Positions 1-64,000 of a stretch of DNA of 64,000 nucleotides are shown piece by piece. Numbering within the stretch: the first letter of the stretch is position 1; the number at the start of each line of letters is the position of its first letter. Made by a program: the position numbers and the translations under genes. The notes under the pieces are model-generated. The model had not been told where the DNA came from and did not search any database. It worked only from the letters and a program-made list of their open reading frames with translations. Source of the stretch: a virus; IMG/VR virus record IMGVR_UViG_3300027751_001020, positions 26,067-90,066 of that record; one strand, written 5' to 3'.

Positions 1-405
1 GCTAAAATGGACCCCTGGTTAGCTCCTATCTACCACAATCTTTATATGTTGTACAACGAAGAGAAAGTAAAGAAGGAATTAGAAGAAGGTAGAATAGAAA
101 TTGTTCCTTTTGCGTTCATGAGAGGTAGAACTTTCGTAGATTCTTTTGTAATAGTAGATGAAGCACAGAATGTTACCCATTCTCAAATGGAAACAGTAGT
201 AGGACGTCTAGGAAGAGGATCCAAGATGGTAATTTGCGGGGATATGGCACAAATTGACCTAAAAGATAAAAGAGAAACCGGTTTTTCCTTCCTAAGCCGA
301 ATAGAAGAACAAGTAGAAGGGTTTAAAACAATAAATCTTGAACATAATCACAGACATCAGATAGTAGCACCGATACTTAAGGTATACCAGACCTTTAGAG
401 ATTAA
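1..405 (+). CDS. phoH: PhoH-like ATPase (C-terminal part; runs off the left edge)
   Basis: Motifs AFMRGRTF, VIVDEAQN and ICGDMAQIDL are diagnostic of PhoH; the frame is open to base 1. Confidence 0.93.
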   Translation, partial: AKMDPWLAPIYHNLYMLYNEEKVKKELEEGRIEIVPFAFMRGRTFVDSFVIVDEAQNVTHSQMETVVGRLGRGSKMVICGDMAQIDLKDKRETGFSFLSRIEEQVEGFKTINLEHNHRHQIVAPILKVYQTFRD

Positions 406-409
406 TTAC

Positions 410-417
410 TATTTATA
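410..417 (+). promoter_or_regulatory. Putative late promoter TATTTATA
   Basis: Recurrent intergenic motif, 16 nt before the neck gene ATG. Confidence 0.6.
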
Positions 418-433
418 AGTAAACTATATATAA

Positions 434-1576
434 ATGGCTAATGTAACTATATGGGATGGTAGTGCTACCTTTGTAACAGGTTCTACCCCTTTTGGATTCT
501 ACGATAGCGATACCCAATTTCAAACAGATGCTGAGAAAGTAGCTAAATTTTGTGGTACTCGACTAGGATATCCTATGATGGATGTTGAGTTACAAGATGA
601 AAACTTCTTTGCTTGCTTTGAAGAAGCTGTTTCTACTTACGGTAACGAAGTATTTCAATATAAAATAAGAGAAAACTACTTATCTTTAGAAGGATCAAGC
701 AATGTAACATCAGCTAACAATAAAATTATTAACCCTACATTAGAGAGGATTATTAATATTAGTAAGAACTACGGTACTGAAGCCGATGCTGGAGGATTTG
801 TAACTAGATACTCAGGGTCTATCGCTATGACTAGTGGAGTACAGGAATATAACCTTGAACAATGGGCTGTAGACCAAGGTATAACAGGTAGTATTGAGGT
901 TAGAAAAGTATTTTACGAAGCACCTCCTGCTATCTTACGTTATTTTGACCCATATGCAGGTACTGGAACAGGTATTCAATCATTAATGGATGCTTTTGAC
1001 TTCGGATCATTCAGTCCTGGTGTAAACTTCTTATTAATGCCAGCCTCTTTTGATGTAATGAAGGTACAGGCTATTGAATTCAACGATCAAATAAGAAGAT
1101 CGGCGTATTCTTTTGAAATGGTTAATAATAGACTTAAGATATTCCCAGTTCCTAAGAACGATCACTTATTAAGATTTGAATATTACAAAGTAGATGATAA
1201 AAAAGCAGCTACTTTTATAGATGGAACTAACTTAATCACTAATGTAGGGGAAGTTCCTTATGAAAATCCATTATATACAGGTATAAACAGTGTAGGTAGA
1301 CAATGGATCTTTAAATATACATTAGCTTTAGCTAAAGAACTACTTGCTTATGTTAGAGGAAAGTACCAAACAGTACCAGTTCCTGGTTCAGAAGCTACTC
1401 TAAACCAAGCAGATCTATTAGCTGACTCAAGAGCAGAGAAAACAGAGCTTTTAACTAACTTAAGAGAGATGTTAGACCAAACTTCTCGCCAGGCACAGTT
1501 AGAACGTAAGGCTAATGAAGGAGAAAACCTTAGTAAAACATTAAAAGAGGTTCCAATGGTCATTTATATAGGATAA
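434..1576 (+). CDS. Neck/head-completion protein (T4 gp13-like)
   Basis: LGYPMMDVEL N-terminal motif, W(IF)KYTLALAKELL..VRGKY C-terminal motif, and position before gp14/gp15-like genes. Confidence 0.75.
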   Translation: MANVTIWDGSATFVTGSTPFGFYDSDTQFQTDAEKVAKFCGTRLGYPMMDVELQDENFFACFEEAVSTYGNEVFQYKIRENYLSLEGSSNVTSANNKIINPTLERIINISKNYGTEADAGGFVTRYSGSIAMTSGVQEYNLEQWAVDQGITGSIEVRKVFYEAPPAILRYFDPYAGTGTGIQSLMDAFDFGSFSPGVNFLLMPASFDVMKVQAIEFNDQIRRSAYSFEMVNNRLKIFPVPKNDHLLRFEYYKVDDKKAATFIDGTNLITNVGEVPYENPLYTGINSVGRQWIFKYTLALAKELLAYVRGKYQTVPVPGSEATLNQADLLADSRAEKTELLTNLREMLDQTSRQAQLERKANEGENLSKTLKEVPMVIYIG

Positions 1577-1875
1577 TGAAACTAATAGACATCATATCAG
1601 AGGTACAATTCAATACATACGAAGGTATGGTACAGGTAATCTATGACGATACCACGAATTCTACCCAAGTAGCCGCTTTGATGAGGGCTTTACCTGGTGT
1701 AACTACGGTAACACTTGCTTCTGATGAAGGAAAGAACAGAGAAACGTTAAAGATTAAGTTAATTACACAGAAAACTGGTGAAGAAGCGTTTCAAGCGTTA
1801 AAACAAAATGCTATTAAGAAGTATCCGCCTATTAAAGTGGTGAATATAGGTACAAACACCATAGAGAAGAAGTAA
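1576..1875 (+). CDS. Hypothetical late protein, possible internal head protein
   Basis: TAATG coupling at both ends; N-terminus MKLIDIISE. Confidence 0.65.
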   Translation: MKLIDIISEVQFNTYEGMVQVIYDDTTNSTQVAALMRALPGVTTVTLASDEGKNRETLKIKLITQKTGEEAFQALKQNAIKKYPPIKVVNIGTNTIEKK

Positions 1876-2369
1876 TGATATTTGGATCCAATAGAGACTT
1901 TAATTTACTAGTAGGTATTAACCGAGAACTACTATCAGATGTAGTAGAACAGGAGGTACTATACTATAAACTTAGTTTAGAGGATACAGAAGCCAATATA
2001 TATGGAGAAGCCACTTCAAAATCATATTGGTCACCATTAAAACTCAATTGTTTAATAACAAGAGGTGATCAAGTAGTTACTAACGATGAATTTGGACCAG
2101 ATATGTCAAGAGATGTATCATTTGCGTTTTTAAGACAAGATTTAGTTGATACTAATATGGTACCTGAGGTAGGAGATATACTTAACTGGCAAGAAGATTA
2201 CTATGAAGTAGATACAGTTAGGGAGAACCAATTATTCGTAGGTAGAGACACGTCTTATAACTTAACACCGTACGGTCAACAGTTCGGTTCATCAGTATCT
2301 ATAATAGTTGATTGTCATATCACAAGAAGAGAAAGAACAGGTATCGAATTTGAAGGTACAACATACTAA
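1875..2369 (+). CDS. Neck/head-closure protein (T4 gp14-like)
   Basis: NIYGEA and PEVGDIL.W..YYEVD motifs; synteny. Confidence 0.7.
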   Translation: MIFGSNRDFNLLVGINRELLSDVVEQEVLYYKLSLEDTEANIYGEATSKSYWSPLKLNCLITRGDQVVTNDEFGPDMSRDVSFAFLRQDLVDTNMVPEVGDILNWQEDYYEVDTVRENQLFVGRDTSYNLTPYGQQFGSSVSIIVDCHITRRERTGIEFEGTTY

Positions 2370-2373
2370 TACT

Positions 2374-2655
2374 ATGAAAATACAAGATATACTTAAAGAA
2401 CAAGACTGGAAACAAGATGATCCTGATTTCAAATCAAAAAAGACAGGAGTTGACCCGGTAACCGGTACTATATCTTGGGATATTGAGTATACACCGTTAA
2501 AAGGTGTAGATGACGCTATAGAAGATGCGTACCAAGACTATAAAGCGGTGTTAAAGAAGTATCCGGAAGATCAAAAGCTGGAACAGTTGTTCAATATCTT
2601 CAGTTCTTTTAAAAAGGCGTATAGAACACATGTAAACCGTAAATATGGCAAATAG
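2374..2655 (+). CDS. Hypothetical late protein, possible internal head protein (start revised from 2308 to ATG 2374)
   Basis: In-frame ATG 4 nt after the previous stop; N-terminus MKIQDILKE. Confidence 0.6.
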   Translation: MKIQDILKEQDWKQDDPDFKSKKTGVDPVTGTISWDIEYTPLKGVDDAIEDAYQDYKAVLKKYPEDQKLEQLFNIFSSFKKAYRTHVNRKYGK

Positions 2656-3505
2656 TAAAGAGACAAACCAGGTTGTACCTAAATCTCAGGTAGAACTTTC
2701 CCAAAATACTATTGAAACCTATACCAATCAAGGTAAGGTCCCTGCCCCTGACCCTAAAAGACGAGTAGATCAACGTTCTGTTAAAGGAGATGATACAAAA
2801 AGACTCAGTATAGGGCTAAGAGACTTAGATGAAGCCATATTCTACTATTTTAACAACGTAATTAAACCATCTGTTATACAGAATGGAGTACAAAAACCTG
2901 TTCCTGTACTATACGGTTCACCAGAAAGATGGGCTTCAGTACAGAAAGACGGATTTTATAGAGATAAGAACGGAAAGATACAAGTTCCGTTGATAATGAT
3001 AAAAAGAGATAGTGTAGAAAAAAATAGAACACTTGGTAACAAGATGGACGCTAATAATCCTACACAATTTGGTATATTTGAAAAGAAGTTTTCGAAGAAA
3101 AACACATATGATAGATTCTCAGTATTAAATACTAGGTCAATAGTTAAAGAATACCAAGGAGTCGTTATACCAGACTATGTAAACCTAGTATATTCCTGTA
3201 CAATCTTTACAGAGTATGTAGAACAAATGAATAAGTTAGTAGAGGCAGTTAACTATGCATCAGACGCTTACTGGGGTGACCCAGAAAAGTTTAACTTTAG
3301 AGCGATGATTAATAACTATACTACATCTACTGAGTTAACACAAGGTCAAGACAGAACAGTTAAGACAACTTTTCAAATTAACCTACTTGGACATATAATT
3401 CCAGATGGAATAAATACATTGCCGCAAGGTAATATGAAGTTCTTTAGTAAGGCAGCAGTTTTATTTGGAGTAGAAGCAGTTAATAATATAAACGACTTAG
3501 AATAA
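2645..3505 (+). CDS. Tail terminator / tail-completion protein (T4 gp15-like)
   Basis: VPVLYGSPERW, PLIMIKR and IPDYVNLVY..MNKLVE motifs; synteny. Confidence 0.72.
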   Translation: MANSKETNQVVPKSQVELSQNTIETYTNQGKVPAPDPKRRVDQRSVKGDDTKRLSIGLRDLDEAIFYYFNNVIKPSVIQNGVQKPVPVLYGSPERWASVQKDGFYRDKNGKIQVPLIMIKRDSVEKNRTLGNKMDANNPTQFGIFEKKFSKKNTYDRFSVLNTRSIVKEYQGVVIPDYVNLVYSCTIFTEYVEQMNKLVEAVNYASDAYWGDPEKFNFRAMINNYTTSTELTQGQDRTVKTTFQINLLGHIIPDGINTLPQGNMKFFSKAAVLFGVEAVNNINDLE

Positions 3506-3506
3506 A

Positions 3507-3926
3507 ATGGCAAATAGATACTCAACTACTAGAATCAATACAACAACAGTTAGGTTTTATGATCAAGCGATGACAAAACTTAATACTATCAATATAGAAG
3601 AATCTATGACAGCAGAACAAAAACTATATCTAGGTCTAAATAAGGCTTACAGCAGTAACAATAAAACAGCTACAGTAATACCAGCAACATCAGAACAAAA
3701 CGCAATTGTAGAGTTCGCAGATCTTACTTTCGCTACACCTCCAGCAGGTTTCCCTGACCTAACAAAGACAGATTTCAACCTATTTATTAACGGGGTCTTA
3801 GTTGAAACAGATGCTATTGATTCTATTGTTCAAAATGGTACCGCTACCAAGGTTACACTAAACGCTGGACTTAACTTTGAGATAGAAGGTACAGATGAGT
3901 TCATGATAACCGGGAAATTTGCATAA
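3507..3926 (+). CDS. Hypothetical virion protein
   Basis: Beta-rich domain (FNLFINGVLVE...DEFMITGKF) inside the structural operon. Confidence 0.65.
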   Translation: MANRYSTTRINTTTVRFYDQAMTKLNTINIEESMTAEQKLYLGLNKAYSSNNKTATVIPATSEQNAIVEFADLTFATPPAGFPDLTKTDFNLFINGVLVETDAIDSIVQNGTATKVTLNAGLNFEIEGTDEFMITGKFA

Positions 3927-3929
3927 TAG

Positions 3930-5990
3930 ATGGCATTAATACAGTGGAAACAGATAAATCCTGAACTTTTAGGAAATGGCCGACTTACAGGTTCACTAGA
4001 AGTATCAGGATCCATAATACTTAACGGAGTAAACCTTTCAGCAGCACAAGGAGGCGGTGGAGGAGTACTTCCTAGTGGAGTAGTATCTGGTTCCAAACAA
4101 ATAGAAGCACAAGGATTTGCTTATAGCTCTTCAGTTGATGCTTTACAAGCTTCTATTACTTCTTTAATACTAAGTAGCTCTACTTATTTAACAAGTATAA
4201 GCGGATCAAATATACAAGATCTTGCTAATGTAGACATAACTAATATAGTTAACGGTCAAATACTTGCTTATAATTCTCAAACAGGTTTATTTGAACCAAC
4301 CTCTGCCGGTCAAGGAGATATTACAGCAGTATATTCTGGAGTTGGACTAAATGGAGGAGGAACCTCAGGAGTAGTAGCTTTAGAAGTTACACCCGGTAAT
4401 GGAATTATTGCAAATAATCAAGGAGTACATTTAGATACAGGATCTGCACACTTTATAGCAGGGGTTAACACCCATATTAACATTTTATCAGCATCTATTG
4501 CTACACAGCTATCAAATATAATTCATACAGATATTTCTGCATTAGACCTATTTACTAGTTCAGCAGATGTAAGAATATCTTCATTAGAAACTTTTTCTGC
4601 ATCATTAGATACATCTTTTGTAACAGAAGTAGAATTAAAATTAGCAACAGCATCATTATCATCCTCTACAGCACAAGCTAACCTAGATTTATCTGGATCT
4701 GCACATATTCAAAGATTAGCACTAAGTAGTTCATTAAAGGACTATACAGATGCTAAATTTGCATCATTAGTAGATGGAGCACCAGAATTACTAGATACAT
4801 TAAATGAATTAGCAGCAGCAATTGGAGATGATCAAAATATTTCTTCATCGTTAGTTACTTCTATAGCAGATAAAGCTAGTAATGCAGAACTATCCAACGT
4901 TTCTGCTTCTTTAGCAGCAACAATAAGCTCCATACCTAAAGGTATTGACTATGTTTCTGGATCGAATACTACATTACTTTCACAAATAGAGGTATTAGAT
5001 TACGATAATAACGTAGCAACAGTTTTTCAAGATGGAAAACTTAAATTTATATTTGGAGAACCAGCTTTACCTACGTCTTTAAATGCAAGTATAGGTGGAT
5101 TTAGTACTGATAGATTTAATAAGCAATTAGATAGCTATTCGGTTAACGCTTCTTGGAGTAACGGAGGGTATACGCTCATTTCTGCTTCATTATATGAAGG
5201 TTCTACATTACTTACTAAGGTAGGGACAGGAACATCTCTTAGCTTTGATCAAAACACAAGCGGATCACATTCATATACCTTATACTATACAGCAAGTTCA
5301 CCATTAGACGGAAATATACATACCAACACAGATTATATTTCTGGAAACTTAAGTAAATCACAACCTACTTCTCCTTCTATTAGTTCAACCGCTACAGTAG
5401 AGTTAGGAGCTAGTTCAAATCAGATAGAACAAGGTGCAGTAGGAAATATATCTTTTACATCAGCGTATGGAAGTGCAAACGGATGGACAGAAGTATCATT
5501 AGTAGATACTCCAAACACCTCTCCATTTACAGTATCAAGAGATTCTTCCTTAGAAACAATAACAACAGTAGCCAACTATGAATCTCCAATAGGTTCAAAT
5601 GATCCACAAATCACTACGTCAAGAACTACTAGTACAAACTACAGTAAAATAAGAAGTCTTCGTTTTGGAGCTTCGGCTGCAGTTAGTTTCACACAAGCTG
5701 AATTAGAAACCCTATCAAACTGGGATACTACTTTAGGAGGAGGAATTGGTACTATCAATAAAGGTACAACTAACCCAAATGGACAAAGTGTAACTATTGT
5801 CTGGAGTGGTGATAAGTACCATTATATAGTTTTTGACAGTTCAAGAAGTAACCTTAGTAACATAACCACAAGTGGGTTTGGAGTATTAGGTTCGTTCTCA
5901 GTTACAACAGTCGGAGATTATAAAATTTATAAGTCTAACACTTTACAAGCTGGAGGAGCTAGTAGCAGTATAACTTATAACTTAACTTAG
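3930..5990 (+). CDS. Ser/Thr-rich fibre-like virion protein
   Basis: Phage fibre motif LVDGAPELLDTLNELAAAIGDD, a GDITAV..G.GL.GGG motif and beta-rich C-terminal domains. Confidence 0.7.
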   Translation: MALIQWKQINPELLGNGRLTGSLEVSGSIILNGVNLSAAQGGGGGVLPSGVVSGSKQIEAQGFAYSSSVDALQASITSLILSSSTYLTSISGSNIQDLANVDITNIVNGQILAYNSQTGLFEPTSAGQGDITAVYSGVGLNGGGTSGVVALEVTPGNGIIANNQGVHLDTGSAHFIAGVNTHINILSASIATQLSNIIHTDISALDLFTSSADVRISSLETFSASLDTSFVTEVELKLATASLSSSTAQANLDLSGSAHIQRLALSSSLKDYTDAKFASLVDGAPELLDTLNELAAAIGDDQNISSSLVTSIADKASNAELSNVSASLAATISSIPKGIDYVSGSNTTLLSQIEVLDYDNNVATVFQDGKLKFIFGEPALPTSLNASIGGFSTDRFNKQLDSYSVNASWSNGGYTLISASLYEGSTLLTKVGTGTSLSFDQNTSGSHSYTLYYTASSPLDGNIHTNTDYISGNLSKSQPTSPSISSTATVELGASSNQIEQGAVGNISFTSAYGSANGWTEVSLVDTPNTSPFTVSRDSSLETITTVANYESPIGSNDPQITTSRTTSTNYSKIRSLRFGASAAVSFTQAELETLSNWDTTLGGGIGTINKGTTNPNGQSVTIVWSGDKYHYIVFDSSRSNLSNITTSGFGVLGSFSVTTVGDYKIYKSNTLQAGGASSSITYNLT

Positions 5991-5997
5991 AGCATAT

Positions 5998-6582
5998 ATG
6001 GCAATTATAATACCTGGTGGATTTAACATAACTAACAACGATCCTGTTGATGCAAGGATAACCGTTGCGGATCAAACTGCACGTTTATCATTCTCAATAG
6101 CGAACGTATATGAAGGTTTAGTTGTATTCCAGAGAGATACAAACCAGTTATATGTATTAACCGATTCTCTTAACCCTGGAGACAATATTAGCTGGGCATT
6201 AATCTCTGCAGCACAAGAAGGAGCAGCTCTAGCAGGTATAGCAGCAGGAAACGGATTGACAGGAGGTGGATCTTCTGGAAATGTTAACGTATCATTAGAT
6301 ACAGGTTCAAACCATTTTATCACAGGAGTAATAGATCTTAACATATTTCAGGATATGGGATCGTATTACTCAACTACAAATGAATTACAAGTCACAGGAT
6401 CTTTAACTCTAAGGAAAGATGAATCTGGAGACGCTTTATCCATATATAATGGAGATACAAAAACGTTTGGAATATCAAACGAAGGTATCATATTAATGGC
6501 TACACAGTCTGCCACACCGACTGTACAAAAAGGAGGGATGTACTTAGATGAGAATTACAACCTTTTTATAGGTCAGGAATAA
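5998..6582 (+). CDS. Virion/fibre-associated protein
   Basis: N-terminal PVDAR..V....R...YEGLVVF domain; AAGNGLTGGGSSG..SLDTGSNHF module shared with the 3930 gene. Confidence 0.65.
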   Translation: MAIIIPGGFNITNNDPVDARITVADQTARLSFSIANVYEGLVVFQRDTNQLYVLTDSLNPGDNISWALISAAQEGAALAGIAAGNGLTGGGSSGNVNVSLDTGSNHFITGVIDLNIFQDMGSYYSTTNELQVTGSLTLRKDESGDALSIYNGDTKTFGISNEGIILMATQSATPTVQKGGMYLDENYNLFIGQE

Positions 6583-6593
6583 CATTTTAACTA

Positions 6594-6600
6594 TATTTAT
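6594..6600 (+). promoter_or_regulatory. Putative late promoter TATTTAT(T)
   Basis: Motif 31 nt before the giant fibre ATG. Confidence 0.5.
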
Positions 6601-6631
6601 TAATAAGCATTAACTTAAAAACTCGAATAAC

Positions 6632-9600
6632 ATGCCAACATGGAAGAAGGTCGTCGTTTCAGGTAGTGGGGTCTCCCAACTAGCTAATGACGCAAATTAT
6701 TTAATTGACGCACAGACTGGTGCGATCCTTACAGGTTCCTTTACTGGTTCCTTTACAGGGGACGGTTCAGGTCTTACCGGCATCGCTTCTACTCTTGCTT
6801 TCAGCGGAGATTCAGGAACCGATACGTTAAACCTAAAAACAGAAACATTAACCATTGATGGTGCATCTGGAATTGCAACCTCAGTAACCGATAATAAGAT
6901 TACTATCGATGCTGCAGGTTTATCTGGATCAGCTCACACTCAACGTAAGGCAATTGAATCTAGCCTATCTTCTGATATTTCAGCTGAAGAAACTAGAGCT
7001 TTAGCAGCGGAAGGTGTACTTCAAGGTAATATTGATTCTGAAGCATCTGCAAGATCTGCAGCAGATTTAACCTTACAAGGAAATATCGATGCAGAAGCTT
7101 CTTCTAGAGCAGCAGCAGATACTACCTTACAAGGTAACATTGATTCTGAAGCATCAGCTAGAGAAGCAGCAGATTTAACCTTACAAGGTAACATTAACAG
7201 CGAAGCTTCTACAAGAGCTACAGCAGATACTGCATTACAAAACAGTATAAACAGTTTATCTGGATCTTCTGCAGCAGCCTTAGCTTCTAAAGGAACTGCA
7301 TTACAATCTAGTATTGATTCTGAAGCATCTGCAAGATCAGCAGCTGATACGACATTACAGTCTAATATCGACGCTGAAGCATCTGCTAGAACTTCTGCAG
7401 ACTCTGTATTACAGAGCAACATTACTAGTTTATCTGGTTCTGCTCATACAGCTAACGCTAACTTAAAATCTGATTTAACTTCTGCTTACACAGCAGCTGA
7501 TTCTGCTTTATCTGCATCTGCAGCAGCAGCGTTAGCCGGAGTAGCAGCAGCTCAATCTTCTGCATACATTGCAGCTGATACAGCATTAAGTTCTTCAGCA
7601 CACACACAACGTTTAGCAATCGAATCTTCTTTAGATGGTAAAATTACTACTGAGAAAGAAAGAGTTGACGCTATCTTATTAGCATCTGACGCTGACAAAG
7701 ATTCATTTGCTGAAATTGTATCGTTAATTAACTCAGTAGATACAGCTAACGATACAGCATTTGCAGGATTCGTTACTTCATCTAATGCAAGAGCAACAGC
7801 AATTGAAGGAAGCGTAACAGCTTTATCTTCTTCAGCAGCAGTAGCTAACGGTAACCTATCATCTGATTTAACAGCAGCTTTCCAAGCAGCAGACTCTACA
7901 TTACAGGGTAACATCAATACTGAAGCATCTTCTAGAGCAGCAGCTGATACAGTATTACAAGGTAACATTGATTCTGAAGCATCTGCAAGATCTGCAGCAG
8001 ACAGTGCATTATCTTCTTCAGCAGCTCAAGCATTAGCAGACGCAGTAGCAGCACAATCTTCTGCATACATTGCAGCTGATTCTGCTTTATCATCTTCAGC
8101 TCACGTACAGAGAGAAGCTATCAAATCTGGATTATCTTCTGATATCTCTTCTGAAGCATCTGCTAGAACATCTGCAGATTTAACTTTACAAGGTAATATC
8201 GATAGTGAAGCAGCTACAAGAGCAACTGCTGATACAACCTTACAAGGTAATATCGATAGTGAAGCAGCTACAAGATTAGCTAATGATAATATACTACAAG
8301 GTAATATAGACGCAGAGGCTACTTCAAGAGCAGCAGCTGATTCAACATTACAATCTAACATCAACAGTTTATCTGGATCTTCAGCAGCAGCTTTAGCTTC
8401 TAAAGGATCTGCTTTAACTTCTGCTTTCCAAGCAGCTGATTCAGCACTATCTTCTTCAGCAGCAGTAGCTAACGCTAACTTAAAATCAGATTTAACTTCT
8501 GACTTCCAAGCAGCTGATTCAGCATTAAGTTCTTCTGTAGCCTCTGCATTAGCAGCAGCAGTAGCAGCTCAATCAACAGCTTATATTGCAGCAGACAATG
8601 CATTAAGTTCATCAGCTCACTCTCAAAGACTTGCTATTGAATCATCTTTAGATGGTAAAATAACAACTGAGAAGGATAGAGTAGATGCAATCTTATTAGC
8701 TTCAGACGCTGATAAAGATTCATTTGCAGAGATTGTTAGTTTAATTAACAGTGTAGATACAGCTAACGACCAGGCATTTGCTGGATTTGTTACTTCTTCT
8801 AACGCTAGAGCAACAAATATCGAAGCTAGTGTAGTTTCTTTATCTGGTTCAGCTCATACAGCTAACGCTAACCTAAAATCAGATGTAACTTCTGCTTTCC
8901 AAGCAGCTGATGCAACTTTACAATCAGCAATTAATAGCTTATCCGGTTCTTCAGCTACAGCTTTAGCATCTAAAGGGTCTGCTTTAACTTCTGCATACCA
9001 AGCAGCTGATAGTGCATTATCTTCTTCTGCAGCACAAGCATTAGCAGACGCAGTAGCAGCACAATCTTCTGCCTACATTGCAGCTGATTCAGCATTAAGT
9101 TCTTCTGCACATACTCAGAGATTAGCTATCGAATCAGGATTATCTTCTGATATTTCTTCTGAAGCTTCTACAAGAGCAGCAGCAGATGTAGCTTTACAAG
9201 GTAATATTGATTCTGAAGCAGCTACAAGATTAGCTAATGACAATACATTACAATCTAACATTGACGCTGAAGCATCTTCTAGAGCTACTGCAGATACTAC
9301 ATTACAATCAAATATAGACGCTGAGGCTTCTGCTAGAACTTCTGCAGATTCCACTTTACAGTCTAACATTGATTCTGAAGCATCAGCAAGAGCAGCAGCA
9401 GATACTGTACTTCAAGGAAACATTGACAGTGAAGCAGCTACAAGATTGGCTAATGACAATACATTACAATCTAACATTACTTCATTATCTGGTTCTTCAG
9501 CAACAGCTTTAGCATCAGCTAAGTCAACTATCGAATCAGGATATGCAGCAGCAGATACAGCGTTATCTAGCTCAGTAGCTTCTGCTTTAGCATCTAAAGG

Positions 9601-12556
9601 ATCTGCTTTAACTTCTGCTTTCCAAGCAGCTGATTCAGCACTATCTTCTTCAACAGCTCAAGCATTAGCAGATGCAGTAGCAGCACAATCTTCTGCATAT
9701 ATCGCAGCTGATTCTGCTTTATCATCTTCAGCTCATTCTCAAAGAGTAGCAATTGAAACTTCTTTAGACGGAAAAATTGGAACTGAAAAAGGAAGAATCG
9801 ATGCTATCTTATCAGCTTCTACAGCAGATGCAGATACCTTCGCAGAGATTGTATCTTTAATTAACAGCGTAGATACTACTAATGATCAAGCATTTGCTAG
9901 CTATGTACTTTCTAACGATAGTAGATCAACAACTATTGAAGGAAGCGTATCAGCTTTATCTTCTTCAGCAGCAGTCGCTAATGATAACTTGAAATCAGAT
10001 GTAACTTCTGCTTACCAAGCAGCTGATTCTGTTCTACAAGGAAATATTTCATCTGAAGCTACAGCTAGAGCAGCAGCAGATACAACTTTACAAGGTAACA
10101 TTGATGCTGAGGCAGCTACAAGATCTGCAGCAGATACAACTTTACAAGGTAATATCGATGCTGAAGCAACAGCTAGAGCAGCAGCAGATACAGCATTAAC
10201 TTCTGCTTACCAAGCAGCAGATGCTTCAATCTCAGCTTCTTTTGCAAGTACTATTGCTAACTTAACTAATGACTATACTGAATTAATTAACATACCAGCA
10301 GGTATCGTTTCTGGATCAGAACAGCAATTAGCTAACTTAGTAGGTCAAGATGTAGTAGCAAATTCATTTGCTGGAGACGGTTCACAGTTAACCAACATTA
10401 CAATAGACCAAGCTGCAACAGTAGCTTCTACCTTCTCTAATGTTATATCTACAGTAGTAACTCATAACTTTAACAGTAAGAACGTTACCGTTACAGTATA
10501 CGACGACAGTGATAGAATGATTATCCCAGCGTCAATTACTTTATCAAGCGACAATCAAGTTACTGTTGAGTTTGGAGAAAACACTTCAGGTAGAGTAGTA
10601 GTAGGAAAAGGTGGTCACGTAGTATCTGGTTCAATTGAATTTAACAACGTACTAGGCTTAACAGCATTCAGCTCTTCAGTTGATGCAAGAATAGATGCAT
10701 TAGACGGTACATTCGCAACAGATGCAGATGTAGCAGCTCTATCTTCTTCAGCAGCAGCAGCCAATGCTTCATTAGAATCTAGCTTATCCGCAGATATCTC
10801 TGCAGAGGAAACTAGAGCTTTAGCAGCAGAAGGTGTACTTCAAGGTAATATCGATAGTGAAGCTTCTACAAGAGCTACTGCAGATACTACTTTACAGTCT
10901 AACATTGATTCTGAAGCAACAGCTAGAGCAGCAGCAGATACTGTACTTCAAGGAAATATTGATTCTGAAGCAACAGCTAGAGCAGCAGCTGATACAGCGT
11001 TATCTAGCTCATTAGCAGTTTCTATTGCAGCTGAGAAAGCTAGAATGGATGCAGTATTATTAGCAGCAGATGCTGATAAAGATTCATTTGCAGAAATTGT
11101 ATCATTAATAAACTCTGTAGATACAGCTAACGATCAAGCATTTGCTGGATATGTAACTTCTTCTAATGCTCGTCAAACAGCAATTGAATCAAGTGTAGCA
11201 GCTTTATCTGGATCTTCTGCCACAGCTTTAGCATCAGCTAAATCAACAATCGAGTCTGGATACGCAGCAGCTGACTTAGCATTAAGCTCTTCAGCACATA
11301 CTGCTAGAGAAGCTCTAAAAGCAGCACAATCTTCTGCATACATTGCAGCAGATTCAGCTTTAGAAACTAGTCTACAAGGAGAAATTTCTTCACTATCTGG
11401 ATCTTCTGCTACAGCTTTAGCATCAGCTAAATCAACAATCGAGTCTGGATACGCAGCAGCTGACTTAGCATTAAGCTCTTCAGTAGCAGCATCAATTGCA
11501 GCTGAGAAAGCTAGAATGGATGCAGTACTATTAGCAGCAGATGCTGATAAAGATTCATTTGCAGAAATTGTTAGTTTAATTAACAGTGTTGATACAGAAA
11601 ACGATGATGCATTAGCAGGATATGTACTTTCTAATAACACTAGATCTACAAATATTGAATCAAGCGTAACAGCTTTATCTGGATCTTCAGCAGCAGCTTT
11701 AGCCGGTGTGAAACTAGGAGTAGAAGGAGAAGTTTCTTCACTATCTGGATCTTCAGCAGCAGCTTTAGCATCAGCTAAATCAGAATTAGCATCAGATATT
11801 TCTGCAGAAGAAACTAGAGCTTTAGCAGCAGAAGGTGTACTACAAGGTAATATTGACAGCGAAGCTTCTACAAGAGTTACTGCAGATACTACTTTACAAT
11901 CTAACATTGATTCTGAAGAGGCAGCTAGAATTGCAGCAGATGTAGTTTTACAAGGTAATATTGATTCTGAAGAGGCAGCTAGAATTGCAGCAGATAACGC
12001 ATTAAGTTCTTCTATTGCAACTACAATCTCTAACTTAAGTTCTACAATCTCAATCTCTGGTTCAACTGGAGCAGCAGATGTAAACTTAGTGACAGATGAT
12101 TTATCAATTGTAGGTGTAGCTGGTCAAACAGAAACTACAGTATCAGGAACTACAGTATCAGTTGGATTTGTAACTAACCCAACAGTATCTGGTAACTTAA
12201 CAGTAACTGGAGACTTAACTGTAACAGGAAATACTTTTGAAGCTCAAGTAACTAACTTGAACGTTGAGGATAGATTTATCTTACTTAACTCAGGTAGTAA
12301 CTCAGGAGATGCAGGTATTATCTTTGGAGGATCAAACGGATCAGCAAACATTGGTTCAGGTATCTTCTTTGATAACCCAGCAGGAGTATTTGGATTTGCA
12401 CAAGGAATTGGCGCAGCAGACACATCAGCGACTCACCAATCTAAAATTGGTAACATCGAAGTATCTGCTTCAGCACCAGCAGCAGCTCCAACATTCCAAG
12501 GTTCGGGTACTATTCACGTAGATTCTTCAACAGGAGAATTATACATCTATAGTTAA
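6632..12556 (+). CDS. Giant (1974 aa) Ala/Ser-rich coiled-coil fibre protein
   Basis: 18-aa repeats (NIDSEASARAAADTTLQG), five DKDSFAEIVSLINSVDT modules, GSFTGDGSGLTGI and THN beta-module; C-terminal VEDRFILLNSGS domain. Confidence 0.8.
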   Translation: MPTWKKVVVSGSGVSQLANDANYLIDAQTGAILTGSFTGSFTGDGSGLTGIASTLAFSGDSGTDTLNLKTETLTIDGASGIATSVTDNKITIDAAGLSGSAHTQRKAIESSLSSDISAEETRALAAEGVLQGNIDSEASARSAADLTLQGNIDAEASSRAAADTTLQGNIDSEASAREAADLTLQGNINSEASTRATADTALQNSINSLSGSSAAALASKGTALQSSIDSEASARSAADTTLQSNIDAEASARTSADSVLQSNITSLSGSAHTANANLKSDLTSAYTAADSALSASAAAALAGVAAAQSSAYIAADTALSSSAHTQRLAIESSLDGKITTEKERVDAILLASDADKDSFAEIVSLINSVDTANDTAFAGFVTSSNARATAIEGSVTALSSSAAVANGNLSSDLTAAFQAADSTLQGNINTEASSRAAADTVLQGNIDSEASARSAADSALSSSAAQALADAVAAQSSAYIAADSALSSSAHVQREAIKSGLSSDISSEASARTSADLTLQGNIDSEAATRATADTTLQGNIDSEAATRLANDNILQGNIDAEATSRAAADSTLQSNINSLSGSSAAALASKGSALTSAFQAADSALSSSAAVANANLKSDLTSDFQAADSALSSSVASALAAAVAAQSTAYIAADNALSSSAHSQRLAIESSLDGKITTEKDRVDAILLASDADKDSFAEIVSLINSVDTANDQAFAGFVTSSNARATNIEASVVSLSGSAHTANANLKSDVTSAFQAADATLQSAINSLSGSSATALASKGSALTSAYQAADSALSSSAAQALADAVAAQSSAYIAADSALSSSAHTQRLAIESGLSSDISSEASTRAAADVALQGNIDSEAATRLANDNTLQSNIDAEASSRATADTTLQSNIDAEASARTSADSTLQSNIDSEASARAAADTVLQGNIDSEAATRLANDNTLQSNITSLSGSSATALASAKSTIESGYAAADTALSSSVASALASKGSALTSAFQAADSALSSSTAQALADAVAAQSSAYIAADSALSSSAHSQRVAIETSLDGKIGTEKGRIDAILSASTADADTFAEIVSLINSVDTTNDQAFASYVLSNDSRSTTIEGSVSALSSSAAVANDNLKSDVTSAYQAADSVLQGNISSEATARAAADTTLQGNIDAEAATRSAADTTLQGNIDAEATARAAADTALTSAYQAADASISASFASTIANLTNDYTELINIPAGIVSGSEQQLANLVGQDVVANSFAGDGSQLTNITIDQAATVASTFSNVISTVVTHNFNSKNVTVTVYDDSDRMIIPASITLSSDNQVTVEFGENTSGRVVVGKGGHVVSGSIEFNNVLGLTAFSSSVDARIDALDGTFATDADVAALSSSAAAANASLESSLSADISAEETRALAAEGVLQGNIDSEASTRATADTTLQSNIDSEATARAAADTVLQGNIDSEATARAAADTALSSSLAVSIAAEKARMDAVLLAADADKDSFAEIVSLINSVDTANDQAFAGYVTSSNARQTAIESSVAALSGSSATALASAKSTIESGYAAADLALSSSAHTAREALKAAQSSAYIAADSALETSLQGEISSLSGSSATALASAKSTIESGYAAADLALSSSVAASIAAEKARMDAVLLAADADKDSFAEIVSLINSVDTENDDALAGYVLSNNTRSTNIESSVTALSGSSAAALAGVKLGVEGEVSSLSGSSAAALASAKSELASDISAEETRALAAEGVLQGNIDSEASTRVTADTTLQSNIDSEEAARIAADVVLQGNIDSEEAARIAADNALSSSIATTISNLSSTISISGSTGAADVNLVTDDLSIVGVAGQTETTVSGTTVSVGFVTNPTVSGNLTVTGDLTVTGNTFEAQVTNLNVEDRFILLNSGSNSGDAGIIFGGSNGSANIGSGIFFDNPAGVFGFAQGIGAADTSATHQSKIGNIEVSASAPAAAPTFQGSGTIHVDSSTGELYIYS
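11222..11483 (+). repeat. 73-nt perfect direct repeat pair (11222-11294 and 11411-11483) inside the giant fibre gene
   Basis: Identical ACAGCTTTAGCATCAGC...TTAAGCTCTTCAG copies 189 nt apart. Confidence 0.85.
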
Positions 12557-12568
12557 TAAGTTAATACA

Positions 12569-12772
12569 ATGCTAAAAAGGTTTTTTAAAATGGGAATAAA
12601 TAGAACAGACAATACCCCAAATAAGATTGATAATCCGGCCTCCATTAATGAAAAGGAGGCTGGGTTCATCATCGCTAAAATGAGACAAGCAACTTACCAA
12701 GGTACAGAGTTTGAAACATTCTACCAAGTTATTTCAAAACTACAAAAAATAGTTGAAAATAAATCAAAATAA
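12569..12772 (+). CDS. Small hypothetical protein (possible fibre chaperone; start may be ATG 12590)
   Basis: Follows the fibre gene directly and precedes a terminator. Confidence 0.55.
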   Translation: MLKRFFKMGINRTDNTPNKIDNPASINEKEAGFIIAKMRQATYQGTEFETFYQVISKLQKIVENKSK

Positions 12773-12776
12773 AATT

Positions 12777-12796
12777 AGGCCTTCGGGCCTTTTTTT
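12777..12796 (+). terminator. Rho-independent terminator
   Basis: AGGCC-TTCG-GGCCT with a C(UUCG)G loop, followed by a T-run. Confidence 0.9.
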
Positions 12797-12821
12797 ATTA
12801 TCTTTTAATAAGAAGTCTAAC

Positions 12822-12828
12822 TATTTAT
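12822..12828 (+). promoter_or_regulatory. Putative late promoter TATTTAT
   Basis: Between the terminator and the structured leader. Confidence 0.5.
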
Positions 12829-12837
12829 TGTAAAGAT

Positions 12838-12888
12838 ATTATAGGCCCGAAAGGGGAGTGGACTTAGCAATAAGTAGCCAACCGTAAT
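12838..12888 (+). ncRNA. Candidate structured 5'-leader RNA (three-way junction, two GNRA tetraloops)
   Basis: CCC-GAAA-GGG; TGG-ACTTA-GCAA-TAAGT-AG-CCA; closing helix ATTAT(A)GG/CCGTAAT. Confidence 0.55.
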
Positions 12889-12896
12889 TTAAGTAT

Positions 12897-14051
12897 ATGC
12901 CAAACTGGAAAAAACTCATCGTAAGCGGTTCAGACGCTAATCTGAACTCGTTAACTGTAGAGACTTCGTTAAATGCCCAATCTATAACTGGGTCTTTAGA
13001 GTACTCTACACTTATCAATATACCTGCCGGACTAATCTCTGGCTCTTCTCAAGTAGATATTACTCAAACTGAAGGATTTACAACATTATCTTCCTCTCTT
13101 TACACATCTATAGATACTCAAAAAAGTAGAATAGATACAATCTTAGCAGCATCTGACGCAGATAAAGATTCATTTAAAGAAATTGTAGATCTAATCAACA
13201 GCGTAGATACAGAAAATGATACTGCATTCGGAACTTATGTAACGAATAACAACATAAGATCTACTCAAATAGAAAACAACCTTACAGACCTTTCCAGCTC
13301 AGTAAATACCCGAATAGATGATATCTCAACAGATTATAACGACTTAACAAATATACCTTCTGGTATAGTTTCGTCATCTACTCAAATAGCTAGTGATATA
13401 AGCGGATCTTTTGTTGCTGCTTCAAGTTCTATACATTTAGACATAAGTAACTTACAAGCTGAAACAATTAACTTAGATACAAGGTTAGATGTATTTGAAA
13501 ACTCTAAATTAATATCTTCTTCCGCACAAATTACTGGAGACTTAAACGTTTCTAATGTGACAGCTTCTTATTTTATAGGAGACGGTTCACAACTCACCAA
13601 CGTACAAACATCAGTAGTAGAGACATCTACAGTAGTAGATTCATTTAGTAATAAAACTACATTAACTGTACCTCATAATTTTAGTACAAAAAACGTAATT
13701 GTATCTGTATTCAATAGTACAGATGAAATGATTATACCTGCTTCTATAGTAACTATAGATTTGAATAATGTAAACATTACATTTAATTCTTCAACATCAG
13801 GAAGAGTTGTTATTGCTAAAGGCGGACATATAGTATCAGGCTCAGTGGAACTGTATACGTATAAGGAAACCCTAACAGGTTCATCTACATATAGTATAAA
13901 CCATAACTTGAATGAAGATTTTCCTATAGTTCAGATATATGGTACAGATAAAAAACAAGTTATACCAGCAGAAATAACTTCGAGTAATAGTAATCAAGTT
14001 CAAATTGAATTTAACACTGTTTTTAATGGAACAGTGGTTGTAAAAAAATAA
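12897..14051 (+). CDS. Fibre-related virion protein, paralogous to the 6632 gene
   Basis: MPNWKKLIVSGS matches MPTWKKVVVSGS; carries one DKDSF module and two THN/HNL beta-modules. Confidence 0.75.
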   Translation: MPNWKKLIVSGSDANLNSLTVETSLNAQSITGSLEYSTLINIPAGLISGSSQVDITQTEGFTTLSSSLYTSIDTQKSRIDTILAASDADKDSFKEIVDLINSVDTENDTAFGTYVTNNNIRSTQIENNLTDLSSSVNTRIDDISTDYNDLTNIPSGIVSSSTQIASDISGSFVAASSSIHLDISNLQAETINLDTRLDVFENSKLISSSAQITGDLNVSNVTASYFIGDGSQLTNVQTSVVETSTVVDSFSNKTTLTVPHNFSTKNVIVSVFNSTDEMIIPASIVTIDLNNVNITFNSSTSGRVVIAKGGHIVSGSVELYTYKETLTGSSTYSINHNLNEDFPIVQIYGTDKKQVIPAEITSSNSNQVQIEFNTVFNGTVVVKK

Positions 14052-14071
14052 AGGAAACCATAACATTAACA

Positions 14072-14078
14072 TATTTAT
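14072..14078 (+). promoter_or_regulatory. Putative late promoter TATTTAT(T)
   Basis: Same context (TATTTATTAATA) as at 6594. Confidence 0.5.
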
Positions 14079-14114
14079 TAATAACACAGAAACAGTAAAC
14101 AACCTATTTAAAAA

Positions 14115-16961
14115 ATGAGAATAGACAATCCAATTTCAGACAATGCCATTATCACCGGTTCCTTTACCGGATCCTTCAAAGGAGATGGTTCACAATTAAC
14201 CGGAATCGAGCACCCAAGCATACCTGCAGGAGTTGTTTCTGGTTCAGGACAAATTGTTTTAAGCGATACAGTAGGATATTCTGCTTTAGACGGAAGAGTA
14301 ACATCAGTAGAAGGAGATGTATCAGCTATCTTAGCAGCATCATCTGCAGATAAAGATTCTTTTGCAGAAATTGTAACCTTAATCAACTCAGTAGACACCG
14401 ATAACGATCAAGCATTCGCAGGATACGTTACTTCAAATGATGCTGCAGTATTAGCAAATACTACAAAATTAGCAGGTATTGAAGAAGGTGCAACAGGAGA
14501 CCAAACAGCAGAAGAAATCTTAACAGCTTTAAAAACTGTTGACGGCGCTGGATCTGGTTTAGATGCTGACTTATTAGACGGACAATCCTCATCTTACTAC
14601 GCCACAGCAGCAGCTGTAGCAGCAAACACTCAAGCATTAGCAGACCTAGACTTAACTTACGCTTCAGATGCAGATGTATCTACAGTGCAGTCTAACATTG
14701 ATTCAGAGGCTTCTACAAGAGCAGCAGCTGATACTTTACTACAAGCTAACATTGATGCAGAAGCAGCAACAAGAGCAGTAGCTGATTCAGCACTACAAGC
14801 AAATATTGACGCTGAAGAATCAGCTAGAATTGCAGCAGATACTCTTCTTCAAGCAAATATTGACGCTGAAGAGGTAGCTAGAATTGCAGCAGACGGAGTA
14901 TTAGACGGTAAAATAACAACCGAAAAAGGTAGAATCGATGCAATCTTATCAGCATCATCTGCAGACAAAGATTCTTTTGCAGAGATTGTATCTTTAATCA
15001 ATACTGTAGATACAGCTAACGATCAAGCATTCGCAGGATACGTAGTATCTAACAATGCAGCAGTAGCACAGAATTCTTCTGATATTTCTGACAATGCAGC
15101 AGCTATTGCATCAGAAGAAATAGCTAGAATATCAGATGTAGCTGCAATTAACTCTAAATTAGACGGAATTGAGTCTGGAGCAACAGCAGACCAAACACCA
15201 GCAGAGATTTTAGCGGCTATCAAAACAGTAGACGGAGTTGGATCAGGCTTAGATGCTGACTTATTAGACGGTCAATCTTCTGCATACTATGCAACAGCAA
15301 CAGCTGTAGCAGCTAACACTTCTAAATTATCTGGAATTGAAGCAGGTGCAACTGGAGACCAAACTGGTGCAGAAATTAAAGCTCTATATGAAGCAGAAGC
15401 AGATACTAATGCATTTACAGATGCAGCATCAGCTAAACTTGCAGGAATTGAAGCAGGTGCAACGGGAGACCAAACTGCAGCTGAAATTTTAACAGCTTTA
15501 AAAACAGTTGACGGTACAGGCTCAGGCTTAGACGCTGACTTATTAGATGGTCAATCTTCAGCATACTATGCAACAGCAGCATCAGTATCTTCTAATACAA
15601 CTGCTATTGCAGCTAACACTTCTAAATTATCTGGAATTGAAGCAGGTGCAACGGGAGACCAAACTGCAGCTGAAATCTTAACAGCTTTAAAAACTGTAGA
15701 CGGAGCTGGATCAGGCTTAGATGCTGATTTATTAGACGGACAGTCTTCTGCATACTATGCAACAGCAGCAGCAGTATCTTCTAATACAACTGCTATTGCT
15801 ACTAACGCATCAGGTATAGCAGCTAATGCTTCTGCAATTGCTACTATTAATGCAAAAGACCCTGTACTTACAGTAACAGGAGATGCTAGTGGTACAGCAA
15901 CATTTACAAATTTAGGTAACGCTTCAATGACGTTAACTATTGCAGATGATTCACACAACCATACTATTGCTAACGTAGACGGCTTACAAAGCGCACTTGA
16001 TGCTAAAGCAACACCAGCAGACGTTACTACAGCAGTTAATAACTTAATTAACGGCGCAGGAACAGCTTACGATACATTAAAAGAGTTAGGTGATGCAATT
16101 ACTGCTAACGATAGTGATATTTCAACTATCTTAACTACACAAGCAGGATTACAGTCTCAAATTAACGGTAAGCAAGCTGCAGGTACCTATAATACAATCA
16201 TCGGTACAGATACAGATGTTAATACTTCTGGTGCAACAATTATCGATAATATCTACATGACCGACGGTGTTATTACATCACACGGTACTAGAGTATTGAC
16301 ATTAGGAGATTTAGGATATACAGGAGCTACAAATGCAAACTATATTACAAATAACAACCAGTTAGCTAACGGTGCAGGGTATATTACATCATACACAGAT
16401 ACAAACACTACTTACTCAGCAGGTGCAGGATTAAGTTTAGTAGGTACGGTTTTTAGCCATACTGATACATCTGCTCAAGGATCTGTAAATAACTCAGGAC
16501 GTACTTACATCCAAGATATTACTTTAGATGGATTTGGACACGTAACAGGTATTGCTTCAGCAACAGAAACAGTAGTTAACACAGATACAAACACTACTTA
16601 TTCAGCCGGTAACGGATTATCTTTATCAGGTACTACATTCTTAATGAGCGGTACATATTCAGGTAACTTTACTGCTACAGGAGATATTACTGCATATTCT
16701 GATTCACGTCTTAAAAAAGATGTAAAAACTATCGAAGGAGCATTAGATAAAACTAAAGCACTTAGAGGTGTAGAATTTACACGTATATCTGACGATGCTA
16801 AATCAATTGGTGTTATTGCACAAGAATTAGAAGCAGTATTACCAGAATTAGTATTAACAGATGATGAAGGTATGAAGTCAGTAAACTATGCACAGATTAC
16901 AGGTTTACTTATCGAGGCAGTAAAAGAATTATCTGCTAAAGTAGACGAATTATCTAAATAA
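14115..16961 (+). CDS. Tail fibre with C-terminal intramolecular chaperone (Peptidase_S74-type)
   Basis: Four GSGLDADLLDGQSS and five KL.GIE.GAT.DQT repeats; YSDSRLKK...GVIAQELE..LPELV...VNYAQITGLLIEAVKEL. Confidence 0.88.
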   Translation: MRIDNPISDNAIITGSFTGSFKGDGSQLTGIEHPSIPAGVVSGSGQIVLSDTVGYSALDGRVTSVEGDVSAILAASSADKDSFAEIVTLINSVDTDNDQAFAGYVTSNDAAVLANTTKLAGIEEGATGDQTAEEILTALKTVDGAGSGLDADLLDGQSSSYYATAAAVAANTQALADLDLTYASDADVSTVQSNIDSEASTRAAADTLLQANIDAEAATRAVADSALQANIDAEESARIAADTLLQANIDAEEVARIAADGVLDGKITTEKGRIDAILSASSADKDSFAEIVSLINTVDTANDQAFAGYVVSNNAAVAQNSSDISDNAAAIASEEIARISDVAAINSKLDGIESGATADQTPAEILAAIKTVDGVGSGLDADLLDGQSSAYYATATAVAANTSKLSGIEAGATGDQTGAEIKALYEAEADTNAFTDAASAKLAGIEAGATGDQTAAEILTALKTVDGTGSGLDADLLDGQSSAYYATAASVSSNTTAIAANTSKLSGIEAGATGDQTAAEILTALKTVDGAGSGLDADLLDGQSSAYYATAAAVSSNTTAIATNASGIAANASAIATINAKDPVLTVTGDASGTATFTNLGNASMTLTIADDSHNHTIANVDGLQSALDAKATPADVTTAVNNLINGAGTAYDTLKELGDAITANDSDISTILTTQAGLQSQINGKQAAGTYNTIIGTDTDVNTSGATIIDNIYMTDGVITSHGTRVLTLGDLGYTGATNANYITNNNQLANGAGYITSYTDTNTTYSAGAGLSLVGTVFSHTDTSAQGSVNNSGRTYIQDITLDGFGHVTGIASATETVVNTDTNTTYSAGNGLSLSGTTFLMSGTYSGNFTATGDITAYSDSRLKKDVKTIEGALDKTKALRGVEFTRISDDAKSIGVIAQELEAVLPELVLTDDEGMKSVNYAQITGLLIEAVKELSAKVDELSK

Positions 16962-16970
16962 TAAAGAAAA

Positions 16971-17522
16971 ATGGGTTTTAAATTAAACGTTGATTTAGAG
17001 ACAAGTAACGGTCCTTCACATGAGGTGTACGTTAGAATAGAAAGTCTCATATTTAACAAGGTTACATCTAATGTAATGTTTCAATTAACATACTGGATTG
17101 ATCAAGAACATGCTAAATCTTTCAATAGAGAGTATTTAGATGAGGATATAAAAAACGCCGTAGGACTGATTCAGGAAAGAGTACTTTACTTTCCTGATCA
17201 GACCAGCGACGGAGAAGAAATCCTACTAAGTCACCACTATGAAGTACCGGTAGCAAAGGAAGAAGAAGTGGAGATACCGGAATTTGAAATAAAAACAGTA
17301 CACAAAGAAGTACCTTATACTAGCTTTGACGAAGAAGGGGAAGAAGTAACACTTTACCGAACAGTGTCTAGAGAAGAAAAGGTACAGATAGGAACTAGAA
17401 AAGAGATTAAAAAAGTAATAGATACCAAATTAATAAACAATATATTTGATTTCTGCTACCAAGTTACGAAAACTAAATTGATGGAATTTTTTCCAGAAGA
17501 CAAAATCGAAACAATAAAATAA
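16971..17522 (+). CDS. Hypothetical acidic protein, possibly a fibre assembly factor
   Basis: Coupled downstream of the S74 fibre gene. Confidence 0.6.
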   Translation: MGFKLNVDLETSNGPSHEVYVRIESLIFNKVTSNVMFQLTYWIDQEHAKSFNREYLDEDIKNAVGLIQERVLYFPDQTSDGEEILLSHHYEVPVAKEEEVEIPEFEIKTVHKEVPYTSFDEEGEEVTLYRTVSREEKVQIGTRKEIKKVIDTKLINNIFDFCYQVTKTKLMEFFPEDKIETIK

Positions 17523-17523
17523 A

Positions 17524-18228
17524 ATGGCAGTATATTCTTATAGTAATCCCGGTCCTATAGCTTTTAGCACGTTTGATACGTGGGCTAATAACGTTAGTAG
17601 TGATGTTAACTCAGGCATCGACAACGCACTGATAGACTGGTTTCCTACCCAATCTGCACCATATAGTACATCTATTCTTTCCGGAGCTAAGATCTTTTAC
17701 GGGAATGTAATAGCAGGTACAGGAGGCTCAGTAGGGTTATCAGCACCTTATAGTGTAGGATCCACACCTAGTTTTGGTGTTAAAAACTTGAACTTAAATA
17801 TTTATTCACTTACGCTAGTTGCTTCTACTACTTATCCGTATACTTTCCATTCATGGAGAACAGCAAATAACGGAGGTGGAACTCAATTAACTACAAGTTC
17901 AACGTACACACTGACTGGTACTACCGCTACAACGGTAACAGACTTTTATGCGTACTTTACTACTACACATAATAGCGCATCAGCACCTACATCATACAAT
18001 TACTACTTTGTAAGAGGATGTGCTGGAACACAGTTTGCAAATCAAGATAGAGTAGTTAAAACTACAAGCACATTTACCAACATAAATACCGCATCTGCAA
18101 CCTCAGTAACTATCTACGGAAGTAAGTTCTTCGCGTACAGTACCACTACTGAAGCTCAATATCTTGCAAATGCTGGAGATTTACCAAGCGTAGATGTAAC
18201 AGGATTCACTCTTTCAACAGGGTGCTAA
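17524..18228 (+). CDS. Thr/Ser-rich virion protein with an InlB B-repeat-like segment
   Basis: YPYTFHSWRTANNGGGTQLTTSSTYT resembles the G-Y-T-F-x-G-W beta-grasp repeat. Confidence 0.55.
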   Translation: MAVYSYSNPGPIAFSTFDTWANNVSSDVNSGIDNALIDWFPTQSAPYSTSILSGAKIFYGNVIAGTGGSVGLSAPYSVGSTPSFGVKNLNLNIYSLTLVASTTYPYTFHSWRTANNGGGTQLTTSSTYTLTGTTATTVTDFYAYFTTTHNSASAPTSYNYYFVRGCAGTQFANQDRVVKTTSTFTNINTASATSVTIYGSKFFAYSTTTEAQYLANAGDLPSVDVTGFTLSTGC

Positions 18229-18240
18229 GTAATTAATTAG

Positions 18241-18267
18241 TATGCAGGTACTTAATGTGCCTGCATA
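18241..18267. terminator. 11-bp hairpin at the boundary between the structural operon and the glycan island
   Basis: TATGCAGGTAC-TTAAT-GTGCCTGCATA (one G-U pair), AT-rich flanks. Confidence 0.6.
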
Positions 18268-18285
18268 TATTTAAATTAATAAGTT

Positions 18286-19140
18286 TTGAAAGTAGTTTGG
18301 GTTTTAGAAAATATAGAAAAGAATAAGAACTTTTATAGTAAATTTAATATACTATTAATGCTCACATCAACTATCCTTTGGAAGAGAAATCATCCAGAGG
18401 ATATTTGTATTTTATATGCTGATGACATTACTATAGATTTTTTAGATAAATTAAAAGTATTAGAAATATGGGACCAGGTAAAACCTATCCCAAAAAGCGG
18501 AAGAATAAATAAATCAATATTCTGGGCTTCCTCTAAATTACAGGTTCTATCAGAAATAGAAGATCCTATTATCTTAATGGATAATGATACACATGTATAT
18601 AAACCAATAAAGGGTTTTCTAGACTTGAATAAGGTATACGTAACTAATTTAGAAATAGGAAAAGGGTACTACCCTACCTCCATAGACCCATATATACGTA
18701 AACTATCATATAAAAACAGATGGAAAACTGAATCTGTTAATGTTTCCTTTCTAAATTTACCTGACTCAGATTTTACTAGAAGGTACGCTAATGAGAGCCT
18801 TAAAATGATGGAAGAATTTACAGAAATGAAAGCCACTAACTCTCAATATTTAATTTTTGCAGAACAGCTTTTATTAAAACATATGCTTGATAAAGAGAAT
18901 GTAGCGTATAGAAGTATACTATCTACATATTGGGATTGTGCAAAATGGAATTGGGGTGAAATTCACAATAAGGGTATATGGAGCATAGAAGAATCAGAAA
19001 GGTACTTTAAACATTACGGACCGTTAAAAGGATGGTATATCAATAACAAGGACGGCCATGATTATGAGGAACATATTAAACACCTTTTAAACTGTATAAT
19101 GATACCTAATCTAGATTTAAAACTATTTAGCAAAAGATAA
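18286..19140 (+). CDS. Putative GT-A fold nucleotide-sugar transferase (DUF6734-like), TTG start
   Basis: IFWASSKL...IILMDND (DxD motif). Confidence 0.55.
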   Translation: MKVVWVLENIEKNKNFYSKFNILLMLTSTILWKRNHPEDICILYADDITIDFLDKLKVLEIWDQVKPIPKSGRINKSIFWASSKLQVLSEIEDPIILMDNDTHVYKPIKGFLDLNKVYVTNLEIGKGYYPTSIDPYIRKLSYKNRWKTESVNVSFLNLPDSDFTRRYANESLKMMEEFTEMKATNSQYLIFAEQLLLKHMLDKENVAYRSILSTYWDCAKWNWGEIHNKGIWSIEESERYFKHYGPLKGWYINNKDGHDYEEHIKHLLNCIMIPNLDLKLFSKR

Positions 19141-19144
19141 AAAA

Positions 19145-19918
19145 ATGTCTATAATTAATAATGAATTTGTAAGAACTCATATTACAAATAACAAAGTTAC
19201 AAAACAGGACGAAGACGGAAAAGAAACTTTAACTTTTACCCCAGTCCCCTTCAGGTGGACACACGGAGCAACCGAAAATCATTTAGGAGACGGATTACTA
19301 ATCTACACTATCATACAATTAATGAGGTATAAATCTGTAGTATGTTTAGGTTCCGGAGGCGGGTTTATTCCTCGCATTATGACCCAAGCTCGGTTAGATT
19401 TACATAAGCAAGGTATATTTGAAGGGAGTGATAGTTATAATTGGGGAGACATCGGTGCAACATATCTTGTTGATGCAGCTAACGGAGTAGGCGGTACACC
19501 GGACTATTTAGAAGATGATTCGTACTTTAGGTATCAATTTGCTCCTCGGTTTATAAAAGAAACTACAAAGGACGCATATTATAATTTTTTTGTTAAGCAA
19601 GATATAAAGATAGATTTTTTACATATCGATGCAGGACACTCTTACGCAGATGTCAAGCAAGATTTTGAATTATACTCTAAGTTACTATCATCTAATGGTA
19701 TGATAGCTATTCACGACACAGATGAGAAGTTTCAAAAAGAACTAATAATAACAGAAGACGAAAAACAACATTACGACTTATTTGATGGCCCACCTAAGTT
19801 TATAAAAGAAATTGGACCGGAATGGAAGCAGTTTAACTTTTTTAATACTGGGCAGGAAATAAATAAACCTTCTTCAACCGGTATTACATTACTTCAACGA
19901 GCAAAATGCCTAATCTAG
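19145..19918 (+). CDS. Class I SAM-dependent methyltransferase (Methyltransf_24-like)
   Basis: CLGSGGG and IDFLHIDAGHSYADVKQDF...GMIAIHD motifs. Confidence 0.85.
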   Translation: MSIINNEFVRTHITNNKVTKQDEDGKETLTFTPVPFRWTHGATENHLGDGLLIYTIIQLMRYKSVVCLGSGGGFIPRIMTQARLDLHKQGIFEGSDSYNWGDIGATYLVDAANGVGGTPDYLEDDSYFRYQFAPRFIKETTKDAYYNFFVKQDIKIDFLHIDAGHSYADVKQDFELYSKLLSSNGMIAIHDTDEKFQKELIITEDEKQHYDLFDGPPKFIKEIGPEWKQFNFFNTGQEINKPSSTGITLLQRAKCLI

Positions 19919-20745
19919 TTACAGTAGTTGGAGAGAATACACATATCTTACCTCATATGCTAAAACACTATGAAGATAAGGTAGATAAAGTATATGTAGT
20001 TGTATATAGACAATCCGATAGAGATGATATTTTAGAAAAGGTAGAGGATTTAGGAATCACACCATATAAAGTTGTAACCGAACCAAAATATAATTGGAAT
20101 AAAGTTACAGATTTATATAACGAAACTAAAAGAACCAAACCAAATGATTGGTGGATAGTATCAGATGATGATGAATTACAAATATACCCTGAACCGATCG
20201 AAGATATAATAGAGACATGTGAGAGAAACGATTATGACTTTGTCACAGGAGGTTTCTTGGATAGAATAGGTATAGATGGCACTTTTCCAATAGTGGACAG
20301 AGACACAAATCTACACAAAGCATTTCCTTTGGCTGGATTTTTTAGGTATCCAATGTCTGGGGCATGCCCAAACAAAGTAACTTTAATGAAAGGTTATCAA
20401 GATGTTACACCCGGACAGCACTACGCTCAATTTAAAGACGGTTCAAACAGTTGGGGGAAATCTCATCCAAAAAGAATGCCAATAGAAGAGGTATTTACCC
20501 AAGTACACCACTTTAAATGGGATTCTACATGTATTAGTAGAATTAAAAAAGTAGCAAACACTAATATGATGTATGCGTATTCTCAAGAATATAAGATAAT
20601 GTACGATGCAATTAAAGCTACAGAAGATAAAATAGATATAAAGAATAGTGAATATTTAGTTGAGAAACTAAAAGAAAGTTCATATATTGAATATATGGAT
20701 TATTCTAATTGGAATACCTTAATTAAAAAAATAGTTACAATATGA
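19906..20745 (+). CDS. Glycosyltransferase family 2-like (Glyco_tranf_2_4 type)
   Basis: ILPHMLKHY and WWIVSDDDEL motifs. Confidence 0.75.
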   Translation: MPNLVTVVGENTHILPHMLKHYEDKVDKVYVVVYRQSDRDDILEKVEDLGITPYKVVTEPKYNWNKVTDLYNETKRTKPNDWWIVSDDDELQIYPEPIEDIIETCERNDYDFVTGGFLDRIGIDGTFPIVDRDTNLHKAFPLAGFFRYPMSGACPNKVTLMKGYQDVTPGQHYAQFKDGSNSWGKSHPKRMPIEEVFTQVHHFKWDSTCISRIKKVANTNMMYAYSQEYKIMYDAIKATEDKIDIKNSEYLVEKLKESSYIEYMDYSNWNTLIKKIVTI

Positions 20746-20930
20746 GCACAAAAAAAGTGGAGACAAGTTTAGAAGAACGTCAAACTAAGGCGTTAGAAAC
20801 CATTGCAAGTTCATTAGATGCGCTAAGTTTATGGTTCGAAGAAATCGATAAAGACGAATGGGGAGAAAGAATTCAATACTATCTTTCTGAATTTCACGAA
20901 ATATTCGATCTGAGAAAAGAAAATGAGTAA
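20742..20930 (+). CDS. Small acidic helical hypothetical protein
   Basis: Overlap-coupled on both sides. Confidence 0.55.
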   Translation: MSTKKVETSLEERQTKALETIASSLDALSLWFEEIDKDEWGERIQYYLSEFHEIFDLRKENE

Positions 20931-22227
20931 ACTTGGAATTATAGTTCCATATAGGAATAGATATCAACATCTTGAAGCTTGGACTAGAGAAGTAAAACAT
21001 TATCTAGACAATCAAGGTATAAACTATAATATTATTGTAGTTGAACAAGACGATGCTACATCCTTTAATCGAGGAATGTTATGTAATATAGGATTTATAC
21101 ATGCTATAAAAAGAGGATGTACTTATGTTGTGTTTCATGATGTTGATATGGTTCCAGTTACAGTGGACTATACTCCAAATGATACTCCAATTCATTTATT
21201 TGATGACCAATTGCCTTTTGATAGCTATTTCGGAGGTATGACAATGTTTCCGGTTGAAGATTTTAAAAAAATAAACGGATTCTCTAATATGTACTGGGGC
21301 TGGGGATATGAAGATGACGATTTAAGGTACAGATGTGCTTTACATAATATAGATTTTGGCACACCTTATAAAACCTCAGAAGGAATTAGTAGAGACACCG
21401 CTATATTTAACGGTAAAAACTCAATCGCACGTATTCCCAATAACTTAAAATTTAGTACGGATTTTACTATAGAGATTTCTGGAAGGCTTGACCATGTAGA
21501 AATGGATCCAAAAAAAGTATTTGATCAGTACACTTTATTAAGTATAAGAGGAAATGAATTAAACATTACCTACAATTCTTTTAACAGATTCTCAGTGCAG
21601 CTTTTTGATAAAAGTTTTGATAAGTACACTATTAATTCAGATGTCTTTATTAACAGTGAATTTAATGTAAAACTACAATATGTAGCACGAACTAAAACAG
21701 TATCGTTATATGTAAACGATTCTTTAGAAGCTTCTACCACACTTAAAAACAGAATACTTGACTATAGTAAGCAATCGACAATTATTGTAGGAGCAGATTC
21801 AGAAGACACTAACCACTATCACGGTGCTATAGACAGTATAACACTATATACGAGAAAAGATGAAGTAGTTAACAGGTACTTAAAACCTAATAAAATAAAA
21901 TATATATGGGTTGACCATATAAGAAGAGATAAAGGAACATTAGATAATGTAGATGTAGCTCCATATGATGCACCTGAATCTACCGAAATAGACAGCACAG
22001 TACCTTATAGAAGAAAAGGAGACATATACAAACTTCCCCACCCGGATAACGGGTACGTAGAAGGAAGATGGAGAAGTGATTTAACTAGATGGAATCAATT
22101 AAGATATAATAACGAAGTAAAAAGAGGAGTTTATAATAACTCTAAAGACGGACTAAAAGACTGTGAATATATTCTACATAGTAAACAGTTTAAAGATAAA
22201 GTTTTACATTTAAATATAGGCATATAA
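20923..22227 (+). CDS. GT7 (beta-1,4-galactosyltransferase-like) with an inserted LamG/ConA domain
   Basis: VPYRNR, FNRGMLCNIG, FHDVD, YFGG, NGFSNMYWGWGYEDDDL; LamG-like segment FNGKNS...IVGAD...YHGAIDSI. Confidence 0.85.
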   Translation: MSKLGIIVPYRNRYQHLEAWTREVKHYLDNQGINYNIIVVEQDDATSFNRGMLCNIGFIHAIKRGCTYVVFHDVDMVPVTVDYTPNDTPIHLFDDQLPFDSYFGGMTMFPVEDFKKINGFSNMYWGWGYEDDDLRYRCALHNIDFGTPYKTSEGISRDTAIFNGKNSIARIPNNLKFSTDFTIEISGRLDHVEMDPKKVFDQYTLLSIRGNELNITYNSFNRFSVQLFDKSFDKYTINSDVFINSEFNVKLQYVARTKTVSLYVNDSLEASTTLKNRILDYSKQSTIIVGADSEDTNHYHGAIDSITLYTRKDEVVNRYLKPNKIKYIWVDHIRRDKGTLDNVDVAPYDAPESTEIDSTVPYRRKGDIYKLPHPDNGYVEGRWRSDLTRWNQLRYNNEVKRGVYNNSKDGLKDCEYILHSKQFKDKVLHLNIGI

Positions 22228-23639
22228 TGAAACATAAATTAGGAGTATGTGTACCATACAGAAACAGAGAAGAACACTTACACACCTTTATACCAAGAGT
22301 TGGGAGGTTTCTTAAAGAAAGAAATATAGATTTTCAAATTTATATATGCCATCAAGTAGACGAAAAACTTTTTAATAGAGGTGCAACTAAAAACATAGCT
22401 GCAAAACACGCTATTGAAGACGGATGTGACTACGTCGTTTTCCATGATATAGACATGATACCAGAAGACGGCGCAGATTATTCGTACCCTACAGAAGGTC
22501 CTCGCCATATTGCAACTCAAATTTCACAAATGGACTATCAATTAAAGTATCATGAGTACTTTGGAGGTGCAGTCTTATTTACTAAAGAACATTTAGAAGC
22601 CACAAACGGTTACTCTAACGGATATTGGGATTGGGGAATGGAAGATGATGATCTTTTTTGGAGATGTCACGAAGAAGGTTTAACATTAGATACATACTTA
22701 CAGAAAAAGACTAAACAAAAATACCTACGATATAATGGAGACAGTTCTTATAGTAAAGTTCCATTTACTAGAAAACTTAGAGGGTTAACTTCAAAATCAC
22801 ATACAATCTCAATACTGTGTCGAGCTTTTCAACAGCCAAATAAAAATAAAATTTTCTTAATAGGAGATAAGGATAATAAATACGTTGAGTACCCTATTCT
22901 AAGAATACCGGGGTATGACTACGGATTATCATTTAATAACTCAAGAGCACTTTCTCTCACATACTGGGATATGTTTAGTAACCACCACTACATGTGGGTG
23001 AAAAGATACGATAACCAATGGAGCTGGGTAACTGCGGTATTTAATGAAGAAACAAGAACCAGCCACTTATACCTAAACGGTACAGAAGTTGATTCCAAAG
23101 GAGGGTACGGAAGCCCTTCTCCCCTTAACTGGACCGGTAAATTAAAAAAATACGGCCCTAACGGAATATACATAGGCACTACACCATCTGTACCAGAAGA
23201 TAGTGGATACAGATACTTTAAAGGAGATATAGCAAAAGTGTTTGCTTGGGATAGAAACTTAACACCAGAAGAAGTCCAAGACTTACATTTAGATATTCCT
23301 ACCGATGGATTAGTGATTGACTCAGATTTTAACAGTCCCAATACCGAAATAGAAAGCTTCAATGTAGAATTAAGAGAGGAAGAGATAGACATTCCAAATT
23401 CAATTTTACCCTATAGAAAAGAAGGTAGATTTACATGTTTACCCCATATTGATGAAGGATTAGTAGACGGCAAATGGGCAAAAGGAGATACTACAGCAGC
23501 AAACGAAGAACGGTACGTTTTACAAATGCAACAAGGTAAGATCAATTATAAAGAAGATGGAATTACTACCTTAGAGTATACAGTAGAAAACGAAAACATT
23601 CTTACACCGTGGGCTAAAATGATTAATATAAAACTATGA
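22227..23639 (+). CDS. Second GT7 with an inserted LamG/ConA domain
   Basis: VPYRNR, FNRGA, FHDID, YFGG, NGYSNGYWDWGMEDDDL; LamG segment HLYLNG...YIG...FKGDIAKV..WDRNLT.EEV. Confidence 0.87.
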   Translation: MKHKLGVCVPYRNREEHLHTFIPRVGRFLKERNIDFQIYICHQVDEKLFNRGATKNIAAKHAIEDGCDYVVFHDIDMIPEDGADYSYPTEGPRHIATQISQMDYQLKYHEYFGGAVLFTKEHLEATNGYSNGYWDWGMEDDDLFWRCHEEGLTLDTYLQKKTKQKYLRYNGDSSYSKVPFTRKLRGLTSKSHTISILCRAFQQPNKNKIFLIGDKDNKYVEYPILRIPGYDYGLSFNNSRALSLTYWDMFSNHHYMWVKRYDNQWSWVTAVFNEETRTSHLYLNGTEVDSKGGYGSPSPLNWTGKLKKYGPNGIYIGTTPSVPEDSGYRYFKGDIAKVFAWDRNLTPEEVQDLHLDIPTDGLVIDSDFNSPNTEIESFNVELREEEIDIPNSILPYRKEGRFTCLPHIDEGLVDGKWAKGDTTAANEERYVLQMQQGKINYKEDGITTLEYTVENENILTPWAKMINIKL

Positions 23640-25033
23640 AACTACAGCAAGTAAAGGAAAAGTTAGATAAAGTAGGTTGTGGTTTTTGTTTAGCAAAATG
23701 GACCCAAGTTACTATACACTTAGGTCTTGGAATGACACACTCCTGTCACCATCCCTCTCCACATAAGATTTCACTAAAAGAGATTAAAAGAAATCCTTCT
23801 GCATTACATAATACGTCTTATAAAAAACAAAAACGTAAAGAGATGTTAGAAGGAAAAAGACCTCAAGAATGTAACTACTGTTGGAACGTAGAAGATAATT
23901 CTAACTCATTTTCAGATAGAACATTTAAATCTTCAGAACCTTGGTCATTAGACCAATACGATAAGATTGTGGAGTCACATTGGAGATCTGATTTTAACCC
24001 AAGGTATGTTGAAGTGTCGTTCTCTAATACATGTAATTTTAAATGTGCATATTGCGGACCACAGTATTCTTCAAAATGGGTAGAAGAAATAGAAAAAGAA
24101 GGGCCTTATCCAACCACTTATAACTTTAATGATATATCAAATTTAAAAGCTAAGGGAGAAATGCCTTATAAACATTCGGAAGAAAACCCATATGTAGAGG
24201 CATTTTGGAAATGGTGGCCAGATTTATTTAAAGATTTACATACCTTCAGAATTACAGGAGGGGAACCTCTTTTATCAAAAGATACATTTAAAGTATTAGA
24301 GTATATTCAAAAACATCATGATAAAAACTCCCAACTATCTTTATCCATTAACACAAATTTAGGGGTACCAGATGCACTAATTGATAAATTTATCGATATA
24401 GCTAAAGATTTATGTGAAAACGATAAAGTAAGAGAATTAACTTTATTTACATCTATTGAAGCAAAAGGAGCTCAAGCAGAATACACAAGATATGGATTAG
24501 ATTCAGAAAAATTTTGGTCTAATGTAGATAAAATTTTAACTGCCCTCCCAAAAGTAACCATTAACATTATGGCTACCTTTAACGCCCTGTCTGTCTTTAC
24601 ATATGATGAGGTAATAGATAGAACATTTGAGCTTAAAAAGAAACACGCTAATGGACAGAGATATTGGATATCTGCTTTACAGTTAGATACATCTTATCTG
24701 AGGTGGCCAGCTCATTTATCTGTAAAGATATTAGAACCAGACCACCATGAATTAATTTTGAAGTCTGCAGAAAAAATGCTATATTACGGTATAAAGGAGT
24801 TTACTACCGATAATTATGGATTCTCTAACGTAGAGATACAAAAAATGAAAAGAATCTACGATTATGCAACCGGTACGGATAGCTTTGAAACACATAAGTA
24901 CAGGACTGATTTTGTTAAATTTGTAGATGAATTAGATAAAAGAAGAGGTACCGATTTTAATAAAACATTTCCTGAATTAAATAACCTATATGATAGATAT
25001 AAGAAAAGGCTCGCCTTGGGTATTTTGGCCTAG
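23636..25033 (+). CDS. Radical SAM enzyme with N-terminal Twitch domain (#1, SCHH type)
   Basis: CLAKW...SCHH...CNYCW, then CNFKCAYC and ITGGEP. Confidence 0.9.
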   Translation: MKLQQVKEKLDKVGCGFCLAKWTQVTIHLGLGMTHSCHHPSPHKISLKEIKRNPSALHNTSYKKQKRKEMLEGKRPQECNYCWNVEDNSNSFSDRTFKSSEPWSLDQYDKIVESHWRSDFNPRYVEVSFSNTCNFKCAYCGPQYSSKWVEEIEKEGPYPTTYNFNDISNLKAKGEMPYKHSEENPYVEAFWKWWPDLFKDLHTFRITGGEPLLSKDTFKVLEYIQKHHDKNSQLSLSINTNLGVPDALIDKFIDIAKDLCENDKVRELTLFTSIEAKGAQAEYTRYGLDSEKFWSNVDKILTALPKVTINIMATFNALSVFTYDEVIDRTFELKKKHANGQRYWISALQLDTSYLRWPAHLSVKILEPDHHELILKSAEKMLYYGIKEFTTDNYGFSNVEIQKMKRIYDYATGTDSFETHKYRTDFVKFVDELDKRRGTDFNKTFPELNNLYDRYKKRLALGILA

Positions 25034-25574
25034 TAGCATATGTGATACATTTCCTGATAAACCTGCAAACAAGATACTATCTGGGCAACATTACTTTCAC
25101 CTTACCTTCAGACTTACATTAAAGGATAAATCAGACGATCAAAAAACCTTATTCACAATAGTACCGAGGTATACTGGTCTAGATTTATATAAGGATAAGA
25201 TGATACTCACAGTAACTTGCGAAGACGGTCCTATATATGTAGACTTACCTTTACTGGTTAACTATAACGAAGAGGTAATTATTTCATTAGAACACACTCC
25301 TAAAGGTAATTTTAGATTATTTATAGATAATAAGGTTGTCCACGAAGTAGATTTAAAGGACAAAATTTTTGGATTAGCAGATAGCCCGCACATATTAATA
25401 GGAGCAGGAAATTTTCCAAAGAATGATTTTAATTTAAACTATACAGATTTTGATCTACATGAGTTTATATTGAAAGATGAGAACGAAATTATATCTCATC
25501 ACAAATTTGAACAATTTATTTTTGATAAATCGGTAGATATTACCGGTAAATGTAATTTTATACACAAGTTATAA
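24990..25574 (+). CDS. Stand-alone LamG/ConA-like domain protein
   Basis: FRLFIDNK...ILIGAG...DLHEFIL beta-sandwich pattern. Confidence 0.5.
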   Translation: MIDIRKGSPWVFWPSSICDTFPDKPANKILSGQHYFHLTFRLTLKDKSDDQKTLFTIVPRYTGLDLYKDKMILTVTCEDGPIYVDLPLLVNYNEEVIISLEHTPKGNFRLFIDNKVVHEVDLKDKIFGLADSPHILIGAGNFPKNDFNLNYTDFDLHEFILKDENEIISHHKFEQFIFDKSVDITGKCNFIHKL

Positions 25575-27196
25575 TGGCAGGAGTTTTTGCAAAAAGAGAC
25601 GACGAAACGTTTCAGGAATACAGAGATAGAGTAGTAAACAAATTATCCGGCTCATTTTGTGGAGCTAAATGGTATAATGCAACAATCTGGTTAGGAAACG
25701 GAACTACCGCTTCCTGTCATCACCCACCTGCACATAAAATACCTCTAGAGGAAGTAGCTAAATCTTATAAAGCTATTCATAATACTACCTATAAAAAAGC
25801 AGTAAGAAAACAAATGATGGACGGAGTTCGTCCTAAAGAATGTGAATACTGCTGGAAGATAGAAGACTTAGGAGCAGATAAAGTATCAGATAGGGTTTAT
25901 AAATCTGTTATATATACAGACGAAGAACTCAAAGATGCTAAAGAGAAATTTGGAGCAGGCTTTGACGTTGATCTCAAGACATTAGAGATTGCTTTTGATG
26001 CTAACTGTAACTTTGGATGTTCATATTGTAATGCTTCTTTTTCTACTACTTGGCAAAAAGACATTAAGATGTTCGGACCTTACCAGAATCTAGTATCCGA
26101 TGGTGCAGGAGCATTTCAACATGATGGTAAACATGCAATGCCGTATGGTAGAAAAAATAAAGATAATCCATATGTTGAAGCTTTCTGGAAGTGGTGGGAA
26201 GCAGAGCTGCAGTACACCTTAAGAGAATTAAGAGTAACTGGAGGGGAACCTTCAATGTCGCCTGATTTTTGGAAGCTAATGGATTGGTGGAAAGATCATC
26301 CTGAATGTGAGGTACCTTTTGCTGTAAACTCTAACTTAGGACAGAAGACACAGCTACTTGATGCTTTAATTGATTCAACTCATAACTTCAAAGATTTTAG
26401 TATATATACGTCTAATGAGGCAACAGGGTTACAAGCAGAGTATATTAGATACGGATTAGAATGGGATGTATGGTTAAAGAATATTTACAGAGTTAATAGA
26501 GAAGCAAAAGTATCCTCTGTTAACGTTATGATGACTATTAATGCATTATGCTTATTCTCCATTACAGAATTTATGGATGAAATGTTAAAACTAAAAAAAG
26601 AGTTTGGACATCATGCCGCGGTAATGTCATTTAACATATTAAGATTTCCTTCTTTCCAGTCTATTGTCACACTTCCTGTTAACGTAAGGATGGAAAGAGC
26701 TGCACACATTGAAAAGTGGTTAGAAGCTAATTGGAATGGAGGCTCAAATGGTTTTATGGATATGGAAAGAGACGGGGTACTTAGACTTATTGAATATATT
26801 AAACAAGTAGATTCAGGACACGCTCATACCTCTTCATTAGAGTCTAGAGAAAGAGATTTTAAATCTTTTTACACTCAATATGATAAGAGAAGAAAGAAAG
26901 ATTTCTTAACTGCCTTTCCAATGTTAAAAGAATGGTGGGACAGTATTCCAGAAACAAATATCGAACTACTAAAAGGAGTTAGAGACGGAGACGATGCTAA
27001 ATCTAACAGGTATGTTCACGAAGTACTGAAAAAAGCAAAAGATGAAGGATGGGTACTGAACCCACAGTGGGCTAATCCTGGATCACAAGAGTATGTAGAA
27101 CCAGACGATCAACAACAAGATGATATGATTGACTTAGTTGAACAACTAAAAAAAGATTCAGATTCTAAATTTGTTGGAGGAGTAGCTAAAAGGTAA
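25574..27196 (+). CDS. Radical SAM enzyme with N-terminal Twitch domain (#2, SCHH type)
   Basis: CGAKW...SCHH...CEYCW, CNFGCSYC, VTGGEP. Confidence 0.9.
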   Translation: MAGVFAKRDDETFQEYRDRVVNKLSGSFCGAKWYNATIWLGNGTTASCHHPPAHKIPLEEVAKSYKAIHNTTYKKAVRKQMMDGVRPKECEYCWKIEDLGADKVSDRVYKSVIYTDEELKDAKEKFGAGFDVDLKTLEIAFDANCNFGCSYCNASFSTTWQKDIKMFGPYQNLVSDGAGAFQHDGKHAMPYGRKNKDNPYVEAFWKWWEAELQYTLRELRVTGGEPSMSPDFWKLMDWWKDHPECEVPFAVNSNLGQKTQLLDALIDSTHNFKDFSIYTSNEATGLQAEYIRYGLEWDVWLKNIYRVNREAKVSSVNVMMTINALCLFSITEFMDEMLKLKKEFGHHAAVMSFNILRFPSFQSIVTLPVNVRMERAAHIEKWLEANWNGGSNGFMDMERDGVLRLIEYIKQVDSGHAHTSSLESRERDFKSFYTQYDKRRKKDFLTAFPMLKEWWDSIPETNIELLKGVRDGDDAKSNRYVHEVLKKAKDEGWVLNPQWANPGSQEYVEPDDQQQDDMIDLVEQLKKDSDSKFVGGVAKR

Positions 27197-27198
27197 GC

Positions 27199-28536
27199 AT
27201 GAAAATTAAACCAGAAGAAGGTAATAAGACGTTTTGTATAGCACCATGGACACACACCTACCTCTCTCCTCAGAGTGAGAGGAGGATGTGCTGTGCATCT
27301 AGGGAAAAAGCTTCCTGGGCAACACAGTATTTAGACTCAGATGCAGCAGACGGAACTTCTTCTTATAAACCCGGTACTCTCAAAGAACATTGGAACTCTG
27401 AATATATGAAAGGAGTGAGACGAGACCTTATGGCAGGTAAGGTTATACCTCAATGTTCGGTATGTAATGAACAACTACTAAATATATCTGTTTATAGAGA
27501 TTATTTTAATAAATCTTTATTCCCTAATAAAATTGAGGAAGCATTTAGTAAAACAGATGAAACAGGCTTTACAACTATGCCTCCTATATCTTTTGATTAC
27601 AGGGTAAGAAACCTTTGTAATTTTAAATGCAGAATGTGCGGAGATCAACTTTCATCTTCATGGGAAGCAGAGAGAAGAGCAATGGGCGATTACGATAGAG
27701 AAGGAAATGGTGACCATTGGGCTAAAAAAGAAAATAAACCAGTTATTGAAAACTTTCAAAAAGATGTAGCAGAAGCTGAACTTTGGGAAGCTGTGAAGAA
27801 TGGTACTATAGAGGAAATATACTGGGTAGGAGGAGAACCTTTAATGTGGGAAGTACACTGGGAAGTAATGGAATATTTAGTTAATAATGATTTAGCTAAA
27901 AACGTATGGGTGCGTTACAATACTAATTTTAGTAGAACGACTTATAAACACTGGGACCTAAAAAACCTACTTCCCCACTTTAAAATGGTTCAAATCTGTG
28001 CTTCCATAGACGGAACTGGAAAAAATGTTGAATACGTAAGACATGGTATTAAGTGGGATCAATGGATACATAATTTTAAAGAATATTTATTTCTTAATCA
28101 AAAATATGGACAATACGGTATTGCATTTGACCTTACTATAACCACCCCAGGTCTTTTCAGCCTAAAGAGTTTATTTGATTTAGCAGTTGAACTAGATGTC
28201 AACACCCTGATTAAAACAACATTTGCATTTGACGGGAGTGTTACTATGTGTCCCCAAGTACTACCTAGAGAACTCTTTAACGAAGTTATTGATGATATAT
28301 TAGACTACATAAGACCTAAAGTAGAAGTAAACCCAAAACATGCTAATTGGATAGAATGTCTTGAAGATTTAAAAAACAGAGAGACATTTGAAGAAAAGTA
28401 CCCTGATTGGAAGGAGGCCTTAGTTAGAGGTAAACAAAATTTGACTAGAGTAGATAAGTGGAGAAAAAACGAAAATACTCTAGAAGAAATCTATTCGGAA
28501 AACCCTAAAGTATTAAACTGGTGGAGAAACATATAG
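27199..28536 (+). CDS. Radical SAM enzyme with N-terminal Twitch domain (#3, CC type)
   Basis: CIAPW...MCC...CSVC, CNFKCRMC, WVGGEP. Confidence 0.9.
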   Translation: MKIKPEEGNKTFCIAPWTHTYLSPQSERRMCCASREKASWATQYLDSDAADGTSSYKPGTLKEHWNSEYMKGVRRDLMAGKVIPQCSVCNEQLLNISVYRDYFNKSLFPNKIEEAFSKTDETGFTTMPPISFDYRVRNLCNFKCRMCGDQLSSSWEAERRAMGDYDREGNGDHWAKKENKPVIENFQKDVAEAELWEAVKNGTIEEIYWVGGEPLMWEVHWEVMEYLVNNDLAKNVWVRYNTNFSRTTYKHWDLKNLLPHFKMVQICASIDGTGKNVEYVRHGIKWDQWIHNFKEYLFLNQKYGQYGIAFDLTITTPGLFSLKSLFDLAVELDVNTLIKTTFAFDGSVTMCPQVLPRELFNEVIDDILDYIRPKVEVNPKHANWIECLEDLKNRETFEEKYPDWKEALVRGKQNLTRVDKWRKNENTLEEIYSENPKVLNWWRNI

Positions 28537-29744
28537 AAAGTAGTAAAAAGAGTAAGTCTATATGTGCACTACCGTGGCTACATTTAGCTACACATCCTAT
28601 AGGTACTATTACACCTTGCTGTATTACCGATATGAAAGATAGTGCTTCTACAGCAGCTACAGATCATGATGAAGCTCAGCACTTATTTCTTAGCAAAGAT
28701 TCGCTTGATTCAATAGCTAATTCAAAAAAGTTTAAAAAGCTACGTAAAGACATGATGAACGGAGAATTCTCCTCTTTATGTCAGAAATGTTACAAATACG
28801 AAGCTGCAGGTGTAGAATCTAAAAGGGAAGTTTCTAATAGGGAGTATGGGAAATACTTAGAAGAGTATATAAAAAACACTGATTCTACAGGACACATAAA
28901 AGATATAAATTATAGATACATAGAACTAAGACTAGGCTCAGTATGCAACTTGAAATGTGTCACATGTAACCCTTTTTCTTCAAACAGGTGGAACCAAGAT
29001 ATACATGTGTTTAAGGGTACTGAGTTTGAAAAAGAATATTTTAAAAACGAGATAAAAACAGAGTGGTATAGAGATTACGGATTTTACGATAACCTTCTCG
29101 ATAAGTGTAAGGACTTACAGGAAATTTGGATAAATGGAGGAGAGCCTACCTTAATTAAAGAACATGGGTACTTCTTACAAAAGCTTATAGATAATAACCA
29201 AGCAAAGGATATTAAAATTAGTTACAGTTTAAACAGTACAAAATTCCCGGACAGTTTTTTAGAGATATGGAAAAAATTTAAAAAGGTAAAGATACAAATC
29301 TCCATAGATGATATTGAAGATAGAAACCACTATGTACGATATCCATCAGACTGGAATACAATAATGACTGCTTTTACAAAAATTGCTAAATATAAAGATG
29401 TATTTGAGTTAGAGATATGCCAGACTGTTAGTGCTTTAAATGTTCATAATTTAAGTAACTTTAAAAACTTTTTTAAAGAATTCGGATTACTTTTTTCTCA
29501 CAACTACGTACATTATCCATCTCATTTACAGGTTTCGATCTTACCAGAAGAATTAAAACAACAGGTTTTAGAAAATAATTCAGATTTAACAGAGATGGAA
29601 ATAGATAGACTAAAATCTGAACTATATAAATCAGCTAGTCCAAAAGAATTAGATAAATTTAAATCCTATATTAATTTACTTGATAGAGCAAGAAATTTAA
29701 AAATACAAAATTACCTACCTGAGTGGGAACCTTATTTTAAATAA
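28521..29744 (+). CDS. Radical SAM enzyme with N-terminal Twitch domain (#4, CC type), GTG start
   Basis: CALPW...PCC...CQKC, CNLKCVTC, INGGEP. Confidence 0.9.
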   Translation: MEKHIESSKKSKSICALPWLHLATHPIGTITPCCITDMKDSASTAATDHDEAQHLFLSKDSLDSIANSKKFKKLRKDMMNGEFSSLCQKCYKYEAAGVESKREVSNREYGKYLEEYIKNTDSTGHIKDINYRYIELRLGSVCNLKCVTCNPFSSNRWNQDIHVFKGTEFEKEYFKNEIKTEWYRDYGFYDNLLDKCKDLQEIWINGGEPTLIKEHGYFLQKLIDNNQAKDIKISYSLNSTKFPDSFLEIWKKFKKVKIQISIDDIEDRNHYVRYPSDWNTIMTAFTKIAKYKDVFELEICQTVSALNVHNLSNFKNFFKEFGLLFSHNYVHYPSHLQVSILPEELKQQVLENNSDLTEMEIDRLKSELYKSASPKELDKFKSYINLLDRARNLKIQNYLPEWEPYFK

Positions 29745-29750
29745 AGAATT

Positions 29751-31013
29751 ATGAAAGACAGTAAAACATTATGCACAGCTCCGTGGATGCACTTACACAT
29801 AATTAACGATGGAAGAGCATATCCTTGCTGTATGACTGAAATTACTAACGAATTAGCAGTAGGTAATGTTAAAACTCAGACACTAAAGGAAGTAGTAAAC
29901 AGCCCTAAGATGAAAGAAATGAGAAAGGGAATGCTTGAAGGTAAACCTCTCCCAGCTTCCTGTGAAAGATGTAAAGGAAGGGAAGATGCTGGATTTAGTT
30001 CAATGAGAATAGGCATGAACAATAATTGGTACGATAAAGTAAAAGACCTAATAGAAAATACAAAACCAGACGGAGAAGTAACAAATTTAAGACTTCTATA
30101 TTGGGACATAAGATTTTCTAACTACTGTAATCTAGCTTGTAGAACCTGTTCTCCTACATTTTCAACTTCTTGGGCAAATGATTATATAAGATTAAGAGAC
30201 CATAATGATAATATTGAAACCGGTCTAATAAATTTAGATAATGAAACTAATTTCTGGAATGAGTTAGATGCCAATCTAGATGTAGCCCAAGAGATACACT
30301 TCGCCGGAGGAGAGCCCGTATTAATGCCGGAACATTGGAAGCTTATTAGCTTCTTAGAAGAGAACCAGAGGTTTGATACAAAATTAAAATATTCCACCAA
30401 TGCTACAAAATTAGTAGTTAAAGGTAGAAATATTATTGATGTATGGAAAAAATTTAAAAATGTACATTTAAGTCTATCTATAGACGGAACAGGCGATGTA
30501 TTCGAACTTACAAGACATAAAGGCAATTGGGAATCTACTAGAAATAATTTAATTGAGATTTCTAATAGCAATATAGAGTACTGGATACATCCTACCGTTA
30601 GTATATTAAACATTTTTAATATAGTAGAACTACATAAAGAGCTATTTGATTTAAATATTATTCCAAATGAAATAAGAGAATGTGAAGTAGGAAAATCCGG
30701 ATATAATAGTAATGATTACTTTATTAAAAGATTTCACATCAACCCTTGTGTGACCCCAGATATTTATTCAATAACCAATATACCTGAAAATCTAAAAGCA
30801 ATAGCTACACAGAAAATTAGAGAATACGCCAATACAAGTCTAAAAGAAAACGGGATACCGGTATCGGGTTGGGAATCGTTAATTAGTATTATGAATAGCC
30901 AACCATGTGATATGGAAGTATTCAGGAGATTTGTAGAGACTACTAAGAAATTAGACAAAATGAGAAATCAAAATTTTGTTGAAACGGTTCCTGAATTTAA
31001 ACCTTATTTTTAA
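29751..31013 (+). CDS. Radical SAM enzyme with N-terminal Twitch domain (#5, CC type)
   Basis: CTAPW...PCC...CERC, CNLACRTC, FAGGEP. Confidence 0.9.
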   Translation: MKDSKTLCTAPWMHLHIINDGRAYPCCMTEITNELAVGNVKTQTLKEVVNSPKMKEMRKGMLEGKPLPASCERCKGREDAGFSSMRIGMNNNWYDKVKDLIENTKPDGEVTNLRLLYWDIRFSNYCNLACRTCSPTFSTSWANDYIRLRDHNDNIETGLINLDNETNFWNELDANLDVAQEIHFAGGEPVLMPEHWKLISFLEENQRFDTKLKYSTNATKLVVKGRNIIDVWKKFKNVHLSLSIDGTGDVFELTRHKGNWESTRNNLIEISNSNIEYWIHPTVSILNIFNIVELHKELFDLNIIPNEIRECEVGKSGYNSNDYFIKRFHINPCVTPDIYSITNIPENLKAIATQKIREYANTSLKENGIPVSGWESLISIMNSQPCDMEVFRRFVETTKKLDKMRNQNFVETVPEFKPYF

Positions 31014-31014
31014 T

Positions 31015-31953
31015 ATGCACTACCTTTACGACTACTTATGGGAATCTCCAACTGAATTTGGAGTTAGAAATCTTTTAAGAAGAAACCACCTAGCTTATTA
31101 CACAGATGAAATAATAAAAAACTGTAATAAAACAGACCCAGGAGAGGTGTACAGTGTAAGGTACTTAGATGAGGAAGAAGAGGCTGAAACCCTTGCAGCT
31201 ATTAGTAAAAATACAACAGACCTAAAAGAAGGAGATGTATGTTATAACCTTGACCGTTTTGGACTAAGACATACAGGGGTGAACATACTTGAAGATGAAG
31301 TCGATACTTTAGTATTTGGATGTTCTTTTACATACGGAGTAGGAGTGCCATTGGAAAAAACATGGGCCTATAGTGTTAACACCCAAATTTTAGACAACCG
31401 ATACATTAACCTAGCTATACCGGGAAGCTCAATTTCTAAAATTACAAGACTTTTATATAGTATAGCTCAATTTAAAAAGCCAAAAAGAATTATTATACTG
31501 CTACCGGATTACAACCGGGAAGAAATAATTACCGAAAAAGATAGTAACGCAAGTAAAAAAGTACGTAATAATTTTGAAACTATAAATTTTGTCCCTAGGT
31601 ATCTACCTGAAAACCAAGAGGTAATGTACCATATTAAGAGGTACATGAACACACTAGTTACGGAAAATAACAAAGTCAATACATACAAAAATCTACAAAT
31701 TATTAAGTTTCTCACAGACCAGCTGAACATAAAGTTATACATCTCCAGCTGGTGCCCTTGGACTTACTCAACTTTAGAAAAAGTATTTGACACAACTCAA
31801 ATAGCACCATATTTTGAATTTAAAAATGATGCAAAAGATAACCTATATGCTAGAGATGGAGGACATCCAGGTTTGGTAGATAATAAAGAGTTTGCGAACG
31901 ACTTACTAAAGTTTATAACTAATAAAGAAAAGGTACACCACAATGTCATTTAA
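31015..31953 (+). CDS. SGNH-fold protein (possible O-acyl esterase/transferase); start revised to ATG 31015
   Basis: FGCSFT block I, NLAIPGSS block II, C-terminal DGGHP block V. Confidence 0.7.
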   Translation: MHYLYDYLWESPTEFGVRNLLRRNHLAYYTDEIIKNCNKTDPGEVYSVRYLDEEEEAETLAAISKNTTDLKEGDVCYNLDRFGLRHTGVNILEDEVDTLVFGCSFTYGVGVPLEKTWAYSVNTQILDNRYINLAIPGSSISKITRLLYSIAQFKKPKRIIILLPDYNREEIITEKDSNASKKVRNNFETINFVPRYLPENQEVMYHIKRYMNTLVTENNKVNTYKNLQIIKFLTDQLNIKLYISSWCPWTYSTLEKVFDTTQIAPYFEFKNDAKDNLYARDGGHPGLVDNKEFANDLLKFITNKEKVHHNVI

Positions 31954-33247
31954 TCATTACTTAGAAATAAACTATAACCAAGCTATAAATTTCGGTTTTG
32001 ATAAATTAAATACTAAACCAGACATCGGGTTTGTACACGGTAGTCCGATACTTGAAACTCTAGTCTTTAAAGAAAGCACATCGTACTTTATAGAAACTGG
32101 TAAAAAATTTATATACCCAATCTCAGGATTAAGTGAAACTATGTATATCTCTCCTGCTTTTTTATTAGAAAGCAATGTTATTGAAGCATGCAAGAATGGC
32201 CTGTGTAAAGTAGGTATAATGTACGATACAGAAGGAACAACATATCAGGACCGGTACCTTTTTTGGCTAGAAGAATTTGCAGAGTTAAATGAATTAGATG
32301 AAACTAACTTTTTTTTCGCACATGGGAATAGACAGTTAATACAAACCTATAGAGATTTTTTAATAAAGAAAAGAGAATTAAATCCTACGTTAGAAGTAAA
32401 ACCTAAAGTTGAGATTTTAAAATACTCTTATTTTGAAAATTTTCCTTGGTTTATTCCCGGTGATTATAAATTAAGAAAATCAAAAACTAAAGAGCAATTA
32501 TTAGAGCACTTCAATAAAATATTAACCAGGAACAGGGAAGAACAAAAAGTAAAGCATTTTTTATGTTTGAACAGAAGACCGAGACTAGGTAGAGTATTAA
32601 TATTTGGAGCTATTGAAACTAACCCTTATTTAAGAGATAAGACTATACTAACAATGGGTCCTCATGAACTTCCTGAGGGAACAGAGTTTCGACCGTTAAA
32701 AGCAATAGAAAGGAAATATATCCCATCTTGGATATATGATTATGTAGACTCATACGACTTTGAAAAACCCATACATGTAATAGATAATCCAGATAATAGT
32801 AATAAAGCACATGATATAAATCTTGAGTTTCACCAAAGTACATTTTTAAACGTTGTTACAGAAACACTATACAATAAAGAGATAATGTTTCTTTCGGAAA
32901 AAATATTTAAACCAATGTATATGCTACAACCTTTTGTAGTGATTGGAAATCCTAATACTTTAAAAGAACTTAAGCAACTTGGGTATAAAACTTTTGATAG
33001 ATGGTGGGATGAAAGTTACGATGAAGAAGAGGACTTGGTACAAAGAGTGTTAAAAGTAGAAATAATTTTAAATAAACTAAGTAAGTTAAGCTTTGAAGAA
33101 CTCTACAAAATTACTCAAGAAATGGAAGAAACATTAATACATAACTTTAACAGATTTCTATTTGAAAGTAAACAAGAAACATTAGATTATTTAAATTTTC
33201 TAACTTTTCAACAATATTTTGAAAAACTACCTCCATATCAATATTAA
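31943..33247 (+). CDS. Putative GT-B glycosyltransferase, distantly GT10-like
   Basis: FLCLNRRPR...FLNVVTETLY..FLSEKIFKP...PFVVIG...LKQLGYKTF. Confidence 0.5.
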   Translation: MSFNHYLEINYNQAINFGFDKLNTKPDIGFVHGSPILETLVFKESTSYFIETGKKFIYPISGLSETMYISPAFLLESNVIEACKNGLCKVGIMYDTEGTTYQDRYLFWLEEFAELNELDETNFFFAHGNRQLIQTYRDFLIKKRELNPTLEVKPKVEILKYSYFENFPWFIPGDYKLRKSKTKEQLLEHFNKILTRNREEQKVKHFLCLNRRPRLGRVLIFGAIETNPYLRDKTILTMGPHELPEGTEFRPLKAIERKYIPSWIYDYVDSYDFEKPIHVIDNPDNSNKAHDINLEFHQSTFLNVVTETLYNKEIMFLSEKIFKPMYMLQPFVVIGNPNTLKELKQLGYKTFDRWWDESYDEEEDLVQRVLKVEIILNKLSKLSFEELYKITQEMEETLIHNFNRFLFESKQETLDYLNFLTFQQYFEKLPPYQY

Positions 33248-34077
33248 TGAAAAGCAACCTTATAACCTTTGGATGTAGTTATACTAAATTTGATTGGCCA
33301 ACTTGGGCAGATTTTCTTAGTTCATATTACAGCACATATACAAATTATGGAAAAGCAGGATCAGGAAACAGAGCGATTTTTCATAAAATTATTAAATACC
33401 TAGATTCAAAAGAAAATTTTACACAAGATCAAGTTATAATTCAGTGGAGCAGCTGCGCTAGAGAAGACAAATACGATAAACATTCTAACCAGGAATATCT
33501 TTGCGCAGGAAATATTACTAATAATCCTTTCTATACCAAAGAATATGTAGATAAGTACTTTTCATTTCAACAAGACTTAGTAGAAACGGTAAATTACATA
33601 AAAACGGTAAAAGACCTACTTGAATATCATAACATTAAGTACTTAATGACTTTTATGTTAGATTTAAGGATAGGCACACATTTAGGAGAGCCGGGATTCA
33701 ACAGTAACTTTGAATACTTAACTGAGATAGAGTTAAATAAATGTAAACCTATATTTAAAAAACTTGACTATTTAGTTGATAATAATTTTACCGATTTATG
33801 TATTACTATGCACCAATTAGACTGCAGTGATAAAGTATACTGCTTCTCCCCTAAAGGAGAGGTAAACCCAGACTCTCACCCTAGTCCAAATCAGCATTAC
33901 AGTTTCATGGAGAAGTATTTACTCCCTAAACTAAAATACATACAGCAGAAAGAAACCCCGGTATCTATCAGTCTATTAAAAGACTGGAATAATTTTGCTA
34001 AAATTAAAAAAAATTTAGAAGATAAGTTAGAGTATAAACCTTCAACCTGGCCTACTAAAACTACAATGAACTTTTAA
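33247..34077 (+). CDS. Second SGNH-fold protein
   Basis: FGCSYT, NYGKAGSGN, PDSHP motifs. Confidence 0.68.
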   Translation: MKSNLITFGCSYTKFDWPTWADFLSSYYSTYTNYGKAGSGNRAIFHKIIKYLDSKENFTQDQVIIQWSSCAREDKYDKHSNQEYLCAGNITNNPFYTKEYVDKYFSFQQDLVETVNYIKTVKDLLEYHNIKYLMTFMLDLRIGTHLGEPGFNSNFEYLTEIELNKCKPIFKKLDYLVDNNFTDLCITMHQLDCSDKVYCFSPKGEVNPDSHPSPNQHYSFMEKYLLPKLKYIQQKETPVSISLLKDWNNFAKIKKNLEDKLEYKPSTWPTKTTMNF

Positions 34078-34085
34078 CAGTGCTC

Positions 34086-34093
34086 TATTTATA
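34086..34093 (+). promoter_or_regulatory. Putative late promoter TATTTATA
   Basis: 18 nt before the dehydrogenase ATG. Confidence 0.55.
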
Positions 34094-34111
34094 AAAATAA
34101 TAAATGTTAGT

Positions 34112-35275
34112 ATGAAAATAGGCTTTATAGGAGTTGGAAAACTCGGAAAAGATGCTGCCGAAGTAATGGCAGAAAAACACGACGTTATAGGTTACGATGT
34201 AACAAAAGTTGAACCGGAAAACTTTAATATGGTAGAAACCATAGGAGAAGTTTGTAAAGGTAGAGAAATGATATTTATAGCGGTTCCAACACCTCACGAT
34301 CCTGCCTATGATGGTAGGTATCCAACAGCACATTTACCAAACAAAGACTTTAACTACCAGATTGTAAAAGACGTACTTACTGAAACAAACAAGTATGTTA
34401 CAAAAGATCAATTAGTAGTTTTAATCTCAACTGTACTACCAGGAACAATTAGAAGAGAGTTTATAGATTTAATTCCTAACGGAAGATTTATCTACAATCC
34501 TTATTTAATTGCAATGGGTACAGTTAAATGGGATATGGTTAATCCTGAGATGGTTATTATTGGAACTGAAGACGGTTCAATGACCGGAGATGCTAAGATG
34601 TTACTCGATTTTTACAAAACGTTTATCACAGAAGGTACACGGTATGAAGTAGGAACTTGGGATGAAGCAGAAGGTATTAAAATATTTTACAATACATTTA
34701 TTTCTACAAAAGTAACTTTAGTTAACATGATACAAGATGTTGCCGAAAAAGGAGGTAATATGAATGTAGACGTAGTAACAGGAGCATTAGAAAGATCCAC
34801 ATACCGTATACTCGGTAAAGCTTATATGACAGCAGGTATGGGAGATGGAGGAGGATGCCACCCAAGGGACAATATCGCCTTACGTCATATGGCAGAAAAG
34901 TTAGGTTTAGGGTATGATTTATTTGATGCAATAATGAATGCTAGAGAGAAACAAGCTAAAAATCTTGCAGAGACTTTAGTTAAACACGCTCAAGAAAATT
35001 CCCTACCTATAACAATACTCGGTAAATCTTATAAACCGGATGTACACTACGAAGACGGTTCTACAACTATACTAACAGGTTATTTCTGTGAAGAATTAGG
35101 AATAAAACCTGAATTTGATTTAGAAGTTCCAAATAAGGCAGTTTATTTATTAGGACATATGGGTAAATTTCATGAATACCGGTTTCCTGAAGGCTCTATA
35201 GTTATCGATCCATGGAGAGCATATAAATCAGATAAAGTTAAAGTAATACATTACGGAAACACCCGACTGGGATGA
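34112..35275 (+). CDS. ugd: UDP-glucose/GDP-mannose dehydrogenase family enzyme
   Basis: GFIGVGKLG, FIAVPTP, STVLPGT, YNPY, GGGCHPRD (catalytic Cys), LGKSYKP. Confidence 0.88.
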   Translation: MKIGFIGVGKLGKDAAEVMAEKHDVIGYDVTKVEPENFNMVETIGEVCKGREMIFIAVPTPHDPAYDGRYPTAHLPNKDFNYQIVKDVLTETNKYVTKDQLVVLISTVLPGTIRREFIDLIPNGRFIYNPYLIAMGTVKWDMVNPEMVIIGTEDGSMTGDAKMLLDFYKTFITEGTRYEVGTWDEAEGIKIFYNTFISTKVTLVNMIQDVAEKGGNMNVDVVTGALERSTYRILGKAYMTAGMGDGGGCHPRDNIALRHMAEKLGLGYDLFDAIMNAREKQAKNLAETLVKHAQENSLPITILGKSYKPDVHYEDGSTTILTGYFCEELGIKPEFDLEVPNKAVYLLGHMGKFHEYRFPEGSIVIDPWRAYKSDKVKVIHYGNTRLG

Positions 35276-35916
35276 AAGCAGTAATACTTTCAGGATATTT
35301 AGAAAACCTATCAGACAATATTAAATCCGTTTTAGATCTTAAAACAGATATGTTTGTACATACCTGGAAAACCAAAGAGAATGAAAGATGGGTAAAAAAG
35401 CTACAGAGGTATAATAAATTTTGTAACTCAATTAATATTATTGAAGAAGAACCTAAATTCGAAAAAAAATTATATTCTTATGTATATTCAACTTGGCGAG
35501 CTGTAAACTTGATCACAGAAATTGAACAGTATACATCTATTTTAAAATTCAAACCTAATCTAGATACATATAACATAGAGTATAAAGGAAACTTAGAATT
35601 TTACTTTCAAAAAGCTTCTATACAATCTAGACCATTACTACAGGGGATTAAAAAAGAAGAATGTTTTTACGGGTCAATTTACTACCAAACTATGGATGAA
35701 AGAATGTTCTCTGGGTATCCGTTGGGATTTAGGAAAGTATTTCATACATTGTATAAAGAGTTTCACCTAAATATGGTTAACTTAGACAACCAATTATCTT
35801 TAAAGTACGGTAATGACTACGAAGGTAGTATTTTTTGGAAGGAGTGGTTTGAGAGTAAAGGAATAAAACTAATACAAGATTTAGATTTAAAAATACCTAA
35901 TAACAGACAGTTATGA
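35272..35916 (+). CDS. Hypothetical glycosyltransferase-like protein
   Basis: KAVILSG...DMFVHTW pattern seen in sugar-transferase-like folds; ATGA-coupled to ugd. Confidence 0.45.
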   Translation: MKAVILSGYLENLSDNIKSVLDLKTDMFVHTWKTKENERWVKKLQRYNKFCNSINIIEEEPKFEKKLYSYVYSTWRAVNLITEIEQYTSILKFKPNLDTYNIEYKGNLEFYFQKASIQSRPLLQGIKKEECFYGSIYYQTMDERMFSGYPLGFRKVFHTLYKEFHLNMVNLDNQLSLKYGNDYEGSIFWKEWFESKGIKLIQDLDLKIPNNRQL

Positions 35917-36155
35917 AATTAACACAAGAAGAGTTACAGACAATTAAAGAAGTTCAACAACGTCATGCTGCAATTAAAGAAGAATTGAGTTCAATTGGAC
36001 AAATTAAACTTAATTTAAAGATGAGGCAATATAAGCTTGAAACTTTTTACTCCCAAACGATTGAAATGGAGCAAAAAACAGCAGCCGATATACAAGCTAA
36101 ATACGGGAAAGGTAATATTGATATAGAAAGTGGAGAATTTACTCCCATTCCGTAG
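35913..36155 (+). CDS. Small coiled-coil protein
   Basis: KLTQEEL...KYGKGNIDIESGEFTP; ATGA-coupled. Confidence 0.65.
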   Translation: MKLTQEELQTIKEVQQRHAAIKEELSSIGQIKLNLKMRQYKLETFYSQTIEMEQKTAADIQAKYGKGNIDIESGEFTPIP

Positions 36156-36177
36156 GAAGGTTTAATAACTTTTAGTC

Positions 36178-36243
36178 TATTTATATACGTAGTTAAATAC
36201 CGTTTGCTTACCAACAGGTTTAGATATTCTACATATATTTATA
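36178..36243 (+). promoter_or_regulatory. Tandem putative late promoters TATTTATA (36178-36185 and 36236-36243)
   Basis: Two copies in the intergenic region before the sheath gene. Confidence 0.55.
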
Positions 36244-36270
36244 ATAGACACAAAATAAATTTTACCTAAC

Positions 36271-37986
36271 ATGGCAGAAACAATAATCTCACCAGGTGTA
36301 TTTCAAAGAGAGAATGATATTTCATTCATCCAACCCGCACCAGTAGAGGCAGGAGCAGCAATCCTTGGACCAACAGTAAAAGGACCGGTTGAGATTCCTA
36401 CAATCGTTACTTCTTATAACGACTATACAAGAAAGTTTGGAGTAACATTTGAATCAGGATCAGATAAACATGAGTTCTTAACTTCAATGGCTGTAAAAAG
36501 CTATTTTGATCAGGGAGGAAATACTTGTTTAGTAACAAGAGTAGTAAGCGGTTCTTATACAGCAGCAACTTCTACAGACATCACAGATGTATCAGGATCT
36601 GGAACTTCACCTTTTGAACTAGAAACTTTAGGTAAAGGTGTTATCTACAACAACCATTCAGGATCAACTTACGGTGAACAAAACTCAGACGGCTCTTTAG
36701 TATCCGGTTCTTCTGATAACTTAAGATTTGAAATCTCAAATGTAGACAGTACAAGAGGTACTTTTGCTTTAGCTGTAAGAAGAGGAGATGATAATACTAA
36801 AAATAAAGTAGTATTAGAATCATTCGTAAACTTATCATTGGATCCTAACTCTCCGAATTATATTGAGAAAGTTATCGGTAACCAAGTTAAAGCAATCTCA
36901 GGAGATGCTTCACAAGTAACCGTAACAGGAGATTATGTTAATAAGTCTAACTTTATTAGAGTATCAGCAGTTAACTCTCCAACACTCAACTACTTAGAAA
37001 ACGACGGAGTTACTGTAAGAAGTAATTACGCAGATTTACTTCCTATCGCACAGCAAGGAGGATTCCAAGCAGCTACAGGAGATGTAAAAGGAGGAGCGTT
37101 ACTCTACAATAACATTTCTACTCAAACTCAAGGTTTAGAAGGAGGTAACTACGATAACGTTATTACATTATTAGGAAATGCAGATGATTACCAGTTCAAT
37201 GTTATCTCTGCACCTGGTTTAGTTAACGCTTTACACGGTACACAAGTGGATAATCTTATCTCTCTTGTAGAATCTAGAGGAGATAGTATAGCAGTAGTAG
37301 ATTTAGTAGCTTACGGGTCTACAGTAGCAAATGCAGCAACAGAGGCAGCTGATCAAAACAGCTCATATGCAGCATCTTACTGGCCATGGTTACAAACTCA
37401 ATCTTCTACAGGTAAAAATGTATGGGTACCAGCTTCAGTTGTTATCCCAGGAATTTACGCTTTCACTGATGGAGCAGCAGCACCATGGTTCGCACCAGCA
37501 GGTCTTGTACGAGGAGGAATCGTTGGAGTAATTCAAGCAGAAAGAAAGTTATCTAGAACAGATAGAGATACTTTATATAACGGTAAAGTTAACCCAATCG
37601 CTACTTTCCCTGGAACAGGTTTAGCAGTATTTGGACAGAAAACTTTACAAACTAAAGCTTCTGCTTTAGATAGAGTAAACGTTAGAAGATTATTAATCGA
37701 CCTTAAGAAGTTTATTGGTGATCAAGCACAAAACTTAGTATTTGAACAAAATACTATTACAACAAGAAATAAATTCTTATCTACAGTTAATCCTTACTTA
37801 GAATCAGTAACACAAAGACAAGGTCTTTATGCTTATAGAGTAGTAATGGATGATACAAACAACACAGCAGATGTTATTGATAGAAACCAATTAGTTGGTC
37901 AGATCTTTATACAGCCAGCTAAAACAGCAGAATTTATAGTATTAGACTTCGTAGTAGAACCAACAGGAGCTTCTTTCGCAGGATAA
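36271..37986 (+). CDS. Tail sheath protein (T4 gp18-like)
   Basis: ISPGVF N-terminus; PWFAPAGLVRG, LYNGKVNPI, FGQKTLQ, LDRVNVRRLL, IQPAKTAEFI. Confidence 0.96.
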   Translation: MAETIISPGVFQRENDISFIQPAPVEAGAAILGPTVKGPVEIPTIVTSYNDYTRKFGVTFESGSDKHEFLTSMAVKSYFDQGGNTCLVTRVVSGSYTAATSTDITDVSGSGTSPFELETLGKGVIYNNHSGSTYGEQNSDGSLVSGSSDNLRFEISNVDSTRGTFALAVRRGDDNTKNKVVLESFVNLSLDPNSPNYIEKVIGNQVKAISGDASQVTVTGDYVNKSNFIRVSAVNSPTLNYLENDGVTVRSNYADLLPIAQQGGFQAATGDVKGGALLYNNISTQTQGLEGGNYDNVITLLGNADDYQFNVISAPGLVNALHGTQVDNLISLVESRGDSIAVVDLVAYGSTVANAATEAADQNSSYAASYWPWLQTQSSTGKNVWVPASVVIPGIYAFTDGAAAPWFAPAGLVRGGIVGVIQAERKLSRTDRDTLYNGKVNPIATFPGTGLAVFGQKTLQTKASALDRVNVRRLLIDLKKFIGDQAQNLVFEQNTITTRNKFLSTVNPYLESVTQRQGLYAYRVVMDDTNNTADVIDRNQLVGQIFIQPAKTAEFIVLDFVVEPTGASFAG

Positions 37987-37998
37987 TTTTTTAAACGA

Positions 37999-38006
37999 TA
38001 TTTATA
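37999..38006 (+). promoter_or_regulatory. Putative late promoter TATTTATA
   Basis: 16 nt before the tube gene ATG. Confidence 0.6.
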
Positions 38007-38022
38007 ATAAAGCAAATATAAC

Positions 38023-38508
38023 ATGGCAGTATTAGATCCAAACGAAATAATGTTCAGAGCATTTGAACCAAAAGTACAAAACAGATTTGTTATGTACATG
38101 GATGGAATTCCTTCCTTCTTGGTTAAAAATGTAAAAGCTCCAACATTTACAGATAACGTAGTTAAATTAGACCATATTAACACATACAGAAAGATTAGAG
38201 GAAAAAGAGAGTGGGAAGATATGACCATGACACTTTACGATCCAATCACTCCATCAGGGGCACAAGCTGTAATGGAATGGGCACGTCTATCTTACGAATC
38301 AGTAACCGGTAGAGCTGGTTATTCAGACTTCTACAAAAAGGACTTAACTTTAAATATTTTAGGGCCTGTTGGAGATATTGTAGGAGAATGGATTATCAAA
38401 GGTGCTTTCTTAACAAATGGAGATTTTGGTCAATTTGACTGGGCTTCAGATGAGGTAGTAGACCTAAACATTACAGTAGCAATGGACTACTGTATCTTAA
38501 ACTACTAA
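38023..38508 (+). CDS. Tail tube protein (T4 gp19-like)
   Basis: FEPK..NRF, W..MTMTLYDP, GDIVGEWIIKGAF motifs; follows the sheath. Confidence 0.93.
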   Translation: MAVLDPNEIMFRAFEPKVQNRFVMYMDGIPSFLVKNVKAPTFTDNVVKLDHINTYRKIRGKREWEDMTMTLYDPITPSGAQAVMEWARLSYESVTGRAGYSDFYKKDLTLNILGPVGDIVGEWIIKGAFLTNGDFGQFDWASDEVVDLNITVAMDYCILNY

Positions 38509-38531
38509 GACAAAACAATATAATTTATAAA

Positions 38532-38555
38532 GACCCGGATTTAGTCCGGGTTTTT
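38532..38555 (+). terminator. Rho-independent terminator
   Basis: ACCCGGA-TTTAG-TCCGGGT followed by a T-run. Confidence 0.9.
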
Positions 38556-38556
38556 G

Positions 38557-38589
38557 TTGTTTATAAAATAAAATGTTCTTATATTTATA
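38557..38589 (+). promoter_or_regulatory. Composite promoter TTG-N20-TATATTTA overlapping TATTTATA
   Basis: Matches both recurrent motifs; precedes the tail chaperone gene. Confidence 0.6.
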
Positions 38590-38619
38590 TCTAGAACTAG
38601 TTACTATTAAATAAAATTT

Positions 38620-39363
38620 ATGGAATCAAAATTTCAATTACCTACCGAAACGGTAGAATTACCATCTAAGGGTTTGCTTTATCCTGAAGATTCTCCATTA
38701 GCTAAAGGTACTATCGAAATGAAGTACATGACTGCTAAAGAGGAAGATATACTTACTAATCAAAATTATATTCAGAAAGGAACAGTAATTGATAAATTAC
38801 TACAATCACTAATTGTAGAAAAAGAAGTTGAATACAATCAACTACTAATTGGTGATAAAAATGCTATAATGGTAGCAGCACGTATTTTATCTTACGGGAA
38901 AGATTACTCTTTTAATTTTAAAGGTGAAGAATTAACTGTAGACTTGACTTCACTAAATCCTAAAGCAGTTGATTATAGCTTGTACGAAAGCCGCAAAAAT
39001 CAATTTACTTTTACTTTACCCACATCAGGTAACGTAGTAACATATAAAATACTTACTCACGAAGATGAAAAAGCTATTGATAGGGAACTACAGGGACTTA
39101 AAAAACTTAATAAAGAGGAGAGTTCTGAAGTAACAACCCGATTAAAACATATGTTACTTTCAGTTAACGGCCTTTCTGATAGAAAAGAAGTTAGAGATTT
39201 CGTTGACGGATACCTTCTTGCTAAAGACGCAAGAGCGTTGAGAGAGGAGTATTCTAAAATAACACCTGATGTAAACTTAGTTTTTCCATATGAAAATGAA
39301 AATGGCGTAGAGGAGGACGTTGACCTTCCAATAGGTCTTAACTTTTTTTGGCCTGACGCCTGA
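38620..39363 (+). CDS. Tail assembly chaperone / baseplate hub assembly protein (T4 gp26-like)
   Basis: VELPSKGLLY..MTAKEEDIL...LLIGDKNAIMVAAR; lies between tube and tape measure; ends in FFWPDA. Confidence 0.8.
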   Translation: MESKFQLPTETVELPSKGLLYPEDSPLAKGTIEMKYMTAKEEDILTNQNYIQKGTVIDKLLQSLIVEKEVEYNQLLIGDKNAIMVAARILSYGKDYSFNFKGEELTVDLTSLNPKAVDYSLYESRKNQFTFTLPTSGNVVTYKILTHEDEKAIDRELQGLKKLNKEESSEVTTRLKHMLLSVNGLSDRKEVRDFVDGYLLAKDARALREEYSKITPDVNLVFPYENENGVEEDVDLPIGLNFFWPDA

Positions 39364-39595
39364 TTATAAACTGTATGTTTACAGCCAAATACATGAAATA
39401 GTTTTTCATGGAAAAGGAGGGTATACTTGGTACGATGTATATAATATGCCAATCTGGCTTAGAAGGTTTACATTCCAAAAAATACAAGAACACTACTCTA
39501 AACAGCAAGAGCAAAAAAACCCAACTCCAAAAACTCAAAAGAAGGTACATCAACCTAATATAGGTCCTTCTTACAGCACAAAGGCTTCTAAATAA
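39344..39595 (+). CDS. Unannotated ATG-less frameshift extension of the chaperone (gpT/gp51-like), 83 codons
   Basis: The +1 frame opens only at 39335 and reads FFGLTPDYKLYVYSQIHEIVFHGKGGYTWYDVYNMPIWLRRF... to TAA 39593-39595; a T7 run lies at 39343-39349. Confidence 0.72.
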   Translation, partial: FFGLTPDYKLYVYSQIHEIVFHGKGGYTWYDVYNMPIWLRRFTFQKIQEHYSKQQEQKNPTPKTQKKVHQPNIGPSYSTKASK

Positions 39596-39607
39596 TTAGA
39601 GGCCTTT
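39580..39607 (+). terminator. Terminator-like hairpin after the frameshift extension
   Basis: AAAGGCTTCTA-AATAAT-TAGAGGCCTTT. Confidence 0.6.
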
Positions 39608-39609
39608 AC

Positions 39610-39617
39610 TATTTATA
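39610..39617 (+). promoter_or_regulatory. Putative late promoter TATTTATA
   Basis: 19 nt before the tape measure ATG. Confidence 0.6.
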
Positions 39618-39636
39618 GTATATAGATTTACCGTTA

Positions 39637-42009
39637 ATGGAAAAACAGAATAAACAATCCGAAGAATTAGGGAGATTAGCAAGCGTAGTCGTTGGGCTAC
39701 AGGAAGCTATACGATCTCTTAATGCATCTATAGCACAGACAAGTAAAGAAGCAGCAGCTGTAACAAATGAAGCAGCATCTGTATTTACATCTCAATCAAG
39801 GGTAGCAGACAGTTTGGCCGGTAAACTACAAGGGTACTCAAAAGAGCAGTTAAAAATAAAAGGAGAGTCAAAAAAATTAGAGAAAGACTTAGTCAAAGCT
39901 GCAAACGAAAGAGTAAAACTACAAAGTAAAATAGTATTCTTTGAGCAGAAACTTGCTACCGCTACAGGAGAGGAATCTAAAATCCTTGCAAAACTAATTA
40001 CACAGTATACAGATAAGGTTAACTTACTAGACGAAGCAACAGAACATGCCGGTGATTTAAAAGATATTCTAGAAGAAATAGATAAAGAAGTACAGTTTTT
40101 CGATGACATGGCTGATCTTGTTAAAGATGTACCTATACTCAGTAAACTTTTTAGTGATTTCGGGAAAGCAGCAAAAGCAGCAAGAGAAGCAGATGGAAAC
40201 CGATTTCTAGCAGGAGCTAAAGTACTAACTGGCTCCATTGCAAAAGCAGGAAGCGCTCTTGGTATGACAATTGCGGTTAAAGGATTAAAACTCACTAACG
40301 ATCAAGTTACCGATCTTTCAAGAAATCTTAATATATCTAGAGATCAAGCAGCAGCACTTAGAGAAGAATTTAGTGCTCCAACATTATTTGCAATTCAGGA
40401 CCTAATAGAAGCTCAAGCAGCTGTTAATAAGGAACTAGGCTCTACAGGAACTATATCAGCAGAATCCGCTGAATCAATGGCGTTAATGGTTAAACGTCTT
40501 GGACTAAGTAATGAACAAGCTGCTAAATTTCAAACACTCTCTGCAACTACTGGAAAAACAGTAAAACAGATAACAGAAGAACTCACCGGTCAAGTCCTTG
40601 GGCTAAATATTGCTAATGACACTGCAGTAGATTATAAGCAAGTGATGAAAGACGTTGCTGACGCATCTGCAGCAACCGTAATCACTACCCAGAAATTTCC
40701 CGGAGGTATAGCCAAAGCCGCTTTCCAAGCTAGAAAATTTGGTCTAACTTTAGCACAACTTGAAAGTTCCGCTGGTGGACTATTAAACTTTGAGTCTTCT
40801 ATAGAAGCAGAATTAGAAGCAGAGTTACTAACTGGTAAGCAATTAAATTTAGAGCGGGCTAGAACAGCAGCCCTAACAGGAAACACAGCTGTTTTAGCAG
40901 AAGAACTTGCAAAAAACTTCGGGTCTTTTGCAGAGTACTCAGAAATGAATGTACTCCAGCAAGAAGCTCTTGCTAAAAGTATGGGTCTTTCACGAGAGGA
41001 AGCATCTAAAATGCTACTTCGTAGAGAAACACTAAAAAGTTTAGATAAAACACTACTACAAGATAGATTTAAAGAACTTTCACTCGCTCAACAAGTTGCA
41101 GTACTAGAAGGTAAAGGGTTAGATAGGGCAGAAGCATTAAAAAAACTAGGTAAAGACGAAATAGATTTTCAAAAATCTAATATGTCTAATGCTGAAGCAA
41201 CAGCAAACCTAACAACGCAGATGCAAGAATCTATGAAAGCTTTTAAAGACCCGCTCAATATAATAGCTAATATAATGTCCTTCTTTGCAGGTCATGCAGG
41301 TACTGCTTTAATAGCTTTAACAAGTTTGGCAGCTCTTAGGTTTGGAAATATATCTAAATTAGGAAGTGTTTTTAAAAGTATTGGAAAAATATTCAGCAAA
41401 GGTGGAGAAAAAGGAGGTTCTAACTTTGCAAAAGCTTCAGCTAAAAATTTACCCGATAAACAAATACTTTCAGATTTTGGAGGAAAAACTGCAATGCAAG
41501 AAGTAAAAGCAGCAGAAAAAGTAGGTGCTAAGGGTATGGGAAAAATGGCTGCCAAATTTACCGGTAAAGGGTTAGTCAAAAGAATACCCATCTTAGGATC
41601 TGTACTTGGAATTGGATTTGCTATTGATCGATTAATAAAAGGAGATCTTACAGGAGCCGGTCTTGAAACATTATCTGCAGCAGCAGGTCTACTCGACTTA
41701 GTAGCACCAGGTCTTGGAACTGTATCTTCACTCGGTATAGACGCTGGTATAGCAGCTCGAGACTTAAGCAATTCCGGTACTATAACTCCTACAGCAAACG
41801 AGGAACCTGAACTGGCAACAGGAGGGATAGTTACCAGCCCTACAAGAGCATTAATAGGAGAAGCAGGCCCAGAAGCTGTGATACCGCTCAATCAACTATA
41901 TGCAAAACTTGACGAATTAATATCAGTTGTTAAATCAGGAGGGCACGTATACATGGATGGAAATAAAGTTGGACATACACTAGCTTTATCAACATATAAA
42001 TCATACTAA
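39637..42009 (+). CDS. Tape measure protein
   Basis: Long Ala/Leu/Lys-rich helical protein; LLNFESSIEAELEAELLTG and C-terminal ATGGIV..LIGEAGPEAVIPL; synteny. Confidence 0.88.
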   Translation: MEKQNKQSEELGRLASVVVGLQEAIRSLNASIAQTSKEAAAVTNEAASVFTSQSRVADSLAGKLQGYSKEQLKIKGESKKLEKDLVKAANERVKLQSKIVFFEQKLATATGEESKILAKLITQYTDKVNLLDEATEHAGDLKDILEEIDKEVQFFDDMADLVKDVPILSKLFSDFGKAAKAAREADGNRFLAGAKVLTGSIAKAGSALGMTIAVKGLKLTNDQVTDLSRNLNISRDQAAALREEFSAPTLFAIQDLIEAQAAVNKELGSTGTISAESAESMALMVKRLGLSNEQAAKFQTLSATTGKTVKQITEELTGQVLGLNIANDTAVDYKQVMKDVADASAATVITTQKFPGGIAKAAFQARKFGLTLAQLESSAGGLLNFESSIEAELEAELLTGKQLNLERARTAALTGNTAVLAEELAKNFGSFAEYSEMNVLQQEALAKSMGLSREEASKMLLRRETLKSLDKTLLQDRFKELSLAQQVAVLEGKGLDRAEALKKLGKDEIDFQKSNMSNAEATANLTTQMQESMKAFKDPLNIIANIMSFFAGHAGTALIALTSLAALRFGNISKLGSVFKSIGKIFSKGGEKGGSNFAKASAKNLPDKQILSDFGGKTAMQEVKAAEKVGAKGMGKMAAKFTGKGLVKRIPILGSVLGIGFAIDRLIKGDLTGAGLETLSAAAGLLDLVAPGLGTVSSLGIDAGIAARDLSNSGTITPTANEEPELATGGIVTSPTRALIGEAGPEAVIPLNQLYAKLDELISVVKSGGHVYMDGNKVGHTLALSTYKSY

Positions 42010-42011
42010 AC

Positions 42012-42019
42012 TATTTATA
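42012..42019 (+). promoter_or_regulatory. Putative late promoter TATTTATA
   Basis: 10 nt before ATG 42030. Confidence 0.5.
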
Positions 42020-42029
42020 CTAAAAAGAT

Positions 42030-42230
42030 ATGGCATTATTAGATAAACTAACACAATCACCCTACGGATTAAAAGGTCAAACACCTTCTAAACTACCTGG
42101 TGCAGATAAAGCTTCGACTTTACACAACACCACCTCTATTAATAACACCCCAGAAGGAGAATATCCAGCGTCTACTTTAGACTTAAACGGGAAGATAGGA
42201 GCAAAGTACGTAGATAACTTACCCAAGTAA
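42030..42230 (+). CDS. Small hypothetical virion protein
   Basis: Own promoter motif; first gene of the baseplate block. Confidence 0.6.
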   Translation: MALLDKLTQSPYGLKGQTPSKLPGADKASTLHNTTSINNTPEGEYPASTLDLNGKIGAKYVDNLPK

Positions 42231-42236
42231 GACTAA

Positions 42237-43646
42237 ATGGCTATTCTAAGAAACTACATAGAGGGTAACTTAACCCAGTTGAATAAACTGAAGTATGGAG
42301 ATACCGCTACCATAGGTACAGAACCTATTGTACAAAAAACCATACCTACAGATATAAGACAGGCTGGACCGTCCTCAAATCAAGCTTCTAAAAGAATAGA
42401 CGATTTAAAACGAATTGGAACTATACTAACCCAGAAACCTGGTCTAAAGTACCTTGCTAACGAAACAGCTTTAAATGCAGCTAAGGTAACACCAAAAAGT
42501 GATCCGAATAAAACAGTAGCAGGAAATATATTAAGCGGTATAGGTGCAAATCTTTTTAACTCTGTTAAAATTATTGGTTCTACCCTAGCTCAAGTTCCTT
42601 TGAATGGAACTGGTACTCATTTTGTCAAAGGTTTTGCAGGTAAAGGGAAAGGTACTTACTTGTACGGTAAAATAGATGTTGCCCCGCACGTTCTAGCAAG
42701 AAATGGCGCTCCAATACTTGCAGACGCAACATGGGCATCCGAAGCACCGGTCGAAGCACCTAGAGAAAGAGAAGTAGATAACACCCCTCAAGTAAGTACA
42801 AAGTTTCTTCCCTCAGACGGTAATGGAGTTCCAAAAGTAAACAATCCGAAAAATGAGGTTAGAAAAGAAAACCGAATTCTACTAGGGGATGTTGCAAGTA
42901 TAAAACGTAATATTTCTGATTCATACGCTACAGGAAACTTTATACAAACTCAAGACAAAATAAATTTACTTGGACCATATAAAGGAGAGAAAAAACCGGC
43001 AAAAGAAGTCAACGATCTAATTAAATTTAGATTTAACGTCATAACTCCTGAAGATAACACATATTTACATTTTAGAGCTTACCTAGATACTTTTTCTGAT
43101 AACTTTACAGGAAATTGGAATTCTTTTAATTATGTTGGAAGAGGTGAAAACTTTCATACATACCAAGGTTTTGATAGACAGATTAGCTTAGGGTTTAAGA
43201 TAGCAGCTCAGACAAGATGGGAAATGCGTCCTCTATACCAGAAAATAGTTACTCTTGCTTCTACTACAGCTCCAACTTATCAAGATGGATTTATGAGAGG
43301 AACTTTAGTTAAACTAACAGTAGGAGACTATTTAAGAGAAGTACCCGGATTTTTATCAAGTGTTAATTATAGTTGGCAGCAAGACTATCAATGGGAAATA
43401 GCATTAAATAATAATGGAGCTGGTAATGGAAATACTGGAGTTGATAATGATCAGCAAGAATTACCTATGGTATTAGACTGCCAGGTAAACTTTACACCAA
43501 TTCATACATTTACCCCTCAAACAGGACTGTATCACTATATTACTACAGATGTTGCACCTGAAACAAATCCTGAAACATTATTCTTTACAAAAAGTCAAAA
43601 TGGTGAACCAGGAACTCCTGTAAGACAGCCCGAAGTAAAAGCATAG
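42237..43646 (+). CDS. Baseplate tube-initiator-like protein (tube-fold C-terminal domain)
   Basis: LIKFRF...FRAYLDTFSDNF...YVGRGE..YQGFDRQISLGF...TVGDYL; synteny. Confidence 0.6.
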   Translation: MAILRNYIEGNLTQLNKLKYGDTATIGTEPIVQKTIPTDIRQAGPSSNQASKRIDDLKRIGTILTQKPGLKYLANETALNAAKVTPKSDPNKTVAGNILSGIGANLFNSVKIIGSTLAQVPLNGTGTHFVKGFAGKGKGTYLYGKIDVAPHVLARNGAPILADATWASEAPVEAPREREVDNTPQVSTKFLPSDGNGVPKVNNPKNEVRKENRILLGDVASIKRNISDSYATGNFIQTQDKINLLGPYKGEKKPAKEVNDLIKFRFNVITPEDNTYLHFRAYLDTFSDNFTGNWNSFNYVGRGENFHTYQGFDRQISLGFKIAAQTRWEMRPLYQKIVTLASTTAPTYQDGFMRGTLVKLTVGDYLREVPGFLSSVNYSWQQDYQWEIALNNNGAGNGNTGVDNDQQELPMVLDCQVNFTPIHTFTPQTGLYHYITTDVAPETNPETLFFTKSQNGEPGTPVRQPEVKA

Positions 43647-43650
43647 TTAT

Positions 43651-43953
43651 ATGAGTAGATATAGAGACATAGACAGCAGCGTAACAGAAGGAGGAACTAG
43701 GTACAGGAGTAACCCTATATACCCTACAGTTCCACCTACAGAAGACGATATTTACATTATAACAACTATAGGAGATAGGTATGATACACTTGCTCTGCAG
43801 TTCTATAAAGACTCATCTCTATGGTGGGTTATAGCATCAGCAAATAATCACCAAAGAGCTTCTTTAGCAGTTACACCGGGTGTTCAATTAAGAATACCAG
43901 CTGATAAGTCAAATGCAATTAAGTTATATAACGAGGTAAACTCAACAAGATAA
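43651..43953 (+). CDS. LysM-like baseplate protein (gp53 / tail protein X-like)
   Basis: GDRYDTLALQFYKDSSLWWVIASAN...PGVQLRIP. Confidence 0.8.
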   Translation: MSRYRDIDSSVTEGGTRYRSNPIYPTVPPTEDDIYIITTIGDRYDTLALQFYKDSSLWWVIASANNHQRASLAVTPGVQLRIPADKSNAIKLYNEVNSTR

Positions 43954-43954
43954 A

Positions 43955-46663
43955 ATGTCATTAGGATATAAACCAAGTTCAATAGTAGGAGGCCCTCTAG
44001 ATGATACTGTAATCGATCAACTTTCAGTAAGAAAAGAGAAAGTATCTAAACAGGCTGGTAGGATAAATGAAGATATTCTATACCTGAATAGCAATACAGG
44101 TTGGGTAAAAATGACTTCTTCTGTAGACGTATTAAGTGAAAATGGTGGATATTCAAATTTACCCTCTAAAAATAGAGTGCTACTAGGAGGAACTTTAGCC
44201 AATAATAGAATACAAGGAGGTATCTTTAATGATAAAGACAATGCTTATAGTAAATCGGATACATTAGGATACAGACCAATGGCCGGTATAACAGGCTTCC
44301 AAGTAGAAGCTAAAAATAACTTCGGTACACTAAGAATAGCCTCAGTAGATTTCAAAGTTAACTCTGTAGAAGAGTTAGATGAGTTAGAGCAGTTATTTTT
44401 AAGACCAGGATTTTCAGTACTACTTGAATGGGGACATTCACTATATTATAATAATGCAGGAGTATTCCAAAATACTATTTTCCCTTTCCCGGATACGTTT
44501 TTTAATTCAATGAAAGGTCAGGATATACATGATCAAATCACTAGAATAAAAGAATACAGTTCCGGTAACTATGACGGTATGTACGGTATTATAAAAAACT
44601 TTGTATGGTCATTTAACTTAGATGGCGGTTATGATTGTAAAGTAGACATAGTATCAAAAGGAGAATTAATTGAATCACTTAGTATGATCATTTCTCCTTC
44701 ATCAAATATAAATTTAGATACTTCTTCTCCATATTTTAATGAAAGTTTAAATACAACACCGTTACATGCTTTTCTTAATACAGTTAAGTATGCGGAAACT
44801 AGAAAATACTTTACTGGCCCTGTAGAAGAAGAAGATCTTAGTACAAATTCTATAACAGATGCACTAGAAAAAAATGTACCTCAATTATACAAAACACTAA
44901 AAACACAAGTAGAAGAAGTAGGAAGGTCTTTCCATGTAATAAGAACACAGCTTGATGGTAATATAGTAAATAACTCCCAACAGTGGACAAGGTATATTAC
45001 ATTAAGCACTTTGATGCAACTTATAAACCAGATCTTTACTTTAAAAAATGAACACGGTGAAATAATTAAATTCCACTTTGGGTCTAAAGGAAATGAAACA
45101 CCTACTTCCTTTTTAACATTTGACGCTCATTTTGGATTAGATCCTCTAATTTGCGTACTACCTAAAACTAGTTCTTCTCTTCTTGCTGAAACTAGAGCAT
45201 TACATTATAAAGTATCAGAACAAGGAAAAATACCTTTTAGTGAAGAGGATTTACTAAATATATATGTAAATATAGATTATATTTTAGGATGTGCAGATCA
45301 AACAATCGCTGCAGAAGATGTAAAAGCAAAAAGTGTCTTTGATTTCTTAAATTCAGTTATAACTGGAATACAGGGTAATTTAGGTGACATAAACGAATTT
45401 CAACTACATTACGAAGAATTTGAATCTACATACTATATTGTAGATAAAAAATTAACACCGGATGAAGGAGTATTAAAAGAATCTTTTGTAGACCTTATTG
45501 GATTAAATTCGACATTAGAAAATTTAACTTTTGCATCTAAACTAAGCAGCTCAGTTACTACTATGATGGCAATAGCTGCTCAAGCAGGAAGTACTAATGT
45601 AGGAACAGATATGCTAGCTATGCAAACTTGGCAGAGAGGTTTGGAAGACAGGCATAATAGACGGAAAAACGTAACTACTAATTCAACTTACGAAAAAGCT
45701 GAAATACCACAAGAAGATATTAAAAGGCTAGGTGAATTTGTTAAAAAATTAAATGGAGCAAATAAGTATTTTATAAAATACAATACTGAAGATATACAGG
45801 GATTAGGACCTACTTTCCGTCTATTAATGGTAAGAATCTTAGAATATTATTCAAAAAAGCAGAAAACTAATCCTGCAGGCCTAATACCTTTTGAGCTTTC
45901 TTTTACAATGAAAGGAATCGGAGGTATGAAAATTGGACAAGCATTCAGAATAGACGATACAATAATACCAAAAAGATATAGAGGTAGTATTGGATTTATG
46001 ATTACCGGAGTATCACATTCAATTAAAAGCAGTAGATGGGTAACCGATATTAAAGCTCAAATGATAATCATAAAGAAACTTGACGAAGAAATACCCACAT
46101 ATGATATACAGAAACCATTAGAACAGGTAGATGACTTTGTATCAGAAGTAGCTGCAATTTCAGCAGGAAAAGGATTTAGAAAGCCTATAGCTGATTTAAA
46201 AGTTTCAAACAGAGGTTTACAAGAAATTAAAAAACACGAAGATCTCAGATTAAATGCATATGTAGATCCAGGCAGCGGATTCAACCCTATTACAATTGGG
46301 TATGGAACAACAAGAATAAAAGGAAAACCCGTCCAGCTTGGAACCACCATTACAGAAGGACAAGCAGAAGAATATTTTAAAGCAGATATAGCAGAATTTG
46401 AAAATCACGTTAAGAGGTATATAAGAGTAGATGTAACTCAAGAGGAATTTGACGCTTTAGTTTCGTTCACCTACAACTTAGGGCCAGGAAATCTAGCAAA
46501 CAGTACCTTACGTAAGAAGATAAACAGTAAAGATTATGTAGCAGCAGCAGATCAATTCTTAGTTTGGAATAAAGCTGCAGGTAAAGTTCTACCCGGTCTT
46601 ACAAAAAGAAGAGCTGCTGAAAAACAAATGTTCTTAACTAACTCACCAGGAAACCCAGCATAA
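43955..46663 (+). CDS. Baseplate hub-like protein fused to a C-terminal GH24 lysozyme
   Basis: N-terminal hub-like region (RPMAGIT...LFLRPGFSVLLEWG); C-terminal HEDLRLNAYVD..ITIGYG, QEEFDALVSFTYNLG, WNKAAGKVLPGLTKRRAAE. Confidence 0.82.
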   Translation: MSLGYKPSSIVGGPLDDTVIDQLSVRKEKVSKQAGRINEDILYLNSNTGWVKMTSSVDVLSENGGYSNLPSKNRVLLGGTLANNRIQGGIFNDKDNAYSKSDTLGYRPMAGITGFQVEAKNNFGTLRIASVDFKVNSVEELDELEQLFLRPGFSVLLEWGHSLYYNNAGVFQNTIFPFPDTFFNSMKGQDIHDQITRIKEYSSGNYDGMYGIIKNFVWSFNLDGGYDCKVDIVSKGELIESLSMIISPSSNINLDTSSPYFNESLNTTPLHAFLNTVKYAETRKYFTGPVEEEDLSTNSITDALEKNVPQLYKTLKTQVEEVGRSFHVIRTQLDGNIVNNSQQWTRYITLSTLMQLINQIFTLKNEHGEIIKFHFGSKGNETPTSFLTFDAHFGLDPLICVLPKTSSSLLAETRALHYKVSEQGKIPFSEEDLLNIYVNIDYILGCADQTIAAEDVKAKSVFDFLNSVITGIQGNLGDINEFQLHYEEFESTYYIVDKKLTPDEGVLKESFVDLIGLNSTLENLTFASKLSSSVTTMMAIAAQAGSTNVGTDMLAMQTWQRGLEDRHNRRKNVTTNSTYEKAEIPQEDIKRLGEFVKKLNGANKYFIKYNTEDIQGLGPTFRLLMVRILEYYSKKQKTNPAGLIPFELSFTMKGIGGMKIGQAFRIDDTIIPKRYRGSIGFMITGVSHSIKSSRWVTDIKAQMIIIKKLDEEIPTYDIQKPLEQVDDFVSEVAAISAGKGFRKPIADLKVSNRGLQEIKKHEDLRLNAYVDPGSGFNPITIGYGTTRIKGKPVQLGTTITEGQAEEYFKADIAEFENHVKRYIRVDVTQEEFDALVSFTYNLGPGNLANSTLRKKINSKDYVAAADQFLVWNKAAGKVLPGLTKRRAAEKQMFLTNSPGNPA

Positions 46664-47175
46664 TGTACCTACCTAAGTCAAAATATAAAGCCGCTAAATA
46701 CACCCGAGGAGAAGAATTTACATTACCTTCCGGTAGACCTTATACCGGATGGTATTTTGAGACATATAAACAGGAATTCTATACAGGTGAATCACCAGGT
46801 ACAGATAACAAACTACTTACACAGTTAAGTAATGGCAGCGTAGAAGAGAATACACTCCGGTTTATTCCACAAAGAGTAGATGAATCAACATTAGATAGAA
46901 CTAAACCTACCTTCAAAAGATACTATATTCAAGATACTAGGAATAAACGTATAATAGAAGTTTTAAAAGAGACGTATTATAAATTTACTTCTAAAACCTA
47001 TATTAAAGGAGTTGAAGTAGAATGGAGAATTAAAGGTCCAGCTGAAACAGCATTTAAAGGTAAATACCTATATGAAGGAGCTGAATCTAAAAATAAAAAA
47101 ACCATAGAAGGATTCGATAATCTACTTCCAGGATTAAAAGACTATATTAAAGACTACAAAGAGTTTGTAGAATAG
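46663..47175 (+). CDS. Hypothetical protein (MYLPKSK family), last gene of the baseplate block
   Basis: TAATG-coupled to the hub gene. Confidence 0.65.
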   Translation: MYLPKSKYKAAKYTRGEEFTLPSGRPYTGWYFETYKQEFYTGESPGTDNKLLTQLSNGSVEENTLRFIPQRVDESTLDRTKPTFKRYYIQDTRNKRIIEVLKETYYKFTSKTYIKGVEVEWRIKGPAETAFKGKYLYEGAESKNKKTIEGFDNLLPGLKDYIKDYKEFVE

Positions 47176-47192
47176 AAAATTCTTCTTATATT
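47165..47192 (+). promoter_or_regulatory. Putative early/host-RNAP promoter TTG-N19-TATATT
   Basis: TTCTTATATT core shared with 38576, 50475 and 62211. Confidence 0.55.
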
Positions 47193-47213
47193 ATATAAAA
47201 GGTTATTTTAAAA

Positions 47214-48539
47214 ATGTTTTATATAGTTGAAGAAGAATCTAAATTAGTCCATTTAGAGGGTTTAGTAAAATTAGGTTGTTATGTGGATGTAGTATCTTCA
47301 AATGACTTATACCATCCTAAACTTACCTCTACAATTGCCGTATATATCCGAATAGTAGGTAGTGAACAAGGATTCATTATTCCTATAAATCATGACGAAG
47401 GTATAAACGTACCAAAAGAACGTGTCTACAGACTTCTTTCACAAGCTTCAACACTCTACACATTAGACAAGAAAAACCTACTCTACCACTTTAATCTACA
47501 AGGTGCCATAGATCTATCGTTACTATACTCAATGGTAAAGTTTGATAGACTAGAGTATACAAAAGAGAACAGTACTTTAAATTACTTCTACAACAAATTT
47601 AAAGACTTTGAAAACATAAACCAGTTAATTCCTATATCTAAATTACATGAATCATGTGAGAAAATATTTGGACAAGTAGGTCATGTACTGGAATACACCA
47701 TACCAAAAGGTTTTGAATTTTATAATACGACAGCTACTAATGTATTCTTCTTATTAGAGCAGCAAGGTTTAGGAATATACTATGAAAACTTTGTAAGGTT
47801 ATTTACTCCCCGAGATCCTAAATATAATATTCAAGATAATATAGTTCTAACCCAATACAACCTGTACAATGCGACATCTAGACCTACTAATGCTTTTAAT
47901 TCTGTTAATTTCGCTGCTATACCTAAAGATCCAGAGCACAGAGCTTGCTTCCACCCGACCGGTGATTTCTTTGTTGAATTCGATTTTGATGGCTACCACC
48001 TTCGTTTACTTAGCGATCAGATTGATTACCCTTTAACAGATGAATCAGCACACAAACAGCTTGCTAAACACTACTTTGGTACAGAAGATATTACTGAAGA
48101 ACAGTATTTAGAGGCAAAACAGATTAACTTTCAGGCAATTTATGGAAAAATACCTGAACAGCACCGTAATTTAGAGATATTTCAAAAAATACAACAGTAT
48201 ATTGACGATATGTGGAACTTCTACAACGATAATGGAGTAGTCTACAATCCTATCTCGGATAAACCCTTCACCAAAGAGTTAAAAGAGATGCATCCAGCGA
48301 AATTAATGAACTATATGATGCAATCGTTGGAGACCGCAAGAAATATACTTATCTTAAAAGATGTACTAAGGTACTTAAAAGACAAAAAAACCAAAATTGT
48401 CTTATATACCTATGATGCTATACTATTTGACTTCTATAAAGAGGATGGGAAAGAAACATTAGAAGAAGTACAGAGAATAATGGAATCCGAGAAGAAATAC
48501 CCGGTAAAATTTAAATTTAGTAAAGATCTTGTTTTATAA
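47214..48539 (+). CDS. Divergent short family-A DNA polymerase
   Basis: ATSRPTNAFNSVNFAAIPK, motif A EFDFDGYHLRL, motif B KQINFQAIYG, motif C YTYDAIL; degenerate N-terminal exonuclease region. Confidence 0.8.
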   Translation: MFYIVEEESKLVHLEGLVKLGCYVDVVSSNDLYHPKLTSTIAVYIRIVGSEQGFIIPINHDEGINVPKERVYRLLSQASTLYTLDKKNLLYHFNLQGAIDLSLLYSMVKFDRLEYTKENSTLNYFYNKFKDFENINQLIPISKLHESCEKIFGQVGHVLEYTIPKGFEFYNTTATNVFFLLEQQGLGIYYENFVRLFTPRDPKYNIQDNIVLTQYNLYNATSRPTNAFNSVNFAAIPKDPEHRACFHPTGDFFVEFDFDGYHLRLLSDQIDYPLTDESAHKQLAKHYFGTEDITEEQYLEAKQINFQAIYGKIPEQHRNLEIFQKIQQYIDDMWNFYNDNGVVYNPISDKPFTKELKEMHPAKLMNYMMQSLETARNILILKDVLRYLKDKKTKIVLYTYDAILFDFYKEDGKETLEEVQRIMESEKKYPVKFKFSKDLVL

Positions 48540-48558
48540 AACAGTTTAATATTTATAT

Positions 48559-49017
48559 ATGACACAAAATGTTGTAAGTCCACTGTTCGATTATGATATC
48601 GAGCCAATTTATTTAAATGAAGATATGAGTAACAAACTGTTTTGTACGTTTGCCACTGAAGAAACTTTGGCAGGAGTACTTGATACAATACAGGAAAGAT
48701 ACAAGATTATTTACAGCAAAATATTTGTCCTATATTCAAAAAGCCAAGACGAATACATCTGTACATATAATGTTGATTTTGGAAACGTAGGAACGTTTTT
48801 AGACAATACCATCCTGGTACATAGAAAAAAAGAATCGAATACCTTATATACGATTAACGCTTTGAATACCTTGATTAAGGAACTTAACGGAGGCGTACCT
48901 GACCCTAGCTACAGAGTCAACTGGGCAGATTATAGAAACTGTATACTACTCACTAAAGGTCCAGAACTAAAAAGAATCAACACTAAATTATTTCAAATTA
49001 TTGAATTAGATAAATAA
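48559..49017 (+). CDS. Hypothetical protein (start may be ATG 48625, MSNKLFCTF)
   Basis: Ordinary coding composition; a TATTTATA at 48550-48557 sits only 1 nt before ATG 48559, favouring the later start or a leaderless mRNA. Confidence 0.7.
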   Translation: MTQNVVSPLFDYDIEPIYLNEDMSNKLFCTFATEETLAGVLDTIQERYKIIYSKIFVLYSKSQDEYICTYNVDFGNVGTFLDNTILVHRKKESNTLYTINALNTLIKELNGGVPDPSYRVNWADYRNCILLTKGPELKRINTKLFQIIELDK

Positions 49018-49032
49018 GGTTTAATAAAGGTT

Positions 49033-49599
49033 ATGTTGGAGATCTCCTTAACAGGACATACAAAAGGAATTGGAAAAGCCCTATATGAGAGTTTATCTAC
49101 CGCCTACTCAGTAAAAGGATACAGTAGGTCTAATAACTACGATATATCTACAGAAGACGGTAGGTTAGAGATTCTTAACGCAGCAAAAAATAGTAATGTA
49201 TTTATTAATAACGCATACTTTGAAAATGCACAAACTGAACTATTTACATTATTCTTTACTGAATGGATTTACGATGAAAACAAAACAATTGTAAATATTT
49301 CCAGTCAATCAAAGTACCCAGGTATGAGTAAAAACTGGTCCGGATACTCAGCATACAAGGCGTCACTTAACCATCAAGCTTACCTTTGCGGATTTAAGAC
49401 AGACAGGAAATGTAGAATTATTACTATAAATCCCGGGTTAGTTAAAACCAATATGACCCTCTCTACACAAAAAACCGGAAAAGGAATGCTAACCTCAATG
49501 GAAGTTGCATCAGCAGTAAAGTGGGCGATTGAGACTCCTCAACATATAGAAATTGGAGAACTCAGCCTCTGGTATAAATCTCCAGATCAATCAAGGTAG
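49033..49599 (+). CDS. Short-chain dehydrogenase/reductase
   Basis: TGHTKGIG, FINNA, VNISS, YSAYK (YxxxK). Confidence 0.85.
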   Translation: MLEISLTGHTKGIGKALYESLSTAYSVKGYSRSNNYDISTEDGRLEILNAAKNSNVFINNAYFENAQTELFTLFFTEWIYDENKTIVNISSQSKYPGMSKNWSGYSAYKASLNHQAYLCGFKTDRKCRIITINPGLVKTNMTLSTQKTGKGMLTSMEVASAVKWAIETPQHIEIGELSLWYKSPDQSR

Positions 49600-49600
49600 T

Positions 49601-50452
49601 ATGAAAGTTAATAAATTTCAATTTAGGTGGGAAGAAGTTACTGCAGATAGTATTAATAATACACTACTCCCCGGGCTACGTAATTTAGAGATAAATCCGA
49701 CTGAACTTTGTAACAGAACATGTAGTTTTTGTCCAAGAGTAAATGCAGAATTATATCCAAATTCTAACCTACATATGAAATTAGAAACAGCAAAACTACT
49801 TTCAGAACAATTGCAAGCAGCTAAGTATACAGGAGAAGTAGGATTTGTAGGGTTTGGAGAACCGGTATTAGCAAAAAACATACTAGACCTTCTAGCAGAA
49901 TTTACACCGTATTTTTATACATACACCATGACTAACGGGGATGTATTCTTAAAGGGAAGACAAAAAGTTGAAGATTATATAAATATAGGAGTTCAACTAC
50001 TGATTGTAAACTGTTATGATAACAAAGAGCATTTAGAGAAACTTTCACACCACTTTAAACCTTACGGTAATCAAATTAAAATACAGATTAGGCATTTAGA
50101 AGATACAGGTGAGGTTACAATTTTTAAAGAATATGGATTAACCAATAGAGGAGGAATATTTAATAAAGTAGAACCCCAACAAAGAGGATGTTACATTCCA
50201 TTTTATAAAGCAATTGTAGATTGGAATGGAGACGTATTACTATGTAGTAAAGATTGGCAAAGACAAGAAAAAAATTTAAACAATATCACAAATAAACCCT
50301 TTCCAGAATTATGGACTAGTTCAAGATATAACCACATAAGAAAAACACTTTTAAAAGGGAATAGAATCGAAATACCTGCGTGTAAACATTGTGATGTAAA
50401 TGGATTAAGAGTAGGGAAAGAAAGTGTTGAAGTTTTTAAAAATATACTTTAA
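49601..50452 (+). CDS. Radical SAM enzyme with canonical C-terminal SPASM/Twitch domain (start revised to ATG 49601)
   Basis: CNRTCSFC, GFGEP, CYIPF..DWNGDVLLC..DW...CKHCD. Confidence 0.88.
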   Translation: MKVNKFQFRWEEVTADSINNTLLPGLRNLEINPTELCNRTCSFCPRVNAELYPNSNLHMKLETAKLLSEQLQAAKYTGEVGFVGFGEPVLAKNILDLLAEFTPYFYTYTMTNGDVFLKGRQKVEDYINIGVQLLIVNCYDNKEHLEKLSHHFKPYGNQIKIQIRHLEDTGEVTIFKEYGLTNRGGIFNKVEPQQRGCYIPFYKAIVDWNGDVLLCSKDWQRQEKNLNNITNKPFPELWTSSRYNHIRKTLLKGNRIEIPACKHCDVNGLRVGKESVEVFKNIL

Positions 50453-50455
50453 AAG

Positions 50456-50484
50456 TTGGAAAACTAGAATTTAGTTCTTATATT
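50456..50484 (+). promoter_or_regulatory. Putative early/host-RNAP promoter TTG-N20-TATATT
   Basis: GTTGGAAAACTAGAATTTAGTTCTTATATT. Confidence 0.6.
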
Positions 50485-50517
50485 GAATAAATAAGTTATA
50501 ATTAAAATGTTATTATT

Positions 50518-51336
50518 ATGGATTTGAGTGCAATTCAAGCAAAGCTAGATGCTTTGAGCTCTAATGGTCAAGAGAGAGAAAAAATTGACTATTCAACTAT
50601 TTTTTGGAAACCGCAATTAGGAGAACAGACAGTACGTTTAGTTCCTTCTACTTATGATCCTTCCATGCCGTTTACGGAAATGAAATTCCATTATGGAGTT
50701 GGAAAGTACCCGATGGTAGCTTTATCAAACTTTGGTAAGCAAGATCCAATCGAGGAGTTCGTAGCCGAACTAAAAAAGACTTCTGATAAAGACAACTGGT
50801 CATTAGCGGGTAAATTGAATCCTAAGACTAGAATCTTTGCTCCTGTAATTGTTAGAGGAGAAGAAGAAAAAGGAGTTAGATTATGGGGATTTGGTATTAC
50901 TATCTATAAAGCCTTACTAGCTATTATTTCTGACGAAGATTACGGAGATATTACAGACCCGGTAAACGGTACAGACCTTACAGTTACTATGACTGCAGGT
51001 AATCCTTACCCAGAAACCTCATTAAGACCTAAACGTAACTCTTCAGGTTTAACAGAAGATAGTGCGTTATTGGATAAGTGGTTAAAAGAACAACCAGACC
51101 CTAAAGAAGTTCATAATGAATACGATTACGCTTTCATTAAGAAACAATTACAAGGTTATTTAGATCCCTCTTCTGTAGCTGAAGCAGCTCCTGCTGCCTC
51201 AACAAACTCAAACATCGATACTTCTTTACCTGCAAGTTTAGGACAAGAGAAAGTACCTGCTGCGTTTACTACTGAAGCAGCAACTGTAGGAAAACAAGAT
51301 ACAGTTAGTAAATTTGACGATCTATTTAACGAGTAA
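50518..51336 (+). CDS. Single-stranded DNA-binding protein (T4 gp32-like)
   Basis: FWKP...VRLVP, DPIEEF, EEKGVRLWGFG, YGDITDPVNGTDL; acidic C-terminus DDLFNE. Confidence 0.8.
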   Translation: MDLSAIQAKLDALSSNGQEREKIDYSTIFWKPQLGEQTVRLVPSTYDPSMPFTEMKFHYGVGKYPMVALSNFGKQDPIEEFVAELKKTSDKDNWSLAGKLNPKTRIFAPVIVRGEEEKGVRLWGFGITIYKALLAIISDEDYGDITDPVNGTDLTVTMTAGNPYPETSLRPKRNSSGLTEDSALLDKWLKEQPDPKEVHNEYDYAFIKKQLQGYLDPSSVAEAAPAASTNSNIDTSLPASLGQEKVPAAFTTEAATVGKQDTVSKFDDLFNE

Positions 51337-51341
51337 TATTT

Positions 51342-52412
51342 ATGGCTAAGAAGAAAGAAGTACAAGAGGCCGCATCTGCGGCAGTCAAGAAGAATTTTAA
51401 CCTTGGCAATTTTAAGAAGAAGAAAGGTTTTTCTGAAGCCTCGGTTAAGTTCAAACAACAAGAATGGATACCTCTTTCTCAAGCATACCAAGATATCACC
51501 TCCCTCCCCGGTATTCCTACCGGACACATCACACTCCTTCGCGGACATAGTGATACGGGCAAAACAACTGCCCTACTAGAAGCTGCAGTCAATGCCCAGA
51601 AATTGGGCATACTGCCAGTTTTTATCATATCGGAGATGAAATGGTCTTGGGACCATGCTAAAGAAATGGGACTACAGTTCGAAGAAGTTAAAGATGCTGA
51701 TGGAACTGTAACCGATTATGAAGGTCACTTCCTATATGCTGATAGGGGTACATTAAATACTATCGAAGAGGTAGCAGTCTATATGGCTGACTTAATGGAC
51801 GAACAGTCTAAAGGTAACTTACCATTCGATATGTGTTTCTTCTGGGATTCAATTGGATCTATTCCTTGTGATTTATCAGTACGTTCTAATAAGAACAATA
51901 ATGAATGGAATGCAGGTGCGATGTCTACTCAATTTGGTAATAACTTGAATCAAAAGATTCTATTATCAAGAAAAGAGAACTCACCTTATACAAATACTCT
52001 AGTAGCTATTAATAAGGTATGGACACAAAAGCCTGAACACCCTATGGGTCAGCCTAAACTACAGAATAAAGGAGGAATGTCTATGTGGTATGATGCTACA
52101 TTAGTAGTTACTTTTGGTAACATTACAAACCCTGGAACTTCTAAGATTAAAGCTGTAAAAGACGGCCTTCAAGTCGAGTTTGCCAAAAGAACTAACATCC
52201 AGATTGAAAAGAACCATATTGGAGGAGTTCAGTCTAGAGGTAAAGTTGTAATGACAGCACATGGATTCATCCCAGACGATAAAAAGGCTATTGATAAGTA
52301 TAGAGATGCCCACAAAGAACACTGGTTAAAATTAGTTGGAAGTATCGACTTCGATCTTATTGAAGAAGGAGATATGGAAGAGGAAAAAATAACTACCGGA
52401 ATTCTTGATTAA
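51342..52412 (+). CDS. recA: RecA/UvsX-like recombinase
   Basis: Walker A GHSDTGKT, WDSIGS, KGGMSMWYDA motifs. Confidence 0.85.
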   Translation: MAKKKEVQEAASAAVKKNFNLGNFKKKKGFSEASVKFKQQEWIPLSQAYQDITSLPGIPTGHITLLRGHSDTGKTTALLEAAVNAQKLGILPVFIISEMKWSWDHAKEMGLQFEEVKDADGTVTDYEGHFLYADRGTLNTIEEVAVYMADLMDEQSKGNLPFDMCFFWDSIGSIPCDLSVRSNKNNNEWNAGAMSTQFGNNLNQKILLSRKENSPYTNTLVAINKVWTQKPEHPMGQPKLQNKGGMSMWYDATLVVTFGNITNPGTSKIKAVKDGLQVEFAKRTNIQIEKNHIGGVQSRGKVVMTAHGFIPDDKKAIDKYRDAHKEHWLKLVGSIDFDLIEEGDMEEEKITTGILD

Positions 52413-53431
52413 TGGGGAACTATAGTAACATTTTAGATAATCTCAAACCCACCCCACCCCGAGAGCTGAATGACCATATCTTGGTCATAGATGCTATGAA
52501 TATGTTAATTCGTAGCTTCTCACTGCTCAAAGCAATGAACCCATCAGGTCACCATGTAGGCGGCCTGGTAGGCTTCTTGCGATCACTGGGGTTTGTTACA
52601 AGAACTTTTGACCCTTCAAGAGTTATAATTGTATGGGACGGTAAGGGAGGTTCAGCTAACAGAAAAAATATTGATCCGAATTATAAAGCACAGAGAGCTA
52701 CTTCAAGAATAACCCACTGGGGACTTTATGATACAAAAGCTGAAGAAACTGAAGCATTAATTGGACAGTTATTTAGAACTCAAGATTACTTGGAATGTCT
52801 ACCAGTCCAGCAGCTTATGATGGAAAAATTGGAAGCTGATGATATTATAGCATATTTGGCTAAAACAGCTTCTAAGTCTAAAAAGAAACTAACAATAGTT
52901 TCATCAGATAAAGATTTTTTACAACTTGTAGACGAATATGTAGAAGTATACGCTCCAGTAAAAAAGAAAACGTTTACAAAAGGTAATATAGAAGAAGAAC
53001 TTCAAGTTCTACCGGAAAATTATAATATTGTAAAAGCGTTATTAGGAGATAATTCTGATAATTTAGCCGGAGTAAAAGGATTAGGAATTAAAACTATTCT
53101 ATCTCAATTTCCAGACCTAGTTAATAAACCGGGTATGACTCTTGATTATGTTTATAACATATGTGAAGAGAAGATGAATGAGAAGAAGATCTTTCCTAAA
53201 ATAATTACCGAATGGGATAGAGTTGAAACCAACTTTAAACTAATGGACCTGCATATTACTGATCTTGATCAGAAAGAAATGGACCATGTTAAGGATGTAC
53301 TTAAAGAGGAGGTCAATAAACTACAAACCGGAGCTTTCTTACATTTGCTTGATGAAGATAAGATTGAAGGTATTACAAAAAATACTGAAGGGTGGTTAGA
53401 AAACTTTAGAAGATTAACAGTAGTAAAGTAG
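52412..53431 (+). CDS. 5'-3' exonuclease / flap endonuclease (Pol I N-terminal / T4 RNase H-like)
   Basis: IDAMNM, WDGKGG, YKAQR, EADDII, SSDKDFLQL, GDNSDNL.GVKG.G.KT. Confidence 0.93.
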   Translation: MGNYSNILDNLKPTPPRELNDHILVIDAMNMLIRSFSLLKAMNPSGHHVGGLVGFLRSLGFVTRTFDPSRVIIVWDGKGGSANRKNIDPNYKAQRATSRITHWGLYDTKAEETEALIGQLFRTQDYLECLPVQQLMMEKLEADDIIAYLAKTASKSKKKLTIVSSDKDFLQLVDEYVEVYAPVKKKTFTKGNIEEELQVLPENYNIVKALLGDNSDNLAGVKGLGIKTILSQFPDLVNKPGMTLDYVYNICEEKMNEKKIFPKIITEWDRVETNFKLMDLHITDLDQKEMDHVKDVLKEEVNKLQTGAFLHLLDEDKIEGITKNTEGWLENFRRLTVVK

Positions 53432-53481
53432 GAAAATAGAATTAAAAATCATATATTTAAGTATAATAAAAAGGTTATTAG

Positions 53482-54831
53482 ATGACATTAAAGAGCTTAC
53501 AGCAGTACGGGAAGGGGTTCCAACTAAAAGTACTAGGATCATTACTCACAGACAAGAAATTTCTACTAAACGTTAGAGACGTACTCAAAGAGGACTATTT
53601 TGATGCCGATTCACATAAGTGGATTATCAACAACATTATGGAATACTTTGACAAGTACCACACTACCGTTACAATGGATGTGCTTAAAGTAGAACTTCAG
53701 AAACTAGATAACGAGATTTTAGTTGTAGCGTTAAAAGAAGAGTTAAGAAACTCTTATGCAGCCACCCAAGACGATTTAGAGTATGTACAGGAAGAGTTCT
53801 TAGGATTTTGTAAGAACCAGGAAATGAAACATGCAATCTTATCCTCAGCAGACTTATTAAAAGAAGGTGATTTCGACGGTATTAGAAATATGGTTGAAAA
53901 AGCAATGAAAGCTGGAATGGATAAGAATATGGGTCATGAGTACAACAAAGATGTAGAATCTCGATATAGAGAGAACTATAGACCTACCGTTCCTACACCT
54001 TGGCCTTTAATGAATGATGGAATCCAAGGAGGCTTTGGCCCAGGAGATTTAGTTATCGTATTTGGTAACCCAGGAGGAGGTAAATCTTGGACGATGGTAG
54101 CTGCAGCAGCTCATGCTGTTAAAATGGGGTATAATGTTAATTACTATACTTTAGAGTTAGGTGAAGATTATGTAGGTAAACGATTCGACTGTTATTTTAC
54201 TGGATACTCTATAGATGAAGTAAATAAACATAGAGGAGAAGTTGAAAAAGTAGTTGAAGGTCTTAAAGGTAAACTTATTGTAAAAGAATACCCGCCTAAA
54301 GGAGCTACAGTAAACACTATTAAGTCTCATATCCAGAAATGTATTGATATGGACCATAAACCAGATATGATTGTAATCGACTACGTTGATTATTTACGTG
54401 CACCGTCTAAAGGTAAGTTCGCAGAACGCAAGGATGAAATCGATGATGTATTTATCGCTACTAAAGGGCTAGCCAAAGAGTTTCAAATACCTGTCTTAAC
54501 CCCATCACAAGTTAACCGAATGGGAGCCAAAGATTCAGTAATTGAAGGAGATAAAGCTGCAGGTTCTTATGATAAAATGATGGTAGCCGATATCTGCTTA
54601 TCACTTTCTCGTCAGAAAGAAGACAAGGTATTAGGTACAGGTAGAATACACGTTATGAAAAATAGATACGGCCAAGATGGTATGACTTATGATGTAATGA
54701 TGGATACAAATAACGGTCATATTGAATTTAAAGGCAAAGCAGATCCTGCTGATTTAATGGCAGCCGATGATAAACCAGTTTTCTCTTTAGATAGAGAAAC
54801 TATGGCTAAAGTTTTTGATAAAAAGTCATAA
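53482..54831 (+). CDS. dnaB: DnaB-like replicative helicase (gp41-like)
   Basis: GNPGGGKS, TLELGE, IDYVD, PSQVNR, KNRYG. Confidence 0.9.
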   Translation: MTLKSLQQYGKGFQLKVLGSLLTDKKFLLNVRDVLKEDYFDADSHKWIINNIMEYFDKYHTTVTMDVLKVELQKLDNEILVVALKEELRNSYAATQDDLEYVQEEFLGFCKNQEMKHAILSSADLLKEGDFDGIRNMVEKAMKAGMDKNMGHEYNKDVESRYRENYRPTVPTPWPLMNDGIQGGFGPGDLVIVFGNPGGGKSWTMVAAAAHAVKMGYNVNYYTLELGEDYVGKRFDCYFTGYSIDEVNKHRGEVEKVVEGLKGKLIVKEYPPKGATVNTIKSHIQKCIDMDHKPDMIVIDYVDYLRAPSKGKFAERKDEIDDVFIATKGLAKEFQIPVLTPSQVNRMGAKDSVIEGDKAAGSYDKMMVADICLSLSRQKEDKVLGTGRIHVMKNRYGQDGMTYDVMMDTNNGHIEFKGKADPADLMAADDKPVFSLDRETMAKVFDKKS

Positions 54832-54861
54832 CTTTTTGATCTGAAACCGAAATATATATTC

Positions 54862-54869
54862 TATTTATA
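54862..54869 (+). promoter_or_regulatory. TATTTATA motif upstream of nrdB
   Basis: Same recurrent motif, 68 nt before the ATG. Confidence 0.45.
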
Positions 54870-54872
54870 ACC

Positions 54873-54906
54873 ACGTCCTCGGTGGTTTCCACTTGAGGAT
54901 GTTTTT
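54873..54906 (+). terminator. Terminator/attenuator-like hairpin
   Basis: ACGTCCTC-G-GTGG-TTT-CCAC-TT-GAGGATGT followed by TTTT. Confidence 0.65.
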
Positions 54907-54937
54907 GTCTTAATTAACACCAAATATATAATTATAT

Positions 54938-55912
54938 ATGAGCTTATTGCAAGAAAGAGTCGTTTACAAACCATTTGAATACCCACAAGCTTTTGACTAT
55001 TGGATGAAGCAACAACAAGCTCACTGGTTACATACAGAAGTACCGATGGCACAGGATGTTACCGACTGGTCATCCAACCTTAAACCCCATGAAAAGAATC
55101 TTATTGGAGGAATCTTAAAAGGATTTGCACAGACAGAAACAGTGGTGAACGATTACTGGACTAACCTTGTAACTACTTGGTTTAGAAAACCAGAAATTAT
55201 TGCAATGGGTGTTACTTTTGGTTCTTTTGAAACTATACACGCCGAAGCATACTCATTATTAAATGAGCAGTTAGGTTTAGATAACTTTGCTGAGTTTATG
55301 GAAGATGAGGCTACTATGGCTAAAATTGAAAATCTAATGGAAGTTAGAGATTCTCATGATGCACCAGACTGGCACCAAAGAGCTGTCTCTCTCGCAATCT
55401 TCTCTGCTTTCACAGAAGGTGTTAACTTATTTAGTTCCTTTGCAGTGTTACTTTCATTTAAAATGAGAAACCTTTTAAAAGGAGTTGGACAGATAGTAGA
55501 ATGGTCTGTAAGAGATGAATCTTTACACAGTAATGCAGGTTGTTGGTTATTTAAAACTCTAATGGAAGAACACCCAGAGTTTAAAACACCTCAACTTGAA
55601 GCAGATATTAGAGAAGCTGCAGCAGCAGCAATAAAATTAGAGTTTGACTTTATAGATAAAGTATTCGAAATGGGAGATTTAGAAAATCTTTCTAAAGACG
55701 AATTAAAAAACTTTATTAAACACAGAGTAAATACTAAGATGGGAGATTTAGGTTTAAAACCTTTAATACCATCAGAGGAAATAGATAAAGGAGCATTAAA
55801 AACTATGAAATGGTTTGATGCAGTTATCGCAGGAAAACAACAAACAGATTTCTTTGCCAATAGAGTAACAAACTACTCAAAAGGGCATATGGATTGGGAT
55901 TCAGCATTTTAA
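54938..55912 (+). CDS. nrdB: Class I ribonucleotide reductase beta subunit
   Basis: KPFEYP, W...E, ETIHAEAY, EGVNLFSSF, RDESLH, DFF. Confidence 0.96.
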   Translation: MSLLQERVVYKPFEYPQAFDYWMKQQQAHWLHTEVPMAQDVTDWSSNLKPHEKNLIGGILKGFAQTETVVNDYWTNLVTTWFRKPEIIAMGVTFGSFETIHAEAYSLLNEQLGLDNFAEFMEDEATMAKIENLMEVRDSHDAPDWHQRAVSLAIFSAFTEGVNLFSSFAVLLSFKMRNLLKGVGQIVEWSVRDESLHSNAGCWLFKTLMEEHPEFKTPQLEADIREAAAAAIKLEFDFIDKVFEMGDLENLSKDELKNFIKHRVNTKMGDLGLKPLIPSEEIDKGALKTMKWFDAVIAGKQQTDFFANRVTNYSKGHMDWDSAF

Positions 55913-55923
55913 TATAAAGTTTT

Positions 55924-57639
55924 ATGAGTATAGTAGTAGATACTTCCTCTTGGGAAGCAGGTAAAGATTATCCGGAATGGATGAATGAAGTTTCAATCGC
56001 AACAGTATCTAAAGGGTACCTATTACCAGGAGAAACACCAAAATTAGCATATAAAAGAGTTGCTTCAACAGTAGCCAAGAGATTAGACAGACCAGACTTA
56101 GAGAGTAAATTCTTCCGTTATATGTGGAAGGGTTGGTTGAACTTAGCTTCACCGGTACTTTCTAATACCGGTACAGATAAAGGATTACCAATCTCTTGTT
56201 TCGGTATAGACACCCCTGATTCTATTAGAGGTATTGGATTAACTAATGCCGAACTCATGAGATTGACATCCCTTGGAGGAGGAGTAGGAATTGGACTTTC
56301 AAGAGTAAGAGGAAGAGGAGGAAAAATTGGTAAAGATGATATGGGTCAATCTGAAGGGATTGTGCCTTGGGCAAAAATTTATGATTCTACTATTATTGCT
56401 ACCAATCAAGGAGCAGTAAGAAGAGGAGCAGCATCTGTAAACCTAGATATTAATCACCCAGACATTAAAGAGTTCCTACAGATTAGAAGACCTAAAGGAG
56501 ACCCTAATAGACAGTGTCTAAACCTACATCAGTGTGTTGTAGTGGATGATAACTTTATGGAGAAACTCGACAGGAGAGTACCGGAGGCTATGGAGACATG
56601 GGTGGAAATACTTAAGTCAAGAGTTGAAACAGGAGAACCTTATATTATGTTTAAGGATAACGTTAATAACGCAAATCCTCCTGCTTATACAAGAAACAAC
56701 CTAGATGTAACAATGACCAATATCTGTTCAGAGATTACACTACACACAGATGAGGAACATTCATTTATTTGCTGTCTATCTTCAGTAAACCTTACTAAAT
56801 ACCACGAGTGGAAAAACTCGGATTTAATTGAAACTTCAATTTATTTCTTAGATGGTGTAATGGAAGAGTTTTTAGTAAAAACTAACGGTAAAGAATCTTT
56901 GGTTAGATCACACAGATCAGCTAAAAAAGGTAGAGCGATTGGACTAGGGGTACTAGGATGGCATACATTTTTACAAAACGAAAGAATCCCTTTTAACTCT
57001 ATTGCAGCTACATCTTATACACACCAGATTTTCTCTAAAATTAAAAATGAAGCAGAGGCAGCTTCAAGAAAATTAGCAGAAGAGTACGGGGAACCGCTAT
57101 GGTGTAAAGGAACTGGTATGAGAAATACACACCTACTTGCTATTGCACCAACAGTATCTAATAGTACGATTTCAGGAGGAGTATCAGCAGGTATTGAACC
57201 AATCCCGGCTAACGTTTATACTTTTAACTCGGCAAAAGGTACTTTTATTAGAAAGAACCCGGCCCTAGAGTCATACTTAGAGGATAAAGGACATAACACA
57301 GATGAGGTTTGGGATCAAATTATGAAAGATAGAGGATCTGTAGCAAACCTACCAGAAGATATCATGCCAGTAGATGATAAAGAGATATTCTTAACATTTG
57401 CCGAAATAAACCAACTTGCTCTAGTAGAACAAGCTTCTGTTAGGCAGAAATATATTGATCAAACACAATCTCTAAACTTAGCGTTCGATCCAACAGATAG
57501 CCCTAAATTTATCAACTTAGTTCACCAAACTGCTTGGAAATTAGGAATAAAAACACTATATTACCTAAGAACAGATTCAGTTATAAACGGAGATATAGGT
57601 TCAAGAACTTCAGAAGACTGTTTATCCTGTGACGGATAA
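55924..57639 (+). CDS. nrdA: Class I ribonucleotide reductase alpha subunit (short, no obvious ATP-cone)
   Basis: SPVLSN, ISCF, TNICSEI, ICCLSS, RAIGLG, AIAPT, KTLYYLR, C-terminal CLSCDG. Confidence 0.96.
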   Translation: MSIVVDTSSWEAGKDYPEWMNEVSIATVSKGYLLPGETPKLAYKRVASTVAKRLDRPDLESKFFRYMWKGWLNLASPVLSNTGTDKGLPISCFGIDTPDSIRGIGLTNAELMRLTSLGGGVGIGLSRVRGRGGKIGKDDMGQSEGIVPWAKIYDSTIIATNQGAVRRGAASVNLDINHPDIKEFLQIRRPKGDPNRQCLNLHQCVVVDDNFMEKLDRRVPEAMETWVEILKSRVETGEPYIMFKDNVNNANPPAYTRNNLDVTMTNICSEITLHTDEEHSFICCLSSVNLTKYHEWKNSDLIETSIYFLDGVMEEFLVKTNGKESLVRSHRSAKKGRAIGLGVLGWHTFLQNERIPFNSIAATSYTHQIFSKIKNEAEAASRKLAEEYGEPLWCKGTGMRNTHLLAIAPTVSNSTISGGVSAGIEPIPANVYTFNSAKGTFIRKNPALESYLEDKGHNTDEVWDQIMKDRGSVANLPEDIMPVDDKEIFLTFAEINQLALVEQASVRQKYIDQTQSLNLAFDPTDSPKFINLVHQTAWKLGIKTLYYLRTDSVINGDIGSRTSEDCLSCDG

Positions 57640-57654
57640 AAAAGTTGAAATGTT

Positions 57655-59157
57655 ATGAATAAATTAGAAGAAATTTTTAAAGCTTGGAATATTGCCTTTA
57701 ATCCAGATAATAAACAATCTGAATTAGCATCCCAAAGAATAAAAATTTGCAATGCCTGTGAGCATAAGAAAACAGATTTAGGTATTAACAGATGTGGAGT
57801 ATGTGGATGTGCACTTAAAGGTAAAGTTTTTTCTCCTGTTATTGGAGCCTGCCCAGAAGGTAAGTGGGATAAAATAGATAAAGAAATTATGCAAAAAGAA
57901 GATCCAATTACAGCAGAAGATACAATATTTGTACAAATAGCATCTTATAGAGATCCACAATTAGTTCCAACGTTGAATGATCTATTTGAGAAAGCAGATT
58001 TTCCTGATAATTTAAGAGTAACGGTAGTTTGGCAAACTTCCAAAGAAGACCAGTGGGATAATTTAGACCAATACAAAGATGATAGTAGGGTTAATGTAGT
58101 AGAGGTCCCATATCAAGAGTCTAAAGGGGCTTGTTGGGCAAGAAATTTAATACAGCAACACTACAAAGGAGAGAAGTATACTTTTCAACTAGACTCCCAT
58201 CATAGATTTATTGAAGGGTGGGATAGTATCTTAATTAATATGTTGAGGTCTCTACAACAAGAAGGGTTCAAAAAACCACTTCTTACAAGTTACATATCTT
58301 CTTTTGACCCCGATAATGACCCAGAAGGAAGAGTACAAGTTCCCTGGAAAATGGACTTCGATAGGTTTACCCCAGAAGGAGTTGTGTTCTTTCTACCTTC
58401 GACTATAGAAAATCACCAATATCTATCTAAACCAATAAGCGCTAGATTTTACTCTGCTCACTTTGCTTTTACAGTTGGGGAATTCGCTAAAGAAGTACAG
58501 CACGATCCAGAATTCTATTTTCATGGAGAAGAAATTAGCATAGCAGTAAGAGCGTATACACATGGGTATGATTTATTTCACCCTCACAAGGTAGTAGCAT
58601 GGCATGAATATACTAGAAAAGGCCGGACTAAACACTGGGATGATAGCAAAACATGGTCACAGACTAATACGTATACACACAAAAGGGTAAGACAGTTATT
58701 AGGTACCGATGGGGAAGAAATGACTAATGATTTTGGAATATATGGATTAGGTACTGAACGTTCGTTAAGTGATTATCAAAGATACGCTGGTATCAGATTT
58801 AGAGATAGAGGAGTGCAGAAATACACTACCGGAAACTTTCTTGCCCCTAACCCTCCAGTAGACGATTATGAAAATTCATTCTTTAGTATATTTAAACATT
58901 GTATAAATGTACATAGAAATTCTTTACCGGAGACAGATTACGATTTACTGGTAGTAGCTTTCTTAGATGAGAATGGAGCTGATCTTTATAGAAAAGACGC
59001 AGAAAAAACAGAAATGGATCGTATTTTTAGCGCTGATGGTGAATGGTTAAATATTTGGAGAGAATACACCGGACCACTTCCTCATAAATGGTTAGTATGG
59101 CCACATTCGGTTTCTAAAGGTTGGTGTGATAGAATAGAAGGTAATTTAGGTAACTAA
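57655..59157 (+). CDS. Cys-rich N-terminal domain fused to a GT60-like (PF11397 GlcNAc) glycosyltransferase
   Basis: CNAC...CGVCGC...CPEGKW; IFVQIASYRD, GACWAR, QLDSHHRF..GWD, FHGEE..AVRAYTHGYDLFHP. Confidence 0.85.
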   Translation: MNKLEEIFKAWNIAFNPDNKQSELASQRIKICNACEHKKTDLGINRCGVCGCALKGKVFSPVIGACPEGKWDKIDKEIMQKEDPITAEDTIFVQIASYRDPQLVPTLNDLFEKADFPDNLRVTVVWQTSKEDQWDNLDQYKDDSRVNVVEVPYQESKGACWARNLIQQHYKGEKYTFQLDSHHRFIEGWDSILINMLRSLQQEGFKKPLLTSYISSFDPDNDPEGRVQVPWKMDFDRFTPEGVVFFLPSTIENHQYLSKPISARFYSAHFAFTVGEFAKEVQHDPEFYFHGEEISIAVRAYTHGYDLFHPHKVVAWHEYTRKGRTKHWDDSKTWSQTNTYTHKRVRQLLGTDGEEMTNDFGIYGLGTERSLSDYQRYAGIRFRDRGVQKYTTGNFLAPNPPVDDYENSFFSIFKHCINVHRNSLPETDYDLLVVAFLDENGADLYRKDAEKTEMDRIFSADGEWLNIWREYTGPLPHKWLVWPHSVSKGWCDRIEGNLGN

Positions 59158-59158
59158 C

Positions 59159-60070
59159 ATGAATACACTTGTAACTGCAATTTATAACCACAGCCCTCAT
59201 TCAAGAATAGGTGGAAGAGGTTATAGATGGGAAGATTATGTCGCCCCGTTTGAAAACCTACTACATTTAGGTTGTAATATTGTAGTCTATACTCAAGACG
59301 ACCTAGTACAGGTTATTCAAGATTACTTTACCAAAAAAGCGTTCTTTAATTACAAAGTAATACCCTATAATCTCAACAACTATAAACACTCAGACAGTAT
59401 ATATAAACTTAAGGAGCTTTATAACATAATTGATAAAAACGGATTAGCTGAAGGTCGTTCAATTGTGGATAATGATAGAAATTACCATTTATGTTTATCC
59501 AAAACATACTTTGTTTCTGAGGTTATAAAAAATAACTACTTCGAATCAGAAAGGTACTATTGGATAGATGGAGGTCTATTTCATCATGGTCTATTTCCGG
59601 AAAGTTTAGGAGGGATAGAAAGAAGAACAGTACCTAATCCTGACAACTATTGGCCACAGAATAAAAAAAGTTTATGTAACCCCTTATTTTTTGAAAAACT
59701 CAATACAAAAGTAAAAGATAAACTACTGTTTATAGGAATAGACAGTTACTACAGCCGTCATTTTTCACTAATTAAGAGTAATTTAGCTGGCCCTGATAAA
59801 ATTACCCATGTAGTAGGAGGATTGTTTGGAGGAGATAAAAATAAAGTCTTAGAACTATGTGAAAAGTTTGATGATAAAATTTCACAAGTTATTTCAGCAA
59901 AAATACTCACACTAGAGGAAGAGATACTATCTATAGTATATGAAGAAAACTTCTTAGACCAAGATTATATTAAATTCTCAGACTGGGGTCATGATATACC
60001 TACCGAACGAAACTATTTAGGGGTCCAACCAGGATCAAATTCTTTCTACAAAATTTTTAAAGATGAGTAA
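59159..60070 (+). CDS. HtrL/YibB-like putative glycosyltransferase
   Basis: TLVTAIY, SK..FV, YYWIDGG, VGGLFGG, TLEEEIL. Confidence 0.7.
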   Translation: MNTLVTAIYNHSPHSRIGGRGYRWEDYVAPFENLLHLGCNIVVYTQDDLVQVIQDYFTKKAFFNYKVIPYNLNNYKHSDSIYKLKELYNIIDKNGLAEGRSIVDNDRNYHLCLSKTYFVSEVIKNNYFESERYYWIDGGLFHHGLFPESLGGIERRTVPNPDNYWPQNKKSLCNPLFFEKLNTKVKDKLLFIGIDSYYSRHFSLIKSNLAGPDKITHVVGGLFGGDKNKVLELCEKFDDKISQVISAKILTLEEEILSIVYEENFLDQDYIKFSDWGHDIPTERNYLGVQPGSNSFYKIFKDE

Positions 60071-61706
60071 AGTTACTTTAGTTACCGGATTATGGGATAT
60101 CAGTAGATCCGAATTATCAGAAGGTTGGGGAAGATCGTTTGAAGACCACTATATACCTAAGTTTAAAGAACTTTTAGAGGTACCGCATAACTTAATAATA
60201 TTCGGTGAAGAGTCTTTGAGAGAAACGGTGTTTAGTATTAGATCTAAAGAAAATACACAGTTTATCGTAAGAGATAAGACTTGGTTTAATAACGAATTTT
60301 TTAATAAAATTCAAGAAATAAGAAAAAACCCGGATTGGTACAATTTAGCTGGATGGTTAAAAGAATCTACACAAGCTAGTTTAGAGTACTATAATCCGTT
60401 AGTAATGTCCAAAATGTTCTTACTCAATGACGCAAGAATAATGGATACTTTTGATTCAGATCAAATGTACTGGATTGATGCCGGACTAACAAACACTGTT
60501 CATAAAGGGTACTTTACATCGGACTTAGTTATAGATAAAATTAGTAAACAAGTTACTAACTTTAATTTTGTTTGTTTCCCCTACCAAGCTGAAAATGAAA
60601 TACATGGTTTTAAATTTAAAGAATTATGTAATTTAGCTGGTAAAAAAGTAGAATTAGTAGCTAGAGGTGGATTTTTTGGAGGACCAAAAGACTCTATAGA
60701 ACAAACAGTAAATATATACTATTCCCTACTTAGTGAAACTTTAGGAAATAGTTTAATGGGAACAGAAGAATCTCTATTTTCCATAATGGTATATAAATAC
60801 CCAGATTTATTTTCATATAGTAAAATAGAATCCAATGGGTTGATGAGTTACTTCTTTGAAAAAGTCAAAAATAGTAAAGTTATATTTGAGAACGTTAGAG
60901 GAAAAGCTCCGGTTGATTACAAAAGGGTTGGATTATATGTCATAACTTACAATTCACCTACTCAATTTGAAACTCTTTGTAAATCTTTTGAACAATACGA
61001 TCAACATTACCTGGACTTACCTAAAAAAGTACTCCTTAACAACTCTATAGATAGAACTACAGATATAAAGTATAAGGAGCTATGTGAAAAGTACGGATTT
61101 GAGGAAATAAAAAAAGACAACATAGGGATATGCGGCGGCCGTCAATTTGTAGCTGAACATTTTGACCAAGACACTACTACAGATTACTGTTTATTTTTTG
61201 AAGACGATATGTTCTTTTATAACGGTCAAGATGAAAGTTGTAGAAATGGTTTTTTAAGGAAAGTATCCGGTCTATATAAAAAATCTTTAGAGATAGCCCA
61301 TAAAGAAGATTTTGATTACCTTAAGATGAACTTTACTGAATTCTACGGAGATAATACCCGTCAATGGAGCTGGTATAATGTACCGCAACATGTTAAAGAT
61401 GAATTATTTTCAGACAGTAAAACAGAAGCCCCATTCTTAAAATTTAAAAACATAAAATCCTATAGAGGGCTACCTTACGCTACCGGTGATATCTACTATT
61501 GTAACTGGCCTCAAATAGTTTCTAAAAAAGGAAATAAAAAAATGTTTTTGAATACTAAATGGGACCACCCATACGAACAGACCTGGATGTCACATATATA
61601 CCAAGAGACAGTCAAGGAAAATATAGAAACAGGTATACTATTGTTAACACCTACTGAACATGATAGGTTTGAATTCTACCCAAAAGAAGAAAGACGGGAA
61701 AATTAA
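60063..61706 (+). CDS. HtrL/YibB-like domain fused to a GT2-like domain
   Basis: TLVTGLWDI.R, SKMFLL, YWIDAG, RGGFFGG, GTEESL; C-terminal YVITYN...GICGGR...FFEDDM. Confidence 0.75.
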   Translation: MSKVTLVTGLWDISRSELSEGWGRSFEDHYIPKFKELLEVPHNLIIFGEESLRETVFSIRSKENTQFIVRDKTWFNNEFFNKIQEIRKNPDWYNLAGWLKESTQASLEYYNPLVMSKMFLLNDARIMDTFDSDQMYWIDAGLTNTVHKGYFTSDLVIDKISKQVTNFNFVCFPYQAENEIHGFKFKELCNLAGKKVELVARGGFFGGPKDSIEQTVNIYYSLLSETLGNSLMGTEESLFSIMVYKYPDLFSYSKIESNGLMSYFFEKVKNSKVIFENVRGKAPVDYKRVGLYVITYNSPTQFETLCKSFEQYDQHYLDLPKKVLLNNSIDRTTDIKYKELCEKYGFEEIKKDNIGICGGRQFVAEHFDQDTTTDYCLFFEDDMFFYNGQDESCRNGFLRKVSGLYKKSLEIAHKEDFDYLKMNFTEFYGDNTRQWSWYNVPQHVKDELFSDSKTEAPFLKFKNIKSYRGLPYATGDIYYCNWPQIVSKKGNKKMFLNTKWDHPYEQTWMSHIYQETVKENIETGILLLTPTEHDRFEFYPKEERREN

Positions 61707-61748
61707 CCCTATTTATATTAAATAAGTTTTATACCAATCGTTTTTTAA

Positions 61749-61756
61749 TATTTATA
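61749..61756 (+). promoter_or_regulatory. TATTTATA motif (another copy at 61710-61717)
   Basis: 19 nt before a small hydrophobic ORF. Confidence 0.45.
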
Positions 61757-61775
61757 CGCAAAACGTTTCTACAAT

Positions 61776-61832
61776 ATGAAATTTATATTATTTATAGTAG
61801 GTTTTATAGTTACTATGTCAGCTATTGGGTAG
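61776..61832 (+). CDS. Candidate 18-aa hydrophobic peptide MKFILFIVGFIVTMSAIG
   Basis: Promoter motif upstream and terminator hairpin overlapping the stop. Confidence 0.4.
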   Translation: MKFILFIVGFIVTMSAIG

Positions 61833-61856
61833 GTAAATTACCGCCCAAATTTTTTT
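61825..61856 (+). terminator. Terminator-like hairpin
   Basis: TTGGGT-A-GGT-AAATT-ACC-GCCCAA followed by a T7 run. Confidence 0.6.
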
Positions 61857-62005
61857 CATCACCGATGTACGGAGATAAAACCCACTTCTCCGGTACCGTA
61901 GTCCCTTATAGGTTTTTCCAATTTTACCCCCTTTGTAGTTTATATTTCAAAAATAAGTTCATATATTAAGTTATATGTTATGTAGTATGAATTAACGAAT
62001 AAATT

Positions 62006-62191
62006 ATGAATGAACAAACATGTAATTTACCTGAAGTAGAACAATTAAAAACATTACTAAAAGAAGAAAAGAATATAGTCTGGTACATGAGATGCCCAAT
62101 CGTAGAAGGATCACCAGCAGCCAAAAGATACTTAAAACAACAGATTAAAAAATTTAGATCAAAACAAAAAGAAAAATATGGAGGATTGTAG
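62006..62191 (+). CDS. Small basic hypothetical protein
   Basis: ORF track; follows an AT-rich promoter-like region. Confidence 0.5.
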   Translation: MNEQTCNLPEVEQLKTLLKEEKNIVWYMRCPIVEGSPAAKRYLKQQIKKFRSKQKEKYGGL

Positions 62192-62224
62192 TTGGAATAA
62201 CGAAAGATTCTTCTTATATTTATA
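62192..62224 (+). promoter_or_regulatory. Promoter TTG-N20-TATATTTA overlapping TATTTATA
   Basis: GTTGGAATAACGAAAGATTCTTCTTATATTTATA. Confidence 0.6.
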
Positions 62225-62242
62225 GAAATAAAACAGTTATAT

Positions 62243-62389
62243 ATGTCAAAAACATCAGCAAAACAACGCTACACTCAGTTAATGGAATGGTTACCTACAG
62301 TTAAACAAGGTAAAGCATCAACACCAGGATCTAAAGCTCCTGCACGTACTTTTTCAAAAGCAGACACTTATAATAGAGACAAAAGATAA
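62243..62389 (+). CDS. Unannotated 48-aa basic protein MSKTSAKQRYTQLMEWL...
   Basis: Directly after a promoter; TAATG-coupled to thioredoxin. Confidence 0.65.
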   Translation: MSKTSAKQRYTQLMEWLPTVKQGKASTPGSKAPARTFSKADTYNRDKR

Positions 62390-62649
62390 TGAAAAAAATA
62401 ATTAAATTTTATGCCGATTGGTGCGGTCCTTGTAAGGTATACGGGAAGTCTTGGGATAAGGTAGCAAAAAAGTATGACGGTCAAGTAGAATTTGTTAGTA
62501 TAAACATTGAAGAAGATACTACAGGCTTAGCTGCACAATACAAAGTAAAGAGTATCCCACATACGGTCCTAATTAAAGAAGACGGAACCGAAGTTACAAA
62601 AAGTGGTAGAATATCACAAGAAGAGTTAGAAGAATTAGTTTTATCTTAA
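62389..62649 (+). CDS. trxA: Thioredoxin
   Basis: FYADWCGPC active site; V.SIP. Confidence 0.93.
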   Translation: MKKIIKFYADWCGPCKVYGKSWDKVAKKYDGQVEFVSINIEEDTTGLAAQYKVKSIPHTVLIKEDGTEVTKSGRISQEELEELVLS

Positions 62650-62661
62650 AAATCAAAATAA

Positions 62662-62970
62662 ATGTTACGCAAACCAGATTCAATCCCAGCAGGGGATACA
62701 GTTATTACAGACCCAGTAATGGAACCGTTTTTTATCTCTAAATCTCAATCAGGCGGTTATACCGTTTACGAAAGAGTAATTAAAGGTAATAACGATACAG
62801 AGTATATTAAAACAGTATCTTATCCAGCTTCATTTAATGGAGCATTAAAAAGAGTAGCAAATGAAAAACTCAATAATGGTGAAAGTAAAGTATATTCTCT
62901 TAATGAGTATGTCACTCGTTGGGAAAATATTCAAAAAGAAATGTTGTCAATAACTTCAATTGAGTTGTAG
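62662..62970 (+). CDS. Hypothetical protein
   Basis: ORF track; operonic spacing. Confidence 0.65.
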   Translation: MLRKPDSIPAGDTVITDPVMEPFFISKSQSGGYTVYERVIKGNNDTEYIKTVSYPASFNGALKRVANEKLNNGESKVYSLNEYVTRWENIQKEMLSITSIEL

Positions 62971-62972
62971 AC

Positions 62973-63113
62973 ATGTTAGAAACGGTTATGCACGCCTTAG
63001 GAATATGTGGGGATGTTCATCCTAAATTAGTTGACACTATCCCTTTTATTCACTATCTTAATAATTCAGCGTTTGCCTATACGCTTAAGAATACCTGGCA
63101 AAATTTAATATAA
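62973..63113 (+). CDS. Candidate unannotated 46-aa ORF MLETVMHALGICGDVHPKL...
   Basis: ATG 2 nt after the previous stop; its stop is 5 nt before the queC ATG. Confidence 0.45.
   Translation: MLETVMHALGICGDVHPKLVDTIPFIHYLNNSAFAYTLKNTWQNLI
63068..63101 (+). ncRNA. Candidate H-type pseudoknot leader upstream of queC
   Basis: P1 AGCGT/ACGCT; loop TTGCC complementary to downstream GGCAA; A-rich linker. Confidence 0.5.
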
Positions 63114-63118
63114 TTACA

Positions 63119-63913
63119 ATGGCAAAAAATGTTGTAGTATCCTTATCAGGAGGGATGGATTCCTCTACTCTATTATTACGTGCTCTTTCTACGTATGACA
63201 CAGTAACAGCTTTATCTTTTAACTATGGTCAGAAACATAGTGTTGAACTTCAAAGAGCTCAAGCACTTGTTGACTACCTTAAGTCTAAAGGTCAAAATGT
63301 TACTTACCAATTAATTGAACTAAATGGATTAGTTAACCTATTAGACTCAGCTTTAGTATCAGGCGGAGATGATGTACCGGAAGGTCATTATGAGCAAGAT
63401 AATATGAAAGCTACTGTAGTACCTAACCGAAACAAAATCTTTAGCTCTATCACACAAGCTGTAGCTTTATCAGTAGCAAATAGAACTGGTAATAATACAG
63501 ATATTGCTTTAGGTATTCATGCCGGAGATCATGCCGTATATCCAGACTGTAGACAAGAGTTTAGAGATGCAGATGATGAGGCATTTAGACAAGGAAATTG
63601 GGATGCTGATAAGGTTGGGTTTTTTACACCATATTTATTAACTGATAAGTTCGGTATTTTACAAGATGGTTTAATTTTATGTGATCTGTTAGATTTAGAC
63701 TTCGATGAAGTTTACAAAAGAACTAACACCTCATACAAACCTTATCCATCAGGTAACTCAGATTACAAATCAGCATCTTCAGTAGAACGTATTGAAGCGT
63801 TTATTAAACTTGGTCGTAAAGACCCAGTTCAATATGAAGATGAAACTGGCCCAGTAAGCTGGGAAGTAGCTAAGTCTGCAGTTGAGAAGGTATTAGCCGA
63901 TCACGCAGGTTAA
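63119..63913 (+). CDS. queC: 7-cyano-7-deazaguanine (preQ0) synthase QueC
   Basis: SLSGGMDS, FNYGQKH..EL, TVVPNRN, GIHAGD...YPDCR.EF. Confidence 0.95.
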   Translation: MAKNVVVSLSGGMDSSTLLLRALSTYDTVTALSFNYGQKHSVELQRAQALVDYLKSKGQNVTYQLIELNGLVNLLDSALVSGGDDVPEGHYEQDNMKATVVPNRNKIFSSITQAVALSVANRTGNNTDIALGIHAGDHAVYPDCRQEFRDADDEAFRQGNWDADKVGFFTPYLLTDKFGILQDGLILCDLLDLDFDEVYKRTNTSYKPYPSGNSDYKSASSVERIEAFIKLGRKDPVQYEDETGPVSWEVAKSAVEKVLADHAG

Positions 63914-63920
63914 AAGGATT

Positions 63921-63993
63921 GCCTCCGTAGCTCAGTTGGTAGAGCAGCTGATTTGTAATCAGCAGGTCATCGGTTCGAATCCGGTTGGAGGCT
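63921..63993 (+). tRNA. tRNA-Thr(TGT), CCA not encoded
   Basis: Acceptor GCCTCCG/TGGAGGC, D-arm GCTC..GAGC, anticodon arm GCTGA-TT-TGT-AA-TCAGC, T-loop TTCGAAT. Confidence 0.97.
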
Positions 63994-64000
63994 CAAGATT

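What the first reader, a model, noticed from the sequence alone, without database searches (positions are those of the whole stretch)
12838..12888. Three-way-junction leader RNA with two GNRA tetraloops before one fibre paralogue
Seen: after a UUCG terminator and a TATTTAT motif, a GC-rich 51-nt island in AT-rich DNA folds as P1 ATTAT(A)GG/CCGTAAT, P2 CCC-GAAA-GGG, junction GAG, P3 TGG-ACTTA-GCAA-TAAGT-AG-CCA, and ends 8 nt before the ATG. An alternative GGC/GCC pairing is also possible. The paralogous 6632 gene, with nearly the same N-terminus, has no such leader. It lacks the hammerhead core and matches no riboswitch I recognise. Inference: a cis-regulatory RNA, perhaps a protein-binding operator setting fibre stoichiometry.
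Basis: partly seen in the sequence, partly recalled or inferred. Interest (0 to 1): 0.68.

Follow-up and report, generated by a model that had tools for sequence, protein, structure and literature searches.

The report
Conserved RNA leader of phage fibre
Large aquatic phages related to Immutovirus all keep one small folded RNA just in front of a fibre gene, probably to control how much fibre is made; we found no description of it, and it can be tested in a cultured Flavobacterium phage.

Summary
The element is real. We collected 239 distinct homologues, each ahead of an MP[NS]WKK fibre gene (95% at 12-24 nt). It is single-copy in the two genomes searched in full, one being cultured Flavobacterium phage immuto_2-6A.

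All three helices show compensatory changes, and G·U pairs fix it as sense-strand RNA. The conserved part is the junction (RAGU, AA, closing G-C pairs, a 2-nt bulge). The GNRA loops are not conserved (both in 11/239). Rfam has no match.

Three observations point to control of translation initiation:
- two long-armed subfamilies carry loops complementary to AUGCC;
- codon 2 is constrained at nucleotide level;
- inserted HNH genes take over the start site and couple the fibre gene behind them.

Best reading (~0.5): a protein-stabilised translational operator. The binder is not identified. A new riboswitch or ribozyme is not excluded. This scan noted what looks like the same motif before on another genome (e1-5344913, no follow-up shown). 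The Fremin 2023 viral RNA catalogue could not be checked.

The parts
12838..12888 (+). Three-way-junction RNA (P1, P2, P3) in the leader of the fibre gene
12844..12846 (+). Core 5' part: G-R (inner P1) and invariant C (first pair of P2); no linker between P1 and P2
12846..12855 (+). P2 hairpin; length 8-24 nt and loop variable in homologues
12856..12861 (+). J2/3 RAGU (AAGU 233, GAGU 6) and P3a RG
12862..12875 (+). P3b hairpin; first pair R-U (G.U 204, A-U 35), apical part variable
12876..12883 (+). 2-nt bulge, CY, invariant AA (J3/1), YC
12822..12829 (+). TATTTAT(A/T) motif, probable phage late promoter (inferred)
   Evidence: 28 of 42 plus-strand copies are intergenic in a genome that is 94% coding; it ends 10-15 nt before the first core G in 146/236 homologues
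12777..12797 (+). Intrinsic-terminator-like hairpin with U-tract closing the upstream unit
12569..12772 (+). Small 67-aa helical-hairpin gene of unknown function, the usual upstream neighbour
   Evidence: within 900 nt upstream in 184/198 loci; model pLDDT 78, helices 28-40 and 45-64; no significant fold match
12897..14051 (+). Leader-bearing fibre-like virion gene (MPNWKK..., 384 aa); its start AUGCCR is constrained at nucleotide level
6632..12556 (+). Leaderless paralogue (MPTWKK..., 1974 aa); in most relatives it starts MA.WKK and ends ..I.IYS

Best explanation
A translational operator at the 5' end of the fibre mRNA. Shown: a sense-strand three-way junction with an invariant core and freely variable arms sits at a fixed short distance before the AUG of one fibre paralogue. 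Inferred: a phage late promoter starts the RNA at about the 5' end of P1 (in a marine subgroup the element lies between cistrons instead). The junction is marginally stable alone. A protein that reads the core locks it, and the locked form covers roughly positions -20 to -10 of the initiation region. The most likely binder is unassembled fibre of the M[PA].WKK family (feedback on fibre supply); the small upstream protein or a host protein are alternatives. The binder is a guess.
For: Covariation in all three helices and G.U pairs on the plus strand, with repeated independent changes on a tree built without the RNA. Spacing 12-24 nt in 227/239; usually 8-13 free nt after P1. An apical GGCR loop occurs in 37/44 long-P2 and 24/26 long-P3 variants, never both, and its best complement downstream is mostly the start codon. 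All 174 leader genes from element-anchored searches start AUGCC, against 9/93 leaderless paralogues. Codon 2 is CCA/CCG in 222/239, with CCG 36 vs CCT 13, while gene bodies have CCT 4583 vs CCG 698. In the SD-using subgroup the SD abuts or overlaps the end of P1 and the upstream stop codon lies at the 5' strand of P1. Inserted ORFs start at the normal distance and couple the fibre gene by stop/start overlap. Low structure in the initiation region favours initiation in Flavobacterium (PMC7797042), and most other motif-led leaders in this genome are short and unstructured.
Against: No binder is identified and there are no expression data. The 162 short-armed copies, including this one, have no anti-AUG loop. 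A helix ending about 10 nt before the AUG may be tolerated by the ribosome; predicted accessibility of -20..+13 was not lower than with a shuffled leader (0.55 vs 0.48). Pro2 may be a protein signature inherited with the paralogue. Seven copies lie 57-126 nt from the fibre AUG. An RNA-binding role for a fibre N-terminus has no precedent known to me.
Confidence: 0.5

Rival explanations
1. Positive element: a 5'-terminal structure that stabilises the mRNA, or docks on the 30S subunit and enhances initiation in hosts that ignore Shine-Dalgarno sequences.
For: P1 starts a few bases after the presumed promoter in most copies. The RNA never comes closer than 6 free nt to the AUG, which would leave the start open.
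Against: A stabiliser needs no invariant junction sequence. The fold is marginal. Anti-AUG loops in two subfamilies point to repression. No look-alike was found in a Bacteroidota 16S or 23S rRNA.
Confidence: 0.15
2. Mu Com/mom-like activation: the structure blocks initiation by default and the small upstream protein (or, in the intercistronic subgroup, the ribosome ending the upstream gene) opens it.
For: A small gene lies directly upstream in 184/198 loci. The stop codon lies within 10 nt of the core in about 40 copies. Com is a small phage protein that activates translation of its cognate mRNA (PMC6483171 abstract).
Against: The small protein is very divergent (13% mean column identity; only G45 and K57 near-invariant) while the RNA core is invariant. 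It is missing nearby in 14 loci that keep a normal core. It has no zinc finger.
Confidence: 0.12
3. New riboswitch class: the junction and 2-nt bulge form a pocket for a metabolite or ion, and binding masks the start codon.
For: A compact core of 12 invariant nucleotides with variable arms, a marginal fold, and a pseudoknot-like anti-AUG loop in some variants.
Against: It is tied to one structural gene family only, with no metabolic or transport gene. It was not found as a cellular element among 185,579 genomes, apart from three MAG contigs that carry the same fibre gene.
Confidence: 0.1
4. New small self-cleaving ribozyme that trims or separates the fibre mRNA and leaves a protective 5'-OH end.
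For: A three-way junction with an invariant core and variable arms is the layout of hammerhead-type ribozymes (own knowledge). It would work both at a transcript 5' end and between cistrons.
Against: It lacks the hammerhead core and has no Rfam ribozyme match. No permuted or mobile copies, one gene context, and tight spacing to the AUG with start-codon constraints that cleavage would not need.
Confidence: 0.08
5. Transcription elongation element (put/nut-like antiterminator) loaded right after the late promoter.
For: It follows the presumed promoter closely in most copies.
Against: Other late units in the genome lack it. About 40 copies have no promoter motif within 60 nt. It does not explain the spacing to the AUG or the anti-AUG loops.
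Confidence: 0.05

Closest known systems
T4 translational operators (gene 43 hairpin, gene 32 pseudoknot, RegA sites; PMC3014915)
   Same: Structured phage mRNA leader next to the initiation region in a T4-like myovirus; proposed control by protein binding.
   Different: Three-way junction rather than hairpin or pseudoknot; lies before a late virion fibre gene, not a nucleic-acid-binding replication gene; binder unknown.
Phage Mu Com/mom translational switch (PMC6483171)
   Same: Small gene directly upstream of a structured initiation region (the com-mom layout is from my own knowledge).
   Different: The small protein is a helical hairpin without zinc ligands and is poorly conserved; the RNA is a three-way junction; the direction of control is unknown.
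Ribosomal-protein leaders with three-way junctions (S15-type r-leaders)
   Same: Compact junction with conserved core and variable arms upstream of a start codon.
   Different: No Rfam r-leader match on the element; no matching junction found in Hymenobacter 16S or 23S rRNA; the downstream gene is not ribosomal.
Phage candidate cis-regulatory motifs (Rfam GP20-a, GP20-b; Fremin et al. 2023, PMC10690425)
   Same: Covarying motif within about 25 nt of one phage gene family.
   Different: No Rfam match. The paper's main text has no 'tail fiber', 'three-way' or 'junction'. Its supplementary catalogue was not available, so an unnamed entry there cannot be excluded.
Hammerhead ribozyme
   Same: Three stems around a conserved core.
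   Different: No CUGANGA/GAAA/UH core; junction strands of 0, 4 and 2 nt.

Membership tests
Any Rfam 15 family | Covariance-model match at gathering score, or a convincing sub-threshold match on the element | tested here: not met
   no family covers the junction core, even at E<=10
Cis-regulatory structured leader | Conserved secondary structure with compensatory changes on the sense strand | tested here: met
Cis-regulatory structured leader | Consistent position and orientation upstream of one gene family | tested here: met
   239 of 248 descriptor matches; the rest are 2 HNH insertions, 3 contig ends and 4 GC-rich chance-like matches; 96/96 gene-anchored loci with full upstream sequence carry it
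Cis-regulatory structured leader | Transcribed as part of the mRNA (start site upstream of the element) | not testable with these tools
   only inferred from the TATTTAT(A/T) motif
Protein-bound translational operator (T4 gp32/gp43 type) | Overlaps or abuts the translation initiation region | tested here: met
Protein-bound translational operator (T4 gp32/gp43 type) | Specific binding by a protein that changes translation | not testable with these tools
   no binder identified
Hammerhead ribozyme | CUGANGA, GAAA and UH core around stems I-III | tested here: not met
   alignment consensus; Rfam
r-protein leader (rRNA mimic) | Resembles a protein-binding site in rRNA | tested here: inconclusive
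   the best hit in a Bacteroidota 23S rRNA was 9.6 bits, a hairpin without the junction core; three-dimensional mimicry cannot be tested this way
Riboswitch | Ligand-dependent fold and expression platform | tested here: inconclusive
   a platform-like anti-AUG loop exists in about 60 long-armed copies only; ligand binding is untestable here
Mu Com/mom-type switch | Upstream gene encodes a zinc-finger RNA-binding activator | tested here: not met
   helical hairpin, no conserved Cys/His

The most novel reading that the evidence does not exclude
The junction is a new ligand-binding riboswitch aptamer or a new small self-cleaving ribozyme class, confined to Immutovirus-like phages and controlling a virion fibre.
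Probability: 0.18. Interest if true: 0.88.

Novelty: new variant of a known kind. Interest (0 to 1): 0.64.

Why it matters
An RNA core kept unchanged across hundreds of freshwater and marine phages, while the fibre behind it varies widely in length and the arms of the RNA vary freely, must be read by something equally conserved. The element is 55 nt long and present in a cultured phage with a cultured host (immuto_2-6A on Flavobacterium sp. LMO8), so all readings can be tested directly.

Tried and rejected
Single-sequence folding: no signal (z about 0).

Rfam: nothing on the element in the window or in immuto.

rRNA mimicry: a tempting 23S hit (L410:1636-1683) proved to be a hairpin without the junction.

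GNRA loops as a defining feature: rejected.

Swap of the P1 3' strand for the start-codon GCC: no covariation with the bulged base or the GA/UC variants.

DNA-level site (cruciform, recombination site): rejected, because 312 of 478 cells at two helix positions are G.U on the plus strand and would be mismatches in DNA.

Small upstream protein: the Atlas and fold searches gave only uncharacterised phage proteins or trivial helical hairpins. A complex prediction of it with three fibre N-termini returned no verdict and is not used as evidence.

blastn against cultured phages missed the element; it was found through the neighbouring proteins.

Literature searches found no description. The supplements of PMC10690425 are not held.

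The Fisher test printed used a count I had misread (GCT is 9, not 11) and is not used.

Full report
Observation. The 51-nt island is as described. It follows a terminator-like hairpin at 12777-12790 and TATTTATT at 12822, and ends 8 nt before the ATG of a 384-aa gene at 12897. Folded alone it is no more stable than shuffles, so the single sequence proves nothing. Rfam 15 has no match on the element at gathering score or at E<=10.

Setting. The window lies in a 104-kb, 35% G+C virus record. Its tail sheath is 67% identical to that of Flavobacterium phage vB_FspM_immuto_2-6A, genus Immutovirus. The downstream protein matches virion structural families in PHROGs, and its N-terminus matches immuto gp052, annotated as a putative tail fibre-like protein. 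'Fibre' therefore rests on annotation and modules shared with neighbouring fibre genes, not on experiment.

Homologues. Four element-anchored scans and one gene-anchored scan gave 248 distinct matches to a structural descriptor. Of these, 239 precede an MP[NS]W gene, 2 precede an HNH-like gene inserted in front of that gene, 3 are cut by contig ends and 4 are GC-rich chance-like matches. With a covariance model, 96 of 99 gene-anchored loci carry a full copy; the other three have the gene at a contig edge (many of these rows were in the training set). The element is single-copy in this genome and in the complete immuto genome (NC_055915.1, 137891-137947). Among 185,579 cellular genomes only three MAG contigs hold it, each with the same fibre gene, so they are probably binned phage DNA.

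Structure. The core reads G-R, C...G (P2), R-A-G-U, R-G, R-Y...G/A-U (P3b), two bulged bases, C-Y, A-A, Y-C; 12 positions are invariant in 72 aligned sequences. Compensatory changes occur in inner P1 (G-C 233, A-U 6), outer P1 (A-U 174, G-C 55), P2 (C-G 140, U-A 67 at pair 3), P3a (G-C 213, A-U 26) and P3b. On the MAFFT alignment 96% of cells pair and 9 of 15 pairs have two-sided changes; no shuffle reaches this and slid controls pair 27-53%. The descriptor demanded pairing at some positions, so those percentages lean high, but the double changes themselves were not imposed. On a low-resolution tree built from neighbouring proteins the changes recur (22, 4, 7 and 19 steps). Frequent G.U pairs place the structure on the sense RNA. 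Arms and loops vary: both loops are GNRA in only 11 of 239.

Context. The AUG lies 12-24 nt behind the core in 227 of 239 copies. TATTTAT(A/T) is strongly intergenic in front of structural genes (28 of 42 copies) and ends 10-15 nt before the core in 146 of 236 copies, so transcription probably starts near the 5' end of P1 (inferred by analogy with the T4 late promoter). In a subgroup of 35 copies there is no such motif nearby, the upstream stop codon lies within 10 nt of the core, and an AGGAG-type SD follows P1 directly. A small helical gene is the upstream neighbour in 184 of 198 loci. In many loci a leaderless paralogue with the same N-terminal module lies further upstream.

Clues to mechanism. 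First, two long-armed subfamilies carry a conserved apical GGCR loop, on P2 (37/44) or on P3 (24/26), never both; its best complement downstream is mostly AUGCC, and variants such as GGCG and GGUA keep the pairing through G.U. Second, every leader gene begins AUGCC (174/174 in element-anchored loci; the 4 apparent exceptions are chance matches), against 9 of 93 leaderless paralogues, and the third base of codon 2 is a purine in 222/239, with CCG above CCT, the reverse of gene bodies. Third, where an HNH gene or a mini-ORF has come between, it starts at the normal distance from the RNA and its stop overlaps the fibre start with an added SD. Fourth, the junction is marginally stable. Together these favour a switch acting on initiation, with the folded form off. 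Against this, the 162 short-armed copies, including this one, lack the anti-AUG loop, predicted accessibility is not reduced, and Pro2 may be a protein signature.

Binder. Not identified. The small protein folds as a helical hairpin with only G45 and K57 conserved and is absent nearby in 14 loci, which makes it a weak match for an invariant core. The fibre N-terminus is far more conserved (W4, K5, K6, S10, G11, S12) and is shared by both paralogues, so feedback by unassembled fibre is my preferred guess. No rRNA look-alike was found.

Comparison and novelty. It probably works like the T4 translational operators (PMC3014915) or Mu Com/mom (PMC6483171), but it belongs to no Rfam family and fails the hammerhead and Com membership tests. 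I found no paper describing it; the supplementary catalogue of PMC10690425 could not be read, so an unnamed earlier listing is possible. An earlier first-stage note of this scan (e1-5344913) describes what appears to be the same motif in another genome; its loops and junction words match L268. Verdict: a real, apparently undescribed phage RNA family; new variant of a known kind; interest 0.64.

Noticed in passing
L002 (minus strand, behind 1803) and L347:3380-3980: HNH-like genes (MPNY..., a truncated 82-aa one and a 200-aa one) inserted exactly at the fibre start, taking over the leader; the fibre gene follows with stop/start overlap and an AGGAGG SD.
   Followed up: partly
L308 and L380, spacer behind the element: A 17-codon mini-ORF with AGGAGG overlapping the fibre start, possibly a remnant of an insertion.
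   Followed up: partly
L003, L008, L031, L048, L091: Subfamily with a 114-126 nt spacer holding extra hairpins, repeated CCAAC words like the 3' core strand, and a hairpin just before the AUG; a possible expression platform.
   Followed up: no
G000:C1 about 21900-22010 (outside the window, before the MANKDLF gene): Long leader with a bulged hairpin behind two TATTTAT motifs, in front of a probable scaffold gene; a second candidate structured late leader.
   Followed up: no
whole genome, e.g. window 410, 6594, 12822, 14072, 34086, 36236, 37999, 38582, 39610: TATTTAT(A/T) before structural genes, a probable late promoter; TATTTATA is the reverse complement of the T4 late consensus TATAAATA.
   Followed up: partly
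window 12569-12772; L407:11442-11624 and 11698-11922: Unannotated small helical-hairpin family, in one or two copies between the two fibre paralogues; possibly a fibre assembly factor.
   Followed up: partly
window 63921-63993: tRNA gene (Rfam).
   Followed up: no
L274, L281, L284: Contigs in MAGs labelled Pelagibacter, Bifidobacterium and Flavobacteriales carry the element and fibre gene; probably phage DNA in the bins, so not reliable host evidence.
   Followed up: no

Follow-up and report, generated by a model that had tools for sequence, protein, structure and literature searches.

A conserved gene block, probably for glycan assembly and editing, behind the tail fibre genes of an uncultured marine phage

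The window analysed here, a 64,000-nt stretch of DNA, belongs to an uncultured marine phage whose tail sheath protein is 67% identical to that of its relative, Flavobacterium phage immuto. Behind the fibre genes lies a 17.6-kb block of genes, the island (Table 1), which was found intact in independent marine metagenomes. Genes g1 to g15 (18286-34077) all occupy open reading frames on the plus strand, at the positions given in a preliminary description that had noted fifteen genes overlapping or spaced by less than 7 nt. Indeed, the measured gaps between successive genes are 4, -13, -4, -8, -1, -4, -44, -1, 2, -16, 6, -38, -11 and -1 nt, none exceeding 6 nt. Short contigs identical to F234, g1, g5 and g14 occurred in one metatranscriptome library, where a DNA origin is possible.

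The run had also been described as an operon bounded by a strong hairpin. The hairpin between F234 and g1 is the strongest terminator-like site of the region, but relatives do not share it: of 28 related loci, 20 have just 15-25 nt between F234 and g1, without a hairpin. The tight fit of the island behind the fibre genes suggests a single transcription unit. A further unit of three genes had been placed behind a motif shared with structural genes. This motif, TATTTATA, does occur ahead of the genes for sheath, tube and baseplate as well as ahead of the pair g16-g17, which lies outside the packed run; g18, however, belongs to the phage backbone and is not an island gene, since its homolog directly precedes the sheath gene of immuto. 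Total copies of TATTTATA are not in excess (18 versus 13.1 +/- 3.7 by chance); on the plus strand, 14 of 16 copies are intergenic, against 0.6 expected with shuffled spacers (intergenic DNA is 5% of the window), and most of the intergenic copies stand 24-38 nt upstream of starts. As it also precedes the gene for the RNR small subunit, we regard it as a general phage promoter-like motif and not as one shown to be late.

Table 1. Features of the fibre module and the island (positions in the window)
Feature	Position	Strand	Assignment	Evidence or detail
F948	14115..16961	+	Tail fibre	C-terminal Peptidase_S74 intramolecular chaperone, Pfam PF13884, E 1.8e-14
F183	16971..17522	+	Acidic protein, 183 aa	Alignment A10
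F234	17524..18228	+	Ser/Thr-rich protein	30% Ser/Thr
Hairpin F234/g1	18240..18268	+	Terminator-like hairpin	12-bp stem, 5 G-C, then ATATATTTAAATTAATAA
g1	18286..19140	+	DUF6734 protein	Pfam PF20508, 38.7 bits
g2	19145..19918	+	Class I SAM methyltransferase	Methyltransf_24, Pfam PF13578, 43.2 bits
g3	19906..20745	+	GT2-like (GT-A) glycosyltransferase	Glyco_tranf_2_4 (PF13704)
g4	20742..20930	+	Small helical protein, 58-82 aa	Found in 77/81 loci
g5	20923..22227	+	GT7 (B4GalT-like) with LamG insert	Glyco_transf_7N, 7C and Laminin_G_3
g6	22227..23639	+	GT7 (B4GalT-like) with LamG/pentraxin-like insert	Glyco_transf_7N, 7C and Laminin_G_3
g7	23636..25033	+	Core N-terminal-twitch radical SAM	NF033640, 341.8 bits (cut-off 170)
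g8	24990..25574	+	Free LamG-like protein	hhalign to LamG part of alignment A1, 95%, E 3.1e-8
g9	25574..27196	+	N_Twi radical SAM	312.5 bits
g10	27199..28536	+	N_Twi radical SAM	312.8 bits
g11	28521..29744	+	N_Twi radical SAM	346.2 bits
g12	29751..31013	+	N_Twi radical SAM	370.9 bits
g13	30976..31953	+	SGNH-like motifs only	GCS, G, RDGxHP; alignment A8
g14	31943..33247	+	GT-B fold, glycosyltransferase-like, virus-only family	AF2 pLDDT 83.6
g15	33247..34077	+	Distant g13 paralog	
TATTTATA	34086..34093	+	Promoter-like motif	26 nt upstream of g16
g16	34112..35275	+	Nucleotide-sugar 6-dehydrogenase (UDP-glucose/GDP-mannose family)	UDPG_MGDP_dh, PF00984 59.7 bits, PF03721 50.1 bits
g17	35272..35916	+	Conserved 214-aa protein	

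Most of the families named in the preliminary description were recovered: a methyltransferase (g2), a GT2-like enzyme (g3), two GT7-LamG proteins (g5 and g6), five radical SAM enzymes, a free LamG protein (g8) and a nucleotide-sugar dehydrogenase (g16). The GT7 domains of g5 and g6 share the B4GalT fold and retain the DxD, YFGG and W-G-x-EDDD motifs as in B4GalT1 and B4GalT7 (CAZy GT7); they match a PDB profile at E 2e-45, and the AF2 model (pLDDT 91) superposes on B4GalT at 1.3-2.3 A over ~155 residues with 35-37% identity. Unlike B4GalT, they have no membrane anchor and carry a LamG/pentraxin-like insert of ~220 residues before the C-terminal segment, an architecture confined to viral clusters in the Atlas. 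GT7 enzymes usually act on sugars, extending them, and not on proteins. The g5 protein is a fast-evolving paralog (median identity 34%), g6 is among the most conserved island genes, and the medians for g6 (68%), g3 (72%) and g4 (66%) are close to the 66% of the sheath. The g3 protein itself falls below the PF13704 cut-off, but 25 of 25 orthologs match the family, with an invariant DDDE and a mean column identity of 77%.

The first gene of the island, g1, had been called a GT-A enzyme with a DxD motif. An invariant D99-x-D101 is present (alignment A3), an Atlas lead points to GT8 at 0.92 only and a PDB search found no relative; g1 is a possible GT-A/GT8-like transferase. In the small g4 protein, E19, W31, E33, K37, W40, R43 and Y47 are invariant (alignment A6). 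The g4 protein is not a carrier protein, and its conserved middle and variable tail do not make a RiPP precursor evident.

All five radical SAM proteins (g7 and g9 to g12) are full-length members of NF033640 (N_Twi_rSAM) at 312-371 bits that also match Pfam Radical_SAM, with an N-terminal four-Cys twitch followed by CX3CX2C; in g7, this motif is accompanied by four invariant N-terminal cysteines. The twitch part weakly matches BtrN, the nearest solved twitch enzyme, in which the twitch domain is C-terminal and not N-terminal as in NF033640. No member of NF033640 has an assigned reaction, and the family name was absent from the literature searched. Of 81 loci, 71 have a g7 gene of at least 50% identity; g8 comes directly after g7 in 40/40 loci, and g9 follows g8 in 20/20. 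Two further cassettes recur: g10-g11 (side by side in 9 of 10 loci with both genes) and g12-g13 (9/9).

Other early assignments fared less well. Neither g13 nor g15, described as two SGNH genes, matched an SGNH profile: for g13 the likeness lies in the motifs, and a PDB profile match to a GDSL protein reached E 0.22. The g14 protein, described as GT10-like, has a GT-B fold by Foldseek and VIA (Z 10-11.8), in agreement with the Atlas, but GT10 is just one of several tied GT-B matches, the T4 beta- and alpha-glucosyltransferases being others. The dehydrogenase g16 scores 135.8 bits against TIGR03026, under the cut-off of 189.8, and g17 matched nothing of known function in profile searches.

No island protein contains a 19-residue window with hydrophobicity above 1.6 or a membrane segment, and every one of them looks soluble, in keeping with the cytoplasmic pathway originally proposed. 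The content also fits a multi-enzyme glycan pathway: five or more proteins are of glycosyltransferase type, and they are joined by one methyltransferase, one sugar dehydrogenase and the five radical SAM enzymes. The claim that this pathway is self-contained found no support: profile searches of the island proteins recognized neither an initiating transferase nor an exporter, and g16 is the one nucleotide-sugar gene identified.

The island is tied to the fibre genes both physically and evolutionarily. The order F948-F183-F234-g1 to g7 is repeated in 80 loci retrieved via g6, and in 56 of 57 viral contigs retrieved independently via F183, F183-F234-g1 to g6 stands behind fibre genes. Almost every related locus has F948 ahead of the island (tblastn matches in 56/81), and the presence of F183, which had no match in a Pfam search, coincides exactly with that of g1 in the co-occurrence table. 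A backbone relative whose structural proteins are 75-92% identical is missing both fibres and island; immuto, the nearest isolate, has other fibres and no island, and we found no isolate that carries one. The preliminary description had proposed the Ser/Thr-rich fibres just upstream as the most plausible acceptor; a Ser/Thr content of 21-30% is, however, generic for the fibre-like proteins of this phage. Orthologs of F234 are ~150 aa long with 24-32.5% Ser+Thr, and the present copy has an additional C-terminal part of ~85 aa. Across phage lineages, a conserved inner set of genes contrasts with a variable outer set: the region after g6 is built from fixed cassettes in 17 layouts among 34 loci, and the number of radical SAM genes per island ranges from 0 to 6, one related island having none.

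Orthologs of g7 with 40-47% identity also occur in 68 loci of the predatory Bdellovibrionota. GT4 enzymes are neighbours in 15 of these loci, parts of ABC-2 transporters in 14-18 and carbamoyltransferases in 8, which favours a sugar substrate for the family. As in the island, g7-like enzymes stand with glycosyltransferases and, in these clusters, with carbamoyltransferases and further N_Twi enzymes; the clusters differ in that GT2 and GT4 take the place of GT7-LamG, ABC-2 genes are frequent and a fibre gene is rarely nearby. In one isolate, four GT2 genes and an S74 fibre gene adjoin the g7 ortholog, but just 3 of about 70 loci have an S74 fibre within 10 kb.

Comparable viral systems are known. 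Chloroviruses and mimiviruses encode their own multi-enzyme glycan pathways, including methyltransferases, that glycosylate their capsid or fibrils without recourse to host membranes; these are eukaryotic giant viruses with other enzyme families and, to our knowledge, no radical SAM tailoring. Mycobacteriophages use few transferase genes, whose products modify capsid and tail-tube subunits at the C-terminus, and we know of no radical SAM, GT7 or LamG proteins in their glycosylation sets. Like the island, they place soluble transferases by structural genes, and virion proteins are decorated in the cytoplasm (Freeman et al., 2023, as summarized in PMC12619734). The host-recognition cluster of pelagimyophages and cyanomyophages is a hypervariable region of fibre genes and several glycosyltransferases (Zaragoza-Solas et al., 2020, PMC7029224). 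It shares with the island a UDP-glucose 6-dehydrogenase, add-on radical SAM cassettes and an origin in uncultured marine myophages, but its backbone is T4-like rather than immuto-like, GT8 is named as its main family, its genes are read as modifying host O-chains, and that paper describes no GT7-LamG, N-terminal-twitch family, conserved core or cassette structure (PMC7029224).

Together, these data indicate that the block is real and widely conserved, and that its most likely function is to assemble and edit a glycan; that the end product is a glycan is something we infer. A serious alternative to a glycan on the virion, though we judge it unlikely, is remodelling of the host surface, in which the soluble enzymes would alter lipid-linked O-antigen, capsule or O-glycan precursors at the cytoplasmic face and a host exporter would carry the product out; with similarly limited probability, this could serve to exclude other phages or to keep progeny off debris. 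The pelagimyophage cassettes of glycosyltransferase and radical SAM genes have been read in this way (PMC7029224), GT7 enzymes elongate sugar acceptors, and the GT4, ABC-2 and carbamoyltransferase genes around g7 in Bdellovibrionota are typical of ABC-transporter-dependent polysaccharide clusters, a context that resembles exported polysaccharide and therefore suits host-surface remodelling equally well. Set against this, the island has no initiating phosphoglycosyltransferase, flippase, polymerase, exporter or membrane protein, hugs the fibre genes in most relatives and is lost together with them, its core genes are conserved like structural genes, and the backbone is of a virulent myovirus type.

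The remaining readings are less probable still. The radical SAM enzymes might instead modify protein, introducing cross-links, epimerized residues or formylglycine into fibres in the manner of SPASM/twitch peptide maturases or the anaerobic sulfatase maturase, with the LamG proteins as substrate-recognition modules and the glycosyltransferases working in parallel. Characterized SPASM/twitch enzymes do mostly act on peptides (NCBIfam secondary matches; literature list), g8 always stands behind g7 and the island adjoins fibre genes; we nevertheless consider this improbable, as there is no precursor-like peptide, g4 included, the family keeps company in cellular genomes with glycosyltransferases and carbamoyltransferases and not with peptide-maturation genes, and BtrN, the weak structural-sequence link, acts on a sugar-like substrate. 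More doubtful again is a free or cofactor-like glycoside, of aminoglycoside or mycofactocin type, with no macromolecule decorated. BtrN-type twitch enzymes and glycosyltransferases do occur together in aminoglycoside pathways, mycofactocin involves a radical SAM/SPASM enzyme, a GT2 and a methyltransferase, and g11 partially matches the mycofactocin maturase (E 8e-9). But no cyclase, aminotransferase, precursor peptide, peptidase or exporter was found, the fibre-gene linkage is fixed, and transferases with LamG inserts suggest that the acceptor is a macromolecule. DNA hypermodification, in which transferases would glycosylate a modified base and the other enzymes tailor the glycan, is the weakest alternative and highly improbable: phage glycosyltransferases can add multi-sugar glycans to DNA (Pyle et al., 2024, as cited in PMC12619734) and g14 has its T4 ties, but no thymidylate-synthase-type hydroxymethylase occurs in 104 kb (the record being 63% complete), a QueC gene in the phage is a hint of another route, via 7-deazaguanine, the island is situated in the structural/fibre region away from replication genes, and GT7-LamG is unlike known DNA glycosyltransferases.

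We tentatively favour, at somewhat less than an even chance, the glycosylation of virion fibre proteins by a cytoplasmic pathway. Against it count the failure to identify in the island a glycosyltransferase that starts glycans on protein, the related island devoid of radical SAM genes and the scarcity of S74 fibres near the g7 orthologs of Bdellovibrionota; mycobacteriophages, for their part, offer a precedent, in that transferases of their own add glycans to their capsid and tail-tube subunits (summarized in PMC12619734). The island would be the downstream part of a fibre operon, its soluble enzymes first assembling and then chemically editing a glycan. The acceptor would most likely be one of the virion proteins from the fibre module (F948, F183 or F234); it would receive the glycan in the cytoplasm, ahead of assembly or while assembly proceeds, held in part by the LamG domains. 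On sugars, the radical SAM enzymes may carry out oxidation, epimerization, deoxygenation or C-C/C-X bond formation; this chemistry, like the virion as acceptor, is a proposal. The inner set, g1 to g7 with the LamG partner g8, would make a conserved core structure that the outer set (g9, g10-g11, g12-g13, g14, g15, g16 and g17) varies by lineage, with g16 supplying uronic acid, and diversification of the phage glycan would thus work much as it does in O-antigen clusters.

The ORFs of the island (g1 to g17, between the fibre genes and the tail sheath gene) lie where the preliminary description placed them, all on the + strand, and the tight packing that it reported from g1 (18286) to g15 (34077) was found, with gaps of -44 to +6 nt. 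The island forms part of the window, which is bases 26067-90066 of an IMG/VR virus record that is 104 kb long and estimated at 63% completeness, and identical DNA was found in at least 13 marine metagenome runs. The sheath shares 67% identity with its counterpart in Flavobacterium phage vB_FspM_immuto, the nearest isolate phage. The structural genes flanking the island are syntenic with this phage, which carries different fibres and no island. The next gene, g18, is homologous to the gene just upstream of the immuto sheath gene and therefore belongs to the backbone.

A hairpin before g1 had been taken as the boundary of a separate operon. The hairpin proved peculiar to this phage, and F234, the fibre-module gene directly upstream, is spaced from g1 by 15-25 nt in 20 of 28 relatives. 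On the basis of these spacers we rejected a conserved operon boundary at 18240, and the island is thus better described as the distal part of the fibre operon. The motif TATTTATA, noted earlier before structural genes, showed no overall over-representation in the window; it was concentrated in spacers (14 of the 16 + strand copies, vs 0.6 expected), usually 24-38 nt upstream of a start codon; the genes so preceded include those for the sheath, the tube, the baseplate and the RNR small subunit. Because RNR and other non-structural genes are also preceded by copies, its designation as a strictly late or structural promoter was unsupported. Short contigs identical to F234, g1, g5 and g14 in one marine metatranscriptome library are compatible with transcription of the island, but are not proof of it since DNA carry-over is possible.

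Features of the window, the source record and two related loci, with coordinates
Feature	Position	Observation
Segment replaced in L210	window 3507-35912	~32 kb, all fibre genes and the island; one F183-like gene in its place
Fibre-like protein	window 6632-12556	1,974 aa; 26% Ser+Thr; no Cys; bactofilin-like repeat match near the C-terminus
F234	window 17524-18228	~85 residues longer than the ~150-aa orthologs; extra C-terminal part Ser/Thr-rich and Cys-ended
Hairpin	window 18240-18268	12-bp stem
Island, g1 to g17	window 18286-35916	
TATTTATA motif	26 nt upstream of g16	
SDR-like ORF and radical SAM gene	window 49033-50452	short ORF overlapping a 299-aa protein with an ordinary C-terminal SPASM domain
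PF11397 gene and neighbours	window 57655-61706	500-aa protein (E 7.6e-78), then two HtrL_YibB-family proteins, beside RNR genes
ORF-free stretch	window 61707-62661	955 nt without an ORF of at least 100 aa; TATTTATA copies at 61710, 61749, 61789 and 62217; may be a regulatory or origin region
QueC homolog	window 63119-63913	E 3e-37; suggestive, by homology, of a role in 7-deazaguanine metabolism or in DNA modification; TGT/DpdA homologs absent from the 104 kb of the record
Further radical SAM genes	G000 (record beyond the window) 90594-91619 and ~94356	
Bdellovibrio sp. HCB2-146 locus	L140 (chromosome) 1959-17395	phage-like S74 fibre directly adjoins a g7-like gene; second N_Twi enzyme also there

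The island is real, conserved and widespread. At least 272 confirmed relatives of g6 were found in IMG/VR; a protein search with g6 found no relative in 50,697 GenBank phage records, a nucleotide search with the island matched none of the GenBank phages, and no isolate carrying the island emerged from these searches. Synteny, proposed earlier as a check, supported the arrangement: the order F948 (an S74 fibre), F183, F234 and g1 through g7 was conserved in 80 fetched loci. These loci were obtained via g6, and an independent set was fetched from the fibre side with a profile of F183; among the 57 of these with enough downstream sequence, F234 and g1-g6 were present in 56, and g7 also in 53. One contig of 122 kb is the single exception (L210; IMG/VR, 121,930 bases, G001); its structural proteins share 75-92% identity with those of the window. 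No S74 fibre, GT7-LamG or N_Twi enzyme was found anywhere on this contig; the segment was truly lost or swapped, or else the assembly collapsed there. The first island gene and F183 co-occur, with both present in 46 loci and neither in 7, although those 7 amount to only two or three independent lineages.

Judged by median identity, the core genes are as conserved as the tail sheath (68% for g6, 72% for g3 and 66% for g4, vs 66% for the sheath; g5 stands at 34%). Downstream of g6 the gene content is combinatorial, with zero to six radical SAM genes and 17 layouts in 34 loci, and is built from fixed cassettes: g7 is followed by g8 in 40/40 loci, g8 by g9 in 20/20, g10 by g11 in 9/10 and g12 by g13 in 9/9. 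By analogy, this combination of a conserved inner and a shuffled outer part resembles the pattern of glycan gene clusters under diversifying selection. The C-terminal extension of F234 has a counterpart in only one other locus (L062).

The two GT7-LamG genes could be placed with some precision. As had been proposed, g5 and g6 carry Glyco_transf_7N, Glyco_transf_7C and Laminin_G_3 domains in Pfam, with 75.0 and 70.9 bits (g5) and 72.4 and 72.2 bits (g6) for the first two (cut-offs 27 and 23). A profile of both matched animal B4GalT1 and B4GalT7 at E 2e-45, and the DxD, YFGG and WGxEDDD motifs are in one-to-one residue alignment with these enzymes; against B4GalT1, the metal-binding DxD aligns as HDIDM vs SDVDL and the catalytic W-G-x-E-D-D-D as YWDWGMEDDD vs YWGWGGEDDD. 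Residues D74, D76, W136, G137, E139, D140 and D141 are invariant across 43 sequences. An AF2 model (pLDDT 91) superposed on solved B4GalT structures with a Foldseek E of 6e-14 and an rmsd of 1.3-2.3 A over 152-158 columns, limited to the N-terminal 155 residues, as the C-terminal segment sits beyond a LamG/pentraxin-like domain inserted ahead of it. By profile, motifs and modelled fold, g5 and g6 thus qualify as members of the CAZy GT7/B4GalT family, and the family's activity, inverting Gal or GalNAc transfer from UDP-sugars to sugar acceptors, is predicted for both. The GT7-LamG architecture was confined to viral clusters in the ESM Atlas, and these phage-only proteins may serve enzymology as soluble relatives of the animal galactosyltransferases.

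All five genes described as radical SAM enzymes (g7 and g9-g12) were full-length members of NF033640, 'N_Twi_rSAM', at 341.8, 312.5, 312.8, 346.2 and 370.9 bits, respectively (curated cut-off 170). To our knowledge this is a family without a known reaction, and our literature search found no paper naming it. Across 37 sequences the CX3CX2C motif corresponds to invariant C133, C137 and C140, accompanied by the N-terminal C18, C37, C79 and C82, and a Pfam SPASM match at residues 8-91 lies N-terminal to the Radical_SAM match. Among enzymes of solved structure, only BtrN showed a sequence link to the family, through a weak match in the twitch part, and PHROGs offered nothing past 'radical SAM' for the island. 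The 299-aa radical SAM protein encoded elsewhere in the window is unrelated to the island family and sits in a group of replication genes, for a PolA fragment and for gp32-like, RecA-like, exonuclease and DnaB proteins.

Relatives of these enzymes occur in two other settings. In very large phage-like contigs of 440-520 kb, among them L098 and L099 (524 and 439 kb), g12-like N_Twi enzymes are encoded as tandem triplets that come after a ~3,500-aa protein and a row of ~300-aa unassigned proteins; an S74 fibre, a carbamoyltransferase and an FG-GAP protein are close by. Orthologs of g7 (40-47% identity) cluster in the Bdellovibrionota, where the genomes include one isolate and megabase contigs. 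Across 68 such loci their recurrent neighbours are an unassigned ~310-aa protein (30 loci), which hhalign found unrelated to any island protein, as well as ABC transporter ATPases (18), ABC-2 membrane parts (14), GT4 enzymes (15), further radical SAM enzymes (11) and carbamoyltransferases (8). In Bdellovibrio sp. HCB2-146, the g7 ortholog is flanked on one side by the gene for an S74 fibre of 1,965 aa and on the other by four GT2 genes; since an S74 domain lies within 10 kb of a g7 ortholog in only 3 of ~70 Bdellovibrionota loci, we rejected a general association of fibres with g7 there and regard this locus as an anecdote. The Bdellovibrionota neighbourhoods favour a carbohydrate as the probable substrate of the radical SAM family; they do not tell virion from host as the destination of the phage glycan. 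Given their tandem, cassette-wise use beside glycosyltransferases, the five island NF033640 enzymes make promising candidates for novel radical chemistry on carbohydrates.

The remaining genes were assigned less evenly. The methyltransferase and GT2-like gene of the preliminary description were recovered as g2 (Methyltransf_24) and g3 (PF13704, matched by 25/25 orthologs), and the free LamG protein g8 is indeed a paralog of the g5/g6 insert. The nucleotide-sugar dehydrogenase g16 was likewise confirmed by its NAD and central domains (50.1 and 59.7 bits; Pfam cut-offs 27 and 25.4); because it scored 135.8 bits against TIGR03026, below 189.8, and all NCBIfam equivalogs were far under cut-off, the assignment is at family level and no substrate was assigned. 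For g14, described as GT10-like, a GT-B fold was upheld (AF2 pLDDT 84), but no Pfam family matched, Glyco_transf_10 included. Its Atlas lead to GT10 scored only 0.77-0.78, and its structure matches were tied (alpha-1,3-FucT 5zoi, Z 11.7; 6eji, 11.8; T4 BGT, 11.2; many GT4 enzymes), so that the model clearly predicts a GT-B fold glycosyltransferase with GT10 among many tied matches. The SGNH label for g13 and g15 was not reproduced by profile searches: they match no Pfam, NCBIfam or PHROG family, and 0/13 orthologs match at E 0.1. Their PDB profile aligned block I with a GDSL protein at no better than E 0.22; compared with the SGNH blocks I (G-x-S), II (G), III (N) and V (D-x-x-H), G-C-S, one Gly and H-P are shared and invariant, and the block III Asn is not evident. 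DUF6734 was identified in g1, and g4 and g17 are conserved proteins without assigned function. A carrier protein or RiPP precursor role for g4 was rejected because it has no conserved Ser and a variable C-terminus. PDB profile searches with g1, g3, g14, g13/g15 and g17 gave no significant match.

We consider it probable that the island encodes a pathway for the assembly and tailoring of a glycan. Membrane-like segments are absent from all of its proteins, and Pfam revealed no initiating phosphoglycosyltransferase, flippase, polymerase or (ABC) exporter in the island, which indicates that the enzymes work in the cytoplasm. For such enzymes, predicted from sequence, the acceptor would be either a soluble molecule or protein or a lipid-linked intermediate of the host. 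In this respect the island differs from a lipid-linked surface-polysaccharide (O-antigen/capsule) cluster, whose initiator, exporter, polymerase and membrane proteins are missing, and it shares with mycobacteriophage-type virion glycosylation the presence of glycosyltransferase genes adjoining, and apparently co-transcribed with, structural genes. The PF11397 family is described in Pfam through the enzyme that starts hydroxyproline glycosylation of Skp1 in Dictyostelium; in L086, L087 and L104 the island itself contains distant homologs of the window's PF11397 protein, and among isolates the closest to this protein are jumbo phages of Xanthomonas and Stenotrophomonas, at 44-50% identity. This polypeptide-GlcNAc-transferase-like gene was rejected as the missing initiator, as gene and island do not go together across genomes: two near-complete genomes that bear the island lack the gene, and the relative without the island has it.

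That the acceptor of this fibre-operon-linked cytoplasmic pathway is on the virion is a reading we hold tentatively, judging it nearly as likely as its negation. A complex prediction of g1 with F183 and F234 scored 0.00 ('no answer') and is evidence neither way. Similar cassettes in pelagimyophages have been read, in passing and as a guess, as remodelling the host surface (PMC7029224), which is consistent with the Bdellovibrionota contexts of g7 orthologs; the coupling of our island to fibre genes and its lack of any membrane component argue against it. The island may instead make a small molecule, or its radical SAM chemistry may be directed at protein, although neither drew specific support. 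DNA glycosylation is unlikely: no hydroxymethylase homolog was found in the 104 kb of the record, QueC suggests another kind of DNA chemistry, and the island is located among structural and not replication genes. The most specific form of the virion reading is the more doubtful: uncultured aquatic phages, as a large group spread around the globe, would O-glycosylate their own tail fibres in the cytoplasm, with a LacNAc-like core made by B4GalT-type enzymes and the attached sugars rewritten by N_Twi radical SAM enzymes (by epimerisation, oxidation, deoxygenation or cross-linking), yielding a combinatorial virion glycan code with an influence on host range or a protective role for the fibres.

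Virion glycosylation by virus enzymes is established in giant viruses and a few mycobacteriophages; we know of no demonstration for the abundant marine and freshwater phages. With an island fused to the genes that decide host range, at least 272 relatives of g6 and a core conserved like the sheath, the system is more than a curiosity. If a fibre O-glycan is edited by radical SAM enzymes, this would be the first radical SAM editing of a protein-linked glycan, and NF033640 would gain its first function. Should the fibres prove to be glycosylated, models of adsorption, the prediction of host range from fibre sequence and ideas on phage stability in aquatic systems would need revision.

Follow-up and report, generated by a model that had tools for sequence, protein, structure and literature searches.

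What do five radical SAM enzymes do in the structural region of a phage genome? The question is raised by a stretch of 64,000 nt from IMG/VR record IMGVR_UViG_3300027751_001020 (positions 26,067-90,066; hereafter the window, in whose coordinates all positions are given), in which five radical SAM open reading frames (ORFs) on the same strand span 23636-31013. The original prediction placed them in the N_Twi_rSAM family, and the HMM search bears this out: 5/5 ORFs score 312-371 bits against NCBIfam NF033640 (N_Twi_rSAM, 'twitch domain-containing radical SAM protein'), the curated cut-off of which is 170 bits. The model is covered nearly end to end by all five (from model positions 1-4 to 388-398), with a four-cysteine N-terminal domain followed by a radical SAM core in both, and the matches were obtained again in a genome-wide profile search. 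The genes, assigned to the types A and B defined below, are:

23636..25033, + strand: radical SAM #1, type A, clade A1; 465 aa, NF033640 341.8 bits; motifs CxAKW, SCHHP, CNYCW and core CNFKCAYC (alignment)
25574..27196, + strand: radical SAM #2, type A, clade A2; 540 aa, NF033640 312.5 bits; acidic C-terminal tail of ~85 aa
27199..28536, + strand: radical SAM #3, type B; 445 aa, NF033640 312.8 bits; own 9-row clade, support 100
28521..29744, + strand: radical SAM #4, type B, GTG start; 407 aa, NF033640 346.2 bits; own clade
29751..31013, + strand: radical SAM #5, type B; 420 aa, NF033640 370.9 bits

The five had been described as tandem, which holds for their common strand, but a 194-aa ORF (24990-25574) splits #1 from #2. 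The superfamily motifs CxxxCxxC and GGE(P) are invariant in the alignment of all five, and matches to Pfam PF04055 (Radical_SAM) reach 27.3-35.2 bits, straddling the cut-off of 29.5. NF033640, a large curated family of radical SAM enzymes, stands out by its permuted domain order and has no assigned function; no paper naming it was found in the literature searched. New here are its split into subtypes A and B and the A-A-B-B-B phage cassette, which makes this orphan family a defined experimental target.

Domain order and subtypes

Each enzyme is composed of an N-terminal domain, a radical SAM core (CxxxCxxC, GGEP) and a helical C-terminal region. In the five-way alignment C18, W22, C37, C79 and C82 (#1 numbering) are invariant, as are the C133-x3-C137-x2-C140 core and GGEP, which lie downstream of all N-terminal cysteines. 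The pattern of four cysteines before the core, kept across 146 family members, confirms the predicted permuted N-terminal Twitch domain, as does the Pfam SPASM match ahead of the Radical_SAM domain in #5 (residues 8-75, E 5.5e-15) and #4 (residues 15-91, E 1.4e-6); the SPASM profile is sub-threshold on #3 and has no match on #1 and #2. The gene at 49601, for which the usual order had been proposed, indeed shows it: ORF 49553-50452 carries Radical_SAM at 47-146 and then SPASM at 213-281 (Pfam).

Judged by its sequence, the N-terminal domain (~95 aa, four invariant cysteines) is homologous to the SPASM/Twitch domain. It is Twitch-like, corresponding to the first half of SPASM: in the alignment no further cysteine follows CxxC in the five enzymes, and a full SPASM domain (7-8 Cys including CX2CX5CX3C) is not present, with only 4 (type A) or 5 (type B) conserved N-terminal cysteines. 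We infer that the four invariant cysteines bind one auxiliary [4Fe-4S] cluster. The Twitch prototype BtrN, a 2-deoxy-scyllo-inosamine dehydrogenase whose substrate is a sugar-like cyclitol, likewise has one auxiliary-cluster domain with four cysteines in the pattern C ... C ... CxxC, and its cysteine spacing is similar to the 19/42-44/3 of the phage enzymes. However, Twitch is C-terminal in BtrN and N-terminal in the phage enzymes; no sequence match between the two was detected in the searches run, and BtrN is absent among the fold matches listed.

The predicted two subtypes are evident from SC[HY]HP (SCHH in #1 and #2) and CxYCW in type A (#1, #2) and from CC in type B (#3-#5), a split that holds across the 146 family members. 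It had also been suggested that the auxiliary cluster is ligated by His in one subtype and by Cys in the other; this is not supported, because the four N-terminal cysteines are invariant in both. The extra type B cysteine shares a column with the type A serine, the type A [HY]-H lying at +1/+2, in other columns. In the tree the five genes fall into five separate, well-supported deep clades, each with orthologues elsewhere, and thus are not recent duplicates. Instead of the earlier term 'five diverged paralogues', the tree and the viral loci are better described by five ancient orthogroups travelling as a set.

In the AlphaFold model of #5 (pLDDT 91.7) the N-terminus forms a beta-hairpin (strands 14-17 and 22-24) and then helices. 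The folds nearest to the core are anSMEcpe (Z 12.9), BlsE (12.8), CteB (12.6) and SkfB (12.1), and GDGT-MAS is also among the matches (Z 10.5). Residues 267-321 of anSME, with YPC and CxxC, align to the N-terminal domain of #5. In anSME, however, 7 or 8 Cys and two auxiliary clusters come after the core, and the target is a Cys or Ser of a protein; the phage enzymes have the opposite domain order and no CX5CX3C segment. BlsE (PDB 7VOB), the second-best structural match, is the radical SAM decarboxylase of cytosylglucuronic acid, a glucuronic-acid nucleoside, in the blasticidin S pathway (PMC3715490). A parallel to its glucuronic-acid substrate exists in the phage, where the UDP-glucose dehydrogenase listed below would supply UDP-GlcA, but BlsE shares only ~16% identity, has the usual domain order and belongs to a Streptomyces antibiotic pathway.

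The accessory island

The cassette lies within a 17.6-kb accessory island, with tail-fibre genes on one side and the tail sheath on the other. In Flavobacterium phage immuto (Immutovirus), the closest relative in culture, the fibre-sheath interval contains only small genes and a lysozyme, and no cassette-type genes. In addition to the radical SAM genes, the following features were found:

18240..18268, + strand: terminator-like hairpin, 12-bp stem, just 5' of the first island gene; pattern match only, such sites being in total not above shuffled expectation
18286..19140, + strand: DUF6734 protein, first gene of the island (Pfam PF20508, E 9.9e-10); syntenic in related phage L001
19145..19918, + strand: methyltransferase, Methyltransf_24 (Pfam PF13578, E 8.2e-11)
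19906..20745, + strand: GT2-like glycosyltransferase, weak match (Pfam PF13704, E 2.5e-5, 25.1 bits, just below the cut-off of 27.5)
20923..22227, + strand: GT7 (beta4-GalT-like) glycosyltransferase with LamG domain (Pfam Glyco_transf_7N, 7C, Laminin_G_3)
22227..23639, + strand: second GT7-LamG glycosyltransferase (Pfam Glyco_transf_7N, 7C, Laminin_G_3)
24990..25574, + strand: probable stand-alone LamG/ConA-like protein, 194 aa (language-model features only)
30976..31953, + strand: SGNH/GDSL-like protein (GCSFT ... DxxHP; invariant G-C-S-x-T and H-P blocks), directly 3' of the last radical SAM gene
31943..33247, + strand: GT-B-fold glycosyltransferase-like protein, cluster c9 (AlphaFold pLDDT 83; Foldseek)
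33247..34077, + strand: second SGNH-like/DUF6071-like protein (hhalign to the post-radical-SAM family, probability 96.3)
34112..35275, + strand: UDP-glucose/GDP-mannose dehydrogenase (Pfam PF00984 and PF03721)
35272..35916, + strand: 214-aa protein without a family match, last sizeable gene ahead of the tail sheath; syntenic in L001 and L088

All other identifiable island genes are sugar-handling. A lectin gene had been proposed among them, and the 194-aa ORF is probably LamG/ConA-like: Laminin_G_3 is the label of most of those Atlas neighbours that have a name (score 0.95-0.97), and the ORF is kept in L001-L003, L085 and L088. It has, however, no Pfam or NCBIfam match, and BLASTP against the LamG regions of the GT7 proteins is not significant. 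The first SGNH-like protein probably starts at ATG 31015, its Atlas counterpart beginning at residue 14; it matches GDSL esterases in the PDB by profile (E 3.8e-4), and its homologues are Bacteroidota c16 and DUF6071 proteins. Members of the cluster of the second one match Pfam DUF6071 (E 1.8e-10). For c9, the top Foldseek PDB matches are all GT-B glycosyltransferases (best E 9e-5, TM ~0.4).

The cassette in viral and bacterial loci

Gene context was counted in the best 80 of at least 593 matching IMG/VR loci. The A-A-B-B-B arrangement is conserved among phages as a cassette: type A genes number exactly two in 59 of these 80 loci, and the commonest type B count per locus is three. The same five-gene set is found in many uncultured phages, from T4-like ones up to contigs of ~0.5 Mb, and in many viral loci it lies downstream of fibre-like genes.

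A glycosyltransferase-like gene lies within 9 kb in 74 of the best 80 loci, among them the GT2-like c4 (64/80; called from its DxD-like motif and from a name given automatically in the Atlas), a GT8-like gene (49/80; partial profile match to glycogenin, E 3e-5) and the GT-B-like c9 (49/80). Several of these assignments, including all three named, are weak. Further neighbours encode SGNH-like proteins (SGNH/DUF6071 esterase-like, 55/80), a carbamoyltransferase of the NodU/CmcH (TobZ-like) family (36/80), an APS-kinase-like protein (13/80) and an SDR epimerase/dehydratase (7/80). In these 80 viral loci, glycosyltransferase-like, SGNH-like, carbamoyltransferase and sugar-nucleotide genes therefore dominate rather than the peptide-precursor or cofactor genes that would speak against sugars, which gives contextual support to glycan tailoring. 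RiPP-associated families were found neither among 140 bacterial neighbours nor in the viral neighbour clusters (ORFs of at least 80 aa).

The sugar context originally predicted thus applies to the viral loci, but not uniformly to the bacterial ones, where neighbours are mixed: GT2 is the commonest family, yet accounts for just 8 of 140, and others are PhoX, PhyH, WelO5, UbiA and an ABC transporter. In Bacteroidota loci, radical SAM genes occur in threes alongside genes for UbiA prenyltransferases, for PhyH and WelO5 oxygenases and for an ABC ATPase.

Possible function of the cassette

We propose that the five genes together make up a full copy of an N-terminal-Twitch phage cassette that is conserved and moves horizontally, with two type A genes followed by three of type B. 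Each enzyme would cleave SAM to the 5'-deoxyadenosyl radical, which would take a hydrogen off a sugar residue, either of a nucleotide-sugar or of a glycan built by the island glycosyltransferases, with the electron passing to the auxiliary cluster, by analogy with BtrN or anSME. The sugar could thereby be oxidised, epimerised, decarboxylated or deoxygenated, and since the five belong to distinct orthogroups, five different steps or positions would be involved. SGNH-like enzymes and the methyltransferase, in other phages also the carbamoyltransferase, may add further decoration. The carrier would most likely be a virion component such as the tail fibre, or alternatively a host envelope glycan. 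We give this reading as a whole, a mobile cassette tailoring the sugars of a glycan likely carried by the virion, slightly less than an even chance.

To our knowledge, no radical SAM enzyme acts on a protein-linked glycan or polysaccharide, and the substrates of SPASM/Twitch enzymes are mostly peptides or proteins. A more specific proposal, which we consider somewhat unlikely, is that the cassette is the first such machinery to work on a virion-protein-attached glycan or its polymer precursor, and that the radical-derived sugars it installs on tail fibres, e.g. keto, epimerised, decarboxylated or C-C-linked ones, are needed for adsorption. If true, an orphan family of wide distribution (at least 593 loci in viruses, and many bacteria) would gain a function.

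The enzymes could instead be protein maturases acting on the backbone or side chains of a protein of the virion, e.g. the adjacent fibre or Gly/Ser/Thr-rich structural proteins of the c8 type, by chemistry as in anSME (formylglycine), sactisynthases or peptide epimerases, while the glycosyltransferases act independently on the same protein. Four of the nearest solved structures of the core (anSMEcpe, CteB, SkfB and SuiB) are peptide or protein maturases, the N-terminal domain of #5 aligns with the above stretch of anSME, and the cassette lies within a late structural operon, adjoining fibre-like c7, c8 and c10 in many phages. Yet the fibre-like neighbours (c7 in 22/80, c8 in 36/80 of the best viral loci) are less constant than the glycosyltransferase-like ones, bacterial loci with radical SAM arrays contain no fibre genes, the five enzymes show no match to an RRE (PqqD-like) domain in Pfam or NCBIfam, and no precursor, peptidase or exporter gene is recognisable among ORFs of at least 80 aa. 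We regard protein maturation as unlikely.

Still less probable is a product other than a polymer or protein glycan, either an aminoglycoside-like pseudo-oligosaccharide that diffuses freely or a molecule linked to a polyprenyl or lipid. BtrN and BlsE come from antibiotic pathways, the TobZ-like carbamoyltransferase and the kinase-like and SDR genes would fit such a pathway, and the Bacteroidota arrays and the GDGT-MAS fold match point the same way; UbiA, PhyH and WelO5 are, however, absent from the phage loci, a scaffold-forming enzyme (e.g. a cyclitol synthase) was not found, and it would be unusual for a secreted metabolite to be encoded between the fibre and sheath genes of a structural operon. 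Glycans on phage DNA bases that evade restriction are highly improbable as the product. Phage glycosyltransferases hypermodify DNA with glycans, according to the passage of PMC12619734 that cites Pyle et al. 2024, and two jumbo phages have ThyA and DHFR genes close to the module, but the cassette is consistently located in the fibre/structural region and not with nucleotide-metabolism or replication genes, and the island has no hydroxymethylase or base-modifying genes.

The virion-glycan reading has precedents in phage glycosyltransferases beside fibre or structural genes, as in mycobacteriophage virion glycosylation (Freeman et al. 2023, PMC10527164) and the pelagimyophage host-recognition cluster (PMC7029224), for which, however, neither radical SAM chemistry nor a conserved five-enzyme cassette is described; moreover, the backbone of the window is Immutovirus-like (Flavobacterium phage), not pelagimyophage. 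If confirmed, it would extend radical SAM chemistry to glycoconjugate tailoring and mean that phages commonly decorate their surface in a way that has gone unrecognised and that bears on host recognition in aquatic systems. In one viral locus (L092), a type B radical SAM enzyme and an SGNH-like domain are naturally fused.

Family membership, domain order and subtypes

Five ORFs on the + strand lie within 23636-31013:

23636-25033 (+), radical SAM gene #1, type A
25574-27196 (+), radical SAM gene #2, type A
27199-28536 (+), radical SAM gene #3, type B
28521-29744 (+), radical SAM gene #4, type B
29751-31013 (+), radical SAM gene #5, type B

All of them match the NCBIfam model NF033640 (N_Twi_rSAM) end to end with 312-371 bits, the cut-off being 170 bits. 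Hereby, the residues C18, W22, C37, C79 and C82 (#1 numbering) are invariant in an alignment of the five and are all located upstream of the likewise invariant CxxxCxxC (C133/C137/C140) and GGEP motifs, and Pfam detects an N-terminal SPASM in #5 (E = 5.5e-15) as well as in #4 (E = 1.4e-6). The conventional order, Radical_SAM then SPASM, is assigned by Pfam to the ORF at 49553-50452 (+). In line with these matches, motif order and N-terminal SPASM, the original prediction of five tandem radical SAM enzymes with a permuted N-terminal Twitch domain described the genes correctly, the sole correction being that a 194-aa ORF breaks the run. The feature is real and was correctly assigned to an orphan family that is known and curated at NCBI but uncharacterised. 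A literature search under the names of the family and its permuted domain gave no result, and broader searches yielded no characterised member.

Approximately 0.5 kb past the end of the window, the full contig contains a sixth, divergent N_Twi-like ORF (G000:C1:90594-91619, + strand, 363-aa frame), which scores 64.5 bits on NF033640 and hence stays under the cut-off. The radical SAM gene at 49553-50452 shows a weak best NCBIfam match of the tungsten-cofactor maturase type (50.9 bits) and sits in a replication/nucleotide region, away from the island described below.

A tree built from 146 members of the family groups #1 and #2 in a single clade of ~30 rows (support 100). Every member of this type A clade shows C-x-A-K-W, S-C-[HY]-H-P, C-x-Y-C-W and the core CN[FL]xC[SA]YC, whereas all non-A members, #3-#5 included, show CxxPW, x-C-C-x and CxxC[YFW], with a core that is mostly CNxxCRxC. 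Tree and motifs therefore establish the two subtypes as real and family-wide. The suggestion that they differ in His versus Cys ligation of the auxiliary cluster, although conceivable, finds no support in the alignment: four N-terminal Cys are invariant in both types alike, the extra Cys of type B aligns with a Ser of type A, and the His residues of type A are found at +1 and +2 after an invariant Cys, so that there is no reason here to invoke His ligation.

Within the same tree each of #1-#5 has a well-supported clade of its own, shared with orthologues from other phage contigs and from MAGs, which rules out a recent tandem duplication. Compared to their counterparts in L001, a related phage, #1 and #2 are 83% and 85% identical; to each other they are just 36% identical.

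An AlphaFold model of #5, made from 30 sequences (pLDDT 91.7, pTM 0.89), has a beta-hairpin with helices at the N-terminus, followed by a beta/alpha core; its C-terminal third is helical. In a structural search that depends on sequence order the alignment is limited to residues ~114-386, with anSMEcpe (Z 12.9), BlsE (12.8), CteB (12.6), SkfB (12.1) and MoaA (11.4) as best matches, which on the predicted fold places #5 next to the SPASM/Twitch branch. Foldseek global alignments gave a high rmsd, as expected of a permuted protein. By sequence, residues 267-321 of anSME align with the N-terminal domain of #5 via YPC and CxxC, with a weak E-value when a single sequence is used. This domain contains four (type A) or five (type B) conserved Cys, and a subsequent CX5CX3C is absent in both types. 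It is thus Twitch-like and not a full SPASM, and would bind a single auxiliary cluster. A complex prediction for a putative #1/#2 heterodimer scored 0.00 and allows no verdict.

A phage island and its recurrence in IMG/VR

The window comes from a viral IMG/VR contig of 104 kb, for which CheckV gives a completeness of 63%, and genes for tail sheath, tube, baseplate and lysozyme identify it as a myovirus. Between the tail-fibre genes and the tail sheath lies a 17.6-kb island (18286-35916), preceded by a terminator-like hairpin at 18240-18268. Since the island genes abut or overlap, their arrangement is operon-like; a promoter scan gave no excess over chance.

Gene order of the island
1-3: DUF6734, methyltransferase, GT2-like
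4-6: two GT7-LamG genes, then type A radical SAM
7: LamG-like 194-aa ORF
8-11: radical SAM A, B, B, B
12-15: SGNH-like, GT-B-like, DUF6071-like, UDP-glucose dehydrogenase
16-18: two small ORFs, then tail sheath

By BLASTP, the 194-aa ORF is not significantly similar to the LamG portion of either GT7 protein.

Among cultured phages, a DNA search with the region gave one weak match, Ralstonia phage RsoM2USA, and a protein search matched only this phage and three Vibrio phages. The nearest cultured phage is Flavobacterium phage immuto, with a tail sheath 66.8% identical to that of the window; an assignment to the pelagimyophages, prompted by PMC7029224, was dropped for this reason. Immuto is not among the matches of the radical SAM protein search, and its fibre-to-sheath interval differs in holding small genes and lysozyme only. 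Its locus (L165, MW353175.1, 127026-160410) retains the order of fibre and sheath-tube-baseplate genes without the glycan/radical SAM island. Within the host-recognition region the island represents accessory cargo; the phage probably infects a member of the Bacteroidota.

Related loci were sought with an alignment centred on #5, and at least 593 stretches of IMG/VR encode relatives. In the best 80 of these loci there are as a rule 5-7 radical SAM genes, exactly two of type A in 59 loci and most commonly three of type B (36 loci); like those of the window, they are usually arranged A-A-B-B-B. A related 109-kb contig is syntenic over the entire island with four radical SAM genes, and an A-A-B trio is present on contigs of 439-524 kb. 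The orphan family as such is known, but its organisation as a widespread phage cassette has not been described before; the sole mention located in the literature is a remark, in PMC7029224, on 'radical SAM cassettes' in host-recognition clusters of pelagimyophages.

Clustering the neighbours of the cassette in the viral loci yielded a canonical module.

Canonical module (c and n numbers are clusters of neighbour proteins)
1: c7, fibre-like protein
2: c8 (Gly/Ser/Thr-rich) and c10
3: two GT8-like proteins (profile versus glycogenin, E 3e-5)
4: n10
5: c4, DxD-like motif VDGDN; own Atlas cluster auto-named GT2-like
6: radical SAM genes
7: c14, no family match
8: DUF6071/SGNH-like proteins
9: carbamoyltransferase (PF02543)
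10: APS-kinase-like protein (PF01583)
11: c9

A GT-like gene is present in 74 of the best 80 loci, with two or more kinds in 59; individually, c4 occurs in 64, c14 and SGNH-like proteins in 55 each, GT8-like proteins and c9 in 49 each and the carbamoyltransferase in 36. The c9 member of the window (31943-33247) was modelled with a pLDDT of 83, and its top PDB matches are all GT-B glycosyltransferases (best E 9e-5, TM ~0.4). No match was obtained when profiles of c4, c9 and c14 were compared with PDB sequences or when the partner genes were searched in PHROGs.

Directly 3' of the last radical SAM gene, the protein encoded at 30976-31953 carries the SGNH blocks GCSFT and DxxHP and is homologous to a membrane-anchored protein found beside radical SAM trios of Bacteroidota. 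In IMG/VR 3300028384_000937 a 699-aa ORF (L092:4625-6724, + strand) links an N_Twi radical SAM of type B with an SGNH-like domain (residues 495-691), for which other loci have a separate gene downstream; the ORF could be a genuine fusion or result from a frameshift in the assembly. The c14 proteins (~355 aa, e.g. L119:12904-13971), encoded 3' of the radical SAM genes in their 55 loci and absent from the window, contain invariant His and Glu residues (NH..MN.LH.HFE, LCHE.E), a pattern that suggests a metal site.

Possible roles of the cassette

Judged from this context, the reading with the best support has each of the five enzymes performing a different radical tailoring step on sugars, either those of a glycan that the island builds or those of its activated precursors. 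One concrete guess would be a GlcA-directed step, since BlsE, a close structural match of #5, has a glucuronic-acid nucleoside as its substrate (PMC3715490) and UDP-GlcA could come from the dehydrogenase of the island. Rival readings are protein maturation, a metabolite that is small or lipid-linked, and glycans on DNA. Neighbourhoods dominated by peptide-precursor or cofactor-pathway genes, named by the original prediction as evidence against a role on sugars, were looked for and not found. In bacteria, 140 genes located at most two positions away in 44 loci include no RiPP-related family; the commonest are GT2 (8), PhoX (5) and WelO5, UbiA, PhyH and GDSL (3 each).

As carrier of such a tailored glycan we favour a virion protein, because the cassette is placed among the fibre genes of a structural operon; mycobacteriophage virions are known to be glycosylated (PMC10527164, as cited in PMC12619734). 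A glycan directed at the host envelope is possible, and a target of this kind is proposed for pelagimyophage islands in PMC7029224.

Relatives in bacterial genomes

Genes of ~30% identity occur in Bacteroidota, Bdellovibrionota, Elusimicrobiota, Verrucomicrobiota, one Synechococcus isolate and one Paenibacillus isolate, often in arrays of 3-9. Eight loci filed in bacterial MAGs (L013, L017, L018, L037, L051, L060, L062, L065) hold the full phage module of fibre-like c7, c8, c10, GT8-like, c4 and radical SAM genes; these contigs (Legionellales, Haliscomenobacter, Rickettsiales and others) may be phage DNA binned with bacteria.

The Elusimicrobia MAG MJ-2014_bin-0981 has radical SAM matches on >13 contigs (loci L015, L020, L025, L026, L029, L034, L036, L050, L052, L054). 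Many are stop-free ORFs of 700-1100 aa that look like fused tandem radical SAM domains, flanked by small opposite-strand ORFs (cluster c2).

A conserved cluster in Bacteroidota (L011, L021, L028, L040, L074, L075, including a complete Crocinitomicaceae chromosome) combines three distinct N_Twi radical SAM genes and the membrane-anchored SGNH-like protein with several PhyH dioxygenases, a WelO5-like halogenase/hydroxylase, UbiA prenyltransferases and an ABC ATPase, and looks like an undescribed tailoring pathway. In Bdellovibrionota and one Flavobacteriaceae MAG (L022, L031, L039, L046, L068), arrays of 3-6 N_Twi genes are located immediately 3' of a gene for a PhoX alkaline phosphatase, a pairing that recurs in all five loci.

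Follow-up and report, generated by a model that had tools for sequence, protein, structure and literature searches.

The open reading frame at 47214-48539 of the window, the 64,000-nt stretch of DNA analysed here (bases 26067-90066 of an IMG/VR phage record that is 104 kb long, with its completeness put at 63%), encodes a family-A DNA polymerase that belongs to divPolA1, and is one more member of that published, computationally described family. From its conserved residues and its gene context we read it, with a probability of about 0.6, as an active auxiliary DNA polymerase and not as the main replicase of the phage. Such an enzyme would have kept a working palm and fingers while losing 3'-5' proofreading and nearly all of the thumb. 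A first assay could usefully address the His that replaces the steric-gate Glu throughout the family, and the obligate companion gene as well, yet neither makes the gene itself novel.

Reading frame and catalytic motifs

The frame is open and stop-free over 441 codons, and its product matches the Pfam DNA_pol_A domain (PF00476) over residues 208-432 with 41.5 bits, against a gathering cut-off of 34.3. We aligned the protein to Klenow with phmmer against PDB sequences and then with a 120-sequence family profile; the Klenow residues were numbered by the chain offset, counting chain residue 1 as 324. In both alignments all motifs pair with Klenow without internal gaps. The gene and the features placed in it are as follows:

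47214-48539, + strand: divPolA1 gene, a thumb-truncated, exonuclease-dead family-A polymerase of 441 aa (ORF, phmmer, profile, model)
47214-47693, + strand: N-terminal 3'-5' exonuclease-like domain, about residues 1-160 (codons, conservation, model)
47874-47927, + strand: TGR-type motif T221-S-R223-P...N232...K238, with R223 equivalent to Klenow R668 (profile, conservation, model)
47982-48005, + strand: motif A, D257-F-D-G-Y-H262-L-R (codons read directly, DFDGYHLR)
48105-48146, + strand: motif B (O helix), Y298...K302...F306...Y310-G311 (codons read directly, YLEAKQINFQAIYG)
48411-48431, + strand: motif C, Y400-D401-A402...D406 (codons read directly, YDAILFD)

A preliminary description of this DNA, made from the letters alone, had read motif A with D257 and H262, a motif B that keeps K302, F306 and Y310-G with a Tyr where R754 lies, and a motif C of Y-D401-A against H-D882-E in Klenow, all in a protein of only 441 aa with a degenerate 3'-5' exonuclease region. 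The gap-free alignment and the codons bear out all three motifs, and the translation and codons agree with the length and with the degenerate region. In motif A, F-V-E-F-D257-F-D-G-Y-H262-L-R pairs with Klenow I-V-S-A-D705-Y-S-Q-I-E710-L-R; in motif B, Y298-L-E-A-K302-Q-I-N-F306-Q-A-I-Y310-G pairs with R754-R-S-A-K758-A-I-N-F762-G-L-I-Y766-G; and in motif C, Y400-D401-A402 takes the place of H881-D882-E883. The resulting equivalents are D257 for D705, H262 for E710, Y298 for R754, K302 for K758, F306 for F762 and Y310-G311 for Y766-G. Three Klenow residues are absent from this polymerase, namely the Glu of the steric gate (E710, here H262), the motif B Arg (R754, here Y298) and the second carboxylate of motif C (E883, here A402).

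Fold, thumb and exonuclease-like domain

An AlphaFold2 model of divPolA1, with the family alignment as input, reached a mean pLDDT of 97.2. Its top Foldseek matches are family-A DNA polymerases only (apicoplast Pol, Klenow, Pol theta, Pol nu, Bst and Taq), and the best 50 structural matches are all DNA polymerases, with T7-type RNA polymerases not among them, although absence from such a list does not by itself exclude a family. The structure-based alignment that had been suggested as a check places the model on the Bst Pol I large fragment (3hpo) far beyond chance: VIA-align gave a Z of 27.7 and an rmsd of 4.2, with 412 of the 441 residues aligned, from residue 1 onwards, to Bst residues 300-874. 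Since the alignment to Bst starts at residue 1, the N-terminal third is a vestigial exonuclease-like domain, as in Bst and Taq.

Within this domain the residues at the Exo I position are D25-V-V (47286-47300, DVVSS), and those at Exo II are N88-L-L-Y-H92 (47475-47489). Positions 25, 27 and 92 are not conserved as acidic in the family, and the equivalent of Exo III was mapped without certainty; an hhalign comparison of the family profile with the regular PolA of the same phage returned a weak motif A match only and was of no use for mapping the exonuclease motifs. The domain has a near-invariant polar set of its own in 138 family representatives (H34, H60, E62, K87, D100 and E146); these are not canonical DEDD residues, and they may mark a binding site or a new activity. 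K143 is also near-invariant here, and the position of E62 is acidic in 100%.

The profile alignment pairs query residues 165-201 with Klenow chain residues 198-234 and query residue 206 with residue 324, so that about 90 thumb residues of Klenow, forming long helices, are without a counterpart in divPolA1. The model likewise has only about 20 residues between the helix at 190-197 and the T-S-R223 motif, and what is left of the thumb is a stub at about residues 198-220, just upstream of the TGR-type motif.

Membership and conservation of the divPolA1 family

[quoted passage not shown] The family was named by Yutin, Tolstoy, Mutz, Wolf, Krupovic and Koonin (Virol J 2024;21:200, PMC11348598; preprint 10.1101/2024.04.26.591309), who described it in immuto and uncultured relatives, 14 phages in all with sizes of 155-190 kb. 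All of them have a regular DNAP (family A, B or C) in addition, and it is divPolA1, not the regular DNAP, that occupies the conserved replication context (PMC11348598). Query and family have in common the truncated thumb, the inactivated exonuclease domain, the conserved palm residues, the replication genes that follow downstream and the presence of a regular DNAP in the same genome, and no feature sets the query apart. The 2023 reclassification of PolA by Czernecki et al. has 19 clusters, none of them named as divPolA1-like, and treats the steric-gate position as a conserved landmark, position A2 (PMC10201439). In the divPolA1 preprint (10.1101/2024.04.26.591309) the words 'steric' and 'ribonucleotide' each occur 0 times. 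What goes beyond the text of that paper is the family-wide His gate, the Tyr at the R754 position, the Ser or Ala at the E883 position, the invariant E373, the obligate companion and the extent of the family in metagenomes.

Metagenome clusters that match divPolA1 number 2131 at 90% identity and 1054 at 50% identity (490 below E 1e-30, compared with the 14 genomes of the publication; nearly all 420-460 aa). Conservation was scored on 138 full-length representatives of the 50%-identity clusters, which are 28-48% identical to the query. R223 (R668), D257, K302, Q370 (Q849), E373 and D401 are invariant in 138/138, while D406 is kept in 137, Y310 and Y400 in 135 each, and F306 in 130. The steric-gate position carries His in 136 representatives, Gln in two and Glu in none; the R754 position carries Tyr in 101, Ile in 12 and Arg in nine; and the E883 position carries Ser in 103 and Ala in 34. 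Judged by these alignments, the His at the gate is a hallmark of the family and no quirk of one phage, and H262, Y298 and A402 are fixed family features that would remodel the nucleotide-binding pocket. Because six active-site residues are invariant in 138 diverged representatives, divPolA1 is probably an active enzyme and not a non-catalytic scaffold; the pattern looks like what purifying selection on a working active site would give.

Gene neighbourhood and the companion gene

The genes on either side of divPolA1 are listed below:

43955-46663: 902-aa protein with a C-terminal phage-lysozyme domain, probably the baseplate hub
46663-47175: 170-aa protein, poorly conserved, always upstream of divPolA1 with the hub
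48559-49017, + strand: companion gene 'dn152', 152 aa, alternative start at 48625 (synteny in related loci)
50518-51336, + strand: gp32-type ssDNA-binding protein (module synteny)
51342-52412, + strand: UvsX/RecA-type recombinase (module synteny)
52412-53431, + strand: 5'-3' exonuclease / flap endonuclease, a homologue of the Pol I N-terminal domain (module synteny)
53482-54831, + strand: DnaB-type replicative helicase (module synteny)

Where the flanks allow, 80 IMG/VR loci show one fixed order: baseplate hub/lysozyme, 170-aa gene, divPolA1, companion of about 150 aa, gp32, UvsX, 5'-3' exonuclease and DnaB. With the hub and the 170-aa gene invariably upstream of it, divPolA1 stands at the boundary of the tail and replication modules. 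Between the companion and gp32, at 49033-50452, the window carries two further genes, one SDR-like and truncated (188 aa), the other of the radical SAM/SPASM type (299 aa). In the 80 related loci gp32 begins about 50-80 nt after the companion, and neither of the two genes found a BLAST match there; they appear to have been inserted in this phage lineage alone.

The gene starting at 48559 or 48625 had been put forward as a possible partner of the polymerase, and it does turn out to be a strictly co-located companion in related loci. Among the 80 IMG/VR loci retrieved with the polymerase profile, it lies directly downstream of divPolA1 in every locus with room. In the reverse test, divPolA1 lies directly upstream in 79/79 loci retrieved with the companion (at least 300 nt upstream), usually across a gap of 22-90 nt; the two sets of loci overlap heavily. 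The pair is also kept in Microcystis phage Mel-JY01, in which divPolA1 is 29% identical and motif A reads D-Y-D-A-F-H, and in the 484-kb LR756508. This co-location supports a functional link between the two genes. The companion is more conserved than the polymerase, with 50-64% identity where divPolA1 has 35-39%, and its core L-V-H-R-K-K-E-S-N-T-L-Y-T-I-N-A-L-N is nearly invariant. In a few related IMG/VR loci (L049, L056, L074, L078 and L091), 600-800 nt are inserted between the two genes, which are otherwise about 20 nt apart or overlap.

The model of the companion has an alpha/beta fold (pLDDT 83). Its best Foldseek match in the PDB has an E of 0.12, and the best of 48,161 chains compared by VIA-align reaches a Z of 5.5, for a ferredoxin-like half; in the ESM Atlas every TM score is at most 0.43 when searched by shape, and a search by features gave no match. 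The companion profile had no match at E 10 among PDB sequences, and the companion had none in Pfam, PHROGs or NCBIfam. A likeness to the SV40 T-antigen origin-binding domain was rejected, its Z of 5.0 over 91 residues being at background level. Prediction of a complex between divPolA1 (alignment A1) and the companion (alignment A2) scored 0.00 against a mark of 0.32, a result that counts neither for nor against binding. Two divPolA1-companion fusions, P0274 and P0277, were set aside as Rosetta-stone evidence: they are singletons, and on the contig of P0277 the genes for divPolA1, UvsX and the hub are broken as well, so that the assembly is riddled with indels. In the assembly L096 (ENA ERZ1699696 contig_4247, 159 kb) the same three genes are interrupted, and the companion ORF is joined to the C-terminal half of divPolA1, a pattern typical of indel errors and not of a natural fusion.

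Other polymerases and a primase in the same and related phages

A check for another canonical polymerase or primase, which the preliminary description had proposed, found both in the same phage record. A second and far stronger PolA match lies at the end of the contig (G000:C1, about 102159-104015), as a 619-aa open frame cut by the contig end. Its Exo I-III motifs are intact (A-V-D-T-E-T-T-G, H-N-A-S-F-D and Y-A-S-A-D), its motif A, D-A-D-Y-E-S-L-E, has a Glu gate, and its motif B reads R-N-K-A-K-A-Y-S-L-G-I-A-Y-G. A 314-aa ORF with DnaG_N and Toprim_2 domains is a DnaG-type primase. The presence of a canonical PolA and of this primase in one phage makes divPolA1 neither its sole polymerase nor its primase. 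The earlier judgement that the protein is unlikely to be an ordinary replicase thus gains from the intact Exo I-III and Glu gate of the second PolA, and a role in primer synthesis, also considered then, becomes unnecessary.

The closest cultured relative, Flavobacterium phage vB_FspM_immuto (160 kb), has the 441-aa gp001, a 778-aa canonical PolA and the same primase. Mel-JY01 combines divPolA1 with PolB, and the uncultured phage LR756508 combines it with PolB and a Pol III alpha-like gene. It is divPolA1 that is constant and the regular replicase that varies, as Yutin et al. reported (PMC11348598). The regular PolA of the present phage has a Tyr at the Klenow F762 position, as in T7. The phage also encodes its own thioredoxin (62389-62649 of the window).

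Possible roles of divPolA1

We propose that the separate proofreading PolA, primed by the phage's DnaG-type primase, probably does the bulk of genome replication, and that divPolA1 would perform short, non-processive, template-directed DNA synthesis. One candidate job is gap filling while the flap endonuclease removes primers, which would amount to a Pol I split into separate genes, with the product of 52412-53431 as the candidate working partner in primer removal. Another candidate job is the extension of recombination intermediates (D-loops) made by UvsX and gp32. Either specific job, gap filling or extension, is much less probable than the auxiliary role as such. Reading the enzyme as a helper of the Pol I type draws on its presumably low processivity, its lack of proofreading, its context of SSB, recombinase, flap endonuclease and helicase genes, and its retention whatever the replicase. 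As three nucleotide-contacting residues (Klenow E710, R754 and E883) are changed, catalysis may be slow or the substrate unusual. Counting against the proposed role, no phage is known to us that depends on an extra polymerase for gap filling; T4, T5 and T7 rely on their replicase together with a FEN. Furthermore, a more central role is conceivable, as the conserved replication context houses divPolA1 and not the regular DNAP.

The changed pocket invites a different reading, in which the His gate relaxes sugar selectivity and allows insertion of rNTPs or efficient use of RNA primers, as when primers made by DnaG are lengthened and then passed to the replicase. The Glu of Klenow E710 reportedly acts as a steric gate against ribonucleotides (Astatke et al. 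1998), and it is the bulk of its side chain that is said to do so (Astatke et al. 1998; Brown and Suo 2011). The gate carries Glu in none of the 138 representatives, and the majority motif C, Y-D-S (103/138), resembles the H-D-S of T7-type RNA polymerases, in which a small residue follows the motif C Asp. Yutin et al. weighed the possibility of an RNA polymerase for divPolA2, the sister group, but not for divPolA1 (PMC11348598). However, His keeps the C-beta/C-gamma bulk of the Glu gate and could equally hydrogen-bond Y310, F306 and Y310 are themselves Pol I-like, the best 50 structural matches are DNA polymerases without exception, and the phage has a dedicated primase, so that we regard relaxed selectivity as unlikely. 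A search of the literature for E710H, E615H or E658H mutants found none that is relevant. It is distinctly unlikely that divPolA1 and the companion make up a two-subunit polymerase in which the companion replaces the thumb and the His gate gives an unusual sugar specificity (for ribonucleotides or RNA primers, for instance); were this true, hundreds of large aquatic phage lineages would carry a new kind of primer-handling enzyme. The constancy of divPolA1, its vertical inheritance, its position at the head of the replication module and the companion in every locus with room would also suit a true core replicase formed by the two proteins, in which the companion or module proteins supply the grip on DNA and the regular DNAP, which varies between families A, B and C and has a mixed gene context, does something else. 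We consider this improbable for an enzyme with neither proofreading nor thumb in genomes of 160-480 kb, given that the regular PolA of the same phage has all its exonuclease and polymerase motifs intact and that a regular DNAP is kept in every complete genome checked. Finally, a protein that has lost its thumb, its exonuclease carboxylates and the counterparts of R754 and E883 could be a pseudo-polymerase that binds DNA or replisome partners, a non-catalytic role that the preliminary description had allowed for. This conflicts with the six invariant active-site residues: a scaffold would need no pattern in which both metal-binding Asp stay invariant at 28-48% identity together with the Lys of motif B and the residues that match Q849 and R668, and we hold it to be very improbable.

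The preliminary description had also linked the polymerase to modified nucleotides through queC, and this link is weakened. In immuto dG is completely replaced by fdPreQ1 (10.1101/2023.04.13.536721), and the present phage has both QueC (63119-63913) and a DpdA3 homologue 82% identical to that of immuto, all of which would fit a divPolA1 specialised to insert or copy 7-deazaguanine nucleotides. (A search with PF01702 (TGT) was uninformative, as it found no match even in immuto, where DpdA3 is known, and the immuto DpdA3 protein was used instead.) The DpdA3 homologue is located some 3 kb upstream of the regular exo+ PolA (G000:C1, about 98292-104015, downstream of the window), however, and in this phage as in immuto it is the regular PolA, and not divPolA1, that has the cluster as its neighbour. 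The enzyme DpdA, a DNA transglycosylase, modifies DNA after synthesis (10.1101/2023.04.13.536721), which again argues against a specialised polymerase, and the 7-substituent would point into the major groove, away from the changed residues. QueC and DpdA3 homologues were not detected in Mel-JY01 or LR756508, both of which keep the His-gate divPolA1 together with its companion, so that the distribution of the family is not tied to deazaguanine modification. We give a deazaguanine specialist hardly any credence.

Comparison with known polymerases

The large fragments of Bst and Taq share with divPolA1 the overall fold, an inactive 3'-5' exonuclease-like domain, a Phe at the Klenow F762 position and a 5'-3' nuclease partner, which in this phage is a separate gene. 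Unlike them, divPolA1 misses about 90 thumb residues, has shortened fingers, and carries H, Y, Y and A in place of E710, R754, H881 and E883. At three nucleotide-contacting positions its pocket is unlike that of any characterised family-A polymerase, and the thumb is missing, so an assay would show how far the Pol I fold can be stripped and whether His can gate. The family is abundant and is kept by large aquatic phages whatever their main replicase. A cultured model exists in Flavobacterium phage immuto, which grows on Flavobacterium sp. LMO8, and the companion gene is a concrete second target for study.

The divPolA2 of barbaviruses is likewise a second, divergent, thumb-less PolA beside a regular DNAP. 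Its N-terminal globular domain is unrelated, its gene neighbourhood varies and it has structural matches to RNA polymerases (PMC11348598), whereas in divPolA1 the exonuclease-like domain is retained and the replication context is fixed. The single-subunit RNA polymerases of the T7 type belong to the same superfamily as divPolA1, which, unlike them, appears to have no promoter-recognition N-terminal domain and no specificity loop, and which lacks the motif B Arg. TV-Pol proteins (Iyer, Abhiman and Aravind 2008) are said to be minimal palm-fingers polymerases of mobile elements, PolA- or T7-RNAP-like, linked to primases and helicases and without an exonuclease-like domain of the Pol I type. That description would set them apart from the present protein, whose Pol I-type N-terminal domain and fixed phage synteny point to divPolA1 and not to TV-Pol.
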